64,000 nt of DNA from a virus (Duplodnaviria > Caudoviricetes), in IMG/VR virus record IMGVR_UViG_3300046786_000293, positions 192,001 through 256,000 of that record; one strand, 5' to 3'. Positions within the stretch are counted from its first letter, which is position 1. Every line of letters begins with the position of its first letter. Shown piece after piece: positions 1 to 64,000 of this stretch. Below the pieces are notes generated by a model that had not been told where the DNA came from, searched no databases, and saw only the letters and a list, made by a program, of their open reading frames with translations. The position numbers and the translations under genes are program-made.

Positions 1-7939: not shown

Positions 7940-9652
7940 TTATGCCAGATAGTCTAAGTTACAATAAAATGTTATTTCTTCTATACAAGTGTTTGAGTGT
8001 ATATTTGAGCCATAGTCGATAAAATTATACACATCAGTCAAATTGATGCCGTTACCAGTCCAACTGGGACGACTTCTACTTAATTCAGTGTCTAATCTAT
8101 CTAAAGTGATTAATGTTGTTTTAAAAGGTACTTTGTTTTGTTTAAATGCTTGTGTGCCTTGCTTACTGGCATGCTCTAACGCAGCCTTGCTAATACGGTA
8201 TGTTTCGAATCTGGGTTCTGGCGCAACTAGTGATTTAGCACCTGAACTGCCGATATTGATAATCCAGCCCTGCTTGTTGGCATTTTTCCATGCATCGTAT
8301 ACAGCCATATATAGGTTAGTTTGTGCAAAATTAGCCCATGCTTCTTGGGGAGGGCCATCAAACGCATTGTTGATAAACACATCGTATTCAAGGCTCAATT
8401 GAGCAATACGTTGAATATCCTCATTCTTGGTAATGTCGTAGCCTTCTGCCCTACTAACGCTTTGTCCGTTGGTATATGTTGCAAGGGATAGCCCAAGACC
8501 TCTATTGCCACCAGTTATTAAAAATTTCTTTTTCATTTTTGTTTGATCCCAAACTTTTGTAAATTGTTTGCCACAAGTCAACGCACACTCAAAAATACGT
8601 TCTGGAAAACTATTACAGCTCCAGCTTTTTTCTAAGGCAGGCCAAAATGTACTTTTGAATATTTGTTCTAGACTATTGTTTTTTATGTTTAGACTTTGTT
8701 CGTCGTGTTGTTTGATAAATTCTGCAACTTGATTCTTGTTGTTAACTGTACTTAGTGAATTACTGCAAGGCATTACATCATCGTCGTAGAATCTTGCATC
8801 ATACAGATTATGATTAAGCATATTGCAGGGTAATACAAGACCGTGAGCATTAATTGCTACTCTGTTGTGGGTGAGAGAATCGCACTTTATTTCTACGTTT
8901 TTAAAGTAGTCTGTAAAGTCTTCATATTTTTCCTGCAATGCAGGTAAGTTGTTAATACTGCGATTTGTAAATTCTACACTAGTTGTCGGTTTTATGCTAT
9001 AGATTTTATTGCCGTTGCGATCTACTACTGGCCATTCGTCGAACGTGGCCATGGTTTTGTGATTTAAAAAACGTCCAGTTGACCTGTACAAAAACTTGTC
9101 GAACCCTAGTTCCTTGCTTAGTTGCTCTGCTTGTTTAATCTGATGTTGATTATGTTCGAATACAATAAAGTTCCAGACCGCACGTCCACCTGCATCTATA
9201 AATGCTTTCGCATTTTTAATAATTTTATTAAAATCAGTATTACGTCTATATAAGTGATTGGTATCTTCTAGTCCGTCGATATTAAAATCAATTTGACCGT
9301 AACCGTTTATTATATAAGCGATCTCCTGCCAAAACTCTGTGTCATGTGCTCCGCCATTAGTGTGCATATACAGCCAAAGTTTAGGAGATTTTTGTCTAAA
9401 GTCCCACAGGATATCTAAAAAATCTGGGTGCATAATGGGATCACCGTAACTACCACAGAAGAATACTTGTCTTAGTCTATTGCATAACTCGGTAGTAAAT
9501 GCTTGATTAATTACAGATCTTGGTAGATGCTCTAATTTTAAATGTGGATTGACACGCCCACCGTTGATGTTTCGTGGGCATTGTGGACAAGCCGCGTTGC
9601 AATAGGTAGTCAACTCAACTTGATATTCATCAATTTTGTTAAAGTTAAACAA
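7940..9652 (-). CDS. radical SAM/SPASM protein fused to a C-terminal short-chain dehydrogenase (SDR) domain
   Basis: CxxxCxxC (YCNAACPQC), FCGSYGDP and C-terminal Cys motifs, followed in frame by TGGNRGLG, IINIGS and YRISK (SDR Rossmann and YxxxK motifs). Likely TTG start at 9652; the ORF track extends it to 9697. Confidence 0.8.
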   Translation of the reverse strand: MFNFNKIDEYQVELTTYCNAACPQCPRNINGGRVNPHLKLEHLPRSVINQAFTTELCNRLRQVFFCGSYGDPIMHPDFLDILWDFRQKSPKLWLYMHTNGGAHDTEFWQEIAYIINGYGQIDFNIDGLEDTNHLYRRNTDFNKIIKNAKAFIDAGGRAVWNFIVFEHNQHQIKQAEQLSKELGFDKFLYRSTGRFLNHKTMATFDEWPVVDRNGNKIYSIKPTTSVEFTNRSINNLPALQEKYEDFTDYFKNVEIKCDSLTHNRVAINAHGLVLPCNMLNHNLYDARFYDDDVMPCSNSLSTVNNKNQVAEFIKQHDEQSLNIKNNSLEQIFKSTFWPALEKSWSCNSFPERIFECALTCGKQFTKVWDQTKMKKKFLITGGNRGLGLSLATYTNGQSVSRAEGYDITKNEDIQRIAQLSLEYDVFINNAFDGPPQEAWANFAQTNLYMAVYDAWKNANKQGWIINIGSSGAKSLVAPEPRFETYRISKAALEHASKQGTQAFKQNKVPFKTTLITLDRLDTELSRSRPSWTGNGINLTDVYNFIDYGSNIHSNTCIEEITFYCNLDYLA

Positions 9653-11417
9653 CTTCGATGTCCGTATTATAGTTTGTAAATCCGTTTTCTTTAACAACAG
9701 TAAGAATGTTGTTCACACGTCCAGCAAGCTCGTCTTTATGACTTACTAGCCAAACACTACGACTACCTTCTCTGCTCATTTTCTTAAGGATAGCAAGACT
9801 ATTTTCAACACCTGAAGCATCCATACCACTGTCGACAAGTTCGTCAATGAACAACAAGTTAATAGGTTGATATAGGCTTTCCCATACATCACGGAAACTC
9901 CAACTTAGACTTAGTATCAAACGATTGCGTTCGCCCCTGCTCAAATTGTCAAAGTCTAACTCACGCCCATATTCTTCAATGCTGACTGACAAATCATTGT
10001 TAAACTTAACAGTATGCGGTAATCCAATCTTGTCTAAGTAATAGCCCAAACGAGCGTTTAAGTGATTTAAGTTTTGGTCAATAATCTTTTTACGAATAAA
10101 ACTGTCTTTGTTAGTTAACAGCTTAAGTAGGAACTCTTGATGTTCACGTAACCGTGTTAGTTCGTTCATAATATCGTAACTAACTTCCTGCAGAGCTTGT
10201 TCACGCATTTCTATAATTTGATCTGCGTAAGGATCTGCCTCTGCCTCTTTTGCAGTTAATTGACTAAGCACAGCAGCCATACTACTACGATGCTCAAATG
10301 CGTCCGCTTCATTTTCGTAAAATGTAACAGGTTGTTCACCGACAGCACCTATTTGTGTACTAGCCACTAATAGTTTATCCACTGCTTCGCAATAAGAATT
10401 AAAGAGTTCTATAGATTCTGCCAAAGCCGCAGCCTTTTCTTCTAATACTCTAGTGTGGTTTTCATCGTGAAATTCTTGTCCACAACTATGACACTTGTGA
10501 TCCCTTAGACTTTCAAGCTCTGCTTCTAGCTTATGCACAGTTCGCATTTCTCTATCGCGATCCTGCTCAGCACGTTTTAACGCTGTTTGGTTGGCTTTTG
10601 CATCGGCTGCACGCCGTGTATACTCTCCAAGACGCTTATGGGCTTCGAGTTCTGCTTCGATATCAAGCTCCGCCAATTGATTATATGCTGCCCTAAATCC
10701 AGCAATGTCTGCATCTCGTTTTGTGATCCAAAGATTTTGACGGCGTATGAGTGCGTCAATTTGATCTTGGATGCGTTTGTTTGCATCTGCCACAGCAGCA
10801 ATACGAAATTCTTCACTTTGTATGGCATCCTTGGTGGACTTGTTTTGAACTTTAAGGGATTCGGCTTTTTCTGAAAGTAAAGTAATACCGAGAAGTTGTT
10901 CAATAATAGTTCTTTGATCATTGGCTTTTAAACTCAAAAATGGCTCAGTATAGGTATTCAAAGCCACAATGTGCTTAAACATGTCATGACTCATATTCAA
11001 CAAGCGTTCAATTTCTTGCTGTGTTTCTCTGCTGTCACCTTGACTGTTATCGTCTTTGGTTTCTAATTCTGTGTCGTTGACATAGAATTTAAGCACATTG
11101 GGTTTACGACCTCGCTCAATTCTATATGCCATGCCTTCACATTCGAAATCGATTGTAACTAACATGTGTTTACTGTTAGTTTTATTGATTAGATTATCTT
11201 TTTTAATATTAGTTAAAGCGTTACCGAACAATGCATAACTCAAAGCATTGATAATAGTTGTTTTACCAGTACCATTACGGGCACCGCTATCGTCCCCGCC
11301 CAAATCTAAGTTTTCCCCTAGTACAAGCGTTAAGTCTCTGCGATCAAAGTCGATGCCTTGAGTAGCATTGCCCACGCTCATGAAATTTTTAACTGATAGT
11401 GATTTTATTTTGAACAT
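9645..11417 (-). CDS. gp46: recombination endonuclease ATPase subunit (gp46/SbcC/Rad50)
   Basis: Walker A NGTGKTT, zinc hook CHSC, signature LSRGE, Walker B LLFIDE, H-loop SH. Confidence 0.95.
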   Translation of the reverse strand: MFKIKSLSVKNFMSVGNATQGIDFDRRDLTLVLGENLDLGGDDSGARNGTGKTTIINALSYALFGNALTNIKKDNLINKTNSKHMLVTIDFECEGMAYRIERGRKPNVLKFYVNDTELETKDDNSQGDSRETQQEIERLLNMSHDMFKHIVALNTYTEPFLSLKANDQRTIIEQLLGITLLSEKAESLKVQNKSTKDAIQSEEFRIAAVADANKRIQDQIDALIRRQNLWITKRDADIAGFRAAYNQLAELDIEAELEAHKRLGEYTRRAADAKANQTALKRAEQDRDREMRTVHKLEAELESLRDHKCHSCGQEFHDENHTRVLEEKAAALAESIELFNSYCEAVDKLLVASTQIGAVGEQPVTFYENEADAFEHRSSMAAVLSQLTAKEAEADPYADQIIEMREQALQEVSYDIMNELTRLREHQEFLLKLLTNKDSFIRKKIIDQNLNHLNARLGYYLDKIGLPHTVKFNNDLSVSIEEYGRELDFDNLSRGERNRLILSLSWSFRDVWESLYQPINLLFIDELVDSGMDASGVENSLAILKKMSREGSRSVWLVSHKDELAGRVNNILTVVKENGFTNYNTDIEVV

Positions 11418-11429
11418 AATACTAGGTAT

Positions 11430-11458
11430 AATATAAATGAAAAACTGAGATAAGTCAA
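11430..11458 (-). promoter_or_regulatory. sigma70-like promoter for gp46 (TTGACT-17-TATATT)
   Basis: Near-consensus -35 and -10 boxes with a 17-nt spacer, immediately upstream of the ATG at 11417. Confidence 0.65.
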
Positions 11459-12174
11459 AGATTTTTAAAGACGGCTTGCTCTAAATTAGAATAGACTCTG
11501 TCGTCAAACCCTATAAAATCTACGCAAGGTTTGAGCACAGTATTAATCCAATCTAAATTGATTAAGGTGTGAGGTTGCGGTAACCCTGTGTCATACTGTC
11601 GGTGTTTACTATGATTTCTGAATTCACTGTACCCTTTGAGGCCATTAAAAGATATCCAAGGATATGAACTTATAATGTCTTTATTAGGATCGATAAAATC
11701 ATAATCATAACATAATGAAAATGCAAATTCTATATTTCTTGATTTTAAGAGTTCTGCTGCTGCCATAATAAATGCTTGTGTTCTTTGCAATGCCTGCCAG
11801 TACTTAATATATCGTTTATGATAATCCTGAATATATGGATTAGCAGAACCGCTAGTAACCCACCAATTGTTATTGTTACTTTTTATAATATTAAAATGGT
11901 ATACAGGATCTATTTGTGCTTGGTCAGACCAAAATGAATCTAATACTACATCGACTCGATTGGGAATTGACCATTGTATAATAGCTTGATCAATTTGAAT
12001 ACTATTAACAGTTTCGCATAATTGTAAAAAAATTAATTCGTTGCTAGCGCCCACAACACTACGATTAATAATTTTATGAGTTTTTGACAATAGTAAAGAA
12101 AGATAAAACGGCCATTTTTTAAAATTATTATCTATACCGTTACCGTCACTAATCACTAGTAAATTTTTTTTCAT
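11455..12174 (-). CDS. hypothetical protein, possibly SGNH-hydrolase-like (likely start MKKNLLV at 12174)
   Basis: N-terminal LLVISDG...KWP...NRSVVGASN...QWS..R pattern resembles the SGNH-like proteins elsewhere in the window. Confidence 0.5.
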   Translation of the reverse strand: MKKNLLVISDGNGIDNNFKKWPFYLSLLLSKTHKIINRSVVGASNELIFLQLCETVNSIQIDQAIIQWSIPNRVDVVLDSFWSDQAQIDPVYHFNIIKSNNNNWWVTSGSANPYIQDYHKRYIKYWQALQRTQAFIMAAAELLKSRNIEFAFSLCYDYDFIDPNKDIISSYPWISFNGLKGYSEFRNHSKHRQYDTGLPQPHTLINLDWINTVLKPCVDFIGFDDRVYSNLEQAVFKNL

Positions 12175-13036
12175 TTTTGACCATTTCCAATATATCCCCG
12201 ACGGTTTTAAACCAATCACGATAGTCCCATACTTTGATACTAATACTATATTTTTCTTCTAGTTTATAGTTAATATACCCTTGCGTATGAAAATCTTTTA
12301 TATGAATTAATGAAAAATCTAAATTTAGATTATCAAGTGCTTGATTTATATTTTGCCATTCGGTATACGGAGATATATGTTCTTTATTGGCTAGTGCCCA
12401 TTCTGCACATACATTTTTAAGTTTTTCTGTATTCTGTACAGTTAAATTTAATTTTTCAAATATTCCTGTCAGGCAAGTAACAGGATTATTGACTAATTCT
12501 GAGATATTAAAATTTATGCAAGACTCTTGAGGATGCCATGTAAATGGCCAACTGTGATAAAGCAAGGTTATATTTTCTCTTATAGCATAAGGTTCAAAAG
12601 GCTTATCCCAATCATGCCTATTACCGTATGCTTGGTCGACGGTATAGTCTTGAATTGCTTTAACTGACATTGTGTTATAAACAACAGGTCTTACTTCGTG
12701 ATCTATAACGGCTCTTAATATAGTTGCATTCGGAAAAACAGATTTAATTTTATCGTAACTGTCATTGTTGATACCGTTGTCACACAGTACTAAAATTTTT
12801 TTCTGTCCTGGATCGAGATCTATAGTATTATCATAGTAGTCTGGATCGTGAAAGTAGACATGTGTGTATTTTTTTACAGAATGACTGTCGCCGTCTATAC
12901 TTATTTTAAACTTTTCGTTAAGAACCTTAACCGTTTCAACCGCAAACTCTGACAAAATATAGTACAAAAAGTTACCAAATCCGCCTGAGGGATATGATAT
13001 CAAAATAATATTATTTCCAGTAGTATCAAATTTCAT
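12149..13036 (-). CDS. hypothetical protein, possible sulfotransferase-like P-loop fold
   Basis: 295-aa ORF with N-terminal ILISYPSGGFGNFL. The fold assignment is inference only. Confidence 0.45.
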   Translation of the reverse strand: MKFDTTGNNIILISYPSGGFGNFLYYILSEFAVETVKVLNEKFKISIDGDSHSVKKYTHVYFHDPDYYDNTIDLDPGQKKILVLCDNGINNDSYDKIKSVFPNATILRAVIDHEVRPVVYNTMSVKAIQDYTVDQAYGNRHDWDKPFEPYAIRENITLLYHSWPFTWHPQESCINFNISELVNNPVTCLTGIFEKLNLTVQNTEKLKNVCAEWALANKEHISPYTEWQNINQALDNLNLDFSLIHIKDFHTQGYINYKLEEKYSISIKVWDYRDWFKTVGDILEMVKNEKKFTSD

Positions 13037-14049
13037 AAATTTCTATAGATATCTAATAACAGATTATTATTGTAATGCTCACTAGTAATTGCAGTAAGTT
13101 GATTAGTTACAATTTGATCCACGCTTTCAAAGGCTACATTACCTTGTATTTCGAAATCATTTACATCTGCATTCTTTTGCGGAATCAATGTAACTTCTCG
13201 CAAATTGTGACTTTCAATAAAGGTTTCCTTGATAAACGTTGCTTCTTCGTAACTAATGGGAATGTCTATGTTAACTCGTACATGCATTCCAGGTCTGAGT
13301 AAAGTATCTGCATTATCAATGATTGCGCCCAGGCCCAATACTCTGTATGTAGGCTGGTCGGGCCAAGCGAAGTATACTGGATCCTTGTCCCATTCGATGA
13401 CACATAGTCCCCGCTCATCATCCCCTGCATCTGCATAGTTATGGGGGAAACAGTTACCAATATAGGAGATGTTCTTATACTGTTGGCGTTTGTGAAAATG
13501 TCCCGTAAAGACTTGATCAAAATGGCTAAATGATTCACGTTTTAGATCTCCATGATCAGGCATTTGTACCATAGCATTCATAAAGAAATGCGGCAGTTCA
13601 AAATGCCCAAACATATATTTGCCTTTTAGCTTAGGAATCCGCTTATGATCATCTCCCACAAGCCAAGGAGCAATAACCACATCACCACTAGAAAACCAAT
13701 CGTTAACGATTTGAACGTTGGGGAGGTGACGAGCCCATTCAACTGATTGAATATCGCGTTTATCGCGATAATACAAATCATGATTGCCAGGAATAAAGTA
13801 TACACGTTCAAAGTTTGCATTTAAATGCTCCAAGGCCTTTAGGCTGTAGTTAAGTGTAACAATGTTAATGCTAGCACGATTGTTGTGCCAGTCTCCTAAA
13901 AATAATGCTGTTTCACAACCTTCTTCTTTAGCTTTAGCAGTAGCCCATTTAACAAAGTTAAGACAATCTTCGTTGTGAAGTTGGCTATTCGATTTTAAAC
14001 CAAAATGGATATCCGTAAACACGGCAGCTTTTTTAAATAGATTAGACAT
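13033..14049 (-). CDS. gp47: recombination endonuclease nuclease subunit (gp47/SbcD/Mre11)
   Basis: Metallophosphoesterase motifs DIHFG, GDWH, GNHD, GHFE, GHFH. Confidence 0.95.
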   Translation of the reverse strand: MSNLFKKAAVFTDIHFGLKSNSQLHNEDCLNFVKWATAKAKEEGCETALFLGDWHNNRASINIVTLNYSLKALEHLNANFERVYFIPGNHDLYYRDKRDIQSVEWARHLPNVQIVNDWFSSGDVVIAPWLVGDDHKRIPKLKGKYMFGHFELPHFFMNAMVQMPDHGDLKRESFSHFDQVFTGHFHKRQQYKNISYIGNCFPHNYADAGDDERGLCVIEWDKDPVYFAWPDQPTYRVLGLGAIIDNADTLLRPGMHVRVNIDIPISYEEATFIKETFIESHNLREVTLIPQKNADVNDFEIQGNVAFESVDQIVTNQLTAITSEHYNNNLLLDIYRNL

Positions 14050-14058
14050 AGATAAATT

Positions 14059-14087
14059 ATTATAGTCTGTTTTAAAAGAAAATGCAA
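14059..14087 (-). promoter_or_regulatory. sigma70-like promoter for gp47 (TTGCAT-17-TATAAT)
   Basis: Perfect -10 box and a 17-nt spacer just upstream of the ATG at 14049. Confidence 0.7.
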
Positions 14088-14099
14088 TATCTTTTTAGT

Positions 14100-15029
14100 T
14101 CATTCAACAATAAAGTTATCTAAGCTTCGAATCTTTTCACATTTCATATGTATCAAATGCCGCACACAGTTTTCTTCCCATCGTTTTAACTGGGGTAGAA
14201 AATCTTTGTTGAATGTAGATTGTAGTTCGTCGTAATTTTTGATTAGCTTTCTTTTATCGTATTTTATACCTTTATGGTCCGATCTATTAGACTGCTGAAT
14301 AATGTCTGCAAATTCCAATATATAAAAGTTTAAGTGGGGAAAAATAGTTCTAAAATGACACAGCGCTTGCCAATTAGCACGAGCCATGGCAGATAATATA
14401 GTTAATTCAACTGGAGAAATAGTAATAGCGTCCATAGTCTCCCACGATACATCGCTATTATAATGATGATAACCAAATTTATGTGCAATGAGTAAACTAG
14501 ATGCCCAGCCCCACCAATCTGATCTATAAGTTAAAAAAATATCTGGCAGCGTTTGTCTTACAGTCGAGTATAACGCCAGGTCGTTGCCTCCTAAAAAAGT
14601 ATGGAAAGATCCAGCATCATCATATGGTTTATCGGTTGCCAACGTATACCCGCATTTTTTATATAAAATTGATTCAGCAAACACAGTGCCGCAACGATTA
14701 AACGTCAAGACTTGAACTCTTGATGATTTTGGTCTATTAGAAAATTGCAAGTTGTTAACAATCAAGGAATTTGAATCACACCACCTGGAGTGTATAAATT
14801 TGTGGTCCAAGGTGTACAAACTTTTTATTTTCTCACAACTTAAGGAAGTTACATCAATAGTAGATTCGGGCGGAATTTCCCATATCAGTCGTTCGTCGCT
14901 GTCTTTGGGAAAGACAGACGGCCACTTTCCGCTATAGACAGTTTCTAAAATTGTAAAATCTGGGTACAAAGAGTGTAACCATTCTCGTTCCCCAGGCAAA
15001 TCTTGAGTGAAGATAATTTTATTCTTCAT
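14100..15029 (-). CDS. hypothetical protein, possible sulfotransferase-like (likely start MKNKIIF at 15029)
   Basis: Long ORF. VLTFNRCGTVFAESIL resembles the R-[ST]-G-[ST] 5'-PSB loop of sulfotransferases; weak match. Confidence 0.45.
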   Translation of the reverse strand: MKNKIIFTQDLPGEREWLHSLYPDFTILETVYSGKWPSVFPKDSDERLIWEIPPESTIDVTSLSCEKIKSLYTLDHKFIHSRWCDSNSLIVNNLQFSNRPKSSRVQVLTFNRCGTVFAESILYKKCGYTLATDKPYDDAGSFHTFLGGNDLALYSTVRQTLPDIFLTYRSDWWGWASSLLIAHKFGYHHYNSDVSWETMDAITISPVELTILSAMARANWQALCHFRTIFPHLNFYILEFADIIQQSNRSDHKGIKYDKRKLIKNYDELQSTFNKDFLPQLKRWEENCVRHLIHMKCEKIRSLDNFIVE

Positions 15030-15894
15030 AGTGGCCGCCCCCACCACCGCTCATATTTTGTCGAGTGTAACTTGGATTAAGGTTGTTCATTTCGAGGATG
15101 TCATCTCTTAAATTTTGATTACGTTTTTCGATGTTAAGAACTCGAGTAAAGCTATTAGTAATGGCGGCAGTGTAATATGCAAAGGGATTCTGACTTTTGG
15201 ATTCGTCAAACTGTAAACCAATTTGAGATAGTTGTAGTAGAGCCTGTGAACGCATTTCATCATTGTATGTGTATCCTCTCCAGTTGCTACGAGTAGCATA
15301 ACGCTCACATAATTTAATAAACATATGAGCTAGTTTGTTAGTCATAGAGCCATGCTCTTTACTGAACTTACCAGTTTCTAAGTCACCGCGCCAATGGCTT
15401 TTACCTACTAAAACAGGTTCACCTTCTTCGTCGACTTTATAATGATAAAATGGAGGAAAATTAACTTTGACGTATTTGTTATGTTTCGGGTCGTCCTCGT
15501 CATATTCTGTATGGGCAGGCTCGTCTTCATCTTCAAACAGTTCTTTAGCAACATTTTTAGCTTTTTGAGTTTTAACATCATCCAACGGTATATGTTCCCA
15601 AGTCATAATTCTAAAGACTACATCAGTCTGTGGGACTTTAGTGTATTTGATCTCAAAATCGTCTAATTTTTGCTTTTCTCCAGTAGCAGCTACTGCGGCT
15701 TCATGTGCTAGCTTACCCAAGCGTTCAGCCCTTGCTTTGCGGGCAGCTAAAATGTTTTTCTTGTTAATTTTTTTGACATTGTCTAAAATTAAATCATAAT
15801 CGGAATATTCTGGACTAGTGAAACTACAATAAGTGGTTTTACTTTTATGTATTTCTTTAAGAATATCTTTATTGTTGAGATAGTTGTGTTTAAT
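15019..15894 (-). CDS. gp55: late-transcription sigma factor (T4 gp55-like); extended upstream to an ATT start at 15894
   Basis: NWRGYTYNDEM...FDESKSQNPFAYYT matches gp55. The frame stays open upstream of the track's TTG (15720) through HNYLNNKDILKEI, which resembles the gp55 N-terminus. SD AGGAGA lies 6 nt before the ATT. Confidence 0.85.
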   Translation of the reverse strand: MKHNYLNNKDILKEIHKSKTTYCSFTSPEYSDYDLILDNVKKINKKNILAARKARAERLGKLAHEAAVAATGEKQKLDDFEIKYTKVPQTDVVFRIMTWEHIPLDDVKTQKAKNVAKELFEDEDEPAHTEYDEDDPKHNKYVKVNFPPFYHYKVDEEGEPVLVGKSHWRGDLETGKFSKEHGSMTNKLAHMFIKLCERYATRSNWRGYTYNDEMRSQALLQLSQIGLQFDESKSQNPFAYYTAAITNSFTRVLNIEKRNQNLRDDILEMNNLNPSYTRQNMSGGGGGHYEE

Positions 15895-15918
15895 TTTAGT
15901 TCTCCTATAAGTTAGCGC

Positions 15919-15948
15919 ATACTAACACTTTTGTGGCACCTATGTCAA
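15919..15948 (-). promoter_or_regulatory. sigma70-like promoter for the late sigma gene (TTGACA-18-TAGTAT with TGn extended -10)
   Basis: Perfect -35 box and an extended -10 box upstream of the SD. Confidence 0.65.
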
Positions 15949-15973
15949 CCTATAATAATATGCTATTTTCAAA

Positions 15974-15994
15974 TCGATAAATATCTAAAACAGG
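15974..15994 (+). promoter_or_regulatory. late promoter ATAAATA within a 21-nt block (TCGATAAATATCTAAAACAGG) repeated exactly at 22573-22593
   Basis: Resembles the T4 late promoter TATAAATA, and heads the baseplate operon. Confidence 0.7.
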
Positions 15995-16001
15995 TATTTA
16001 C

Positions 16002-16910
16002 ATGGCATTTACACCTACAAGCGGCGCACTTTATTCAGACAGTTATAGTCCTAATGGTGCATCAAATCAAGCTAGTTTTGCACAATCTGCAGCAAGCGTG
16101 AACGTCAACGATCCTAGTACGGCTAGATTAGCCACTGCAGGATTGGGCGCAGGAGGAACAAATCCCCTAAGTGCTATAGCAGGTAAAGTATTTAACTTTT
16201 GGTATGACCAAACAAACGGTTCTGGTCTAGCACCTGAGGCAGATTGGCGTGTTCGTCTAAGTATGCAACCTGCTACAGCCAGTTTGTTTTATGCTAATCC
16301 TAATAATAAAATAATGAACCCACTAGTTCAAACAAGCGGGCTTATATTTCCTTATACACCAGCGTTGACTATAAGACACAGTGCAAACTATAATCCAACA
16401 AAGCTAACTCACAGTAATTACAGTTCTTATTTTTATGAAGGCAGTGAAGTTAGCGGAATCGACATCAATGCAGAATTTACAGTACAAGATATTGCAGAAG
16501 GTCAATACTTAATGGCTGCAATACATTTTATGCGAGCCTGTACTAAAATGTTCTTTGGCCAAAGTCAACTGGCGGGAACTCCTCCTCCAATGGTATTTTT
16601 AGATGGCTATGGTAGTTTTTATTTGCCGCATGTGCCTTGTGTTGTAACTAGTTTTAGTCACACTATGCCAGCAGAAGTTGATTATATTAATGTACCGATT
16701 GGTACTTCACTGAGTGACGTCGCAGGAAATGCTGTAAATACCGCAAGCAATTTAGGCCCGAGTGTCAGGCTCCCTACTACAAGTACATTTAATATTAGTC
16801 TACAACCCGTTTATAGTAGAACAAACATTGCTAATAATTTTACATTAGAGAATTATAGTATAGGTGCTCTTGTTCAACCTAGTGTCGGTTCTCGAGGAGG
16901 ATTCTTATAA
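16002..16910 (+). CDS. baseplate / tail-tube-initiator-like protein (contractile-injection tube-like domain)
   Basis: FPYTP...HSANY...THSNY, EFTVQ, TKMFFG...PPP.VFLDGYG...PCVVTSF motifs. First gene of the baseplate operon. Confidence 0.6.
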   Translation: MAFTPTSGALYSDSYSPNGASNQASFAQSAASVNVNDPSTARLATAGLGAGGTNPLSAIAGKVFNFWYDQTNGSGLAPEADWRVRLSMQPATASLFYANPNNKIMNPLVQTSGLIFPYTPALTIRHSANYNPTKLTHSNYSSYFYEGSEVSGIDINAEFTVQDIAEGQYLMAAIHFMRACTKMFFGQSQLAGTPPPMVFLDGYGSFYLPHVPCVVTSFSHTMPAEVDYINVPIGTSLSDVAGNAVNTASNLGPSVRLPTTSTFNISLQPVYSRTNIANNFTLENYSIGALVQPSVGSRGGFL

Positions 16911-17224
16911 TGGCTAACAACGGTCTTAACTATGACAGGAATAGTCCTTATTACTTAACTCCGGTATACGGTAAATTTTTAGATGTTGCGGTATTCCCCA
17001 ACATTCCAAGACTACCCGACGATGTAGTTTTCATCATTAATGAAACATATCAATACAGACCTGACTTATTAGCATTTGATCTATACGGCGATCAAGGGCT
17101 CTGGTGGGTTTTCGCACTACGAAATCCTAATAGTATACAAGATCCTGTGTTTGATATGAAAGTGGGCAAACCGATTTATATACCAAAAAAAGCAACTCTT
17201 AATTCTGTACTAGGGATAGTATAA
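16910..17224 (+). CDS. baseplate wedge protein, gp53/LysM-like
   Basis: YQYRPDLLAFDLYGDQGLWWVFALRN is a LysM-like gp53 motif. Confidence 0.75.
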   Translation: MANNGLNYDRNSPYYLTPVYGKFLDVAVFPNIPRLPDDVVFIINETYQYRPDLLAFDLYGDQGLWWVFALRNPNSIQDPVFDMKVGKPIYIPKKATLNSVLGIV

Positions 17225-20037
17225 TGGCAGATCCGATAGCAATTCTAGAAGCAAGAGATGTTCAGAGTTCGTCTACTAGAACTATTGCTGAGCAAGATCC
17301 GTTTAGCACTACTCTTCCTATGTCAGCACAAGATCCTTTTGCGTTTGATGCTAATACGCCTTACAATAGGGCACTGTTAACTAGTGTAAATCCTATAAGC
17401 AATGATTTTTCTACTGCTCAACAAAATTATAGACCCAATCCATTAGATGACTACGAATCCTACACCTATGCATTAAGCCTACATGCAGTTAGTGTTGCCC
17501 AATTCAATCAGATTATTAATAATCCTGAAAGAAGTTATATACCGCAAAATGTATTAGTGGCTAGTGCTGGTAGATATAACGTAAACTTTAAACGTAATCC
17601 TAACTTCACTGAAGACTTTTATTTTGATGATTTTAGAATGAATACCGTGGTTAATACCACAGTCAGAAGTAGAAACAGCAACGTAATTGAAATGTCTTTT
17701 ACTTTAGTAGAACCAAATGGATTTACATTCATTAATAGATTAATGGACGCACTATACGATCCTGCAGGTCCTGCGGCTAAAAACTATTTGGCGCATCCTT
17801 ATATTTTACAAATTGACTTTTATGGATATAAGGACGGGGCAATACAAGAATCGCCCATTAGGAATATGACAAAAGTTATTCCTATTCGTCTTACTGGTTT
17901 AAAATCTAAGGTTACACATAAAGGTACAGAATATAGAATTGATGCGGTACCTTTTAACCATCAAGCATTTAATCAAATGTACAACGCTAGTCCTGCGGAT
18001 TTTCAAGTTAAAGCAAAAACAGTTCAAGACGTCTTTGGTACTGGTGGGCTTATTCAAGGCACAGATCTAGTTCAAAATGCTGCCAATCAACGTAGAGAAA
18101 CTGAATTGCTTAGACGAATCAACGAAGCAGAACAAGCGGGTGCAGCAGATTTACTAGTATCATTAAGTGCAGAATATAGAGAACTTCAAGCACAAAACGT
18201 AGCCAAAGGTAGTAATCTTTTCCAAGTAAGCGGGTTTACGGATGCAATTAATACATGGTATCAAAATTTAAAAGAACGTAAACAAATTACAGAAGTAAAC
18301 AAATACTATGTGGTATTTGATTCTGACATTGGAGAAACTAATTTATATCCTGATAATGCCGGACCTCTGACAGAAGCACAGTTAGCCGGAGCATCGAACT
18401 CTGTCAAAGATCAAAAAGCTGTCACAAGACAAGCCGGTGGATTTGCATCAGGTAAATTATATTTTAATGCAGGTGCGCTTAACATACCTGCAGGCACACA
18501 GATAACAAAATTAATCGACTTTGCTGTAAGAAATAGTGATTTCGTTAGACAACAACTTAACGATAGCACACTTAATCCATTAACAGTAACAGAACAACAA
18601 TTGAGCGGACTCCGAAGACCTTTAAAATGGTTTAAGATTGTGCCTAAAGTTACAATTAATTCATACGATCAAAAGAACGAACGTTATGCAGTGACTGTTA
18701 CATATTATGTAAAAACATTTTATATTAATTCAAAATTTCCTTATGCACCACAAGGTCGCATACCTGGTTATGTAAAAAGGTATGATTATATTTTTACTGG
18801 TAAAAATAATAGTGTAATCGATGTTCAACTTGACTTTGATATGTTGTACTATGTGCAATTAGTGTCGGATAGAAATAAACAACGATTGAATGAAACTGCA
18901 CCTGCATTGCAAAATGCTCAGTTGCGATCAGAAAATGATAATAATCCAGGAACAACTAGTGATAAACCACCGGGCCAAGATAGTATTACTGTAAGTAGCC
19001 CGGTGCAACCCATTGCAAGGCATTATGTTTCCAATGATGCTACTATGGCCAAAAGAGGCGGTGGAGCGGCCGCCGCAGCAGTCGATGGAGCTGGCATTCA
19101 AAAAAGTCTTAATGCAAATGCTCGCGGAGACATGATTAACATTAAAATGAAAATTATCGGCGATCCTGAGTTAATTAAACAAGACGATATATTTTTAAAT
19201 CAAGACATAACATCATTCACACCAGGTTCAATTAGTCCAACTACAAACAGTTTATATATGGATGGCGGTGAACTATATGTGTTTGTAAATTTTCAAAGTC
19301 CGGTTGACTATGATGAATCTACTGGACTAGCAATACCTGGCTACAACAAATATTCATACAGTCAGTTTAATGGAATTTATAAAATCATTACTATTGAAAA
19401 CAACTTTGCTCGAGGAAAATTTGAACAGACATTAGATCTTGTTCGTTTACCTATAGACGACAATCAACGAGACTTAAATATTAATGTACAACAGCGTGTG
19501 GATTCCTATCTAAATATTGCATTAGGTCAAGCAGCCGCAGCAGGCACGCTAACTAGATTCGCAGGCCCTGCTATTTTCCAAAGAGCACTATCTTCAGCTA
19601 TTACACCGATATATAATACAGCACTGGGCGCAACAGGCGGGTCGACTGGTGGCGCATTACAGTCATTGGCTCAGCAAGTTATAAACCAAAATGCTAACAA
19701 ATTAGCTGATACAGTAATTAAAAAAGGATTAAATGCACTTCAAACACAATTTTCATCTATAAAATATGATATTTTTGGTCCTAGTGCAAAAGATTTAGCT
19801 GAAGCTAATCAAGCAGATGAGTTTTTTAATGGATCGAGTGTTGCGCCAGCAAACCCTTCTGACTTTGGTGCAGATACAGCAGGGTCAGATGTTCCATTTG
19901 GGGGATTCGACGATCCGTCATCCGTAGCAGAGGGAGTACCGGACAGTTTTTCTGCAGACATAGATGTGGCGGATTTAGGCGACTTTGGCGGCGACTTTGG
20001 CGACTTTGGCGGCGACCTTGGCGGATATTTTGGTTAA
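17224..20037 (+). CDS. baseplate hub-like tail protein with acidic low-complexity C-tail
   Basis: 937-aa ORF between the gp53-like and gp5-like genes, with IIGDP and ENNFARGKFEQTLDL hub-like motifs. Confidence 0.55.
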   Translation: MADPIAILEARDVQSSSTRTIAEQDPFSTTLPMSAQDPFAFDANTPYNRALLTSVNPISNDFSTAQQNYRPNPLDDYESYTYALSLHAVSVAQFNQIINNPERSYIPQNVLVASAGRYNVNFKRNPNFTEDFYFDDFRMNTVVNTTVRSRNSNVIEMSFTLVEPNGFTFINRLMDALYDPAGPAAKNYLAHPYILQIDFYGYKDGAIQESPIRNMTKVIPIRLTGLKSKVTHKGTEYRIDAVPFNHQAFNQMYNASPADFQVKAKTVQDVFGTGGLIQGTDLVQNAANQRRETELLRRINEAEQAGAADLLVSLSAEYRELQAQNVAKGSNLFQVSGFTDAINTWYQNLKERKQITEVNKYYVVFDSDIGETNLYPDNAGPLTEAQLAGASNSVKDQKAVTRQAGGFASGKLYFNAGALNIPAGTQITKLIDFAVRNSDFVRQQLNDSTLNPLTVTEQQLSGLRRPLKWFKIVPKVTINSYDQKNERYAVTVTYYVKTFYINSKFPYAPQGRIPGYVKRYDYIFTGKNNSVIDVQLDFDMLYYVQLVSDRNKQRLNETAPALQNAQLRSENDNNPGTTSDKPPGQDSITVSSPVQPIARHYVSNDATMAKRGGGAAAAAVDGAGIQKSLNANARGDMINIKMKIIGDPELIKQDDIFLNQDITSFTPGSISPTTNSLYMDGGELYVFVNFQSPVDYDESTGLAIPGYNKYSYSQFNGIYKIITIENNFARGKFEQTLDLVRLPIDDNQRDLNINVQQRVDSYLNIALGQAAAAGTLTRFAGPAIFQRALSSAITPIYNTALGATGGSTGGALQSLAQQVINQNANKLADTVIKKGLNALQTQFSSIKYDIFGPSAKDLAEANQADEFFNGSSVAPANPSDFGADTAGSDVPFGGFDDPSSVAEGVPDSFSADIDVADLGDFGGDFGDFGGDLGGYFG
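19978..20024 (+). repeat. short tandem repeats (GGCGACTTTGGC units) encoding GDFGGDFGDFGGDLGG
   Basis: Read directly from the sequence. Confidence 0.85.
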
Positions 20038-20048
20038 GACTTTTAATT

Positions 20049-22172
20049 ATGCAACCTTACATTGGCACAAAAAACGTTGATTTTATCAACAAACAGAACG
20101 TAGATATTCCTAATATATCAGGAATATTCAAAGGTATCGTTAAAGAAATAGATACTACAACTCGTAGTAGTAGAATTTATGTTTATATTACTGAGTTTGG
20201 TGGCAGCGCCGACGATGATTTAAACTGGAAGCTAGTAAGTTATGCCAGCCCTTTCTTAGGATATACACGTAGCCGAGATAACGGTGATAGTACATTAAAC
20301 TCCTTTGTTACCACTAAGCAGACCTACGGGTTTTACATGAGTCCGCCGGACGTAGGCAGTCAAGTGTTATGTTGCTTTCCTTCTGGAAATAGTAATGAAG
20401 GTTATTGGTTTGCTTGTGTTAATCCTAATTTAGGTAAGCACATGGTCCCAGCAATCGGTGCAGTAACATTAGATAAAATTGACGCTTACAGCATACCTGA
20501 TGAAATCAGACCTTATCTAAAAAATGGGTTACCTTACCCAGTTGGCGAATTCAATGAAAATGACAGCGCAGTATTCGACAGCAACTGGGTCAATAAACTA
20601 AGACCTTTACATATTCCTCGCACATTACAATTAATTGCCCAAGGTTTAGATCAGGATCCTAATAGAGGAGCAATTAGCAGTAGTATTCAGAGAGATCCGA
20701 TTAGTTCAGTATTTGGATTTAGTACCCCAGGACGCCCTACAACAGACCAAGACCCTGCTAACGTTCCCAATCTTAGAGAAAAATTAAGAACAAACAATTT
20801 TAATCCTGCAGATTTTATTGTTTACAATAGAATTGGTGGACATAGTTTAACATTAGACGACGGTGACTTATATAATCAAAATAATCTAGTTCAATTAAGA
20901 AGTGCGGCCGGGCATCAGATTTTATTAAATGACTCAAAAGGATTTATTTACATAAGCAATAGCACTGGGACAGCTTGGGTAGAACTAACTGGACAAGGGG
21001 ATGTACTAATCTACGGGGCAAAAGATTTTAGTGTAAGAGCGCAAGGTAATATTATGATGCATAGTGATCATGACATTACATTAAATGCTCAGAACAATGT
21101 AAACATAAAAGCAGGAGCAAGTGTCAAAATGCAAGGACTAGTGGTCCAAGCAAATGCAGATAGAGTATTAAATTTGTACGGCCAGCAAACACAAGTCAAA
21201 GGTGCTAGCGGTTTATCTCTACGTGCAGGGGGTACAGCCAGCCTAGTGGGATCTAGCGTCGCTATAGTGGGTAGTCCAATTAATTTAAATAGCGGCGGAA
21301 GTGGAGGCCAAATTAACCCTCCTAATAGACTGCCAGAATATCTATTGCCAGATACATTTGATACTGGTACCGGATATGCAGTATTCACTAATAGTTTAAG
21401 TTCTGCAGCCTATAAAGTACCCACACATGAACCTTATATAAGAGGAAGTGTGGCAGAAGTGGTTGCTCGACAACAACAGTTAGCACAAGAAAATTCTAAT
21501 ACTGAAACTAGTGTATCGGGCGAAGGTATTTTCCCTCCCGCAGTAATAAATCAAGTGGGCGCAGATCAAGCAGATCAAGAAGCAGTTAATAATCCAGCAC
21601 CTCCCGGTGCGTTTATTAAACAGCCAGATCCCGGGCAAAATTTGGGTACATTAGATAAAGATCAATTACAGGCTTATTTGGCACAAGTAGGTTACAGTCA
21701 AAGTAACGGCGACTATACTGCCGTAGGCGATGACGGAGAACAAGGAAAATATAAACTTAGTGCAAGCGTACTTGCAGGTTTAGGTTACGTGCAAGAAGGC
21801 ACAACTAACAGCCAGTTATCAAATCCAAATGTTTGGACTGGTAAAGATGGAATGTTTGGATCTGAGGATTTTAGAAATTCACCGTCTATACAAGAGCAAG
21901 CAGTTTATAACTTTACAAAACAAAATTATAGTACATTACAGGCTCAGGGTCTAATTACTACAGATACTAGTCAAGAAGTCATTGCAGGTTTACTTAATGC
22001 TAGTCATGTTAGCAATCCAACAATAGCAAGTCAATGGTACCAAAACGGGCAAAATTTGTCCGACTCAACTGGTACAACGTTAAGTCAGTATTTTAATCAA
22101 GGTAGATATAGTCAAACTCAAGCACCGACTATTGCGTTTAGCAACGCCAGTAAAGGCATAGCTCAAGGGTAA
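20049..22172 (+). CDS. gp5: baseplate central spike (gp5/VgrG-like) with C-terminal lysozyme-like domain
   Basis: OB-fold motifs (SPPDVGSQVLC, GYWF), GHSLTLDDG / GHQILLNDS followed by beta-helix-like repeats, and a C-terminal GKYKL...LAGLGY domain. Confidence 0.75.
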   Translation: MQPYIGTKNVDFINKQNVDIPNISGIFKGIVKEIDTTTRSSRIYVYITEFGGSADDDLNWKLVSYASPFLGYTRSRDNGDSTLNSFVTTKQTYGFYMSPPDVGSQVLCCFPSGNSNEGYWFACVNPNLGKHMVPAIGAVTLDKIDAYSIPDEIRPYLKNGLPYPVGEFNENDSAVFDSNWVNKLRPLHIPRTLQLIAQGLDQDPNRGAISSSIQRDPISSVFGFSTPGRPTTDQDPANVPNLREKLRTNNFNPADFIVYNRIGGHSLTLDDGDLYNQNNLVQLRSAAGHQILLNDSKGFIYISNSTGTAWVELTGQGDVLIYGAKDFSVRAQGNIMMHSDHDITLNAQNNVNIKAGASVKMQGLVVQANADRVLNLYGQQTQVKGASGLSLRAGGTASLVGSSVAIVGSPINLNSGGSGGQINPPNRLPEYLLPDTFDTGTGYAVFTNSLSSAAYKVPTHEPYIRGSVAEVVARQQQLAQENSNTETSVSGEGIFPPAVINQVGADQADQEAVNNPAPPGAFIKQPDPGQNLGTLDKDQLQAYLAQVGYSQSNGDYTAVGDDGEQGKYKLSASVLAGLGYVQEGTTNSQLSNPNVWTGKDGMFGSEDFRNSPSIQEQAVYNFTKQNYSTLQAQGLITTDTSQEVIAGLLNASHVSNPTIASQWYQNGQNLSDSTGTTLSQYFNQGRYSQTQAPTIAFSNASKGIAQG

Positions 22173-22179
22173 ATACAGT

Positions 22180-22557
22180 ATGAGTATATATAAAGGATTC
22201 AGCACATATAACCGAAGCAAGAAGTTTCGTCTAACTGATTTCGAGTTAGTAAAACAGGATTTAGTTAATCATTTTAATATTCGAAAAGGTGAGAAATTAA
22301 TGAATCCTGACTTCGGCACAGTTATTTGGGATACATTGTTTAACCCATTGGATCAAGATACAGTTAACATAATCCAGCAAGATGTTAGAAGAATTGTGGC
22401 CTACGACCCTAGGTTAGCAGCCAATAATGTACTAGTTACCCAATACGATCAAGGTATACAAATCCAATTGGATTTAACGTATATTCCTGACAATCAAACA
22501 GGCACTTTACAGTTCAGATTTGATCAACAAAGTCGTACAACACAAGCATTGTTATAA
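22180..22557 (+). CDS. gp25: baseplate wedge subunit gp25-like (sheath initiator)
   Basis: KQDL.NHFNIRKGEKLMNPDFG...YDPR motif. Confidence 0.9.
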   Translation: MSIYKGFSTYNRSKKFRLTDFELVKQDLVNHFNIRKGEKLMNPDFGTVIWDTLFNPLDQDTVNIIQQDVRRIVAYDPRLAANNVLVTQYDQGIQIQLDLTYIPDNQTGTLQFRFDQQSRTTQALL

Positions 22558-22572
22558 TACCATATTTTGTTT

Positions 22573-22593
22573 TCGATAAATATCTAAAACAGG
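22573..22593 (+). promoter_or_regulatory. late promoter (second copy of the 21-nt block)
   Basis: Identical to 15974-15994, upstream of the gp6-like gene. Confidence 0.7.
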
Positions 22594-22599
22594 AAAAGT

Positions 22600-25500
22600 A
22601 TGGCTACTACAACCAGACAAAATAGTCTTTTAGTAAATCAAGACTGGACAAAGATCTACGAAAGTTTCCGTAACGCGGATTTCCAAAGTTACGATTTTCA
22701 AACACTACGCAAGACAATGATAGATTACTTGCGTTTGTATTACCCTGAAGATTTCAACGATTTTGTTGAGTCTAGTGAGTACATTGCTCTAATAGATTTA
22801 ATTGCTTTCTTAGGACAAAGTTTAGCCTTTCGTACGGACTTAAACGCTCGTGAGAACTTCATTGATACTGCAGAACGTCGCGATAGTGTACTTAAATTAG
22901 CTAGACTTGTTAGTTATGTTCCTAAGCGCAACCAAACAGCCAACGGCTATTTAAAGTTTGACAGTGTTCAAACTACTGAAAATCTAGTAGACAGTAACGG
23001 ATTGAATCTAACAAATTTAATTGTTAAGTGGAATGACAGTACCAATGCTAATTGGTACGAGCAATTCGTTACAATATTAAATGCAGCCCTGCCTACAAAT
23101 CAAGTAGTTGGCAAACCTAGTCATAGTCAAACTATTGGCGGTGTTTACAATGCTGAATATAGTTTGAATATTACTCCCGGTAGTATGCCTATTTTTGGTT
23201 TTAATGCCCAAATTGAAAATGCTACATTACCATTTGAAATTGTAAGTCCTACTAGCACAGGTCAGGCCTACATTTATGAAGCTGATCCAGCCCCGGGCCG
23301 CCCATTAAATATTTTATATCGTAACGATAATTTAGGTAATGCTAGCAATAACACAGGTTTCTTCTTTTATTTTAAACAAGGAACATTAACTAGTTTTACT
23401 TTTAATGTTGCAGAAAGTATTCCTAATAATCTTGTTAATGTAAATTATAATAATATTAACAACACAGATGTTTGGTTATATGAATTAAATAATCTAGGAG
23501 CCGTGTCTACTATTTGGAATCAAGTGCCCAGTGTAAATGGTGTGAATGTCATTTATAATAGCAATGCGGCTAGAAAGAGTTATCAAGTTACTACAAGAGA
23601 TAACGATCAAGTTAATTTAGTGTTCGGTGATGGGACATTCGCCGCAATACCAAACGGTAATTTTAGAACTTATTTTAGAGTTAGCAACGGTTTAAGTTAT
23701 AAAATTACACCAGATGAAATTCAAAATATCAGTATTGTTATTCCTTATTTGAGCAGATCTGGTAGATTAGAAAATATGACCATTGTGGCTAGTTTAAAAT
23801 ACACAGTGGCTAATGCTATTGCTCGAGAAACTCTTGCTGAAATTAGAACTAAAGCTCCGCAATTATACTATACACAGAACCGTATGGTAACCGGGGAAGA
23901 CTATAATAGTTTCCCTTATGCATATTTTAATAGTATTAGTAAAGTAAAGGCAGTGAATAGAACTAGTTCGGGGGTCAGTCGATTCTTAGACGTTGTAGAT
24001 ACTACCGGACGGTATAGCAGTACTAATATCTTTGCAGACGACGGATTACTTTATAAAGAGGTAGATACAACTAGTTTTAATTTTACTTGGAATACAACAG
24101 GCGATATTAATCGTATTATTGAAAATGAAATTTTACCTTATATCCAAAGTAAAACATTACAACATTTTTATTATGAGTACTTTGATAGGTTCTCACTGAC
24201 CGACTTATATTGGAGTCGCAGTACTGTTGGTAGCGGTAGTAGTACAGGTTATTTTGTCGATAGCGGCGGAACTGCTCAACAAGTAGGAAAAGATGTTGTT
24301 GGAAACAATGCCTACATTACACAAGGTAGTATTGTAATTTTTAGTCCGGGTAGCGGAAATTACTTTAATAGTGAAAATGCTATAACTCCCCTTCCTGCAT
24401 CAGGGCAGTTACCTCCTAACGGACAAAGTTTATTATATGTAACAGTTAATCAATTGGTTGGGAACGGTAGTCAAGGAAATCTTTCTAACGGAAATGGCCC
24501 AGTTAGCTTAAGTGAAAACGTGCCACCGGATGCAATTGCTATTACAGTCATACCTGCATTTAGTAATTCTTTTACCACAGAATTTATTACTAAACTAATT
24601 GCATTAATTAGTAGTTATAGCGAATTTGGTATTCGTTACGACCAAACAGTTCAAGATTGGGATATTATTACAGCACAGAATTTGGATTTAACTGACCCGT
24701 TTAGTCAAACTAATCAAGGTGATGCTACTGGTAATAACTTGGACTCTAGTTGGTTATTATCATTTACTGTAAACGGTCCTACTTATACAGTACAGATTAG
24801 AGGTTTAAGTTATATCTTTGAAAGCGTGAGCGAAACAAAATTTTATTTTGACAACAGCGTTAAGATATTTGATCCTACAACAGGATTAACTATTAACGAT
24901 TTTGTTAATGTATTAAAAGTGAACGGTAATCCAGATACAGGATATCCTTTGTCAACAAACGTTCTATGGTTCGTATACAATCAAATTGCTGAGTCCGACG
25001 GATATGTAGATCAAAGTAAAGTATTAGTAACTTATAGCGACTTTAATGATGATGGGATACCCGATAATCCCGACATCTTTAATACAGTAGTTGACCCTAC
25101 TACAAATCCATTGGAAAAATTGGTATTTTTTATAAAAACTTATGGGTATGATAGTTTTGTTACCTATGATCCATTGCCTAGCGGATCAGTTGACGTAGAC
25201 TTTGCAACATACAATGATATTCTTCCATATGTAAACAATTACGCCGACGGTCAAATATTTTATACAACTACAGAAACAAATTTCTATGTTCTAAGTGTAG
25301 TAGGAGATTCTCGTACATTAACATTAAGTTACGATTATCTAGTTAGAACTGGACGTCAGGATTTATATTTTCAATACAGACATAATGCACCTGGAAGTCG
25401 ACGATTGGATCCAAGTCCAAACAATCTAATAGACATGTATATCCTTACTAAAGAATATGAGTCTAGTTACAGAGCTTGGGCATTAGATACAACAGGGACT

Positions 25501-26004
25501 ATCACAGAACCAAGTCGTCCTAGCAGCGAAACACTACGACTACAGTATTCTGAATTAGAAAATTATAAATCGGTCAGCGACGCAATTGTATATAACAGTG
25601 CAAAATTTAAACCGTTGTTTGGTAATAAAGCCGAGACTGCATTACAAGCAACATTTAAAGTTATTAAAAATAGCAATGTAAACTTAAGCGATAGTGAAAT
25701 TCGTAGTCAAGTGTTGGCTTATATTAATAGCTATTTCTCTACAACCAATTGGGATTTTGGAGAAACATTCTACTTCACTGAATTGGCAACGTATATTCAG
25801 CAAGGGCTAGCTCCTTCTATTAGCAGTATAATTATTGTGCCCAATAGTTCGAGCCAAGTATACGGATCGCTACAGCAAATTAGCAGCGAACCAGATGAAA
25901 TTTTAATTAGTGTAGCTACAGTAGAAAATATTGAAATTATTAGCGCAATTACTGCCGCACAATTAAACCTTCAAAATTTATCGGTAAATACTATTATTAA
26001 CTAA
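22600..26004 (+). CDS. gp6: baseplate wedge protein gp6-like
   Basis: FQSYDF..LR..MIDYLR..YPEDFND, ENFIDTAERRDSV, VFGDG.F and QNRMVT..DY motifs. Confidence 0.88.
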   Translation: MATTTRQNSLLVNQDWTKIYESFRNADFQSYDFQTLRKTMIDYLRLYYPEDFNDFVESSEYIALIDLIAFLGQSLAFRTDLNARENFIDTAERRDSVLKLARLVSYVPKRNQTANGYLKFDSVQTTENLVDSNGLNLTNLIVKWNDSTNANWYEQFVTILNAALPTNQVVGKPSHSQTIGGVYNAEYSLNITPGSMPIFGFNAQIENATLPFEIVSPTSTGQAYIYEADPAPGRPLNILYRNDNLGNASNNTGFFFYFKQGTLTSFTFNVAESIPNNLVNVNYNNINNTDVWLYELNNLGAVSTIWNQVPSVNGVNVIYNSNAARKSYQVTTRDNDQVNLVFGDGTFAAIPNGNFRTYFRVSNGLSYKITPDEIQNISIVIPYLSRSGRLENMTIVASLKYTVANAIARETLAEIRTKAPQLYYTQNRMVTGEDYNSFPYAYFNSISKVKAVNRTSSGVSRFLDVVDTTGRYSSTNIFADDGLLYKEVDTTSFNFTWNTTGDINRIIENEILPYIQSKTLQHFYYEYFDRFSLTDLYWSRSTVGSGSSTGYFVDSGGTAQQVGKDVVGNNAYITQGSIVIFSPGSGNYFNSENAITPLPASGQLPPNGQSLLYVTVNQLVGNGSQGNLSNGNGPVSLSENVPPDAIAITVIPAFSNSFTTEFITKLIALISSYSEFGIRYDQTVQDWDIITAQNLDLTDPFSQTNQGDATGNNLDSSWLLSFTVNGPTYTVQIRGLSYIFESVSETKFYFDNSVKIFDPTTGLTINDFVNVLKVNGNPDTGYPLSTNVLWFVYNQIAESDGYVDQSKVLVTYSDFNDDGIPDNPDIFNTVVDPTTNPLEKLVFFIKTYGYDSFVTYDPLPSGSVDVDFATYNDILPYVNNYADGQIFYTTTETNFYVLSVVGDSRTLTLSYDYLVRTGRQDLYFQYRHNAPGSRRLDPSPNNLIDMYILTKEYESSYRAWALDTTGTITEPSRPSSETLRLQYSELENYKSVSDAIVYNSAKFKPLFGNKAETALQATFKVIKNSNVNLSDSEIRSQVLAYINSYFSTTNWDFGETFYFTELATYIQQGLAPSISSIIIVPNSSSQVYGSLQQISSEPDEILISVATVENIEIISAITAAQLNLQNLSVNTIIN

Positions 26005-26020
26005 TGATTGACTATATCTC

Positions 26021-29000
26021 ATGCCAGTAACAAAGACTCTAAGTTTTTTACCAGCGGTATTTCGCAGTGACGCTAACCAAAAATTTCTTAATGCCACATT
26101 AGATCAGTTGGTAACTGAACCTAATTTGCAGCCTATCAGTGGTTTTGTTGGTAGAAAATTTAGCCCCGGGTTTACGGGCATAGATACCTACATTAAAGAA
26201 CCTAGCGCATTAAGAGCAGACTATCAGCTAGAACCTAGTGTCATCGTAAAGGATCCGGTTACTGATGATGTAGAGTTTCATGTAACCTATCCTGAAGTTT
26301 TACAAACTGTTAATTACTTGGGCGGCAATGTTGCTAATCCAAATAATCTGTGGAGCAGTGAATACTATAGTTACAATCCTCATATTAACTATGATGCATT
26401 TATTAACTTTGGCCAGTATTACTGGTTACCTAACGGTCCCGATCCCGTCGATGTTTTTGCAAATACAGTAGACCTAGAGCGCACATTTTATGTATATCCA
26501 AACGATGGCGCTCAAGTTTACAACCTGAGCGGCTTTGGATTAATTAATAATCCTGAATTAGTATTAGCCCGCGGCGGCACATATACATTTAAACTCGACC
26601 AGCCCAACAAGCCTTTCTGGATTCAAACAGATCCAGGAACTAGTGGTAAACAACTTGTAAACATTAACTTGTCTAGTAGAGAAGTATATGGAGTTAATAA
26701 TAACGGACTAGATTTTGGGGATGTTACATTCACTGTTCCTCAAAAGTCGGATCAGGATTTTTATATTAATCTTCCGTTATTTACAACCGTTGATTTTGTT
26801 ACAACTTTAAAATATAGTCAAATTGATGGGCAGTTATTAAGTGATATTGTTGCTAATTATGGAGGTATCGACGGACAAACAGATAACCTAGACGGCAAAA
26901 CATTTATATTCGGTCAATACTACGAAAGCGATGCAGACTGGACTGTGGGAACTGGTACGGTCCCGTTAGTTGAACGATATAATGTGTGTCAAATTGTACT
27001 AACTCCAACGGGTACAGGTGACTACATTTTTAGTGTTACTACAAATTACGCAGTTCTTCCTTCGAATAACAAAGTACACATTACCACAGGTGTTGATTAC
27101 GGTAATACAGATTGGTATAAAACTATTATTAATACATTAGAGCAAATACCAGTAATTACCGCACCATTGGATGTATTATATTATCAAGACGGCGTAAATG
27201 CTAATCAAGTTGGTACTATTAGAATAGTTGAAGTTAATAACACTGAGATTAACGTTGATACAGATATTTTAGGAAAATTAAATTACATAAGTCCTAATGG
27301 AGTTACATTTACAAACGGTCTAAAGATTAAATTTGATTCCAGTGTGACACCTGCAGCATATCAAAATAATCAATACTATGTCGATGGGGTGGGAACTGGA
27401 ATTACCCTAACATTAGTTTCAAATTTAACTGTAAATTTTGCATCTGATGAAACTAATTATAATCCTACGTTGTATTACGTTGACACAGCAACGTCAGCTA
27501 TATTAAGCAGTACAAAAGATCAACTTACTATTACAACAGATAATGCTGTTACATCTAGTAATATTGCTTACGGTCAGTTTCCTAACGACAATAACCCTTA
27601 TTATATCACAGCACAAGATAAAACATACAATTATCCTTATCGGGCCGGGCAAGATACTCAAGGAGATCATACCAGTATTGTTTATAAAACTGACACTCTT
27701 GGCGTAACATATCCGGGTGTTCCTATCAACGGAGTCAATAATGGATGGTATGTACCAGGTGCCGGCGGAGTCAAATGGTATTATGATGTAAGTCAAATCA
27801 AAGTAAACGGCCAGGATGAATACGGCGGATATGCAGATGAGCAAGGTTTTTACATTTATAGAGACAGTACATTTATTACTGCTAATGCATGGGCCAATGT
27901 AACTGGGTTCGTGGACGGTACAACTTACGCATCTGGCCATAGCAAAATAATTGGCTTTGCCAAAGACGGGTATCCGATTTACGGTCCTTGGGGATATGAT
28001 GATCCTACTAGTGCTAATAGTTCTATTGTACGAATGACTAGTAGTTATAGCGTAAGTTCGAATGCAGCAGGCCGCCCAAGTTCTCAAACTGTGACTGTAA
28101 CAGCAAACGTGCTAACTGGCAATGTTATAACAGTATCTAGTACTTTCGGTCTAAATCCTGGCATGAGAATTACAACAAATGATGCAAGTATTACCAGCGG
28201 TAATTTATGGATTATTGACAACGGTCTTAAAACAGCAGTTGGCCCCGACGAATATATCTACGGCACAAATCAAATTACTTTAAATGCAAATATTCAAACA
28301 GAGCTTCCTTCTGGCCTATTTGCAGGTAGTTCATTGACCTTTGAGTTTTTGCCCGGGGCTTTTATTGAAGATTATACATATGACCAAGGGTCAGGAACAT
28401 TAGATCAGTACAACGGAAGATATTGTGTAACTCCAGATTTTCCCAACGGAACATATGCATACTTTGCCACACAAGATATAAGCGGCACACCGGTATACCC
28501 ATATTTTATTGGTAGAGCATATTATGGTAGTACAGAAATTGATACCAATACTAGTTTAACTACCCCCGATTACATTATTATTAATAGATCTAGTAGAGAC
28601 CTAAACCCATGGACACGTCGTAACCGTTGGTTCCATAAGGATGTTATCGGGGCCACCGCCATTTATAATAATACTGTAGCGGTGTTTGATCAAGACTTCA
28701 GAGCCAAGCGTCCTATTATTGAATTTAATCCTAATTTTCAATTATTTGATTTTGGAAAGAATGGACTAGCACCAGTTGATTTATTTGATACTACTACCAC
28801 AGAACCCTTTTTAACTATAGAGGGTTCAATGGAAGCACAAATTGACGGAATATATGTCACTGAAGGAATGAGGTTAATCTTTTCCGCAGATCAAGATCCG
28901 GATACACGAGGGAAAATTTGGGTTGTAAATTTTGTAAATGAAACCACCACAGACCCCAATGATCCTAAAGTAATTCACTTAGAACTAGCAGCCGATGGCA

Positions 29001-32000
29001 ATATTGTGGAGTATGACACAGTTAGTGTTAAAAACGGCCTAACAAATATTAACAAGAGTTTTTACTACATTAACTCGGTATGGGATGAAGGACAAACTAA
29101 AAGTGGATTAAATCAAGCACCTTTGTTTGATGTATTTGATAATGCTGATATAAGTTTTGGTGATACCACAGTATATCCTAAAACTAGCACCACAGATTCG
29201 TTTAATGGTTGTAAAATTTTTAGTTACAAAGAAGGAACAGGAACAGCAGATCCTGTATTAGGATTCCCTTTAACTTATAAAAACTTTAACAATGTAGGCG
29301 ATATTCAATTTGATAATAATTTTGACACTGATACATTTGTCTACACCGTTGATCGTGTTGACTATACTGAAAATGTAAACAAAGGATTTTTACATTTTAA
29401 TAATGTCGATGGTACTACTACAAACTATAATGTTTGGACTACTGTTATACAAGATAGCAGACAGTGCCAAGACTTAAGTTTCATCTACGACGGAACTAAT
29501 AATTTATTCACCCTAGATATTATTCCAGAAACAGCAACAACATTACCTACATTAAGTGTTTATGTTAATTTTAAACAGTTACCTACTAACAAGTACCAAC
29601 TAATAGTTTTACCATCTAATAAGATTCAATTAATAATTAATCCTTCTAGTATTACTAATAATGATAAAATTGATGTATTAATTTATAGTAACCAGATTAG
29701 TAAATTAGGTTATTTTCAAATACCTGACAATTTAAATTACAATGCACAAAACGCTGATTTAGTTGGACCTACATTAGGCGAAATTAGAAACCATGTCGGC
29801 CAATTAACTGAAAACTCGTTAACCTTTTCAGGAGATTATCCTGGTCCAAGTAATCTACGAGATTTAAATGTTGCAGCACAAGGCGGAACTATTCTACAAC
29901 AAAGCAGTCCAACAACATATGCTAGTATGTTCTTGACCAGCGACAAATATAATTTTGCAGATAGTTTATATTATGCACAACAAGAATATACAAAGTTTAA
30001 AAATAAATTTTTAACTTTGAGTACAACTATCAATCTTCCAAACTATACAAGTCTTGTAGATGTTGTCGATGAAGTTATTAAGAAAATTAATTTAGTTAAA
30101 ACAAGTAGTTTTCCATGGTTTTATAGCGGTATGGTTCCATATGGAGATAGTAAGAATGTTATTACCTATAGCATATTTGACCCTGCTCAACGTAACTATG
30201 AAATAACAAGCATATACGATCCCACAGAGTTAAACAATAAAGCAATTTTAGTTTATTTAAACGGCTCTCAGTTACTGTTCGGACAAGACTATACATTCTT
30301 AACAACTAGTCCGGGTGTTGCTATTTCTGCTGGAGTAGATTTAAATATCAACGATGCGTTAGTAATTCAAGAATATACTAACACTGACGGTAACTGGATT
30401 CCAGAAACACCAACGAAACTTGGAATATATCCAAAGTTTACTCCTGAGATTTATATAGATTATACATATCAGACTCCTACGCAGATGATTCGGGGACATG
30501 ATGGAAGTTTAACACCTGCATTTGGAGACTTTAGAGATACATTATTATTGGAATTAGAAAAACGTATCTACAATAATATTAAGGTAGCATACGATTCTTC
30601 TTTATATAATATCTATGATAGTAAACCAGGTAAATTTAGAGATACCGGTTTCGCTCTGTCGGACTTTAATAGAATTGTAGCAAGATCTTACTTGCGTTGG
30701 ATCGGCACAAACAAGTTAAACTACACAGAGAATACCACTTATGAGTCTGGCGATGCATTTACATTTAACTACGGCAGCAATGCTTCATATGACGTAGTAG
30801 ACCAAGAAGCATTACCTGGCAGTTGGCGTGCGTGCTTTGAATATTATTACGATACCCAGAGTCCAAATACCAGACCATGGGAAATGCTAGGATTCAGCGA
30901 ACAACCTGATTGGTGGGAAGATCGTTACGGCGCCGCTCCGTATACCGCAGGTAATCAAGTTCTTTGGGACGATTTAGAAGCAGGGTATATTGCTAGCGGC
31001 GCCCGCGCAGGTTATGATACAAGATTTGCTCGCCCAGGCCTAAGCGGGTTTATTCCAGTCGATTCAACTGGTAACTTATTACCTCCATTAGGATTGCTAA
31101 CACAAAAATATAATAGAAATTTATTTGATTCTAATTGGTTAGTAGGACAATGGAGTCCAATAGAAACAGCATGGAGAAATAGTAGTGAATATCCGTTTGC
31201 TGCTATGATGGTAGCAGCAGTTACAAATCCTGCAAGATTTTTTGCACTAAGTGTTGCACCACAAAAATATAGATATAATACAGAGCTTGGACAATATCTG
31301 GTCACTGACACTAATTTTAGAATTACACCAGCTGATGTTGATTTGAACGGGTATGTTAATATCAATGGCTCTATAGATCGAAGCGTGGGATATCTAAACT
31401 GGATAGTAGATCACGTTACATCATTAGGGGTATTAAACAAAGATGATTTGTTAAATTTCGTAAGAAATTATACAATTCAACTAAGCTATAGAATGGCAGG
31501 TTTCAGCGGCGCACAATACATTAAAGTATTAGCTACACAGAATAGCCCTAATAGTCAAAACGACAGCGTTATCATTCCAGACAGCGACTTCGATATAGTG
31601 TTGGCTAAATCTACCCCTACTGGTAATCCGCGTTATAGTGCTGTAATTATAGATAAAACTGGAGATGGGTTTAGTGTAAGCGGTTATGATATAGATCATC
31701 CATACTTTACTGTTGTACCGCCTGAATTAACTGGCAACTATGATAATTTAACTGTGGGAAATCTTAGTGCTAAGTTCTACACTGAGTTTAAGACATACAG
31801 TTTAAATATTCCTTACGGTACTACATTTACAACGGTACAAGAAGTTGTAGGATTCCTCGCTAGTTATCAACGATGGTTAAATGCACAAGGATTTAGATTT
31901 GACTATTATGATTCTAATTTAGGCGACATTAGAAACTGGCAACTAAGTTCTAAAGAGTTTTTACTATGGGCACAACAAGGATGGTCGGTAGGAAATCTTT

Positions 32001-35000
32001 TAGTATTAGGCCCATTCGCAAACAGACTAGAATTCTTTAATTCACGTAGTATTGTTGACGGCATCAGTAATACCTTTAACGGCACAAAAGTCACTACTCA
32101 GAATTTTGTGACATTAGATAACGATGCTTACAGTGTAGTTCGTGATGACAATTCATTTAGTTTAACAATTGATGCAAATAATGGCGATATGATCGGTTTA
32201 GCGGATCTTAATCTAGTTCAATACGAGCACGTTATTATTTTCAATAATACAACTCAGTTTAACGATATAATATACGATCCAAGTACAGGTCAGCGTCAGT
32301 ACAGATTAAAAATAGTTGGACAACGTACAGGTGGTTGGACTGGTGCACTAAGCGCCCAAGGCTTTATGTACAACTCACCTGGTGTACAGTTATGGGTATC
32401 CAGCACAGATTACTTAAAGGGCGACTTAGTAGAATATAAAAACTTCTACTATGCGGCCAGCAGAGATTTGCCAGGTACACCTGAATTTAATTTTCCTGAT
32501 TGGTTACCTGTTGATAAAAATAAGATTAAAACAGGATTACTTAATAACTTTGCCACAAATGCAGGATTAGGTGTAAGTTTTTACGAAGTTGATAATATTA
32601 ACTTAGAAAATAAATTTGACACATTTAGCTTGGGCTTAATAGGTTATAGAAACAGAGATTATTTAAATGATTTAGGATTAGATGACACCACTCAAGTTAA
32701 GTTTTATCAGGGCTTTATTAAAGAAAAAGGTACCTTAAATGCTATCAATGCCATGGGCAAGATTACATTTAATAATCAGGCAAGTAATGTATCTATTAAA
32801 GAACAGTGGGGATTTAGAGTAGGTACTTACGGTAGTTTAGAAACAAATCAATTTGTAGAATTAGTAGTAAACGAAGATTATGCACTAAACAATCCTGTAA
32901 GTATACAGACTTACGGCAATCTTGCAGTAACATACGGTTCACTGTACAACTACAGTAATGGAGTTTATAAGACAGCAAACCCAAATTGGCAACCACCATT
33001 CTTATTAAACAGGACCAGCGATAGTTATCGTGCAGATGACATACAAACTGCGGGATTTGTAAACATTGAAGATGTTGACTATACTATTTTTGATTTATCC
33101 GACACCGCAACACTTAGCACTCAGGTTGCTAACCTTGGTGTTGGTAAAATTCTTTGGGCCGCAATAGATTTTTCTAGGGATTGGAATGTTTATAGAATAG
33201 ACAGAACTCCGGCCGCAGTAACAAAACTTAATAATGCATTGAATAATAAGGTATTAGTTACCACTAATGTGTTCCACAACTTATCAGAAAATGATATAGT
33301 AGTAATGAATACGAACGATGTCTTTAGCGGCATTTACAGAGTCGAGCAAATAACATCTTTAGATTCTTTTATTATTAAATTTACAGATTTGCCTAAGACA
33401 TTTAATCAACGCGACTATTTGTCATCTACGTTAAACAAGTTAACTAGTTTACGTTTAGACTATGCGTCTGAAATTATTGACAATAATCCTATCGGCGGAT
33501 GGACAGCAAATAGTAGAGTTTGGGTAAATTCCAATGACAGTAGCGGTTGGGCAGTATACAACAAATCTGAGCCATGGGCTCCTTTTAATAGTTTAGGTAA
33601 GAATATAATAACTCAAGATGGAAATTTTGGTTATAGTGTAGATTTAAATTATAATAGAAATTTTGCGGTAGTTGGAGAACCTGGATCAGGTACAACAGGT
33701 TCTATTACTAATTATAAAGTAGGATCAAACGGCCAATTAAATGAAGATGTTACGGTATCTTCTGTTGTTCCTGACACAGAACGCATGGGTTCTTCTGTAG
33801 TTAGCGGTAAAGAGTTTCTGGCAGTTGGAGCACCGAATAGTGATTCTGACGTTGGTTATGTATTTGTTTACAGCAGAGATTTCCAAGGTTCTATTACTCA
33901 AGTTCAAGTATTGGCACCTCCTACAATAACTGGAACCGAGTTATTTGGTACTAGTTTGGCTATGAGTGCAGATGATCAATGGTTGTATGTAGGGGCACCG
34001 GATAGTGCAAGTGTATATGCTTATGCATATGACGACTTCGTAGAAGAAGGTGTACAGACATTTACTGCAAACGGTAGCGGAGTTGACTTTACTATAAGTG
34101 CATACACTCCGGACTCTGCAGAGTTTATACTAGCAACAGATGCTTTAGGTCAGCAACTAATCGGATCGGTACATTTCACAGTATCTGGGTCTACAATTAC
34201 ATTTGTGAATCCTCCCCCTGCCGGAACTTTAGTTATTAGACAAACAAAAGGTTACCGATTCATTGACGTACTACAAACATCAGGAAGCCCAGCTGATCAG
34301 TTTGGTTATAGTATATCTTGTGCTACAGATGGTGCACAAGTTATAATCGGCGCACCAAATGCCAGTGTCAATGACGGCCTATACACATATATTGGCGCTG
34401 GCTATATTGAAATTTATAATAGAAGTATCAATAACTTTATCACTCAAGTTGGTCAAAATTCGTTTACACTAGATCAACCGATTGGACAAATTAATAAAGT
34501 TCATGTAGATAATGTATTACAAACTTATGGAGTAGAATATTCTATATCAGCTGGTGGGTATCAAATTGATTTTCAAAGCGGATACTATCCGGAAGCAGGT
34601 ACCATTGTTCGAGTAGAAACAAATGTGTTTTCACTAGTAGAACAAAACGTTGCAAATACACCAAGCACTAATGCTAGATTTGGGCAAAGTGTAGATATAT
34701 GCCCAAACAACTGTAGCATTTATGTTGGCGCACCTAGCGAATCTAGTATAAACTATTATAGTGGTGCAGTTTATAGATTCTTAAATCAGGGTAGAATTTT
34801 CGGTACAATTTTGGGATCTGTTCAAAATCCTACAGTAACAATTGGTGACAGTATTTTAATTAACGAGTTTGAAGTTACATTTCCGACAAATACATCGTTA
34901 AGTTATGTTATTAGTAGAATTAATGCTGCAAATATTCCAGGAGTTACTGCTACTAGTGTCAATGGTTATTTGCAAATTGATAGCACTAGTCAAATTAACA

Positions 35001-38000
35001 CAAATAAATTATCGATACTTCCTGGAGTCGGCAACTCTATATCCGACTTGGGATTGGATGTTTATGTAGAAACTCAAAAAATAGAAAACCCAACTAACCA
35101 TGCATATGATTACTTTGGTGAAACAGTCAAGATCAATAATAACAGCAATATACTAGTTGTAGGAAGTAGTCAGGCTATCACTACACAGGCAACAACATTT
35201 GATGTTATTACAGGATATCCTACTACATTTGACGGCGGATCTACAACCTTCCACGACGAAACTCCGAGCGGTGCAGTATGGATAATGAACTACTTGCCTG
35301 ATAGTAGAAATAGTATTACATACCCTGGTACATTTGCGTATGTACAACAGTTAACTATGAATTCGATGTCTAACGTTGACATGCTACCGTATACCAACTT
35401 TGGTCAGGCATTTGATATCGTTGATGACGAGTTACTAGTATCTGCACCGTTAGATGGTAGTCGTACTACTGGCGGCGGAGCAGTTTATCAGTTCAATAAT
35501 GAAAACAATTTATTAGGTTGGGACGTTTACAGAAGCCAAGAAGCTAAAGTAGATATAAGTTCTATTTTAAAAGGATATTTGTATAGCGTAAGTAATCAAA
35601 CAATTATTGATAGCTTAGATTACATCGATCCTGCAAAAGGAAAAATACTAGGCCTTGCAGAGCAAGAAATTTCTTATAGAACAGACTATGATCCTGCAAC
35701 TTATAATAATGTGACAACTGATACGGTGGCAAGTAGTAATACTTTCCATTGGAACAATAGTCAGGTAGGGCAAGTATGGTGGGACTTGTCTACTATGAAG
35801 TATATAGACTACGAACAAGGATCAATTAAGTATAGGACTAATAACTGGGGGAGAGTATTCCCGGGTAGTAGTATCGATGTTTATGAATGGGTTGAAAGTC
35901 TATACCCTCCTAGTCAATATACTGCTAATGGTGGCAGTGGTACACCTAAATACGAAGATAATAGCGCTTATGCTACTAAAGTTTATGTTGATCCTGCAAC
36001 AAATGTTAGCACAATCCTTTACTATTTCTGGGTAAAGAACAAAGATACGGTTACTACAAATCAATTTGGAAGACAAATTCCAACTACAACCATTGCTGAG
36101 TACATCAGGGATCCTAAAAATAGCGGAATAAAATTCTTTGCTACCGTAAGAGATGATAGTATTAGCTTGTATAATGTTGTTGGTATTTTAACTGGTAATG
36201 ATGTTGTTTATCATTTAGATTATGCAACTAAACTTAATAGTAATATTATTCACAGTGAGTACGCACTAATAAGCGAAGGTGATACGACAGCTGACGTTAT
36301 TCCTCAAAATATCTACAATAAATTATTGGATAGTTTAAGCGGAACAGATACATTTGGAAATCCAGTCCCCGACGTAAGATTACCAGTACAAAGTAGATAT
36401 GGTATAGATATTCGTCCGCGCCAGTCTATGTTTATCGATAACAAGACAGCTATTCAACAAATGGTAGATTTTGTCAATAGCGTATTTGCAAAAAATATTA
36501 TCACACAAGGTTACGATTTATCAGGTCTTACAAATAGCGAAGAATATCCGCCAGGAGCACCCACAACTATAGCATGGGCACCTAATACATTCTTTGTTAA
36601 AGATCAAATTATTTCTTATGATTATACTGCGTACATCGCCTTAAACAACTTTACCAGTGGATCGACATTTACACAAGGCTTAGATCTATTAGAATATTTC
36701 TACTACGATTTGATGGTAGCAAATATAGAAGAATTGGGTTATATTAATGTTTCTACTATATCTCCTGGGTATAAAGTATTAGTGCAAGAGGATACCACAG
36801 TTGACGGGCTTTGGACTATATACACTCTTCAGTCTAATTCAACTTGGTTATTGAGCAAAGTAGAGAATTACAAGACGTCTGACTATTGGAGTTTTGTTGA
36901 TTGGTATGCTGACGGATTTGATAACACAGTTCGTCCTAATTACACCATTGCTACGATTGCCGATATTGTCAATTTACCGTTACAAAATTCTGACATTGTT
37001 AAAGTTTTAAACAATGGGCAAGGCCAATGGACACTATTACAAGTATTTCCCAATATTGTAACTACTATAGGAATACAAAATGGTACTATTGAATTAAGCA
37101 CATCTTTATATTCTGGTTACGGTTTTGATATTGAAAATTTTGATAATGATAGATTTGATCAAAGCCCAAGTATTGAAATAAGAAAAATACTTGATGCATT
37201 GAGAAATGATATTTTCATTAATCAACTAAGTCCAGAGTTTATTTCCTTATTCTTTGTATTTGTTTATTATGTACTAGACGAACAAAAATATGTCGATTGG
37301 GCATTTAAAACTAGTTTCATTGATATTATACAAAAAGTCGCAGGATTAGATCAGCCTCAATTATACAACAGAGATAATCAAACTTACTACAGACAATATA
37401 TCGAGGAAGTAAAACCGTATCATACTACTATTAAAGAGTATATCATTGACTATGAGGGCAATGACAACTTTAATGGTTATGTAACAGACTTTGACTTGCC
37501 CGCATATTTTGATCCAGTACTACAAATATATCGCAGTCCTAGCGGCGAATTTGCCGAAGATATCCGCGCATTACAACAACCACAATATAGAGATTGGTTA
37601 TTAAATTATACGTATGTAATCGATTCTATAGAGATAGTTAATGGAGGATCTGGTTACGCAACTGCACCTACAGTGACAATTACAGGTAGTACAATAGGCA
37701 ATGACGCGGTTGCAAGGGCATATGTTGCCAATGGTGTAGTAACTCGAATTGATGTATTGTATTCGGGTACAAATTATGTAACTCAGCCAGTGATTACATT
37801 TGAAGGCGGATCAACTACTCCTGCAATTGCATATGCTAGACTTACAAACGGAAAGATTAGAAGCATTAAGACTACATTAGTCTACGATAGAATTACTTAC
37901 GGAACTGAAGTTGCGGAGTGGACGTCAAATACTACATATGATCAAGGTTCGTTGTTAGCATATAATGGAACAGCATATGTTGTCAACACAACATTTACTA

Positions 38001-39373
38001 GTGGAAATAGTTTTGTTGGTAGTAATCTAACAGTATATCCAGCATACAAGTTAGGTTCTGCCAACGACAGAATTCAATCCTATTATGAACCAGAAACTGG
38101 ACTACCGGGAAAGAGTTTTGATTTATTACAATCCGGAATCACTTATCCTGGCGTGACAGTCGAAGGATTGGAATTTACCGAATCTAGAACATTAGATGCA
38201 AATATTGAAAGTTACTATGCTGATACGGAACTAGGCACCAGACCTGAAGATATTATAATTGATGGTGGCGGCTATGTTGATCCGTATAGTAGTCATGCGC
38301 CCGAAGAATTAATTCCTGGAAGAACATTCGATACGTTAAACATGACGGTAACTACATTTGCTACAGATTGCACATCTAGCAGTTATGTTGATTGGGTAGC
38401 AAACAACGCATTTTACGTGTCTGACATTCTTATATTAGACGGGGGTCTGGGTTATTCTGATGACGATGTTGCTATTACAATTTCAGGCGGCGGAGCTGTA
38501 ACAGATGCAACAATTAGTAATATAGTGCTTGACGCGAATGGAACTATTATTAGCGCCAATGTTACAGCAGAAGGTATTGGATATACGTCATTTCCTAATG
38601 TAACTATTACCGGCGGCAATATCAGCACAGCTACTGCATCTGTCAGATTATCACCAACAAATGCGCCAAGTTCATCTGAGCCATATCCTACGTTCTCGTA
38701 TAGGATTGTTAAGACATTGAATACTTTATATATTGATCCGTTAGATGCATCGGGTGATAGCAATGTAACTTACAGTTTCTATAGAATAGATCCAGCAGCT
38801 ACAACTACTTTAAGCTCTGATCTTGGTTTAACTGATACAGAAATTGCTGTAATAGATGCTAGTGTGTTGTTTGACCCGCAGCCAGAAAATAATATTCCTG
38901 GAGTAATCTATATAAACGGCGAAAGAATAACATATTATCAAAGATTCCTTGCTAACAGTACGTTGGGACAGATTCGCAGAGGAACGGGCGGAACGGGCGC
39001 TATCGAGCACGTGGCAGGAAGTGGAGTAGTAGATGCTAGTCCTCTACAGGTAGTTCCATTATCTGCGCCAGTAGGGTATTCGTTCTTAGTTAATACAATT
39101 GCACAGACTACTTCAGCAAATACAACTCCAAACGCCATTGGAACTTATACATTCTTGACGGGCAACATATATGTTCGTAGCAATTTATGGCTAAGTCCAG
39201 GATTAGGAAGCCAGGAAATTGTGGCAGAATATGTAGGAAACGTTTCAATTGATCCAATTACAACAGAGTCGGGCGATGTGTTAATTACTGACGGAGAAGA
39301 TTATCCAACTCCTGCAGATGGCATGGGCTTATATAATAGCACAACTATACAAGCTATTTTTGTAAAGAGTTAA
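26021..39373 (+). CDS. giant (4450 aa) virion structural protein of the baseplate/fibre module, containing a YHYH-like domain, FG-GAP/beta-propeller repeats and short carbohydrate-binding-like modules
   Basis: Uninterrupted 13.35-kb ORF. HSKIIGFAKDGYPIYGPWG and LDQYNGRYCVTPDFPNGTYAYF (YHYH family); repeated FGYSV/FG.S.....VG.P; W..NT.Y..G..V.Y modules. Confidence 0.8.
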   Translation: MPVTKTLSFLPAVFRSDANQKFLNATLDQLVTEPNLQPISGFVGRKFSPGFTGIDTYIKEPSALRADYQLEPSVIVKDPVTDDVEFHVTYPEVLQTVNYLGGNVANPNNLWSSEYYSYNPHINYDAFINFGQYYWLPNGPDPVDVFANTVDLERTFYVYPNDGAQVYNLSGFGLINNPELVLARGGTYTFKLDQPNKPFWIQTDPGTSGKQLVNINLSSREVYGVNNNGLDFGDVTFTVPQKSDQDFYINLPLFTTVDFVTTLKYSQIDGQLLSDIVANYGGIDGQTDNLDGKTFIFGQYYESDADWTVGTGTVPLVERYNVCQIVLTPTGTGDYIFSVTTNYAVLPSNNKVHITTGVDYGNTDWYKTIINTLEQIPVITAPLDVLYYQDGVNANQVGTIRIVEVNNTEINVDTDILGKLNYISPNGVTFTNGLKIKFDSSVTPAAYQNNQYYVDGVGTGITLTLVSNLTVNFASDETNYNPTLYYVDTATSAILSSTKDQLTITTDNAVTSSNIAYGQFPNDNNPYYITAQDKTYNYPYRAGQDTQGDHTSIVYKTDTLGVTYPGVPINGVNNGWYVPGAGGVKWYYDVSQIKVNGQDEYGGYADEQGFYIYRDSTFITANAWANVTGFVDGTTYASGHSKIIGFAKDGYPIYGPWGYDDPTSANSSIVRMTSSYSVSSNAAGRPSSQTVTVTANVLTGNVITVSSTFGLNPGMRITTNDASITSGNLWIIDNGLKTAVGPDEYIYGTNQITLNANIQTELPSGLFAGSSLTFEFLPGAFIEDYTYDQGSGTLDQYNGRYCVTPDFPNGTYAYFATQDISGTPVYPYFIGRAYYGSTEIDTNTSLTTPDYIIINRSSRDLNPWTRRNRWFHKDVIGATAIYNNTVAVFDQDFRAKRPIIEFNPNFQLFDFGKNGLAPVDLFDTTTTEPFLTIEGSMEAQIDGIYVTEGMRLIFSADQDPDTRGKIWVVNFVNETTTDPNDPKVIHLELAADGNIVEYDTVSVKNGLTNINKSFYYINSVWDEGQTKSGLNQAPLFDVFDNADISFGDTTVYPKTSTTDSFNGCKIFSYKEGTGTADPVLGFPLTYKNFNNVGDIQFDNNFDTDTFVYTVDRVDYTENVNKGFLHFNNVDGTTTNYNVWTTVIQDSRQCQDLSFIYDGTNNLFTLDIIPETATTLPTLSVYVNFKQLPTNKYQLIVLPSNKIQLIINPSSITNNDKIDVLIYSNQISKLGYFQIPDNLNYNAQNADLVGPTLGEIRNHVGQLTENSLTFSGDYPGPSNLRDLNVAAQGGTILQQSSPTTYASMFLTSDKYNFADSLYYAQQEYTKFKNKFLTLSTTINLPNYTSLVDVVDEVIKKINLVKTSSFPWFYSGMVPYGDSKNVITYSIFDPAQRNYEITSIYDPTELNNKAILVYLNGSQLLFGQDYTFLTTSPGVAISAGVDLNINDALVIQEYTNTDGNWIPETPTKLGIYPKFTPEIYIDYTYQTPTQMIRGHDGSLTPAFGDFRDTLLLELEKRIYNNIKVAYDSSLYNIYDSKPGKFRDTGFALSDFNRIVARSYLRWIGTNKLNYTENTTYESGDAFTFNYGSNASYDVVDQEALPGSWRACFEYYYDTQSPNTRPWEMLGFSEQPDWWEDRYGAAPYTAGNQVLWDDLEAGYIASGARAGYDTRFARPGLSGFIPVDSTGNLLPPLGLLTQKYNRNLFDSNWLVGQWSPIETAWRNSSEYPFAAMMVAAVTNPARFFALSVAPQKYRYNTELGQYLVTDTNFRITPADVDLNGYVNINGSIDRSVGYLNWIVDHVTSLGVLNKDDLLNFVRNYTIQLSYRMAGFSGAQYIKVLATQNSPNSQNDSVIIPDSDFDIVLAKSTPTGNPRYSAVIIDKTGDGFSVSGYDIDHPYFTVVPPELTGNYDNLTVGNLSAKFYTEFKTYSLNIPYGTTFTTVQEVVGFLASYQRWLNAQGFRFDYYDSNLGDIRNWQLSSKEFLLWAQQGWSVGNLLVLGPFANRLEFFNSRSIVDGISNTFNGTKVTTQNFVTLDNDAYSVVRDDNSFSLTIDANNGDMIGLADLNLVQYEHVIIFNNTTQFNDIIYDPSTGQRQYRLKIVGQRTGGWTGALSAQGFMYNSPGVQLWVSSTDYLKGDLVEYKNFYYAASRDLPGTPEFNFPDWLPVDKNKIKTGLLNNFATNAGLGVSFYEVDNINLENKFDTFSLGLIGYRNRDYLNDLGLDDTTQVKFYQGFIKEKGTLNAINAMGKITFNNQASNVSIKEQWGFRVGTYGSLETNQFVELVVNEDYALNNPVSIQTYGNLAVTYGSLYNYSNGVYKTANPNWQPPFLLNRTSDSYRADDIQTAGFVNIEDVDYTIFDLSDTATLSTQVANLGVGKILWAAIDFSRDWNVYRIDRTPAAVTKLNNALNNKVLVTTNVFHNLSENDIVVMNTNDVFSGIYRVEQITSLDSFIIKFTDLPKTFNQRDYLSSTLNKLTSLRLDYASEIIDNNPIGGWTANSRVWVNSNDSSGWAVYNKSEPWAPFNSLGKNIITQDGNFGYSVDLNYNRNFAVVGEPGSGTTGSITNYKVGSNGQLNEDVTVSSVVPDTERMGSSVVSGKEFLAVGAPNSDSDVGYVFVYSRDFQGSITQVQVLAPPTITGTELFGTSLAMSADDQWLYVGAPDSASVYAYAYDDFVEEGVQTFTANGSGVDFTISAYTPDSAEFILATDALGQQLIGSVHFTVSGSTITFVNPPPAGTLVIRQTKGYRFIDVLQTSGSPADQFGYSISCATDGAQVIIGAPNASVNDGLYTYIGAGYIEIYNRSINNFITQVGQNSFTLDQPIGQINKVHVDNVLQTYGVEYSISAGGYQIDFQSGYYPEAGTIVRVETNVFSLVEQNVANTPSTNARFGQSVDICPNNCSIYVGAPSESSINYYSGAVYRFLNQGRIFGTILGSVQNPTVTIGDSILINEFEVTFPTNTSLSYVISRINAANIPGVTATSVNGYLQIDSTSQINTNKLSILPGVGNSISDLGLDVYVETQKIENPTNHAYDYFGETVKINNNSNILVVGSSQAITTQATTFDVITGYPTTFDGGSTTFHDETPSGAVWIMNYLPDSRNSITYPGTFAYVQQLTMNSMSNVDMLPYTNFGQAFDIVDDELLVSAPLDGSRTTGGGAVYQFNNENNLLGWDVYRSQEAKVDISSILKGYLYSVSNQTIIDSLDYIDPAKGKILGLAEQEISYRTDYDPATYNNVTTDTVASSNTFHWNNSQVGQVWWDLSTMKYIDYEQGSIKYRTNNWGRVFPGSSIDVYEWVESLYPPSQYTANGGSGTPKYEDNSAYATKVYVDPATNVSTILYYFWVKNKDTVTTNQFGRQIPTTTIAEYIRDPKNSGIKFFATVRDDSISLYNVVGILTGNDVVYHLDYATKLNSNIIHSEYALISEGDTTADVIPQNIYNKLLDSLSGTDTFGNPVPDVRLPVQSRYGIDIRPRQSMFIDNKTAIQQMVDFVNSVFAKNIITQGYDLSGLTNSEEYPPGAPTTIAWAPNTFFVKDQIISYDYTAYIALNNFTSGSTFTQGLDLLEYFYYDLMVANIEELGYINVSTISPGYKVLVQEDTTVDGLWTIYTLQSNSTWLLSKVENYKTSDYWSFVDWYADGFDNTVRPNYTIATIADIVNLPLQNSDIVKVLNNGQGQWTLLQVFPNIVTTIGIQNGTIELSTSLYSGYGFDIENFDNDRFDQSPSIEIRKILDALRNDIFINQLSPEFISLFFVFVYYVLDEQKYVDWAFKTSFIDIIQKVAGLDQPQLYNRDNQTYYRQYIEEVKPYHTTIKEYIIDYEGNDNFNGYVTDFDLPAYFDPVLQIYRSPSGEFAEDIRALQQPQYRDWLLNYTYVIDSIEIVNGGSGYATAPTVTITGSTIGNDAVARAYVANGVVTRIDVLYSGTNYVTQPVITFEGGSTTPAIAYARLTNGKIRSIKTTLVYDRITYGTEVAEWTSNTTYDQGSLLAYNGTAYVVNTTFTSGNSFVGSNLTVYPAYKLGSANDRIQSYYEPETGLPGKSFDLLQSGITYPGVTVEGLEFTESRTLDANIESYYADTELGTRPEDIIIDGGGYVDPYSSHAPEELIPGRTFDTLNMTVTTFATDCTSSSYVDWVANNAFYVSDILILDGGLGYSDDDVAITISGGGAVTDATISNIVLDANGTIISANVTAEGIGYTSFPNVTITGGNISTATASVRLSPTNAPSSSEPYPTFSYRIVKTLNTLYIDPLDASGDSNVTYSFYRIDPAATTTLSSDLGLTDTEIAVIDASVLFDPQPENNIPGVIYINGERITYYQRFLANSTLGQIRRGTGGTGAIEHVAGSGVVDASPLQVVPLSAPVGYSFLVNTIAQTTSANTTPNAIGTYTFLTGNIYVRSNLWLSPGLGSQEIVAEYVGNVSIDPITTESGDVLITDGEDYPTPADGMGLYNSTTIQAIFVKS

Positions 39374-39413
39374 AAGAAAACGAACAATAAATATAGAATA
39401 GATAGGGCAAAAA

Positions 39414-40550
39414 ATGTCAATTAAAATAAGTGAGTTAGATATAATAAGCGAGGTAGACTTAATAGATTATAGTTCTAGCGTCGTTTTCCCGCTGGTTGCT
39501 AACGTAACAGGCAATTTAGTTACCTACCAAACTAGCATATCTAATGTTAAGTCATATGTTACATCTGCAGATACTGTGTTCGCAGCTAACGTAACTGCCG
39601 CTAATTTAATTGCTAATACTGGCATTTACGGAACTATTCGAACACCAAACCAGAGTCAAATTACGAGTCTTGGAACGTTGACTGCGTTAACGCTTAGTGG
39701 TTCTCTAGTTGGAACTTCTGTTTCTGCCGCAATAATTGGAAACACAGGTGCCAATCTTGTTGGCACATTGGGTACAAATGCTCAACCTAATATTACCAGT
39801 ATAGGTACATTAACAAGTTTAACATTAAGTGGTACATTAACTGGAACTACAATTAATGCAGCTACTTTTGGAAACAGTGGGGCTACATACACTGGCAGTA
39901 ACTATACATCTACAGGAACTATTACTGGAAATGTAATTAATGCTGCGGTAATTGGCAATAGTAGTGCAACATTAACTGGCAACCTTAGTACTGGCACCCA
40001 GCCTAATATTACTAGTGTGGGAACATTAACCAGTTTAACAGTATCGGGCACTCTGACAACTACAAATATATTGCCAAGTGCAAACAATACAAGTAATATT
40101 GGAGACAGTACACATTGGTACAATACTATTTTTGCAACTAGTCAACAAGCATTGTATGCTGACTTGGCGGAAAAATACATATCAGATGCAGCTTACGAAC
40201 CAGGTACTGTTGTAGTATTTGGCGGATCTGCAGAAATTACAGTAACTGATAAAGTTGCAGACACAAGAGTAGCAGGTATAATTTCCACGGATCCTGCTTA
40301 TGTAATGAATGCAGGAATCGACGGACTGCTGGTTGCAATGCGCGGGCGTGTGCCATGCAAAGTAATTGGGCCAGTAGCCAAAGGCGATTTATTAGTAACT
40401 TCTCACAGAGAAGGTTACGCTATAAGCATTAATCAAAACCCAGATTGGGTAACAACACAGAATATTAATACAGGAATCAGTGTGTTTGCTAAAAGTTTAG
40501 AAAACAACGAAACAACAGGACCTATTATAATTGAGGCAGTCGTAGTTTAA
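39414..40550 (+). CDS. tail fibre-like protein with QPNITSVGTL repeats and a C-terminal intramolecular-chaperone-like domain
   Basis: Three (Q)PNITS.GTLTSLT.SG repeats and a C-terminal YADLAEKY..D..YEPGTVV...GRVPCKV domain. Confidence 0.75.
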   Translation: MSIKISELDIISEVDLIDYSSSVVFPLVANVTGNLVTYQTSISNVKSYVTSADTVFAANVTAANLIANTGIYGTIRTPNQSQITSLGTLTALTLSGSLVGTSVSAAIIGNTGANLVGTLGTNAQPNITSIGTLTSLTLSGTLTGTTINAATFGNSGATYTGSNYTSTGTITGNVINAAVIGNSSATLTGNLSTGTQPNITSVGTLTSLTVSGTLTTTNILPSANNTSNIGDSTHWYNTIFATSQQALYADLAEKYISDAAYEPGTVVVFGGSAEITVTDKVADTRVAGIISTDPAYVMNAGIDGLLVAMRGRVPCKVIGPVAKGDLLVTSHREGYAISINQNPDWVTTQNINTGISVFAKSLENNETTGPIIIEAVVV

Positions 40551-40581
40551 AATGGACACAAAAAACGTGATAAATAACCAT

Positions 40582-40713
40582 ATGGATACTGAAAATAAAG
40601 ATTTGACGGAAAATAAAACTCCGCCAAACGAATCCACTGGGATTTATGTAAGAGGGTTTGTAAAAATTATCGACCCCGAGTCAGGTCAAGTCTACGTAGA
40701 AACTGCAAATTAA
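40582..40713 (+). CDS. 43-aa ORF resembling the N-terminus of the next gene
   Basis: Not in the track. MDTENKDLTENKTPPNESTGIYVRGFVKIIDPESGQVYVETAN*, preceded by ATAAATA at 40570-40576. Confidence 0.6.
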   Translation: MDTENKDLTENKTPPNESTGIYVRGFVKIIDPESGQVYVETAN

Positions 40714-40725
40714 TGGATATAACAC

Positions 40726-41319
40726 ATGTTTGATAAGAATAATTTAATGGTTCAAGGGCACATCAAAATTTATGACCCTGTTACAGGGGAAGTTTTTAGA
40801 GACAAACCTAATGCTATTCATTACGAAAATATGAGTGAAGCACTGGCTCAAAGTCTTGCCAACAAGGGTACAGGTTATATTCAATATATGGCATTCGGGA
40901 ACGGTGGAACCAGCGTTGATACCACTGGAGTTATTACCTACTTGCCACCTAATACATTCGGTCAAAATGCTAGTTTGTACAACCAAACTTATCAAAAAAT
41001 CGTAGATAACACTAGTGCTTTAAACGTAGACCCGAGTAGAAATTATATTCAAGTCAGACATACTCCCGGCACAATTTATACAGACGTATTTGTAAGTTGC
41101 TTATTAGATTATGCGGAACCCGCAGGACAGCAGGCTTTTGACAATAGTGCAACTATGCAAGGAACTTATGTTTTTGATGAATTGGGATTAATAAGCGAAA
41201 GCGGGAAATTACTAACTCATGTGATTTTTCACCCAGTTCAAAAAGCTCTTAACAGATTAATTCAAATTGATTATACTATAAGAATTCAAACTTTAACCAA
41301 TTTAAGTACCAACCTGTAA
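40726..41319 (+). CDS. virion structural protein (baseplate / fibre-attachment-like)
   Basis: GHIKIYDP...NAIHYEN, MAFGNGG and FDELGL...LLTHVIFHPVQK motifs; located in the fibre operon. Confidence 0.6.
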   Translation: MFDKNNLMVQGHIKIYDPVTGEVFRDKPNAIHYENMSEALAQSLANKGTGYIQYMAFGNGGTSVDTTGVITYLPPNTFGQNASLYNQTYQKIVDNTSALNVDPSRNYIQVRHTPGTIYTDVFVSCLLDYAEPAGQQAFDNSATMQGTYVFDELGLISESGKLLTHVIFHPVQKALNRLIQIDYTIRIQTLTNLSTNL

Positions 41320-41333
41320 GGGATAGTAACAGA

Positions 41334-41341
41334 TATAAATA
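41334..41341 (+). promoter_or_regulatory. T4-type late promoter TATAAATA
   Basis: Exact T4 late consensus, 20 nt upstream of the ATG at 41362. Confidence 0.75.
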
Positions 41342-41361
41342 TACTAAACGGATATTAGAAC

Positions 41362-42831
41362 ATGGCCTATACAATTACACTGACAAACGGTAACGTTTTA
41401 ACCACAATTTCGGACGGTACCGTAAATACGACCTCGACAACACTTACCTTAGTTGGTAAGAATTATGCAGGTTACGGCCAGTTCTTAAACAACGACTTAG
41501 TACATCTACTAGAAAACTATTCGAATGGTACTGCCCCTGCTAATCCTCTACGCGGTCAATTGTGGTGGGATACAGCAGGCAATTTAAAAGTTTGGACCGG
41601 TACTGCATTTAAAACATTAGGATCTATTACTAGTTCTGCATCTACTCCAACGGGCGGGGTAACTGGCAATGGTTGGTGGGATACAACAAACGAGCAATTC
41701 AATGTTTATAACGGTAGCTCGTGGATTCTAGTAGGACCTGCTTTTAGTAGCAACGTAGGAACTAGCGGTGCGATTGTTGAAACAATTACCGACAGTAATG
41801 CATCTACACATTTTGCTACTTCTATCTATATTGCTAACGAGCGTGTAGCTTTATTCAGCAAAGATTCTGCTTATACCCCAAACGTTGCTATTTCGGGAAT
41901 CACTCAAGTAAAACCTGGACTGAATTTAGTAGGCAGTCCTGCTATTAGCGGGGCAAAATATTGGGGCACCGCACAGGATAGCGACTCTGTTGGCGGAATT
42001 AGTTCGACTGTTCTTGCAAGAACAGACGTTGCTGAAGTTTTTGATAACACAGTTACAGCCAACTTAGGTCTGTATGCCGGCACTGCTAGCAATGCTTCTA
42101 TAACAACTAGCGGAACAGTCGTAAGAATTGATAATAATATTAATAATGCTAATATTGCTATTAGAGCAAATGTTGGCGGCGCATTGACAAATGCTTTGTT
42201 TGTAGACGGTTCAACCGGTTTGGTGACTGTGTCAGGAAATGCAACAGCAGCATTGGGTATCGCAACAAAAGCGTATGTTGATGCACAAGTAGGATCGGGA
42301 CCATTGCAACGAGATGGTTCGAATACTATCACAGGTACTATTACCCCTAACGCAAATGCTACAGTTAGTTTTGGTAGTTCATCTAATAGATTTGCTAACG
42401 TATGGGCAGTTACATTTCAGGGTACAGCATTACAAGCTGACTACGCTGACTTAGCAGAACGTTTTGAAGCAGATTCTTATTATGTTCCGGGTACAGTATT
42501 AGCATTAGGTGGTTCTGCCGAAGTCACACTAGAAGATGACGAACTAAGTGAAAATGTTTTTGGTGTAGTAAGTACAAAACCTGGATATATGATGAATTCC
42601 AGTGCCGGTACAAACGACACGCACCCTGCGGTGGCTGTCAGTGGACGAGTACCAGTTAGAGTAGTGGGCAAGATTCGTAAAGGCGATCGTTTAGTTAGTG
42701 CAGGAAACGGATTGGCACGTGCAGGGAAACGATCAGAAATTACATCATTTAATGTCATTGGCCGTAGCTTAGAAGATAAATTTGATGATGTCGAAAGCTC
42801 AATACTTGCCATAGTTAAACTAAATAGTTGA
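41362..42831 (+). CDS. tail fibre protein with C-terminal intramolecular-chaperone-like domain
   Basis: N-terminal LVGKNYAGYG..GQLWWD motifs and a C-terminal YADLAERF..GTV..GRVPVRV domain paralogous to that of 39414..40550. Confidence 0.75.
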   Translation: MAYTITLTNGNVLTTISDGTVNTTSTTLTLVGKNYAGYGQFLNNDLVHLLENYSNGTAPANPLRGQLWWDTAGNLKVWTGTAFKTLGSITSSASTPTGGVTGNGWWDTTNEQFNVYNGSSWILVGPAFSSNVGTSGAIVETITDSNASTHFATSIYIANERVALFSKDSAYTPNVAISGITQVKPGLNLVGSPAISGAKYWGTAQDSDSVGGISSTVLARTDVAEVFDNTVTANLGLYAGTASNASITTSGTVVRIDNNINNANIAIRANVGGALTNALFVDGSTGLVTVSGNATAALGIATKAYVDAQVGSGPLQRDGSNTITGTITPNANATVSFGSSSNRFANVWAVTFQGTALQADYADLAERFEADSYYVPGTVLALGGSAEVTLEDDELSENVFGVVSTKPGYMMNSSAGTNDTHPAVAVSGRVPVRVVGKIRKGDRLVSAGNGLARAGKRSEITSFNVIGRSLEDKFDDVESSILAIVKLNS

Positions 42832-42845
42832 TCGGGACAAAAAAT

Positions 42846-43778
42846 ATGACTTATGCATCGGGTGGATTAATTCAAGCAAGCGATTTTAACAATCTTGCGG
42901 GCGGTAGCGCAGGCGCCAATGTTAGTGGACAACTTAATTGTGTACTGGGAATTGGTAATCGAGATGTTGGTTATGGCCAAACTACAGTTAGTAACGTTGC
43001 TCAATATAATCGAATTTATGCCACTGATTGGGCTAGCCTTATTAATAAATTAAATTCTGTTCGCCAACATCAAACAGGATCTGGCACAGGAATTACAGCC
43101 CCCAGCACAGGTAATTTGATACAATATATAAGCACTTTAAGTAGTAGTATCACAAGTGCCTATTCTAGTAGACTAAGTTATGCTAGTTCAGGTGCAACTA
43201 CCACAGGATCAGACTTTAATGTTTCTTTTCTTGGCGGTGCCGGGGTATCAAACTTTACTACTGTAACAAGAACTGTAACTTTCGGAACTGATCAAAACGC
43301 ACGTTACTTTTTTAATGCTGGCGGAAGATTAACACTTGTTGCATCTGCAACAAATAACAATGCAACTGCTAGAAGTACTAGTATGGTTACATTACTTGGC
43401 ACAAATTTTGGCAGCAAAAGCATGTATGCAATTACATACGGTAGTAGATCGGGCTCAGGCGGCACTGTAAATCTCGACACAACTACGGGTTCTACTGCCG
43501 GATATTACGGAGCCTCGTCGAGCCCGACATACACTAATCATTGTCTAATTTCTCCTAGCGGCTATTATAGTAGCGACCAACTCGAATATTCTACAGCTAC
43601 CAACTTTGTCGGGCCTTCTCAATACGATGCTAACGGCAACGTTATATATCTAAAATTATATTTGTTTAGCCAAGCAGATGCCGATGCACTCGATGTGACA
43701 GTGACCACAAGAGTCGATATTACACCCCCAGAAACAACATACTTGAGTAACACTTGGGGTAGCATTACTGTAAGTTAA
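42846..43778 (+). CDS. short fibre/whisker-like virion protein, paralog 1 (likely start MTYASGG at 42846)
   Basis: Ser/Thr/Gly-rich; ARYFFNAGG motif and C-terminal WG shared with the next gene. Confidence 0.65.
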   Translation: MTYASGGLIQASDFNNLAGGSAGANVSGQLNCVLGIGNRDVGYGQTTVSNVAQYNRIYATDWASLINKLNSVRQHQTGSGTGITAPSTGNLIQYISTLSSSITSAYSSRLSYASSGATTTGSDFNVSFLGGAGVSNFTTVTRTVTFGTDQNARYFFNAGGRLTLVASATNNNATARSTSMVTLLGTNFGSKSMYAITYGSRSGSGGTVNLDTTTGSTAGYYGASSSPTYTNHCLISPSGYYSSDQLEYSTATNFVGPSQYDANGNVIYLKLYLFSQADADALDVTVTTRVDITPPETTYLSNTWGSITVS

Positions 43779-43802
43779 TTCTTTAAAAGTAATAAGTATA
43801 GT

Positions 43803-44732
43803 ATGACTTATTCATCAGGCGGATTAATTCAAGCAGCAGATTTTAACGGATTTGCAGGGACAACCCAAGTTGGATCCGCAGCCACGATAAATCAAATTTG
43901 GGGCATTGGTACTGGTAATTGCGGATACGGACAATCGCCGATTGCAACAGTAAGTGCAGGCGGAACAGTCGCAGCAACAAACTGGGCATCATTGATTAAT
44001 ACCCTTAATATTATAAGGAACCATCAGACTGGTTCAGGCTCGGGCATTAGTGCGCCAAGTGCAGGCAGTACAGTTACCTATTTGAGTACTCTGAGTACTC
44101 AAATTAGTTCCGCTTACACTGCCAGAAACAGTTATGCTACCACCGGGCTAGATATTACCAGTACAAAAACTTTAACTATGAATGCAACAGCAAGTGTTGC
44201 ATCTTCTGCCTCGGCAACCTGGACAGTGACTTTTGGAAGTGTTGATCAGGCTAGATACTTTTTTAATGCCGGCGGCCATATATTCATCTATTATGGTACA
44301 TTTACCAACATTGGCGCTACTGCTAGAGGTACAAGTATTAATACATTATGTCAAACAAACTACCTGTACAAAGTTCTTTACGCTAACTCGATGAGTATAC
44401 GGCAAGGTTCCGGTGGTACTGTGGTGACAGACACTACTGGTACAGGATATTATACGCTACCTACAGGTGCAACGCAATATTTAAGAATCAATAGTACTAG
44501 TTACTATTCGGGCGATTATTGTTATCTAAACATTAACACCAACGGCGGCGCCGGTTCTTATGGTGCAAATGGTAATATAATAACAATAACTTTTGGAGCC
44601 TATAGTGCTACTACAGGATCGACCCAGCCGTCGGATGCAATTAATATAACTCAAAATATGATATGCTATGTCCGACGACCAGAAACCAGTACTGGTTTAA
44701 CTAGTAGTTGGGGTACTCCAACAATCGCTTGA
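43803..44732 (+). CDS. short fibre/whisker-like virion protein, paralog 2
   Basis: MTYSSGGLIQAADFN, ARYFFNAGG and PET...WG are shared with the preceding gene. Confidence 0.65.
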   Translation: MTYSSGGLIQAADFNGFAGTTQVGSAATINQIWGIGTGNCGYGQSPIATVSAGGTVAATNWASLINTLNIIRNHQTGSGSGISAPSAGSTVTYLSTLSTQISSAYTARNSYATTGLDITSTKTLTMNATASVASSASATWTVTFGSVDQARYFFNAGGHIFIYYGTFTNIGATARGTSINTLCQTNYLYKVLYANSMSIRQGSGGTVVTDTTGTGYYTLPTGATQYLRINSTSYYSGDYCYLNINTNGGAGSYGANGNIITITFGAYSATTGSTQPSDAINITQNMICYVRRPETSTGLTSSWGTPTIA

Positions 44733-44757
44733 CATTTCAATTAGTGTATAGTAATAT
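44729..44757 (+). promoter_or_regulatory. sigma70-like promoter (TTGACA-17-TAATAT) heading the modification cluster
   Basis: Perfect -35 box overlapping the upstream stop codon, with a 17-nt spacer. Confidence 0.65.
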
Positions 44758-44778
44758 ATACATTATTTTACTCATATT

Positions 44779-45093
44779 ATGTCAGACCTTGAAGAAATTG
44801 TAAACGAAGTCAAAAGAGCAACTGATTATCAAATCAACAAAAAGATGCTCAAAGAACGAATTCTAACCGAATTGCATTTGCCTTATAATAACGGATTGTT
44901 TAAAATTACACCAGAATTATTGGCTTTTGCAGCAACATGGCCCACTGAAGTGTTTTATCTTGAAGATGTTTATCAAAATCCAATTGAAATCGATAAACAA
45001 GTATTTTTAGTTAAAGCACAACAGCACTATCAAAGCGTAATGAACAACTGGCACGATCAACACAATGAACTCAAACGTATACGAAAAATCTAA
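44779..45093 (+). CDS. hypothetical protein
   Basis: 104-aa ORF, first gene of the cluster; overlaps the next gene. Confidence 0.6.
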   Translation: MSDLEEIVNEVKRATDYQINKKMLKERILTELHLPYNNGLFKITPELLAFAATWPTEVFYLEDVYQNPIEIDKQVFLVKAQQHYQSVMNNWHDQHNELKRIRKI

Positions 45094-45889
45094 AGGTGTT
45101 CTGCTTTTCGCATTTAATAGTGCCAGAGTTAATTATGTTAACATTGCAGATCAAACTAGTCAACTAATAGAAAAGCATTTAAAACTACCAATTACGTTGG
45201 TGACCGATCATGATGCAGAACCGAAATTTAATTATGATCGTATTATTAGAGCATCGTCAAAATCTGGCAATACTCGCAATGATCGAGAAAACAATCAATA
45301 TGAGTGGAAAAATTTAGATAGATATATGGCTTACGAATTAAGTCCATATGATACTACTTTATTGTGCGATGTAGATTATGCAGTATTTGATACAAGTCTC
45401 TTAAAATTATTTGATCAAGACTATGACTATAAGTTGATGTATCATACACAAACGCCTAAGGAATTTAATAATGATGAAATGGGCCCAGTTAGTTTACCAA
45501 TGGTTTGGGCTACTGTAGTTATTTTTAAAAAGACCAATCGCGCAAAAATATTTTTCGACTTAATTGGTCGTATTCAACGTAATTATAATTACTATAGGTT
45601 GTTATTTAAAATTAGAGATGGCAATTATCGAAATGATTTTGCATTTAGCATGGCTAATATTATTTCTAACGGATATACGATTCCGGAAGAAAATAATATT
45701 CCTTGGACAATGACTACCATAGATAAAAATATAGATACTGCCGAATTGAAAAATAACTTTATAGTTATAAAATATAAAGATACTACAACAGCAGATGTAT
45801 TATCAAAACAAAATTTACATATAATGGATAAAAATTTTCTAGTTAGTGAACAGTTTAAATCTATAGTAGATAAGGTTTGCAATGAGTAA
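45065..45889 (+). CDS. glycosyltransferase-like protein (GT-A fold)
   Basis: KGVLLFAFN, SPYDTTLLCDVDY (DxD), WATVVIF and RNDFAFS motifs. Confidence 0.65.
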   Translation: MNSNVYEKSKGVLLFAFNSARVNYVNIADQTSQLIEKHLKLPITLVTDHDAEPKFNYDRIIRASSKSGNTRNDRENNQYEWKNLDRYMAYELSPYDTTLLCDVDYAVFDTSLLKLFDQDYDYKLMYHTQTPKEFNNDEMGPVSLPMVWATVVIFKKTNRAKIFFDLIGRIQRNYNYYRLLFKIRDGNYRNDFAFSMANIISNGYTIPEENNIPWTMTTIDKNIDTAELKNNFIVIKYKDTTTADVLSKQNLHIMDKNFLVSEQFKSIVDKVCNE

Positions 45890-46721
45890 AGGATTTTTAA
45901 CAATTGCACAAAACACTTCGGAAGTAGATTATCTACGACTTGCATACCTACAAGCATTAAATGTCAAATCCACTCATCCCGGTGCCAAATATGCAGTAAT
46001 TGTTGATCCTGCAACTGCTAAAACATTAACTAATAGAAATAAAAAAATATTTGATCATGTTCTTACATTTGACCAGGACAATAGTGAACACAGTGACTGG
46101 AAATTGGGCAACGAATATAAAGTATTTAAATTAAGTCCTTTTAAAGAAACTATTAAAGTTGAAAGTGATTTATTGTTTACTAGAAATATAGATCATTGGT
46201 TAACTGCATTCAGGTTACAACCCATTGTACTTAGTACAGGATGTAAAACATATAGACAAGAACTAGCAACATATAGAGGTTATAGAAAGTTCTTCGATGA
46301 TAATAATTTACCCGATATATACCAAGGTTTAATGTATTTCAAGTATAGCCAAATTGCTAGTTCATTTTTTCTAACTGCACAAAGGGTATATAGAAATTGG
46401 GAATATTTAAAAAATAATGTTCTTAAAAATTGTAGAGAGAGGGAACCTAGTACAGATGTATTATATGCAGTTACCGCACAGATATTCGGAGTAGAAAATT
46501 GTACATTACCGTCTATGGATTTTATAAATTTTGTACACCTTAAACCTGGAATTAATGGGTGGGGAAATACTAGCACGAGTTGGAGAGAAATTGTAAACTA
46601 CGAACAAGAAGGAGATATGATCAGAGTCTTTAATCTAAATCAGTATAATCCTGTACATTACTATGATAAATCATTTGCTACAGAGGAACTAATAGAATAT
46701 TATGAACAAAGAATCTCATGA
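45882..46721 (+). CDS. glycosyltransferase-like protein (GT-A fold), paralog of the preceding gene
   Basis: KGFLTIAQN, SPFKETIKVESDLLF and STDVLYA motifs parallel those of 45065..45889. Confidence 0.6.
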   Translation: MSKGFLTIAQNTSEVDYLRLAYLQALNVKSTHPGAKYAVIVDPATAKTLTNRNKKIFDHVLTFDQDNSEHSDWKLGNEYKVFKLSPFKETIKVESDLLFTRNIDHWLTAFRLQPIVLSTGCKTYRQELATYRGYRKFFDDNNLPDIYQGLMYFKYSQIASSFFLTAQRVYRNWEYLKNNVLKNCREREPSTDVLYAVTAQIFGVENCTLPSMDFINFVHLKPGINGWGNTSTSWREIVNYEQEGDMIRVFNLNQYNPVHYYDKSFATEELIEYYEQRIS

Positions 46722-47085
46722 CACTAATTGGCAAGCACTAATTGCCGCATTTGACACTGGCCTGATAAAACCAGTTAAAGAGTTAATTCGAGAATACCGA
46801 TTTTATTACGACGAAAATGGTAATATAACACAAACATCTGACTGTAATTGGAATCATCCAGAATCTGGCAATTATGTAGTTGTTGACGAAATAATATTTA
46901 AAGATTGGGGAAAATATAGAGTTCGTAACGGGCAAGCGGAATTAAAACCCACAGATCCAACCACCGAAGTTCAGTTAAAGAAAAGTGATTCGGGTTATCG
47001 AGTTGTAAAAAATAATCCGGCAATTCTATTAGAAGATAACGAAAACTTAGAAAATACAGAACATTATGACCGTAGAAATAGTTGA
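46702..47085 (+). CDS. hypothetical protein
   Basis: 127-aa ORF overlapping both neighbours. Confidence 0.6.
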   Translation: MNKESHDTNWQALIAAFDTGLIKPVKELIREYRFYYDENGNITQTSDCNWNHPESGNYVVVDEIIFKDWGKYRVRNGQAELKPTDPTTEVQLKKSDSGYRVVKNNPAILLEDNENLENTEHYDRRNS

Positions 47086-47983
47086 TGTTGCAAGTTTAGA
47101 TTGTATATTTTTAACTTATGACGAACCAAAAAAAGAGGAGTTTTGGATTAAAATTCAAAACATGGTTCCCTGGGCCCTACGTGTGGACGGCATCAAGGGA
47201 TCTGATGCGGCCCACAAAGCCGCAGCTGATGCATCGTCTACGGACCGCTTTGTCCTCATCGATGGGGATAACTTGCCCGATCCAGATTTTTTTAATCTCC
47301 AATTACGCTTGGACGATAGTAATCGTGACTGTGTGTTTAGGTGGAAAGCACGTAATCACATTAACGGACTAATGTACGGTAACGGTGGCATCAGTTGCTG
47401 GACTAAAGATTATGTCTACAATATGCGTACACATGAGGCTACTGACGGCCGCAACGAAACTCTAGTAGAGTTTTGCTTTCACCCCAAATACATTCCCATG
47501 CACGATTGTTACAGCACGACGTATCCTAACGCAACCCCACAACAAGCATGGCGAGCAGGATTCCGCGAAGGGGTTAAGATGTGTCTTGATCGTGGGCGCC
47601 GACCGACACTACAAGAATTTGAGCAACAGGTACAGAAACGTAACTATGACCATTTGTGTATTTGGCAGAGTGTGGGTCGTGATGTGAACAACGGTGAGTG
47701 GGCAATCTACGGAGCAAGGTTAGGCACGTACTTAACCATGCTCACTGAGTGGGATTATACTGAAGTTCAAGACTTCGATAAGTTAAACAAAATTTGGGAA
47801 AATTTTGAACATGATGAACCACTAGGAATGACTGAACAATTAAAGAAAAGACTAGGATTACCTATTGTTGATTTAGATGCCAGTCAAAGTGCTTTCTTTA
47901 AACATCATTATACAAGAGCACATAAAAATCTAGGAACAACTATGACGGAAATGGATGTTATTAGGAAACTAGAAGGATGGTAA
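47066..47983 (+). CDS. glycosyltransferase family 2-like protein
   Basis: IFLTYDEP, GIKGSDAAHKAAA, FVLIDGDN (DxD), NGLMYGNGG and AWRAGFREGVK motifs. Confidence 0.65.
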   Translation: MTVEIVDVASLDCIFLTYDEPKKEEFWIKIQNMVPWALRVDGIKGSDAAHKAAADASSTDRFVLIDGDNLPDPDFFNLQLRLDDSNRDCVFRWKARNHINGLMYGNGGISCWTKDYVYNMRTHEATDGRNETLVEFCFHPKYIPMHDCYSTTYPNATPQQAWRAGFREGVKMCLDRGRRPTLQEFEQQVQKRNYDHLCIWQSVGRDVNNGEWAIYGARLGTYLTMLTEWDYTEVQDFDKLNKIWENFEHDEPLGMTEQLKKRLGLPIVDLDASQSAFFKHHYTRAHKNLGTTMTEMDVIRKLEGW

Positions 47984-48188
47984 AGTTATTGGTTAACGGA
48001 TGCAGTTTTAGTAGAGGACCTGGTTCTTGGCCGTATCAGTTACAGAATCTATTAGAGTTTGATCTTGTAAATCTTGCACAAGATTTGCAGAAGATGACAT
48101 ACATCCTGGAATTAATGCACATAAAGAATGGGCACAAGTTTTAAAAAGTCATATCATTCAAAATATCAAATTATATGAAAGTAGTTAA
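47977..48188 (+). pseudogene. internally deleted, frameshifted SGNH-hydrolase-like gene remnant
   Basis: The frame from ATG 47977 gives MVKLLVNGCSFSRGPGSWPYQLQNLLEFDLVNLAQ (block I). Another frame directly afterwards gives FAEDDIHPGINAHKEWAQVLKSH (block V, DxxHP). Confidence 0.7.
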
Positions 48189-49143
48189 TCTTCCTAATAT
48201 AGATTCTAAAATTTGGAATTTAGAACATAAAGTTTTAGATATAGTTTCCGCATTAATGACAGGAGATAATCTTGTCATCACTCTTAATAACGAAGGAGTA
48301 TGTGCAGAGTCTGTGGGTTTATATAAACTACTAGACGATATAAGTGAACGATTTCAAATTGATCCCAAGAAGATTTCAATTGAGACGGCAAATGCCATAG
48401 AAAAAAGCGACAAGTATAAAATCCTGCACTCTTCAATGGTACACTTGGCAAATCATAGACGTCTTCAATTTGAAAGCAATAAATCTTTTAATAAGGATTT
48501 AAAACATTTTGGTATTTTTATCGGAAGAAGTAATTGGAATAGATTATACCTTGCGGCAACAATTTTCAAAAACTTTAAAGAAAAATCCATTCTATCGTTT
48601 CATTATAACACAGATGTTAAAGATACTAACTGTGGATTCGATGCGCTTAGTTTTTTTATAGGAACAGATAATACAACAAAATTATGCAATGATTTATTAA
48701 GTCAATTTCCAATCAAACTAGATGTGGTTGATCAATATCCTATAGTAAATCCTGCATACTTTAATATTTTAAAAAAATACAACAACATTTTTTTAGATGT
48801 AGTTTGTGAAACCTACTTTACAGGTAATACATTTTTTCCAACTGAAAAAACTGTTAGGCCATTGGTATCATCTACGCCTTTTTTATTATTCGGACCAAAA
48901 CACTATCTGTCCAATTTGAAAAAATTAGGATTTAAAACATTTAGCGATTACTGGTCTGAAGATTATGATAACCATGATAAGTTATACAGGGTTCAGGAAA
49001 TAGAAAAGATATTAGTGCAGTTATCCGATAAGTCTATATCAGAGTTAGAAATCATGTATAATCATATGTTACCTATTCTGGAACACAACAAGAATCTGTT
49101 AACAGAAATAACAGAAAAGAAATTTTATGACCAATTTAAATAA
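48175..49143 (+). CDS. putative glycosyltransferase-like protein
   Basis: C-terminal FLDVVCET...FPTEKT.RP...PFLLFG....LKKLGFKTF.DYW.EDYD motif. Family assignment is inference. Confidence 0.5.
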   Translation: MKVVNLPNIDSKIWNLEHKVLDIVSALMTGDNLVITLNNEGVCAESVGLYKLLDDISERFQIDPKKISIETANAIEKSDKYKILHSSMVHLANHRRLQFESNKSFNKDLKHFGIFIGRSNWNRLYLAATIFKNFKEKSILSFHYNTDVKDTNCGFDALSFFIGTDNTTKLCNDLLSQFPIKLDVVDQYPIVNPAYFNILKKYNNIFLDVVCETYFTGNTFFPTEKTVRPLVSSTPFLLFGPKHYLSNLKKLGFKTFSDYWSEDYDNHDKLYRVQEIEKILVQLSDKSISELEIMYNHMLPILEHNKNLLTEITEKKFYDQFK

Positions 49144-50527
49144 GAGCGTGTTTTTAACCGGGGCAGAAGATGCTAAACAACGCCTGGGCCATTCTCTTTG
49201 TCTAGCCAAATGGAAACAAGTTAGCTTGCATTTAACAACCGGCCAAACAAACAGTTGTTATCATCCTCCTTTGCATCAAATACCTGCCGACCTATTAAAA
49301 GATAATCCCAGCGCATTACATAATACCCCTTACAAAAAGGAACAACGTAAGATTATGCTCAAACAAGAGCGTCCTATTGAATGTAGTTATTGTTGGACGC
49401 AAGAAGATTTAGGCAACCTAAGTGACAGACATTATCGAAGCGGTGAGCCATGGGCAGCAAAAGATTTTGATACAATCGTAAACAGTACAGGAGATGAAGA
49501 TGCAATACCCAGTTATGTGGAGGTCAATTTTAATCACGCTTGTAACCTTATGTGTAGTTATTGTAGCCCTCAGTTTAGCAGCAGTTGGGCTGACGAAGTT
49601 GCTAGGCACGGAGCATATCCCACTAGTCGTCCTCACAATGACCCCAGTCACTTTACTGGTAATAGAAAACCTATCCCCGCTCGTGAGCACAATCCATACG
49701 TTGATGCGTTTTGGGAGTGGTGGCCCACATTGTATCCTGAGCTAGAACATTTTAGGATGACCGGAGGAGAGCCTCTGATGGACAAAAATACATATCGTGT
49801 ATTTGATTACGTATTAGAAAATCCCAGTCCTAAACTGCACTTAAATGTGACCAGCAATTTTAGTGTAGAGCCCGAATTATTTGAAAAGTATCTAACCTAT
49901 GTAAAACGTTTATGTACCAATGAACCTAAGTACATAGAACATTTTATGCAATATGTAAGTTTAGACAGTACATTCGCTCAAGCAGAATATACTAGACATG
50001 GTTTAAACTTTGAACGACTTTGGGAAAATGTGAACAGATTCTTAAATGAAGTTCCTACTCGTAGCAGTCTAACATTTATTATTACTATGAATAACTTGAA
50101 TGTTACAGGATTTCAAAGTTTAATTAATAGTATATACGGACTAAGACAAATCTATAGTAAAACCTATCAACGTGTATGGTTCGATACTCCTATATTACGT
50201 AAACCAGAATGGCAAAGTTTACAATTGCTACCAGAAAGCTACGTTGACATGTTAGAAACTACATGGGCATTTATGGTCGCCAAAATGGAACAACCAGAAA
50301 ATCCTTACAAAGGTTTTAAAGACTACGAAGCACATAGACTGCAACGTGTTATCGATTGGATGAGAGAAGGTAGCAAATTAGATCCTGAATATGTTAAACT
50401 ACAGAAAGCTAATTTTTATCAATTTTTCAATGAACACGACAGACGTCGCGGGACAAACTTTGTAACTACGTTTCCCGAAATGATAGAATTTTGGAAAGAA
50501 TGTAAGTACTATGCCCAGACAAAATAA
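49127..50527 (+). CDS. radical SAM protein 1 with N-terminal SPASM/Twitch-like Cys motifs
   Basis: HACNLMCSYC, TGGEPL; N-terminal CLAKW...SCYH...ECSYCW. Confidence 0.9.
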   Translation: MTNLNKSVFLTGAEDAKQRLGHSLCLAKWKQVSLHLTTGQTNSCYHPPLHQIPADLLKDNPSALHNTPYKKEQRKIMLKQERPIECSYCWTQEDLGNLSDRHYRSGEPWAAKDFDTIVNSTGDEDAIPSYVEVNFNHACNLMCSYCSPQFSSSWADEVARHGAYPTSRPHNDPSHFTGNRKPIPAREHNPYVDAFWEWWPTLYPELEHFRMTGGEPLMDKNTYRVFDYVLENPSPKLHLNVTSNFSVEPELFEKYLTYVKRLCTNEPKYIEHFMQYVSLDSTFAQAEYTRHGLNFERLWENVNRFLNEVPTRSSLTFIITMNNLNVTGFQSLINSIYGLRQIYSKTYQRVWFDTPILRKPEWQSLQLLPESYVDMLETTWAFMVAKMEQPENPYKGFKDYEAHRLQRVIDWMREGSKLDPEYVKLQKANFYQFFNEHDRRRGTNFVTTFPEMIEFWKECKYYAQTK

Positions 50528-51860
50528 CGAAACAGAGTTAGAATATAAACGTAGAGTAATCGACATCAAAAGTGAATCATTCTGCGGAGCCAAATGGTAT
50601 AATGCTACTATATGGTTAGGATCAGGCATGACTACAAGTTGTCATCATCCGTTACCTCACAAAGTTGAAATAGAGGATGTTGTTCGTAATCCAAAAGCAT
50701 TACATAATACCCAGCGTAAGAAAATGGAGCGCGAGCAAATGCAACGGGGTGAACGCCCAAGCGGCTGTGAATACTGTTGGAAAATCGAAGACATGGGCCG
50801 CGACGCAGTAAGCGATCGAGTATACAAAACAGTTATCTATGATGATAAGGATTTGAATTATGCGTATGCAACACCTGCGAGCACTGACATCGACTTGCAG
50901 ACTCTTGAAATTGCTTTTGATCGTACTTGTCAGTTTGCTTGCAGTTACTGCAATCCTGCGTTTAGTAGTACCTGGGTAAATGACATTAAACGTAGTGGAC
51001 CCTATACCGGGCTCACTAGCGACGGTCGTAACCACTTTACACATATTCATGATAGCAGTCAACTTTATAAATTTGGAGAATCAAATCCGTATGTTGAAGC
51101 ATTTCATAAGTGGTGGGAATCGGATTTACATAAAACATTAAAAGAACTACGCATTACAGGTGGTGAACCTTTAATGAGTGGAGAAACTTGGAAACTATTA
51201 GATTGGTTTAAAGCCAATAAAGGTAAAAGTCAAACTAGACTGGCTATCAATAGCAACTTAGGTAAAGAAATAGATATTGACAGATTGCTTGATAGTATTG
51301 ATGGATTAGAAGTTGACTTGTATACTAGCAACGAAAGTATGACAGGTCAGGCAGAATATATTCGTGATGGGTTGGACTGGCAGGCCTGGATTAACAATAT
51401 TCATAAACTATCACAAAGCAAAAAGCTACGCGGTCTACATGTCATGTGTACGATTAATGCATTGTGTTTAGATTCGTTGCCTGAATTTTTAGATTACATT
51501 GTCGCAGCCAAAGAAACTTATGGCAGAGACTTTCCAAACTTCACGTTAAATATTTTGCGATTCCCTAGTTTTCAAAGTCCTTTGGTGCTGCCTGATGATA
51601 TTAGAACTAAGTATAAAGATAACTTATCGCAGTGGTTAGTTAAACATAAAGGCTATAACTATTTGCATGAGCATGAAATTAATCATGTATCAAGATTAAT
51701 TGATTATTTGGATGTAGTAAAAACTCCACACAGTGACGCATTTGATTTGCCCGCGTTACGTAATGATTTTAAACAATTTTATCAACAATACGATCAGCGT
51801 AGAAATAAAGATTTTAGTAAAACATTTCCTAATCTAGTAGATTGGTACCAAACACTATGA
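50511..51860 (+). CDS. radical SAM protein 2
   Basis: TCQFACSYC, TGGEPL; N-terminal FCGAKW...SCHH...GCEYCW. Confidence 0.9.
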   Translation: MPRQNNETELEYKRRVIDIKSESFCGAKWYNATIWLGSGMTTSCHHPLPHKVEIEDVVRNPKALHNTQRKKMEREQMQRGERPSGCEYCWKIEDMGRDAVSDRVYKTVIYDDKDLNYAYATPASTDIDLQTLEIAFDRTCQFACSYCNPAFSSTWVNDIKRSGPYTGLTSDGRNHFTHIHDSSQLYKFGESNPYVEAFHKWWESDLHKTLKELRITGGEPLMSGETWKLLDWFKANKGKSQTRLAINSNLGKEIDIDRLLDSIDGLEVDLYTSNESMTGQAEYIRDGLDWQAWINNIHKLSQSKKLRGLHVMCTINALCLDSLPEFLDYIVAAKETYGRDFPNFTLNILRFPSFQSPLVLPDDIRTKYKDNLSQWLVKHKGYNYLHEHEINHVSRLIDYLDVVKTPHSDAFDLPALRNDFKQFYQQYDQRRNKDFSKTFPNLVDWYQTL

Positions 51861-53326
51861 GTAAAGATTTTTATAATAAGGGCTATGACTATAATGCTCG
51901 TAAACCCTATTTTATCGACGAAAATAAACTGACAGATCATCAAACGTTTTTATTAACTGAAAGTAAAACATTTTGTATGATGCCGTGGGTTCATATGCAT
52001 GCCTTTCCCGACGGTCGTGCATATCCCTGTTGCCTAAGTGATTATTGGCATCCAGTTGGAAATTTACGTAAGAATACCATGGAAGAAGTATGGAATCAGC
52101 AGCCGTACAAAACCATGCGTATTAACATGCTCAATGAGAAAAAATGTAAAGAATGTACTAAATGTTACGAACAAGAAGAAAATGGTTTTTTCAGTATGCG
52201 TAACGATGCAAACAGAAACTATGGTCATCATATAAAAGAAGTAAATGCTACCCAAGATGATGGCACAAATCCTGAATTTAAAATTAGATATTGGGATGTG
52301 CGTTTTAGCAATCTTTGCAATTTCCGCTGCCGTACCTGCGGTCCTATATTCAGCACTAACTGGTACAACGATCATGTTAAGTTATATAATACACATCCAG
52401 ACGTTCTCGGTCGTCCAATGGAAAGAGTAGAGTATACCACTGGCAACGAAGATAGTATGATAGCTCAGATGGAAGAACATATTCCATATCTTGAACAAGT
52501 ATATTTTGCTGGCGGTGAACCTCTTATAATGAAAGAGCATTATTATCTACTTGAAAAACTAATAGAAGCAGGTAAAACAGATGTTCGTATTCAATATAAT
52601 ACAAATTTCAGTGAGCTAAGATTTAAAGACAAACATGTATTTGATTATTGGAAACACTTTAAAAATATTAGTGTTGGTGCAAGTCTTGATGCCAGCGGAG
52701 CACGAGCAGAACTTATGAGAAAAGGAACAGACTGGAACCAAACCATTGAAAATCGCAAACGTATGATGGTTGAAGTGCCGCACGTTGATTTTTATGTTGC
52801 GGCAACAGTTAGTTCTATGAATGTACTACATGTATTAGATTTTCATAAAGAATGGGTAGAGTTAGGTTTAATTCAAGCTAAGGATTTTAATATTAACCTA
52901 TGTCAAAGTCCGGATTGGTATCGCCCTAATATTTTCCCATTGTGGTTTAAAGAGCAAGTAATTAAACCGAAATACGAAAAACATATAGAGTGGTTGGAAG
53001 CAAATGATAATTTGCGTAGAGCTACCAACGGGTTTAAGTCCTTGTTAAAATTTATTTTTACTGATAATTTGTCTAAGAAAGTAGAGATACATGAATTTGA
53101 ATATGAATCTCACAAGGGCGGTGATTGGCCGTCGTGGGAAGACTTCCAACTTGGAAAAAGAACTAATCTCGAACACATAAATTCTGAAATTGAAGAGTTT
53201 GTTCGTCGATTTGAAAAAACAAAAGAATTTGTAGAATTTGAAGATCAGATAAAAAGTTTAGATAATGCCAGAAACGAAGATTTCTGGAAAACATTTCCTG
53301 AATTTAATTTATTAAAAATAAAATGA
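51857..53326 (+). CDS. radical SAM protein 3 (likely start MSKDF)
   Basis: LCNFRCRTC, AGGEPL; N-terminal FCMMPW...YPCC...ECTKCY. Confidence 0.9.
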   Translation: MSKDFYNKGYDYNARKPYFIDENKLTDHQTFLLTESKTFCMMPWVHMHAFPDGRAYPCCLSDYWHPVGNLRKNTMEEVWNQQPYKTMRINMLNEKKCKECTKCYEQEENGFFSMRNDANRNYGHHIKEVNATQDDGTNPEFKIRYWDVRFSNLCNFRCRTCGPIFSTNWYNDHVKLYNTHPDVLGRPMERVEYTTGNEDSMIAQMEEHIPYLEQVYFAGGEPLIMKEHYYLLEKLIEAGKTDVRIQYNTNFSELRFKDKHVFDYWKHFKNISVGASLDASGARAELMRKGTDWNQTIENRKRMMVEVPHVDFYVAATVSSMNVLHVLDFHKEWVELGLIQAKDFNINLCQSPDWYRPNIFPLWFKEQVIKPKYEKHIEWLEANDNLRRATNGFKSLLKFIFTDNLSKKVEIHEFEYESHKGGDWPSWEDFQLGKRTNLEHINSEIEEFVRRFEKTKEFVEFEDQIKSLDNARNEDFWKTFPEFNLLKIK

Positions 53327-54528
53327 GTTTACCTAATACAATTTGTATGCTGCCTTGGATTAGTATAGAAGCAAGTCCTATGGGAACTGCACGACCTTGT
53401 TGTCTTGCAAGAGAAGATATTTCTGGTATTGATCTAAGACAACATACATTGCAAGATGCATATCAAAGTGAATATATGCAAAAACTGCGTCGGCAGATGC
53501 GAGCTGGTGAAAAACCACCAACTTGTAAACTCTGTTGGGATGAAGAAGCAGCTGGAAGAGATAGTAAACGTATTCACAGTCGTGCAAGATTAAAAGAGCT
53601 CTACTCATTGGTAGATTGGGAAAACGATTTACCGGATCAGTTATGGTTTTTAGATTTAAAACTCGGTAATATTTGTAATCTAAAGTGTCGTATCTGTGGA
53701 TCTTGGTCTAGTAGCAAATGGGCGGCCGAAGAAATGGATTACTTGCCCAAGGATATAGATAAAAAAACACATATTGCATATAAATGGTTAAAGCAAGGTC
53801 GGTGGCCCGAAGAAAGTCCGCAGTTTTGGGAAAACTTAAAAACACTACTTCCACAAATAAAGTATTTTGAATTTACAGGCGGCGAGCCTTGGCTAATTGA
53901 AGAACACTGGGACCTGTTACGACATGCGGTATCAACTGGTGACAGCAGTCATATTGACATTCACTACAATACCAATGCCACTGTAGATGCGTTGGGATTT
54001 GAAAAGTCTTTTTTGTGGACTCATTTTGGGCGTGTTGACATTGCATTCAGTGTTGATAATGTAAGCGATCGTTTTGAATACGAACGCTATGGGGCAGACT
54101 GGGATAAAGCAAACAAAATTATTGATGGTATACATTTTGCTAGAGATACCGATACAACAAATATAACTACGCAACTTTGTTTTACAATCAATATTCAAAA
54201 TGTATATTATCTTGATGAATTGCTTGCTTGGGCAGATACTAAAGGATTTGGCAGCATTTACTTTAATATGCTACACAGTCCAGATCACATGAGTATACGT
54301 TATATGACACCAGCGGCACAAGAGCTAGTGTTGAATAAACTCAAAACTACGTTCTGGCATAATGCTAACTATGCACAAGAAATAGATAACGTAATTAAAT
54401 TTATCGAAAATGGTGAAGGTAGCGACGGTACAGAGTTTTGTCGTAGAATGAAACAAACTGACGCATATCGTAAACAGAACTTTGCGGCCACACACCCAGA
54501 AATAGCGCAAGCAATGGGATATGAATAA
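53323..54528 (+). CDS. radical SAM protein 4
   Basis: ICNLKCRIC, TGGEPW; N-terminal ICMLPW...RPCC...TCKLCW. Confidence 0.9.
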   Translation: MSLPNTICMLPWISIEASPMGTARPCCLAREDISGIDLRQHTLQDAYQSEYMQKLRRQMRAGEKPPTCKLCWDEEAAGRDSKRIHSRARLKELYSLVDWENDLPDQLWFLDLKLGNICNLKCRICGSWSSSKWAAEEMDYLPKDIDKKTHIAYKWLKQGRWPEESPQFWENLKTLLPQIKYFEFTGGEPWLIEEHWDLLRHAVSTGDSSHIDIHYNTNATVDALGFEKSFLWTHFGRVDIAFSVDNVSDRFEYERYGADWDKANKIIDGIHFARDTDTTNITTQLCFTINIQNVYYLDELLAWADTKGFGSIYFNMLHSPDHMSIRYMTPAAQELVLNKLKTTFWHNANYAQEIDNVIKFIENGEGSDGTEFCRRMKQTDAYRKQNFAATHPEIAQAMGYE

Positions 54529-55810
54529 ACCATCTACACTTTGTATGGCACCTTGGACCCATACCTATTTAAGTCCACAGACAGAACGCAGAATGTGCTG
54601 TGCTAGCAGAGAACCTGCACAAAATTTTCAACAGTATATCGACAGTAGCGCCGGCACTGGTCGTTATATTCCTATAACACTAGAAGAACATTGGAACAGT
54701 GGCCACATGCGAAGTGTACGCCGACGCATGATGGCTGGAGACGTTCTACCCGAGTGCGAAGTGTGTAACGATAAATTGTTGAATACCTCCGTTTACCGTA
54801 GTTATTTTAATCAGTTGTTTGGCCATAAGTACAATGAAGCAATGGAGAAAACTGCCGCAGATGGTAGTACTACAATGCTTCCGGTATCATGGGATTACCG
54901 ATTTAGTAATCTTTGTAATTTCAAATGTCGTATGTGTGGAGACATGTTAAGCAGTGCTTGGGAGTCCGAGCAACGCCAACATAACATGATCAATTGGCAT
55001 GATCCAAAGAACAACTGGATGCAGCCTGATGTCAAAAAACAAATTGAAGAATTCCAAGATACGCAGATAGAGGCGGAATTTGCTCAAGCCGTCGAAGAAC
55101 ATCGTGTTGAAGAAGTATATTGGGTGGGCGGCGAGCCGTTGATGTACGAACAACACTGGCGTTATATGAAGCGTATTATAGAATTAGGAGACGGACAAAA
55201 TGTCTATGCTAGATATAATACAAACTTATCAAGGGTTAATTATCGAGGAATTAATCTTTATACTGATATTCTTTCTGGGCTTCGTGACTGGCAAATTTGT
55301 GCAAGTATCGACGGTACAGGAAAGATTGGTGAATACATTAGATCAGGCCTTAACTATGATGCGTGGCTTGCGAACTTCCGTGAAGGATGTAAAGTCTCTC
55401 GTCACCGACGTCAAATGCGAATTGACTTTACGCTCACTTTGCCCGGAATGTTCGAAGTTGTACGAATTGGAGAACTTGCAGAACAAGAAGGAGTCGATGT
55501 TCTTGCCAAAGTAATTTTTAGTTTTAGCTCGGACATAGTTATGTCTCCCTTGGCACTACCCAAAGATATATTACATCCTTGGATAGACGAACTCGTAACC
55601 GCGTCAAGCGGGACCATGAAGGACATACTTATCCAGCTAAAAACTAGACCTACTTTTGCCGAACAATGGCCCAATGATTATCAAAATGGATTACGTAAAG
55701 GTAAACGACGCATATTAGAACTTGAAAAAATACGCAATGACGTGTATACTATGCGTGATATATTGTCTACTAGACCTGACGTATTAGAATGGTGGGATTC
55801 GATTGAATAA
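54521..55810 (+). CDS. radical SAM protein 5
   Basis: LCNFKCRMC, VGGEPL; N-terminal LCMAPW...RMCC...ECEVC. Confidence 0.9.
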   Translation: MNKPSTLCMAPWTHTYLSPQTERRMCCASREPAQNFQQYIDSSAGTGRYIPITLEEHWNSGHMRSVRRRMMAGDVLPECEVCNDKLLNTSVYRSYFNQLFGHKYNEAMEKTAADGSTTMLPVSWDYRFSNLCNFKCRMCGDMLSSAWESEQRQHNMINWHDPKNNWMQPDVKKQIEEFQDTQIEAEFAQAVEEHRVEEVYWVGGEPLMYEQHWRYMKRIIELGDGQNVYARYNTNLSRVNYRGINLYTDILSGLRDWQICASIDGTGKIGEYIRSGLNYDAWLANFREGCKVSRHRRQMRIDFTLTLPGMFEVVRIGELAEQEGVDVLAKVIFSFSSDIVMSPLALPKDILHPWIDELVTASSGTMKDILIQLKTRPTFAEQWPNDYQNGLRKGKRRILELEKIRNDVYTMRDILSTRPDVLEWWDSIE

Positions 55811-56903
55811 AGTAATTGTAACATTAAGAAATCCTTTAGAAAAAACAGAAACATTGGATTACATTATCAATGTCTATGAGCACGAAATGGCTCAACGTTG
55901 GTTCACAGCACTTAAAGAAATTGTTCAACAAAACAAATACTTAGAAAAGAATTTTTGTTTTCTAGGCTTTCCTGATAGTCAAAGAAATTTAGATTTCATT
56001 TGCCAAGAATTGTTTTGGGCTAAAAACGAAATTAACGATTTCTTTCGTGGCGAATATGAAATAGAAGAAAACTATTTTCCCGACACACTTAGAGATCCTG
56101 AGACGTTAATTCCCAACCAGGATCTAATGAACAAACTACACAATCATTTCGAGATTTTGCAAGGTACAGTTTGGGGACTAAGTGAATATTATAAACGGGC
56201 TGATTATACTACAAAGTTTGCGATTAGACAGTTAAATAATTTGTGTCACGAAGCAGAAAGTTTAATGCTGAGTCAACGTAAAAAGGCTACATTGCCTGAA
56301 TGGGTTAGGCCTAGCCAGATTACTACATTTTTAAATGCCACCAGATATGAATTCCCAACAGATTATAAAACAACATTTGCAGAATCTCGATACGATAGAA
56401 AGTTCGGGGAAGTGTATTTACATTGGACGCAAATTGGTAAAACGTTGTATGAAGTATATAGAGACGAGCAAGGTGTCGATATTGACTCCAGTGTATGTGA
56501 TGCTATTACTCATCTACGCTACTATAGCGGGGAGTTTGACATCGAATGGGCGCAGGATGTTTGCTATAATGGCCCGCACCCTTGGTACACCAAAGAAATG
56601 TCCGGCTTTAGAGCATGGCTTGAAAGAAATGGATTCAACCCAGGAGATACTCAATATAACTTCGGCTATCACCCTGTGGGCCAAGTTGACTTGCAAGCAA
56701 GTTTTGGGACTACCCACTATAGTGAAGTATGGCCGATCTTATCAAGGTACTTGGACATCTATTCGATCCAATGTGACGATGGATCAGGGAATGTTTTATA
56801 CTCCGTATACCCCTACACTTGGACTGATAAAGACTACTACGAACAACAAATCGAAAGATTAAAACCTGGTTACGATTACAGTAGTAGACAAGCCAATAAA
56901 TAA
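55803..56903 (+). CDS. hypothetical protein
   Basis: 366-aa ORF translationally coupled to rSAM 5; no motif recognised. Confidence 0.7.
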   Translation: MNKVIVTLRNPLEKTETLDYIINVYEHEMAQRWFTALKEIVQQNKYLEKNFCFLGFPDSQRNLDFICQELFWAKNEINDFFRGEYEIEENYFPDTLRDPETLIPNQDLMNKLHNHFEILQGTVWGLSEYYKRADYTTKFAIRQLNNLCHEAESLMLSQRKKATLPEWVRPSQITTFLNATRYEFPTDYKTTFAESRYDRKFGEVYLHWTQIGKTLYEVYRDEQGVDIDSSVCDAITHLRYYSGEFDIEWAQDVCYNGPHPWYTKEMSGFRAWLERNGFNPGDTQYNFGYHPVGQVDLQASFGTTHYSEVWPILSRYLDIYSIQCDDGSGNVLYSVYPYTWTDKDYYEQQIERLKPGYDYSSRQANK

Positions 56904-56907
56904 TACT

Positions 56908-57009
56908 ATGAAATGGCTTAAAAATTTATACTACAGAATTAAGTTGGAAATCAATTATCGTCGCAAACTTAAAGAATTGCGAAAACGCGATCCGTTTATT
57001 TATAAATGA
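56908..57009 (+). CDS. 33-aa basic peptide (MKWLKNLYYRIKLEINYRRKLKELRKRDPFIYK)
   Basis: Not in the track. Preceded by ATAAATA (56896-56902); its TGA overlaps the next ATG (ATGA coupling). Confidence 0.75.
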   Translation: MKWLKNLYYRIKLEINYRRKLKELRKRDPFIYK

Positions 57010-57650
57010 AACTTTTAACAATAGGTGATAGTTTTACCTACGGGGAAGAACTGCTGGATATTAATAACGCTTGGCCGTATATATTAGGTCAACGTATTGG
57101 TTATGAGGTTACAAATTTAGGAAATCCTGCAAGCAGTAACGATAGAATAGTCAGGGTGTTATTAGAGTATCTAATAGAAAATTGCAATCACACTGATCTT
57201 GTTATTATAGGTTGGAGTTTATTAGGCCGTGCAGAATTTGCAGACGAACTTGGTTATTATGATATATGGCCCGGAGCTGGTAGATATTACGGTGATCACA
57301 GAAATCAAGTAGTAAAATATATTTCCACGTATCATAGCAGAGAAGCATACTTTAGAAAGTATCTTCAACAAATTATTTTAGTACAAGAATTTTTAAAGCA
57401 TCGAAATATAAAATATGTTATGTTAGATGTTTTAGCAAATGATTATTATAGAAAGCAACATCAATTTTCATGGAACAACTACGAAAATCAAATTGACCAA
57501 ACGAATTATATAGATTTCAATAAGAGTGGAATGTGTGAATGGGCAAGCGGCACTCCGACGGGATCGCAAGGACACTTTCTTGAAGAGGGTCATCGCATTG
57601 TAGCAAATCGAATTTATGAACATATTAGGCATCTCGGCTGGGTTTCATGA
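57006..57650 (+). CDS. SGNH/GDSL hydrolase-like protein (possible acyltransferase/esterase)
   Basis: LLTIGDSFTYG (block I), NLGNPASSNDRI, C-terminal GHFLEEGH. Confidence 0.75.
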   Translation: MKLLTIGDSFTYGEELLDINNAWPYILGQRIGYEVTNLGNPASSNDRIVRVLLEYLIENCNHTDLVIIGWSLLGRAEFADELGYYDIWPGAGRYYGDHRNQVVKYISTYHSREAYFRKYLQQIILVQEFLKHRNIKYVMLDVLANDYYRKQHQFSWNNYENQIDQTNYIDFNKSGMCEWASGTPTGSQGHFLEEGHRIVANRIYEHIRHLGWVS

Positions 57651-59097
57651 CGCTGCTGCAACTGTAGTCGACAAACATGGAGATATTCTGTTTGCAGGTC
57701 ACAGCGAACGGTACAGTAAAAAGAAAAACGATTCTGACATTTGTGCAAAACTAATGTGGGACGTAATGGATTGCGGAGATATAGATACTGTAGCATATTA
57801 TGAGAAACCTGTCTTAAAACAATTACGTCAACTTTACTCTGGCCAAGGAATTGAATGGAATAAACTTTCTACCTATTCTATTTTACGAAATCAATGTGCG
57901 CCCTTATTTCTTAATGGTATAAAAATTAAAAGTTATAATCATCATTTAAGTCATGCAGCCGCGGGGTTTCAAACAAGTACATTCGATAGGGCTACAGTAG
58001 TAGTAATTGATGCCATCGGCGAATGGGATACTATTAGTATATGGGGCGCAGAGTATGAAAGCGGCCTAGCACAATATAAAAAGTTATGGAGTCAAAAATA
58101 TCCGCATAGTATTGGTTTGTTTTATAGTGCCATGACAGAACGTGTTGGACTTAAACCTAATGAAGAAGAATATATTATGATGGGCATGGCTGCATATGGT
58201 GCGCCTGTGTTCACCGATTTGTTCAAATCTAAATTTTTATCCAACGAATGGCAAATTAAATTTAAAGAAAATCTTCACGCCGGAATCGAACAAAAATATT
58301 TGTCTTATGTTGGAGATATGGATCTCGCAGCCAGCGCACAAGACCTAACACAAGACTTGGTATTAAATATAATGCGCCGCGCTAAAGATTTTAATTGGAG
58401 CGATAATTTAGTTTATATGGGCGGTGTTGCTCTTAATTGTAGTATTAATAGTAGATTAGGGGAATATTTTGATAATATTTGGATTATGCCTAACCCTGGT
58501 GATGCTGGGTCTAGTCTTGGTGCCGCCGCACTTGCTTATGGCCGTAGGCTTAATTGGCGCAATGCTTATTTGGGTCACTGTATCCCTGGTCATTACCCTG
58601 TTAATGCTGCCTTGGATGCTTTATTGCACGATAGTATTGTTGGTGTGGCTAATGGTAGGGCCGAATTCGGACCAAGAGCCTTAGGTAACCGTAGTTTATT
58701 AGCAGACCCTAGAGGAAATGAAATTAAGGACAAAGTAAATGAAATCAAACGTAGACAGAAATTCAGACCCTTTGCGCCAGTTATTCTGGAGGAGTTGGCT
58801 AGCCAGTATTTTGATTTGCCTAGTGGTTGGGATAACAATAGGTATATGCAGTCGGTCTCTACTTGTAGGCGCCCTGACTTATTTCCTGCTATCGTTCATC
58901 ATGACGGCACTAGTCGTGTCCAAACTGTACCAAAAGATGGATCAGGAATACGCGAGTTACTCGAACGTTGGTATATTTTAACAGACTGTCCCATGCTGTT
59001 AAATACTAGTCTAAACATTAGAGGCGAGCCCATGATTAACGATAGGGCAGACGCTGACAGATTCGAACAACTATATGGAGTGAAAGTATTATCATGA
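57616..59097 (+). CDS. carbamoyltransferase (NodU/CmcH family)
   Basis: ILGISAGFHDAAA, ERYSKKK, HHLSHAA, GGVALN, GRAEFGPRALGNRS, RQKFRPFAP, LLNTSLN. Confidence 0.95.
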   Translation: MNILGISAGFHDAAATVVDKHGDILFAGHSERYSKKKNDSDICAKLMWDVMDCGDIDTVAYYEKPVLKQLRQLYSGQGIEWNKLSTYSILRNQCAPLFLNGIKIKSYNHHLSHAAAGFQTSTFDRATVVVIDAIGEWDTISIWGAEYESGLAQYKKLWSQKYPHSIGLFYSAMTERVGLKPNEEEYIMMGMAAYGAPVFTDLFKSKFLSNEWQIKFKENLHAGIEQKYLSYVGDMDLAASAQDLTQDLVLNIMRRAKDFNWSDNLVYMGGVALNCSINSRLGEYFDNIWIMPNPGDAGSSLGAAALAYGRRLNWRNAYLGHCIPGHYPVNAALDALLHDSIVGVANGRAEFGPRALGNRSLLADPRGNEIKDKVNEIKRRQKFRPFAPVILEELASQYFDLPSGWDNNRYMQSVSTCRRPDLFPAIVHHDGTSRVQTVPKDGSGIRELLERWYILTDCPMLLNTSLNIRGEPMINDRADADRFEQLYGVKVLS

Positions 59098-59891
59098 AAC
59101 AATCGAAAAGAATTTTAATTATGGGTCTGCCAGGCGCAGGCAAAACATATTTGGCCGAAAGACTAAAAACTCAATTAGAATCTACTGGCCAATCTGTTAG
59201 TTGGTTAAATGCCGACGAAGTGCGTCGACATTTCAATGACTGGGACTTTAGCAAAGAAGGCCGTATTAGACAAAGTTTGCGTATGCGTGAACTAGCAGAT
59301 GACGCTAATACAGACTATTGTATTGTAGACTTTGTTGCGCCTTTAATCGAAATGCGTAATAACTTTAAAGCAGACTGGACTATTTGGATGGATACCATCG
59401 ATAAAGGTCGATTTGAAGATACCAACAAAGTTTTTACGGCGCCTGAATTATATGATTTTCGCATTACTGAACAAAATGCAGAAAAGTGGGCAGACTTCAT
59501 CGCACAGCACATAATCGATAATCGACGTCGTTCTGTATTCGATTGGCAAAAAGAAACAGTACAAATGTTAGGACGCTGGCAACCTTGGCATGCAGGCCAT
59601 CGAGCATTGTTTGAACGTGCAATTAGAAAAACTGGTCAGGTAGTTATTCAAATACGTGACTGCCAAGGATGGCAAGGTTCCAATCCCTTTGCCATTGAAC
59701 AAGTTAAAAACTTTATTCGTAGAGACCTGGATCCGATTTATCAAGGCCAATATGAAATTCAAGTTGTGCCAAACATTGTTAACATAACATATGGACGCGA
59801 TGTTGGATACAAAATTGAACAAGAGACATTCGACGAATCTGTTACTAGCATTAGCGCAACTAAAATTCGAAAAGAACTTGGTCTAAAATGA
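59094..59891 (+). CDS. adenylylsulfate-kinase-like domain fused to an HxGH nucleotidyltransferase domain
   Basis: GLPGAGKT, WLNADEVR..DWDFS.EGR, DFVAP (APS kinase-like), then GRWQPWHAGH. Confidence 0.8.
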   Translation: MKQSKRILIMGLPGAGKTYLAERLKTQLESTGQSVSWLNADEVRRHFNDWDFSKEGRIRQSLRMRELADDANTDYCIVDFVAPLIEMRNNFKADWTIWMDTIDKGRFEDTNKVFTAPELYDFRITEQNAEKWADFIAQHIIDNRRRSVFDWQKETVQMLGRWQPWHAGHRALFERAIRKTGQVVIQIRDCQGWQGSNPFAIEQVKNFIRRDLDPIYQGQYEIQVVPNIVNITYGRDVGYKIEQETFDESVTSISATKIRKELGLK

Positions 59892-60112
59892 ACAAGTACC
59901 ATATCAGGTTTAATACCAAACATAACGGTTCTAAATTAGTTTGGCGTATATTCGAGAATGGGGTAGAACATTTGGCAGAGGATGTTCGCTTAATAGGCGA
60001 AACTTTTACAGAATGTACTCATGAGTATGGCGAAACAAAATGGAATATCGCATGCCACGGAAGACTAGTATGGGTCGACAAAGTGGCTGTTATTGTTACA
60101 GGAAAAGATTAA
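59888..60112 (+). CDS. hypothetical protein
   Basis: 74-aa ORF coupled to the upstream gene. Confidence 0.6.
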   Translation: MNKYHIRFNTKHNGSKLVWRIFENGVEHLAEDVRLIGETFTECTHEYGETKWNIACHGRLVWVDKVAVIVTGKD

Positions 60113-60274
60113 ATGATAGAAAAGAAAAACAATTTCATGGACGCTATTAAAGCAGCCCAGTTAGCTAAAACTAAAGTACCACAGAGTAAAACTGCTCAAG
60201 TACAAGAAGCTAAGTTTAAAAATCAAGTACAATCAAACAAACCCACACGTAGAGCAGCAGGTCGTGGCGGATGA
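60113..60274 (+). CDS. 53-aa basic protein ending ...TRRAAGRGG
   Basis: Not in the track. Fills the gap exactly: ATG directly follows the previous TAA, and its TGA overlaps the next ATG. Confidence 0.7.
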   Translation: MIEKKNNFMDAIKAAQLAKTKVPQSKTAQVQEAKFKNQVQSNKPTRRAAGRGG

Positions 60275-60705
60275 AACCAAAACATTTACGTGCTTTTATG
60301 CAAACTGCTCAAACGTTTGCGGAATGCAGTACTGCTGAACGTGCTAAAGTCGGTGCTATTATTGTTAAAGACGACCGCATAATCAGTATTGGTTACAACG
60401 GCATGCCATCAGGTTGGGATAATACTTGTGAGAATGTTATCGGTTACACCAATAACGAACCAGTATTAAAAACCAAACCTGAGGTGCTTCACGCAGAAGC
60501 TAACGCTTTGGCTAAGGTCGCCCGTAGCAGCGAAAGTAGCGAAGGTGCTTATATGTTTATTACATACAGTCCTTGTCTTGATTGTGCCAAATTGATTTAT
60601 CAAAGTGGCATAAAGAAAGTATACTATGGCATACAGTACAGAGATACTACAGGATTGGATTTCTTATCTAGATGTGATATTAAAGTAGAACAATTGGATG
60701 TTTGA
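60271..60705 (+). CDS. dCMP deaminase
   Basis: VGAIIV..DRIISIGYNG, HAEANA and SPCLDC zinc motifs. Confidence 0.93.
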   Translation: MKPKHLRAFMQTAQTFAECSTAERAKVGAIIVKDDRIISIGYNGMPSGWDNTCENVIGYTNNEPVLKTKPEVLHAEANALAKVARSSESSEGAYMFITYSPCLDCAKLIYQSGIKKVYYGIQYRDTTGLDFLSRCDIKVEQLDV

Positions 60706-62374
60706 CATATTTTATACTGGCCCTAAGCCAAATTTATTTGCATTCGAAAAACCAGCAGCCTCTCTAGTAGAGGCTGATGCACTATGCCGAACTGAATATT
60801 TTTGGTATATTAACGGCTTAAACGATTATACTAACTTTGACTTTTGGTGGCGCCCTTCTACATACGAAGCAGACTATACACATGTTTGGCCTAGCCAATG
60901 GCAGCAAAATGGCGGCACAATGCTAGTACCCAAAGGTACAACTGAACATAAATGGCACTGGCACTGCCCCATTAACGATGGACTAGTTCGTAGAGAAAAA
61001 TCAACTGACATCTTCTACATGGATTTCATGAATTCCGGAAGCCGAGATCAATTCGAAGAACTTAAAATACGTTGGCCTAATATTAAATCTACACGCTATG
61101 TATCAGATCATTTAAATGTACTCAAACGCATAGTAAATTTGGCTACTACAGAATATGTTTGGGTCATTAGTAGTGTTTGTGACTATAGTGAATTTGATTT
61201 CACTTGGCATCCGGCACAATGGCATGAAGAAATGATTCATTGTTTTTCTGATGGAGTGCAGGAGCGCGGCGACACGTTTTATATTCACGTAGAATCATTT
61301 AAGCGACAAATGGTTGAACTTGAACTCTTAGATTGGTTCAATGTTATTAATTATTGTAAAGATCAATTAGTCACGAGATTTGAATCCCCTATAGTTGTAT
61401 ACAACGGGGACGATTTAATTTCGGTTATTAAAAACCATAAGTTCGAAACTCCTTACGCATTTTTTGTTAATCATAAAGATACATCTGTCTTCAGAGTTTA
61501 TAATAATTGCTTATGGGCAGAAAAAGACCGCATTGTAGAGAGTTACTCATCTAGTAATGCTGTCTGTGCCGTACCCCGGGATGTAAAGGCATATTTAGAC
61601 AAGCAAATCTACGATTATCCCTACGTAATCACGCCTAAACCAGGGCAAAACGTCTATTACGAAGAGCCTTTAGATGTCGTCTATATAAGCAATGGGGAAC
61701 CAGACGCTGAGCGTTGGTATAATCATTTGTCTGACGTTTTGGATCAAGAGGAAAAAGGTTACCCGAATTTACGATTTACTAATACCCTTAAACGTGTACA
61801 AAATGTCAACGGGCGAATGGCAGCTTATCGCGCAGCAGCAGAGCGCAGCGAAACACCTTGGTTCTTTGCGGTGTTTGCTAAACTAGAAGTTGACATCGAA
61901 TTTGATTGGCGCTGGCAACCAGACTATTTCCAAGAGCCTAAACACTATATCTTCCATGCCCAGAATCCTGTAAACGGGCTAGTCTACGGACACCAAGCAA
62001 TGATTGCTTATAATAAGCGTTTGGTATTGGAAACTATAGAAAGCGGATTGGACTTTACTCTAAGCAAAGCACACGAAGTGGTTCCATTGCTATCAGGCAC
62101 AGCACACTATGACCAAGATGCTTGGACTACGTGGCGTACAGCATTCCGTGAAGTTGTTAAGTTAAAGCATTTTAGTATTGGGCAGCCCAGTGTAGAAACT
62201 GATTTCAGGCTTAAAAAATGGCTAACTGTAGGTAATGGTGAGTTCGGGGAATGGAGTATTCGTGGTGCCGCAGATGCCATTGAATACTATAACGCAGTTG
62301 ACGGTGAGTATGATAAACTAATGCTCAGTTACGAATGGGCCTGGCTCAAACAGTATTATGACGCTAAATACTGA
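60698..62374 (+). CDS. multi-module glycosyltransferase-like protein
   Basis: Repeated MFDIFY / DIFYMDF / DVVYIS modules with TEYFW and DF.W.P..W motifs. The C-terminal module is paralogous to 47066..47983 (NGLVYG, WRTAFREVVKL). Confidence 0.6.
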   Translation: MFDIFYTGPKPNLFAFEKPAASLVEADALCRTEYFWYINGLNDYTNFDFWWRPSTYEADYTHVWPSQWQQNGGTMLVPKGTTEHKWHWHCPINDGLVRREKSTDIFYMDFMNSGSRDQFEELKIRWPNIKSTRYVSDHLNVLKRIVNLATTEYVWVISSVCDYSEFDFTWHPAQWHEEMIHCFSDGVQERGDTFYIHVESFKRQMVELELLDWFNVINYCKDQLVTRFESPIVVYNGDDLISVIKNHKFETPYAFFVNHKDTSVFRVYNNCLWAEKDRIVESYSSSNAVCAVPRDVKAYLDKQIYDYPYVITPKPGQNVYYEEPLDVVYISNGEPDAERWYNHLSDVLDQEEKGYPNLRFTNTLKRVQNVNGRMAAYRAAAERSETPWFFAVFAKLEVDIEFDWRWQPDYFQEPKHYIFHAQNPVNGLVYGHQAMIAYNKRLVLETIESGLDFTLSKAHEVVPLLSGTAHYDQDAWTTWRTAFREVVKLKHFSIGQPSVETDFRLKKWLTVGNGEFGEWSIRGAADAIEYYNAVDGEYDKLMLSYEWAWLKQYYDAKY

Positions 62375-62896
62375 ATGCGTGTCAATGAGATATTAGAAAC
62401 AAGAGATAGGATGTATGAATACATCAAAACGCTCTTACCTACTTGGCCAGACTACGTATTGCGAGATTGGATCTATAATCTAGCACGTGGTGATCATCAG
62501 GCTGGGGCGGGATATGATCCTCAAGATCCAACTTGGGGATTTAACAAAAAAACAATTTTACAAATGATTGCCGGAGAAGGCCTAAGCCCAAATACTAAAT
62601 GGCAATTATATCCTAATTTTGAATTCAAATTAGAAAATCTTCATCCAGACACGCAACGACGAATTAAAGAGCGTGCTGGCGGAACACAAAACCCCTATAA
62701 GGTTCCCAATGACGCAGAGCGTCACGCTACACAAGCTAAGTTAGCACAGCAACAAGGAGGTGTCAGAAGCGAACCAGTAATAGGAAAAATGACACCGCAG
62801 GGTTTCGAATTAATCGAAGGCTGGCACAGAACTGTACAACATTTTAAAATGTATCCAGATGGTTATCGAGCAGCCGCTTGGGTTGCGTCGATGTAA
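62375..62896 (+). CDS. hypothetical protein with ParB/Srx-like C-terminal motif; putative internal head protein
   Basis: MRVNEILE N-terminus; FELIEGWHR motif; late promoter CTAAATA at 62364-62370. Confidence 0.55.
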   Translation: MRVNEILETRDRMYEYIKTLLPTWPDYVLRDWIYNLARGDHQAGAGYDPQDPTWGFNKKTILQMIAGEGLSPNTKWQLYPNFEFKLENLHPDTQRRIKERAGGTQNPYKVPNDAERHATQAKLAQQQGGVRSEPVIGKMTPQGFELIEGWHRTVQHFKMYPDGYRAAAWVASM

Positions 62897-62909
62897 AAAT
62901 AAATACTAA

Positions 62910-64000
62910 ATGTTCATTAATGAAGTAATCACTGAAGCCTTTGACCAACCTTATCCATTTAAATGGGAAAAGGGAGAATTCGGTGACCTGGACGCCTTGG
63001 CGAAATTGGATGACGGAACTTTTCTAAGTATAATGTTTAATCTCGCTGACATGTCAGAAAATGATTGGGGCGTTGAATTTTATAGAAACAACAGTCAATC
63101 AGTTACTGGAGAGGGTGACGCTCAACGAGTATTTGCTACCGTACTAACTGCAATCGGGCAATTTATAAAAAAGAAAAAACCCAATACTCTATTTTTTACA
63201 GCAGTAAAAGAAGAAGATCCCACTGGCAGTAGAGAAAAACTATACGATAGACTAGTTCAAAGATATGCCGATGGATTAGGGTACAACCTACAAAAGGTTG
63301 AATATCCTGAACAAACAGGGTATAAGTTAACACGCAAAGAACAAAAAGAGTTAACCGAAAGTCTAAGTCGTGTAGCATACCACTACACTAGCACTATGCC
63401 TGCTCTTAAGATACTAAAGTCAGGCGAATTCCAATTAAGTTCTGCTTTAGGTAGTGTTGAACAACAATATATGCCACAAGGCCGCCCTTACTTTATGAGT
63501 GCTACTAGGACGTTAACTGGCGGGTATCATCATATGTCTGCTGGCCGTCGTGGTGTGCTGTTTGTACTAGACGGCGATTGGTTTAATCAACGATATAAAA
63601 GTGGCCCGATTGATTATTGGGAAAATAGAGGCAAACTACACTACGGTCGCCCAAGCGAAGCCGAAGATAGAATTTATAGCAAAGAGCCTACTATACCAAT
63701 TGGTGGCGTAGCAGCCGTTCATGTATTCCTTAACGTAGAAGACGAAGACAAAGACAGCGAACAGGTTGCTCATGATCGATCTGTTGTTCGAGAATTATTA
63801 ATCGCCGCAAAGGTTAGTGGTATCCCTGCATATTTTTATAACAACAAAGATGCTTGGTTAACACTAGATACACGTAAGACCGCAGATATTAGTCAACTAA
63901 CTGGTAGTCGCAAACCTAGTTGGTATCGCCCAATGCGTCGTCGTAGTTATATGCAAAACTGGCTAGAACTAATGCAAGCCAATGCACAAAATCAATTAAG
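62910..64000 (+). CDS. multi-domain protein (partial) with an ADP-ribosyltransferase-like second domain; putative internal head protein
   Basis: Not in the track because it runs off the end. Manual translation: MFINEVITEAFDQPYP...LTESLSRVAYHYTS...ILKSGEFQLS...MSATR...EAEDRI..., with no stop before 64000. ATAAATA at 62899-62905. Confidence 0.7.
   Translation, partial: MFINEVITEAFDQPYPFKWEKGEFGDLDALAKLDDGTFLSIMFNLADMSENDWGVEFYRNNSQSVTGEGDAQRVFATVLTAIGQFIKKKKPNTLFFTAVKEEDPTGSREKLYDRLVQRYADGLGYNLQKVEYPEQTGYKLTRKEQKELTESLSRVAYHYTSTMPALKILKSGEFQLSSALGSVEQQYMPQGRPYFMSATRTLTGGYHHMSAGRRGVLFVLDGDWFNQRYKSGPIDYWENRGKLHYGRPSEAEDRIYSKEPTIPIGGVAAVHVFLNVEDEDKDSEQVAHDRSVVRELLIAAKVSGIPAYFYNNKDAWLTLDTRKTADISQLTGSRKPSWYRPMRRRSYMQNWLELMQANAQNQL

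What the first reader, a model, noticed from the sequence alone, without database searches (positions are those of the whole stretch)
44779..62374. ~17-kb phage-encoded tailoring pathway (glycosyltransferases, 5 radical SAM enzymes, SGNH, carbamoyltransferase, APS kinase/NTase) abutting the tail-fibre genes
A tightly coupled operon with overlapping start and stop codons encodes about five glycosyltransferase-like proteins, five rSAM enzymes, SGNH proteins, a NodU/CmcH carbamoyltransferase and an activated-donor enzyme. This resembles a complex glycan or natural-product tailoring cluster rather than normal phage metabolism. Its position right after the fibre genes, and a late promoter (56896) driving the second half, suggest decoration of virion proteins with an elaborately modified (carbamoylated, acylated, sulfated, radical-rearranged) glycan. 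DNA hypermodification or host-surface remodelling are alternatives. I know of no characterised pathway with this composition.
Basis: partly seen in the sequence, partly recalled or inferred. Interest (0 to 1): 0.78.

Follow-up and report, generated by a model that had tools for sequence, protein, structure and literature searches.

The report
Phage radical-SAM sugar-tailoring operon
A freshwater jumbo phage carries, right after its tail-fibre genes, a conserved 17.6-kb operon of soluble sugar-transferring enzymes, five radical SAM enzymes of an uncharacterised family, a carbamoyl-adding enzyme and a tiny conserved peptide; it most likely builds a chemically decorated sugar structure, but its product and target have never been tested.

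Summary
Window 44779-62374 (a 338.5-kb IMG/VR T4-like jumbo phage) is one co-directional chain of 21 ORFs, and 16 of 21 junctions overlap. All five radical SAM genes are full-length members of NCBIfam NF033640 (N-terminal twitch rSAM), a family with no characterised member that I could find. Also confirmed are a two-domain O-carbamoyltransferase, one SGNH/DUF6071 protein and an APS-kinase-like/HxGH nucleotidyltransferase fusion. One glycosyltransferase-like call is supported by a fold model (47066, GT-A). The others rest on motifs: 45065 and 45882 (GT8-like), 48175 (GT10-like) and 60698 (a GT-A-like module). ORF 55803 is not a glycosyltransferase.

The block is colinear in 31 of 38 related viral contigs. 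It is split into two modules in the cultured Ralstonia phage RsoM2USA. It has its own conserved sigma-70-type promoter. A 33-aa peptide ending in DPFIYK is conserved even in distant clusters.

My best reading is a cytoplasmic glycan-building and tailoring pathway. The acceptor is unproven: fibre proteins, the peptide, the host surface and DNA all remain possible.

The arrangement corresponds to the published 'host recognition cluster' of aquatic T4-like phages. This scan had already flagged the same kind of cluster in at least 17 other genomes.

The parts
44729..44757 (+). Sigma-70-type promoter (TTGACA-17-TAATAT) with an embedded palindrome, about 20 nt before the first gene
   Evidence: 10 of 12 consensus positions. 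An equivalent TTGACA/TTGACT ... TAnnAT element with an inverted repeat stands before the 44779 homolog in most relatives.
44779..45093 (+). 104-aa protein of unknown function, first gene of the operon
   Evidence: No Pfam, PHROG or NCBIfam hit. Conserved at 46-78% in the main clade and 26-34% in distant loci and RsoM2USA gp354.
45065..45889 (+). GT8/GT77-like nucleotide-sugar transferase candidate (paralog 1)
   Evidence: Invariant DxD (D102, D104) in 31 sequences. Atlas feature hits at 0.95-0.96 to clusters carrying PF03407, PF01501 or PF11051. No direct Pfam hit.
45882..46721 (+). GT8/GT77-like candidate (paralog 2)
   Evidence: BLASTP to 45065: 23% identity, E 9e-5. Matches the A3 profile at E 7.5e-17.
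46702..47085 (+). 127-aa protein of unknown function
   Evidence: No family hit. 27-44% identical in relatives.
47066..47983 (+). GT-A-fold glycosyltransferase-like protein (virus-only family, DGDN motif)
48175..49143 (+). GT10-like (fucosyltransferase-motif) protein, one of six paralogs in the genome, variable in relatives
   Evidence: Paralogs found. Family alignment A6 has invariant E224 and K225. The only PDB hit is alpha-1,3-fucosyltransferase A, E 0.56, aligned on the ...E..(x)..TEK...P..G motif. No Pfam hit.
49127..50527 (+). N-twitch radical SAM 1
   Evidence: NF033640 at 318 bits. Cys motifs.
50511..51860 (+). N-twitch radical SAM 2
   Evidence: NF033640 at 301 bits. 51% identical to RsoM2USA gp202.
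51842..53326 (+). N-twitch radical SAM 3
   Evidence: NF033640 at 377 bits, SPASM at 51.5 bits. 6956 homologs at E<=1e-5 among the 8000 candidates scored, the best 68-80% identical.
53323..54528 (+). N-twitch radical SAM 4
   Evidence: NF033640 at 337 bits. 54 related viral loci found.
54521..55810 (+). N-twitch radical SAM 5
   Evidence: NF033640 at 290 bits.
55803..56903 (+). 366-aa protein of an uncharacterised family: cyclophilin-like barrel with an inserted four-helix bundle
56894..56900 (+). ATAAATA late-promoter-type box 7 nt before the peptide ORF
   Evidence: Present in 12 of 31 relatives.
56908..57009 (+). 33-aa basic peptide ending ...LRKRDPFIYK
   Evidence: Length is 33 aa in 31 of 32 sequences (one of 35). 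Invariant residues are E14, I15, Y17, R18, L21, E23, D28, P29, F30 and Y32. Synonymous codon differences exceed non-synonymous ones (4222 vs 2597). The same C-terminal motif occurs in L045, L050, L056, L064 and in an unannotated ORF of RsoM2USA.
57006..57650 (+). SGNH/GDSL-type esterase or acyltransferase (DUF6071)
   Evidence: PF19547 at 46 bits and PF00657 at 23.7 bits. Invariant G7, S9 and H190/H196, with D8 in the consensus GDS. ATGA overlap with the peptide ORF.
57616..59097 (+). NodU/CmcH/TobZ-type O-carbamoyltransferase
   Evidence: PF02543 at 133 bits and PF16861 at 157.5 bits. 47% identical to RsoM2USA gp199. Homologs in 138 phage records, mostly cyanophages.
59094..59891 (+). Fusion of an APS-kinase-like P-loop kinase (residues 1-100) and an HxGH/ISxT nucleotidyltransferase (residues 150-265)
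   Evidence: PF01583 at 45.5 bits. NMNAT-type NCBIfam hits down to E 8.6e-7, all below their cut-offs. Motifs GLPGAGKT, WHAGH and SISATKIR read.
59888..60112 (+). 74-aa protein of unknown function
   Evidence: No hit. 47-91% identical in 10 relatives.
60271..60705 (+). dCMP/cytidine deaminase; probably nucleotide metabolism lodged inside the block
   Evidence: PF00383 at 84.9 bits. Conserved at this place in 20 relatives.
60698..62374 (+). 558-aa protein whose C-terminal 230 residues match the 47066 GT-A family without a clear DxD; three FD(F/W)xW(R/H/Q)P repeats
   Evidence: A1 profile positions 11-245 match residues 325-555, E 1e-15. Motifs at residues 47, 166 and 402. BLASTP to 47066 at E 6e-8.
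42828..44732 (+). Two paralogous Ser/Thr/Gly-rich fibre-like proteins immediately upstream; candidate acceptors, not part of the operon
   Evidence: 42% identical to each other. Sequences. Kept upstream of the GT genes in distant loci L051-L053. No family hit.

Best explanation
Proposed function: this is a self-contained operon that assembles and chemically tailors a glycan in the infected cell's cytoplasm. It lies in the fibre-proximal accessory region of a T4-like jumbo phage and has its own promoter.

Inferred steps:
1. The kinase-nucleotidyltransferase fusion makes or 3'-phosphorylates an NDP-activated donor.
2. The GT8-like pair, the GT-A enzyme, the GT10-like enzyme and possibly the 558-aa GT-A-like protein transfer sugars to an acceptor.
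3. The five diverged N-twitch radical SAM enzymes each carry out one radical step on the sugars or nucleotide-sugars, such as epimerisation, dehydration/deoxygenation, C-methylation or C-C bond formation.
4. The SGNH enzyme and the O-carbamoyltransferase finish the product with O-acyl and O-carbamoyl groups.

Acceptor: the most likely one is a phage-made protein. The best candidates are the Ser/Thr-rich fibre proteins encoded just upstream. The conserved 33-aa DPFIYK peptide is the second candidate.

Shown here: gene content, enzyme family membership, catalytic motifs, conservation and linkage. Inferred: every chemical step and the acceptor.
For: 1. The cluster is tight and co-directional, with overlapping junctions.
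2. Five enzymes are intact members of one rSAM family, 20-30% identical to each other. This divergence suggests that they are not redundant.
3. There is one fold-supported GT-A plus three motif-level GT families.
4. The carbamoyltransferase is of the sugar O-carbamoylating NodU/CmcH type, and the SGNH protein keeps its catalytic Ser and His.
5. Relatives add classical nucleotide-sugar enzymes in or beside the block: an NAD-dependent epimerase/dehydratase, a DegT aminotransferase and an AMP-binding enzyme.
6. The block is colinear in 31 of 38 main-clade loci. The rSAMs (60-85% identity) are better conserved than the neighbouring fibre-like genes (31-61%).
7. The order fibre genes, small gene, two GT8-like genes, GT-A, rSAM persists in distant phages and in RsoM2USA next to virion proteins gp361, gp359 and gp356.
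8. GT10-like and 55803-like paralogs sit beside other rSAM genes elsewhere in the genome, so the GT-rSAM pairing recurs.
9. No cluster protein has a hydrophobic segment (maximum KD19 1.48), and there is no flippase, polymerase or initiating transferase in the cluster.
10. The best structural match of 47066 is a viral enzyme that glycosylates a capsid protein.
Against: - No experimental or sequence evidence identifies the acceptor.
- GT8-like, GT10-like and 60698 assignments rest on motifs and weak scores. The Pfam GT8, PF03407 and GT10 models do not hit them.
- No member of NF033640 is characterised, so 'acts on sugars' is inferred from neighbours only. By sequence the nearest solved rSAMs are generic core matches: SkfB, a tetraether synthase, viperin and BlsE, at E 3e-6 or weaker.
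- A cellular Bacteriovoracaceae MAG has a tandem array of four N-twitch rSAMs (five rSAM genes in all) with no GT among the neighbours scanned, so the family may not need glycans.
- The operon has a host-type promoter, whereas the fibre genes carry late boxes. This fits enzymes made before assembly, but it fits host reprogramming equally well.
Confidence: 0.5

Rival explanations
1. Host-surface remodelling. The enzymes hijack the host's lipid-linked LPS O-chain or capsule intermediates and alter the cell surface during infection, to block superinfection by competing phages. This is what was proposed for the glycosyltransferases of the 'host recognition cluster' of pelagimyophages.
For: - Published interpretation for the equivalent region, where GT8 is the most represented family and rSAM cassettes come and go (PMC7029224).
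- The operon has a conserved sigma-70-type promoter, suggesting early or middle expression by host polymerase.
- O-carbamoylation and O-acylation are typical decorations of surface polysaccharides (established knowledge of the NodU/CmcH and SGNH families).
Against: - No membrane-associated protein, flippase, polymerase, ligase or initiating phosphoglycosyl transferase is in the cluster.
- The block is more conserved than the fibre genes. That is unexpected if it tracks variable host surfaces.
- The phage is a lytic-type T4-like jumbo phage. In the related RsoM2USA the latent period is 270 min (PMC8504454 abstract).
Confidence: 0.18
2. Peptide-based product. The 33-aa DPFIYK peptide is the precursor or scaffold. 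The radical SAM enzymes modify its C-terminal Phe-Ile-Tyr region, and the glycosyltransferases, SGNH enzyme and carbamoyltransferase decorate it. The result would be a glycosylated RiPP or a cofactor-like molecule, analogous in logic to mycofactocin or the glycocins.
For: - The peptide is truly coding. It is 33 aa long in 31 of 32 sequences, and synonymous changes exceed non-synonymous ones.
- Its C-terminal [KR][KR][QR]DP[FY][IV]Y motif survives in clusters whose enzymes are only 21-38% identical. It also occurs in RsoM2USA, where it travels with rSAM2, the SGNH protein and the carbamoyltransferase.
- In L050 it directly follows the only N-twitch rSAM.
- SPASM/twitch rSAMs are the classic peptide maturases (established).
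- SunS/ThuS peptide glycosyltransferases are among the structural matches of 47066.
- A cellular tandem array of this rSAM family lacks glycosyltransferases.
Against: - No RRE/PqqD-like domain, leader peptidase or exporter was detected.
- No single rSAM subfamily co-occurs with the peptide. RsoM2USA has only types 1 and 2, while L050 has a type 3-5 enzyme.
- Internal aromatic positions are not conserved in distant copies.
- GT-A matches are generic to the fold.
Confidence: 0.12
3. Free small molecule. The operon makes a diffusible aminoglycoside-, nucleoside- or sugar-like metabolite that acts on the host or on competitors, or acts against a defence system, and is not attached to any macromolecule.
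For: - The combination of twitch-type rSAM, carbamoyltransferase, kinase/NTase and glycosyltransferases recalls aminoglycoside and nucleoside-antibiotic clusters (BtrN, TobZ, BlsE; established knowledge).
- BlsE and viperin appear among the weak sequence matches.
- Relatives add DegT aminotransferase and epimerase genes.
Against: - No exporter or self-resistance gene is present.
- The conserved position behind the fibre genes is unexplained.
- The matches to solved rSAMs are to the generic core only.
Confidence: 0.1
4. DNA hypermodification. The glycosyltransferases and tailoring enzymes decorate a modified base in phage DNA to evade restriction.
For: - A dCMP deaminase lies inside the block.
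- Kinases, rSAM enzymes and glycosyltransferases take part in known thymidine and hydroxymethylcytosine hypermodification pathways (established knowledge; Pyle et al. 2024, cited in PMC12619734).
Against: - The genome has a single thymidylate-synthase homolog. It scores 365 bits over the full Pfam model, as a canonical ThyA would, and there is no second hydroxymethylase-like copy.
- No TET/JBP match was found, though that search also rang in no control genome, so this is weak.
- No DNA-binding or base-flipping domain was seen in the cluster.
- The first module stays with the fibre genes rather than the replication genes, in RsoM2USA too.
Confidence: 0.07

Closest known systems
NCBIfam NF033640, N_Twi_rSAM (twitch domain-containing radical SAM protein)
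   Same: All five enzymes, and three more in the genome, score well above the curated cut-off over the full model. They have the defining order: a Cys-rich twitch/SPASM-like module first, then the CxxxCxxC core.
   Different: The family is only a sequence model. I found no characterised member, no solved structure and no paper. Here the enzymes occur as a five-paralog array inside a phage glycosyltransferase operon.
Host recognition cluster (HRC) of pelagimyophages and cyanomyophages (Zaragoza-Solas et al. 2020, PMC7029224)
   Same: Both lie in a T4-like aquatic myophage, downstream of a giant structural protein and the tail fibres. Both contain glycosyltransferases (GT8 prominent), 'LPS-related' sugar enzymes and radical SAM cassettes. 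The window shows the same order.
   Different: The HRC is described as hypervariable and under-recruiting, and its GTs were assigned to host O-chain modification. Here the GT/rSAM block is a conserved, colinear, separately promoted operon, better conserved than the fibres. The paper gives no analysis of the rSAM family, the carbamoyltransferase module or the peptide.
Virus-encoded virion glycosylation: PBCV-1 A64R (PDB 2P6W) and mycobacteriophage capsid/tail-tube glycosylation (Freeman et al. 2023, cited)
   Same: Soluble virus-encoded GT-A enzymes are encoded with or near structural genes. A64R is the best structural match of 47066.
   Different: Sequence identity is about 14% and the match covers only the GT-A core. 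Those systems have no radical SAM enzymes, carbamoyltransferase or SGNH partner. Glycosylation of this phage's virion is untested.
Mycofactocin and glycocin pathways (short peptide + rSAM-SPASM maturase and/or peptide glycosyltransferase)
   Same: A short conserved peptide with a near-C-terminal Tyr sits next to SPASM/twitch-type rSAMs and GT-A enzymes. SunS/ThuS are among the fold matches.
   Different: There is no RRE chaperone, peptidase or MftC/SunS orthology. The auxiliary-cluster domain is N-terminal. The resemblance is one of logic only.
Aminoglycoside-type tailoring (BtrN twitch rSAM dehydrogenase, TobZ O-carbamoyltransferase)
   Same: A twitch-type rSAM and a two-domain TobZ/NodU/CmcH carbamoyltransferase work on sugars in one cluster (established knowledge). 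The carbamoyltransferase domains are confirmed here.
   Different: BtrN has its twitch domain at the C-terminus and is not retrieved by the profile search. No 2-deoxystreptamine genes are present.

Membership tests
NF033640 N_Twi_rSAM | Full-length score above the curated cut-off of 170 bits | tested here: met
   290, 301, 318, 337 and 377 bits for the five ORFs. The genome-wide scan gives 8 members.
NF033640 N_Twi_rSAM | Cys-rich twitch/SPASM-like module N-terminal to the radical SAM core | tested here: met
   PF13186 SPASM at residues 8-108, before PF04055 at about 114-333. Four invariant N-terminal Cys (C8, C27, C68, C71 in rSAM4 numbering).
Radical SAM superfamily | CxxxCxxC cluster motif and GGE SAM-binding motif | tested here: met
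   C118, C122, C125 and G186-G187-E188 are invariant in all 8 paralogs.
NodU/CmcH/TobZ O-carbamoyltransferases | Both Carbam_trans_N (PF02543) and Carbam_trans_C (PF16861) domains above cut-off | tested here: met
   133.1 and 157.5 bits.
NodU equivalog (NF041651) | Score above the 1000-bit equivalog cut-off | tested here: not met
   134.5 bits. It belongs to the superfamily and is not a NodU ortholog.
SGNH/GDSL hydrolases | Block I GDS serine and block V histidine; family model hit | tested here: met
   GDSFTYGEE with G7 and S9 invariant and D8 in the consensus. H190 and H196 are invariant. PF19547 scores 46.2 bits (cut-off 27) and PF00657 scores 23.7 (cut-off 23.6).
Adenylyl-sulfate kinase (CysC, TIGR00455) | Equivalog-level score | tested here: not met
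   35.7 bits against a cut-off of 138.7. Pfam PF01583 gives 45.5 bits but covers only profile positions 2-94 of 152. It is APS-kinase-like, not CysC.
PAPS synthase-type fusion (APS kinase + ATP sulfurylase) | C-terminal ATP sulfurylase domain of about 390 aa | tested here: not met
   The C-terminal domain is about 115 aa. It carries HxGH and ISxT motifs, and its weak hits are of the NMNAT/cytidylyltransferase type.
GT-A fold glycosyltransferases (ORF 47066) | Rossmann-like GT-A core with a DxD metal/nucleotide-sugar motif | tested here: met
GT8 (PF01501) / Nucleotid_trans (PF03407) for ORFs 45065 and 45882 | Match to the family model | tested here: inconclusive
   No Pfam hit, not even in the one-genome search at E<=1. 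Atlas feature similarity of 0.95-0.96 to clusters where 11-51% of members carry these families. DxD is invariant.
GT10 alpha-1,3-fucosyltransferases (PF00852) for ORF 48175 | Match to the family model; the FxxxFEN...TEK...VP.v.G donor-binding motif | tested here: inconclusive
   PF00852 hits another ORF of the genome, not this family. The A6 profile's only PDB hit is FucTA at E 0.56, aligned exactly on the E...TEK...P..G motif. E224 and K225 are invariant.
Host recognition cluster (PMC7029224) | Island with tail fibres, GTs and rSAM cassettes downstream of the giant structural protein in a T4-like myophage | tested here: met
   T4-type portal and baseplate genes, a 4450-aa protein, fibre-like genes, then the operon.
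Host recognition cluster (PMC7029224) | Hypervariable, non-syntenic content between close relatives | tested here: not met
   31 of 38 related loci are colinear, and the enzymes are 60-85% identical. Only 48175, the SGNH gene and the kinase region vary.
RiPP biosynthetic cluster | Precursor peptide plus maturase with a recognition element (RRE), peptidase and exporter | tested here: inconclusive
   A candidate peptide is present and conserved. No PqqD/RRE, peptidase or transporter family was detected by Pfam or NCBIfam. Structure-based RRE detection was not done.

The most novel reading that the evidence does not exclude
Two readings remain open. In the first, the conserved 33-aa DPFIYK peptide is the scaffold. 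The N-twitch radical SAM enzymes and the phage glycosyltransferases build on it a glycosylated, carbamoylated, peptide-derived product, which would be a phage-encoded 'glyco-RiPP' or cofactor-like molecule. In the second, the same enzymes carry out radical carbohydrate chemistry on a glycan attached to the tail fibres. Either reading would give the first function for the NF033640 family and a new class of phage-made glycoconjugate.
Probability: 0.15. Interest if true: 0.85.

Novelty: new variant of a known kind. Interest (0 to 1): 0.6.

Why it matters
Radical SAM enzymes with an N-terminal twitch domain are very abundant in aquatic phage metagenomes: 6956 homologs of one paralog passed E<=1e-5 among the 8000 candidates scored. 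None has a known reaction.

Here five of them sit in a conserved operon with sugar transferases and decorating enzymes, which gives a concrete context for finding their substrates. If the product coats the fibres or virion, it would extend phage virion glycosylation to Gram-negative-infecting T4-like jumbo phages. So far that is known from mycobacteriophages and chloroviruses. It would also add radical chemistry to the process. If the product alters the host surface, it would be a mechanism of superinfection exclusion in abundant freshwater and marine phages.

The cultured Ralstonia phage RsoM2USA carries both modules, so the question is testable at the bench.

Tried and rejected
- Megablast of the block against 50,697 phage records found no match.
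- Single-sequence and profile searches of PDB sequences with 47066, A1, A3 and A4 found nothing significant.
- hhalign of the GT8-like family against the 47066 family aligned the DxD regions, but at a probability of only 5.7%.
- The protein Atlas search for 55803 gave no usable hit.
- A profile search with A3 over 5.8 billion proteins returned only unannotated viral homologs among the 120 listed.
- Complex prediction of the 33-aa peptide against rSAM4, GT-A 47066 and the SGNH protein gave 'no answer' (score 0.00, controls not run). This says nothing for or against binding.
- The T4 late-promoter octamer TATAAATA is not enriched: 3 hits against 11 expected. The shorter ATAAATA is the relevant box.
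- I tested whether this is a group A amoC-phage (333-338 kb, bioRxiv 10.64898/2026.06.18.733297). No AmoC match was found, so I dropped the idea.
- Literature searches for 'N-terminal twitch', 'twitch domain-containing radical SAM', and jumbo phage plus radical SAM found no paper on this family or operon.
- Contigs from RNA libraries: run X13 has eight 151-218-nt contigs identical to parts of 48175, rSAM1, rSAM2, the SGNH gene and the kinase gene. DNA carry-over cannot be excluded, so I do not count this as evidence of transcription. The uncovered parts mean nothing.

Full report
**Setting.** The window is G000:192001-256000 of a 338,510-bp IMG/VR virus record judged 97% complete. It encodes a T4-type portal, Rad50/Mre11-like proteins and T4-type baseplate proteins. 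Its baseplate wedge protein is 35-40% identical to those of Rak2-like and other jumbo myophages such as Atu_ph07, SCTP-2, XaC1 and CBB. After the baseplate genes come a 4450-aa protein with YHYH and FG-GAP repeats, fibre-like genes (39414-42831, PHROG tail-fibre hits) and two paralogous Ser/Thr/Gly-rich 310-aa proteins (42828-44732). The finding starts 46 nt after these.

**Anatomy.** From 44779 to 62374 there are 20 ORFs plus a 33-aa ORF, all on the + strand. Sixteen of 21 junctions overlap by 4-35 nt. None of the proteins has a hydrophobic segment that could span a membrane. A TTGACA-17-TAATAT element lies at 44729-44757. An equivalent -35/-10 pair with an embedded inverted repeat precedes the first gene in most relatives. 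The phage's late-type box is ATAAATA: 35 of its 59 genome occurrences lie within 35 nt upstream of a same-strand gene, against about 1.4 expected. This box is absent there. It does occur 7 nt before the 33-aa ORF, but in only 12 of 31 relatives. The operon is therefore its own transcription unit. It is probably read by host-type polymerase and is not an extension of the late fibre operon.

**The radical SAM array.**
- The five genes at 49127-55810 score 290-377 bits on NCBIfam NF033640 'N_Twi_rSAM' (cut-off 170) over the whole model.
- Pfam sees a SPASM-type Cys module in front of the radical SAM core.
- The genome holds three more members elsewhere.
- All eight keep four N-terminal Cys, CxxxCxxC and GGE, so all look catalytically competent.
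- The five are only 20-30% identical to each other, yet each is 60-85% identical to its ortholog in related phages. They are old, non-redundant paralogs under strong constraint.
- A profile of the family finds only generic core matches among solved structures: an unnamed rSAM, SkfB, a tetraether synthase, viperin, BlsE and MoaA, at E 3e-6 or weaker.
- No paper on the family was found.

**Glycosyltransferase-like genes.**
- ORF 47066 belongs to a virus-only family. With a 32-sequence alignment it folds confidently (pLDDT 88.9).
  - D66-G-D68-N is invariant.
- ORFs 45065 and 45882 are paralogs with an invariant DxD. Their feature-space neighbours include clusters carrying PF03407, PF01501 or PF11051. 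No HMM hit supports this.
- ORF 48175 has five paralogs in the genome and further copies interleaved in relatives' rSAM arrays.
  - Its family profile has a single PDB hit, alpha-1,3-fucosyltransferase A, at E 0.56. The hit aligns on the GT10 donor-binding motif E...TEK...P..G. The level is suggestive, not significant.
  - The Pfam GT10 model hits a different ORF of the genome.
- ORF 60698 matches the 47066 family over its last 230 residues (E 1e-15) and carries three FD(F/W)xW(R/H/Q)P repeats.
  - It has no Foldseek match in the PDB and relatives of unknown function in AFDB.
  - A paralog abuts another rSAM gene at G000 131-133 kb.

**Decorating enzymes.**
- ORF 57616 has both domains of the NodU/CmcH/TobZ O-carbamoyltransferases but is not a NodU ortholog. 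Homologs occur in 138 phage records, mostly cyanophages and pelagiphages.
- ORF 57006 is an SGNH/DUF6071 protein with an invariant catalytic Ser and His.
- ORF 59094 fuses an APS-kinase-like P-loop domain to a small HxGH/ISxT nucleotidyltransferase.
  - It fails the CysC equivalog cut-off, and its second domain is far too small for an ATP sulfurylase, so 'PAPS synthase' is not supported.
  - A role in making a 3'-phosphorylated NDP-linked donor is an inference.
- ORF 60271 is a dCMP deaminase.

**A conserved peptide.** The 33-aa ORF at 56908-57009 overlaps the SGNH start codon (ATGA).
- In 31 relatives it keeps its length in all but one. It has ten invariant residues, concentrated in ...LEIxYRxKLxELRKRDPFIYK, and shows more synonymous than non-synonymous codon differences.
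- The C-terminal [KR][KR][QR]DP[FY][IV]Y motif recurs in distant clusters (L045, L050, L056, L064).
- It also occurs in an unannotated 36-aa ORF of Ralstonia phage RsoM2USA, between gp201 and gp200.
- It is thus a core element of these clusters, whether as substrate, scaffold or small subunit.

**Conservation.**
- One paralog retrieves 54 viral loci. In 38 main-clade loci the 12 core genes are colinear in 31, and all 12 lie within the fetched stretch in 21.
- Long contigs of 365-374 kb carry the same order.
- Relatives add an NAD-dependent sugar epimerase/dehydratase, a DegT aminotransferase and an AMP-binding enzyme.
- Distant loci, with rSAMs 21-38% identical, keep this order: fibre-like pair, 44779-like gene, two GT8-like genes, GT-A, one to several N-twitch rSAMs.
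- In RsoM2USA the system is split.
  - gp354-gp348 (small protein, two GT8-like, GT-A, rSAM1 ortholog, short GT-A) stay beside the fibres and the giant gp361.
  - gp202 (rSAM2 ortholog, 51% identical), gp201, the peptide, gp200 (SGNH) and gp199 (carbamoyltransferase, 47% identical) lie 90 kb away.
  - Several neighbours of the first module (ORF361, ORF359, ORF356) were found in RsoM2USA virions by MS (PMC8504454).
- A Bacteriovoracaceae MAG contig of 118 kb with housekeeping genes has a tandem array of five rSAM genes, four of which match the N-twitch profile, and no glycosyltransferase among the neighbours scanned.

**Interpretation.** The gene content, its conservation and the recurrence of GT-rSAM neighbourhoods in the genome point to a cytoplasmic pathway that assembles and tailors a glycan. 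I give this 0.5.

The acceptor is open:
- Fibre or virion proteins are favoured by the deep conservation of the position behind the fibre genes, by the absence of any membrane or export component, and by the A64R-like fold.
- Host-surface remodelling (0.18) is the published reading of the equivalent 'host recognition cluster' (PMC7029224) and fits the host-type promoter.
- A peptide-based product (0.12) is raised by the DPFIYK peptide and by the cellular array that lacks glycosyltransferases.
- A free metabolite (0.10) and DNA hypermodification (0.07) are less likely. The genome has one canonical-looking ThyA (365 bits) and no detectable TET/JBP (a weak negative).

**Known versus new.** The arrangement corresponds to the HRC of pelagi- and cyanomyophages, where GT8 genes and radical SAM cassettes were noted but not analysed. 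A T4-like environmental genome with 12 rSAM genes was also noted in 2017 (PMC5332604). This scan has flagged the same kind of cluster in at least 17 other genomes, with similar conclusions. Four points are not in the papers I could find:
- the assignment of the rSAMs to NF033640;
- the conserved operon structure with its own promoter;
- the two-module split in a cultured phage;
- the conserved DPFIYK peptide.

No reaction of the pathway has been characterised.

**Habitat.** Near-identical DNA occurs in several freshwater and estuary metagenomes from different studies. Short identical contigs occur in one RNA library, which does not prove transcription.

Noticed in passing
L069 (RsoM2USA MG752970) record 125889-125998, minus strand: An unannotated 36-aa ORF (MIQKLVNWLKSFFVKEKTEAEKIRDQIRKQDPFIYK) lies between gp201 and gp200. 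It is the homolog of the window's 33-aa peptide.
   Followed up: yes
window 44700-44778 and the equivalent place in L009-L046: A conserved sigma-70-like promoter has a perfect or near-perfect inverted repeat spanning the -10 region (for example ataggtatatattataatagtatatacctat). It looks like an operator and hints at regulated early or middle expression of the operon.
   Followed up: partly
whole genome G000: ATAAATA is a strong candidate late-promoter box. Thirty-five of its 59 occurrences lie within 35 nt upstream of a same-strand gene (about 1.4 expected). In the window it precedes 16002, 22600, 39414, 41362, 56908 and 62910.
   Followed up: yes
window 7940-9697 (-): A 585-aa fusion of an N-terminal radical SAM domain (41.5 bits) with a C-terminal short-chain dehydrogenase-like region. 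It sits between the Rad50-like gene and structural genes.
   Followed up: no
G000 116178-135116 (L065), minus strand: A second rSAM-rich region holds two non-twitch rSAM genes (123319-124854 and 131007-132167). Each lies near GT10-like paralogs of 48175 (116178, 124986, 134094), and a 55803 paralog sits at 132160. A RecA-like gene is at 129913.
   Followed up: partly
G000 160899-161750 (-): A 283-aa ORF that matches Pfam Glyco_transf_10 above the cut-off (28.1 bits). It is a bona fide GT10-type enzyme, separate from the 48175 family.
   Followed up: no
L073 8986-15011 (Bacteriovoracaceae MAG, 118-kb contig): A cellular tandem array of five rSAM genes, four matching the N-twitch profile. It is flanked by a pseudouridine synthase and a PrkA kinase, with no glycosyltransferase among the neighbours scanned.
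   Followed up: partly
L071 (2.5-kb contig binned as uncultured Polynucleobacter sp.): It encodes a protein 66% identical to rSAM3. It is probably a phage fragment binned with a Polynucleobacter MAG, and at most a weak hint to the host.
   Followed up: no
window 26021-39373 (+): A 4450-aa ORF with YHYH, FG-GAP and a weak CBM5/12 match. It is positionally equivalent to the giant VrlC-type protein of T4-like aquatic phages and to RsoM2USA gp361, which is a virion protein.
   Followed up: partly
window 62375-62896: The ORF right after the operon has no homolog in any of the 54 related loci, so the conserved block ends at 62374.
   Followed up: partly
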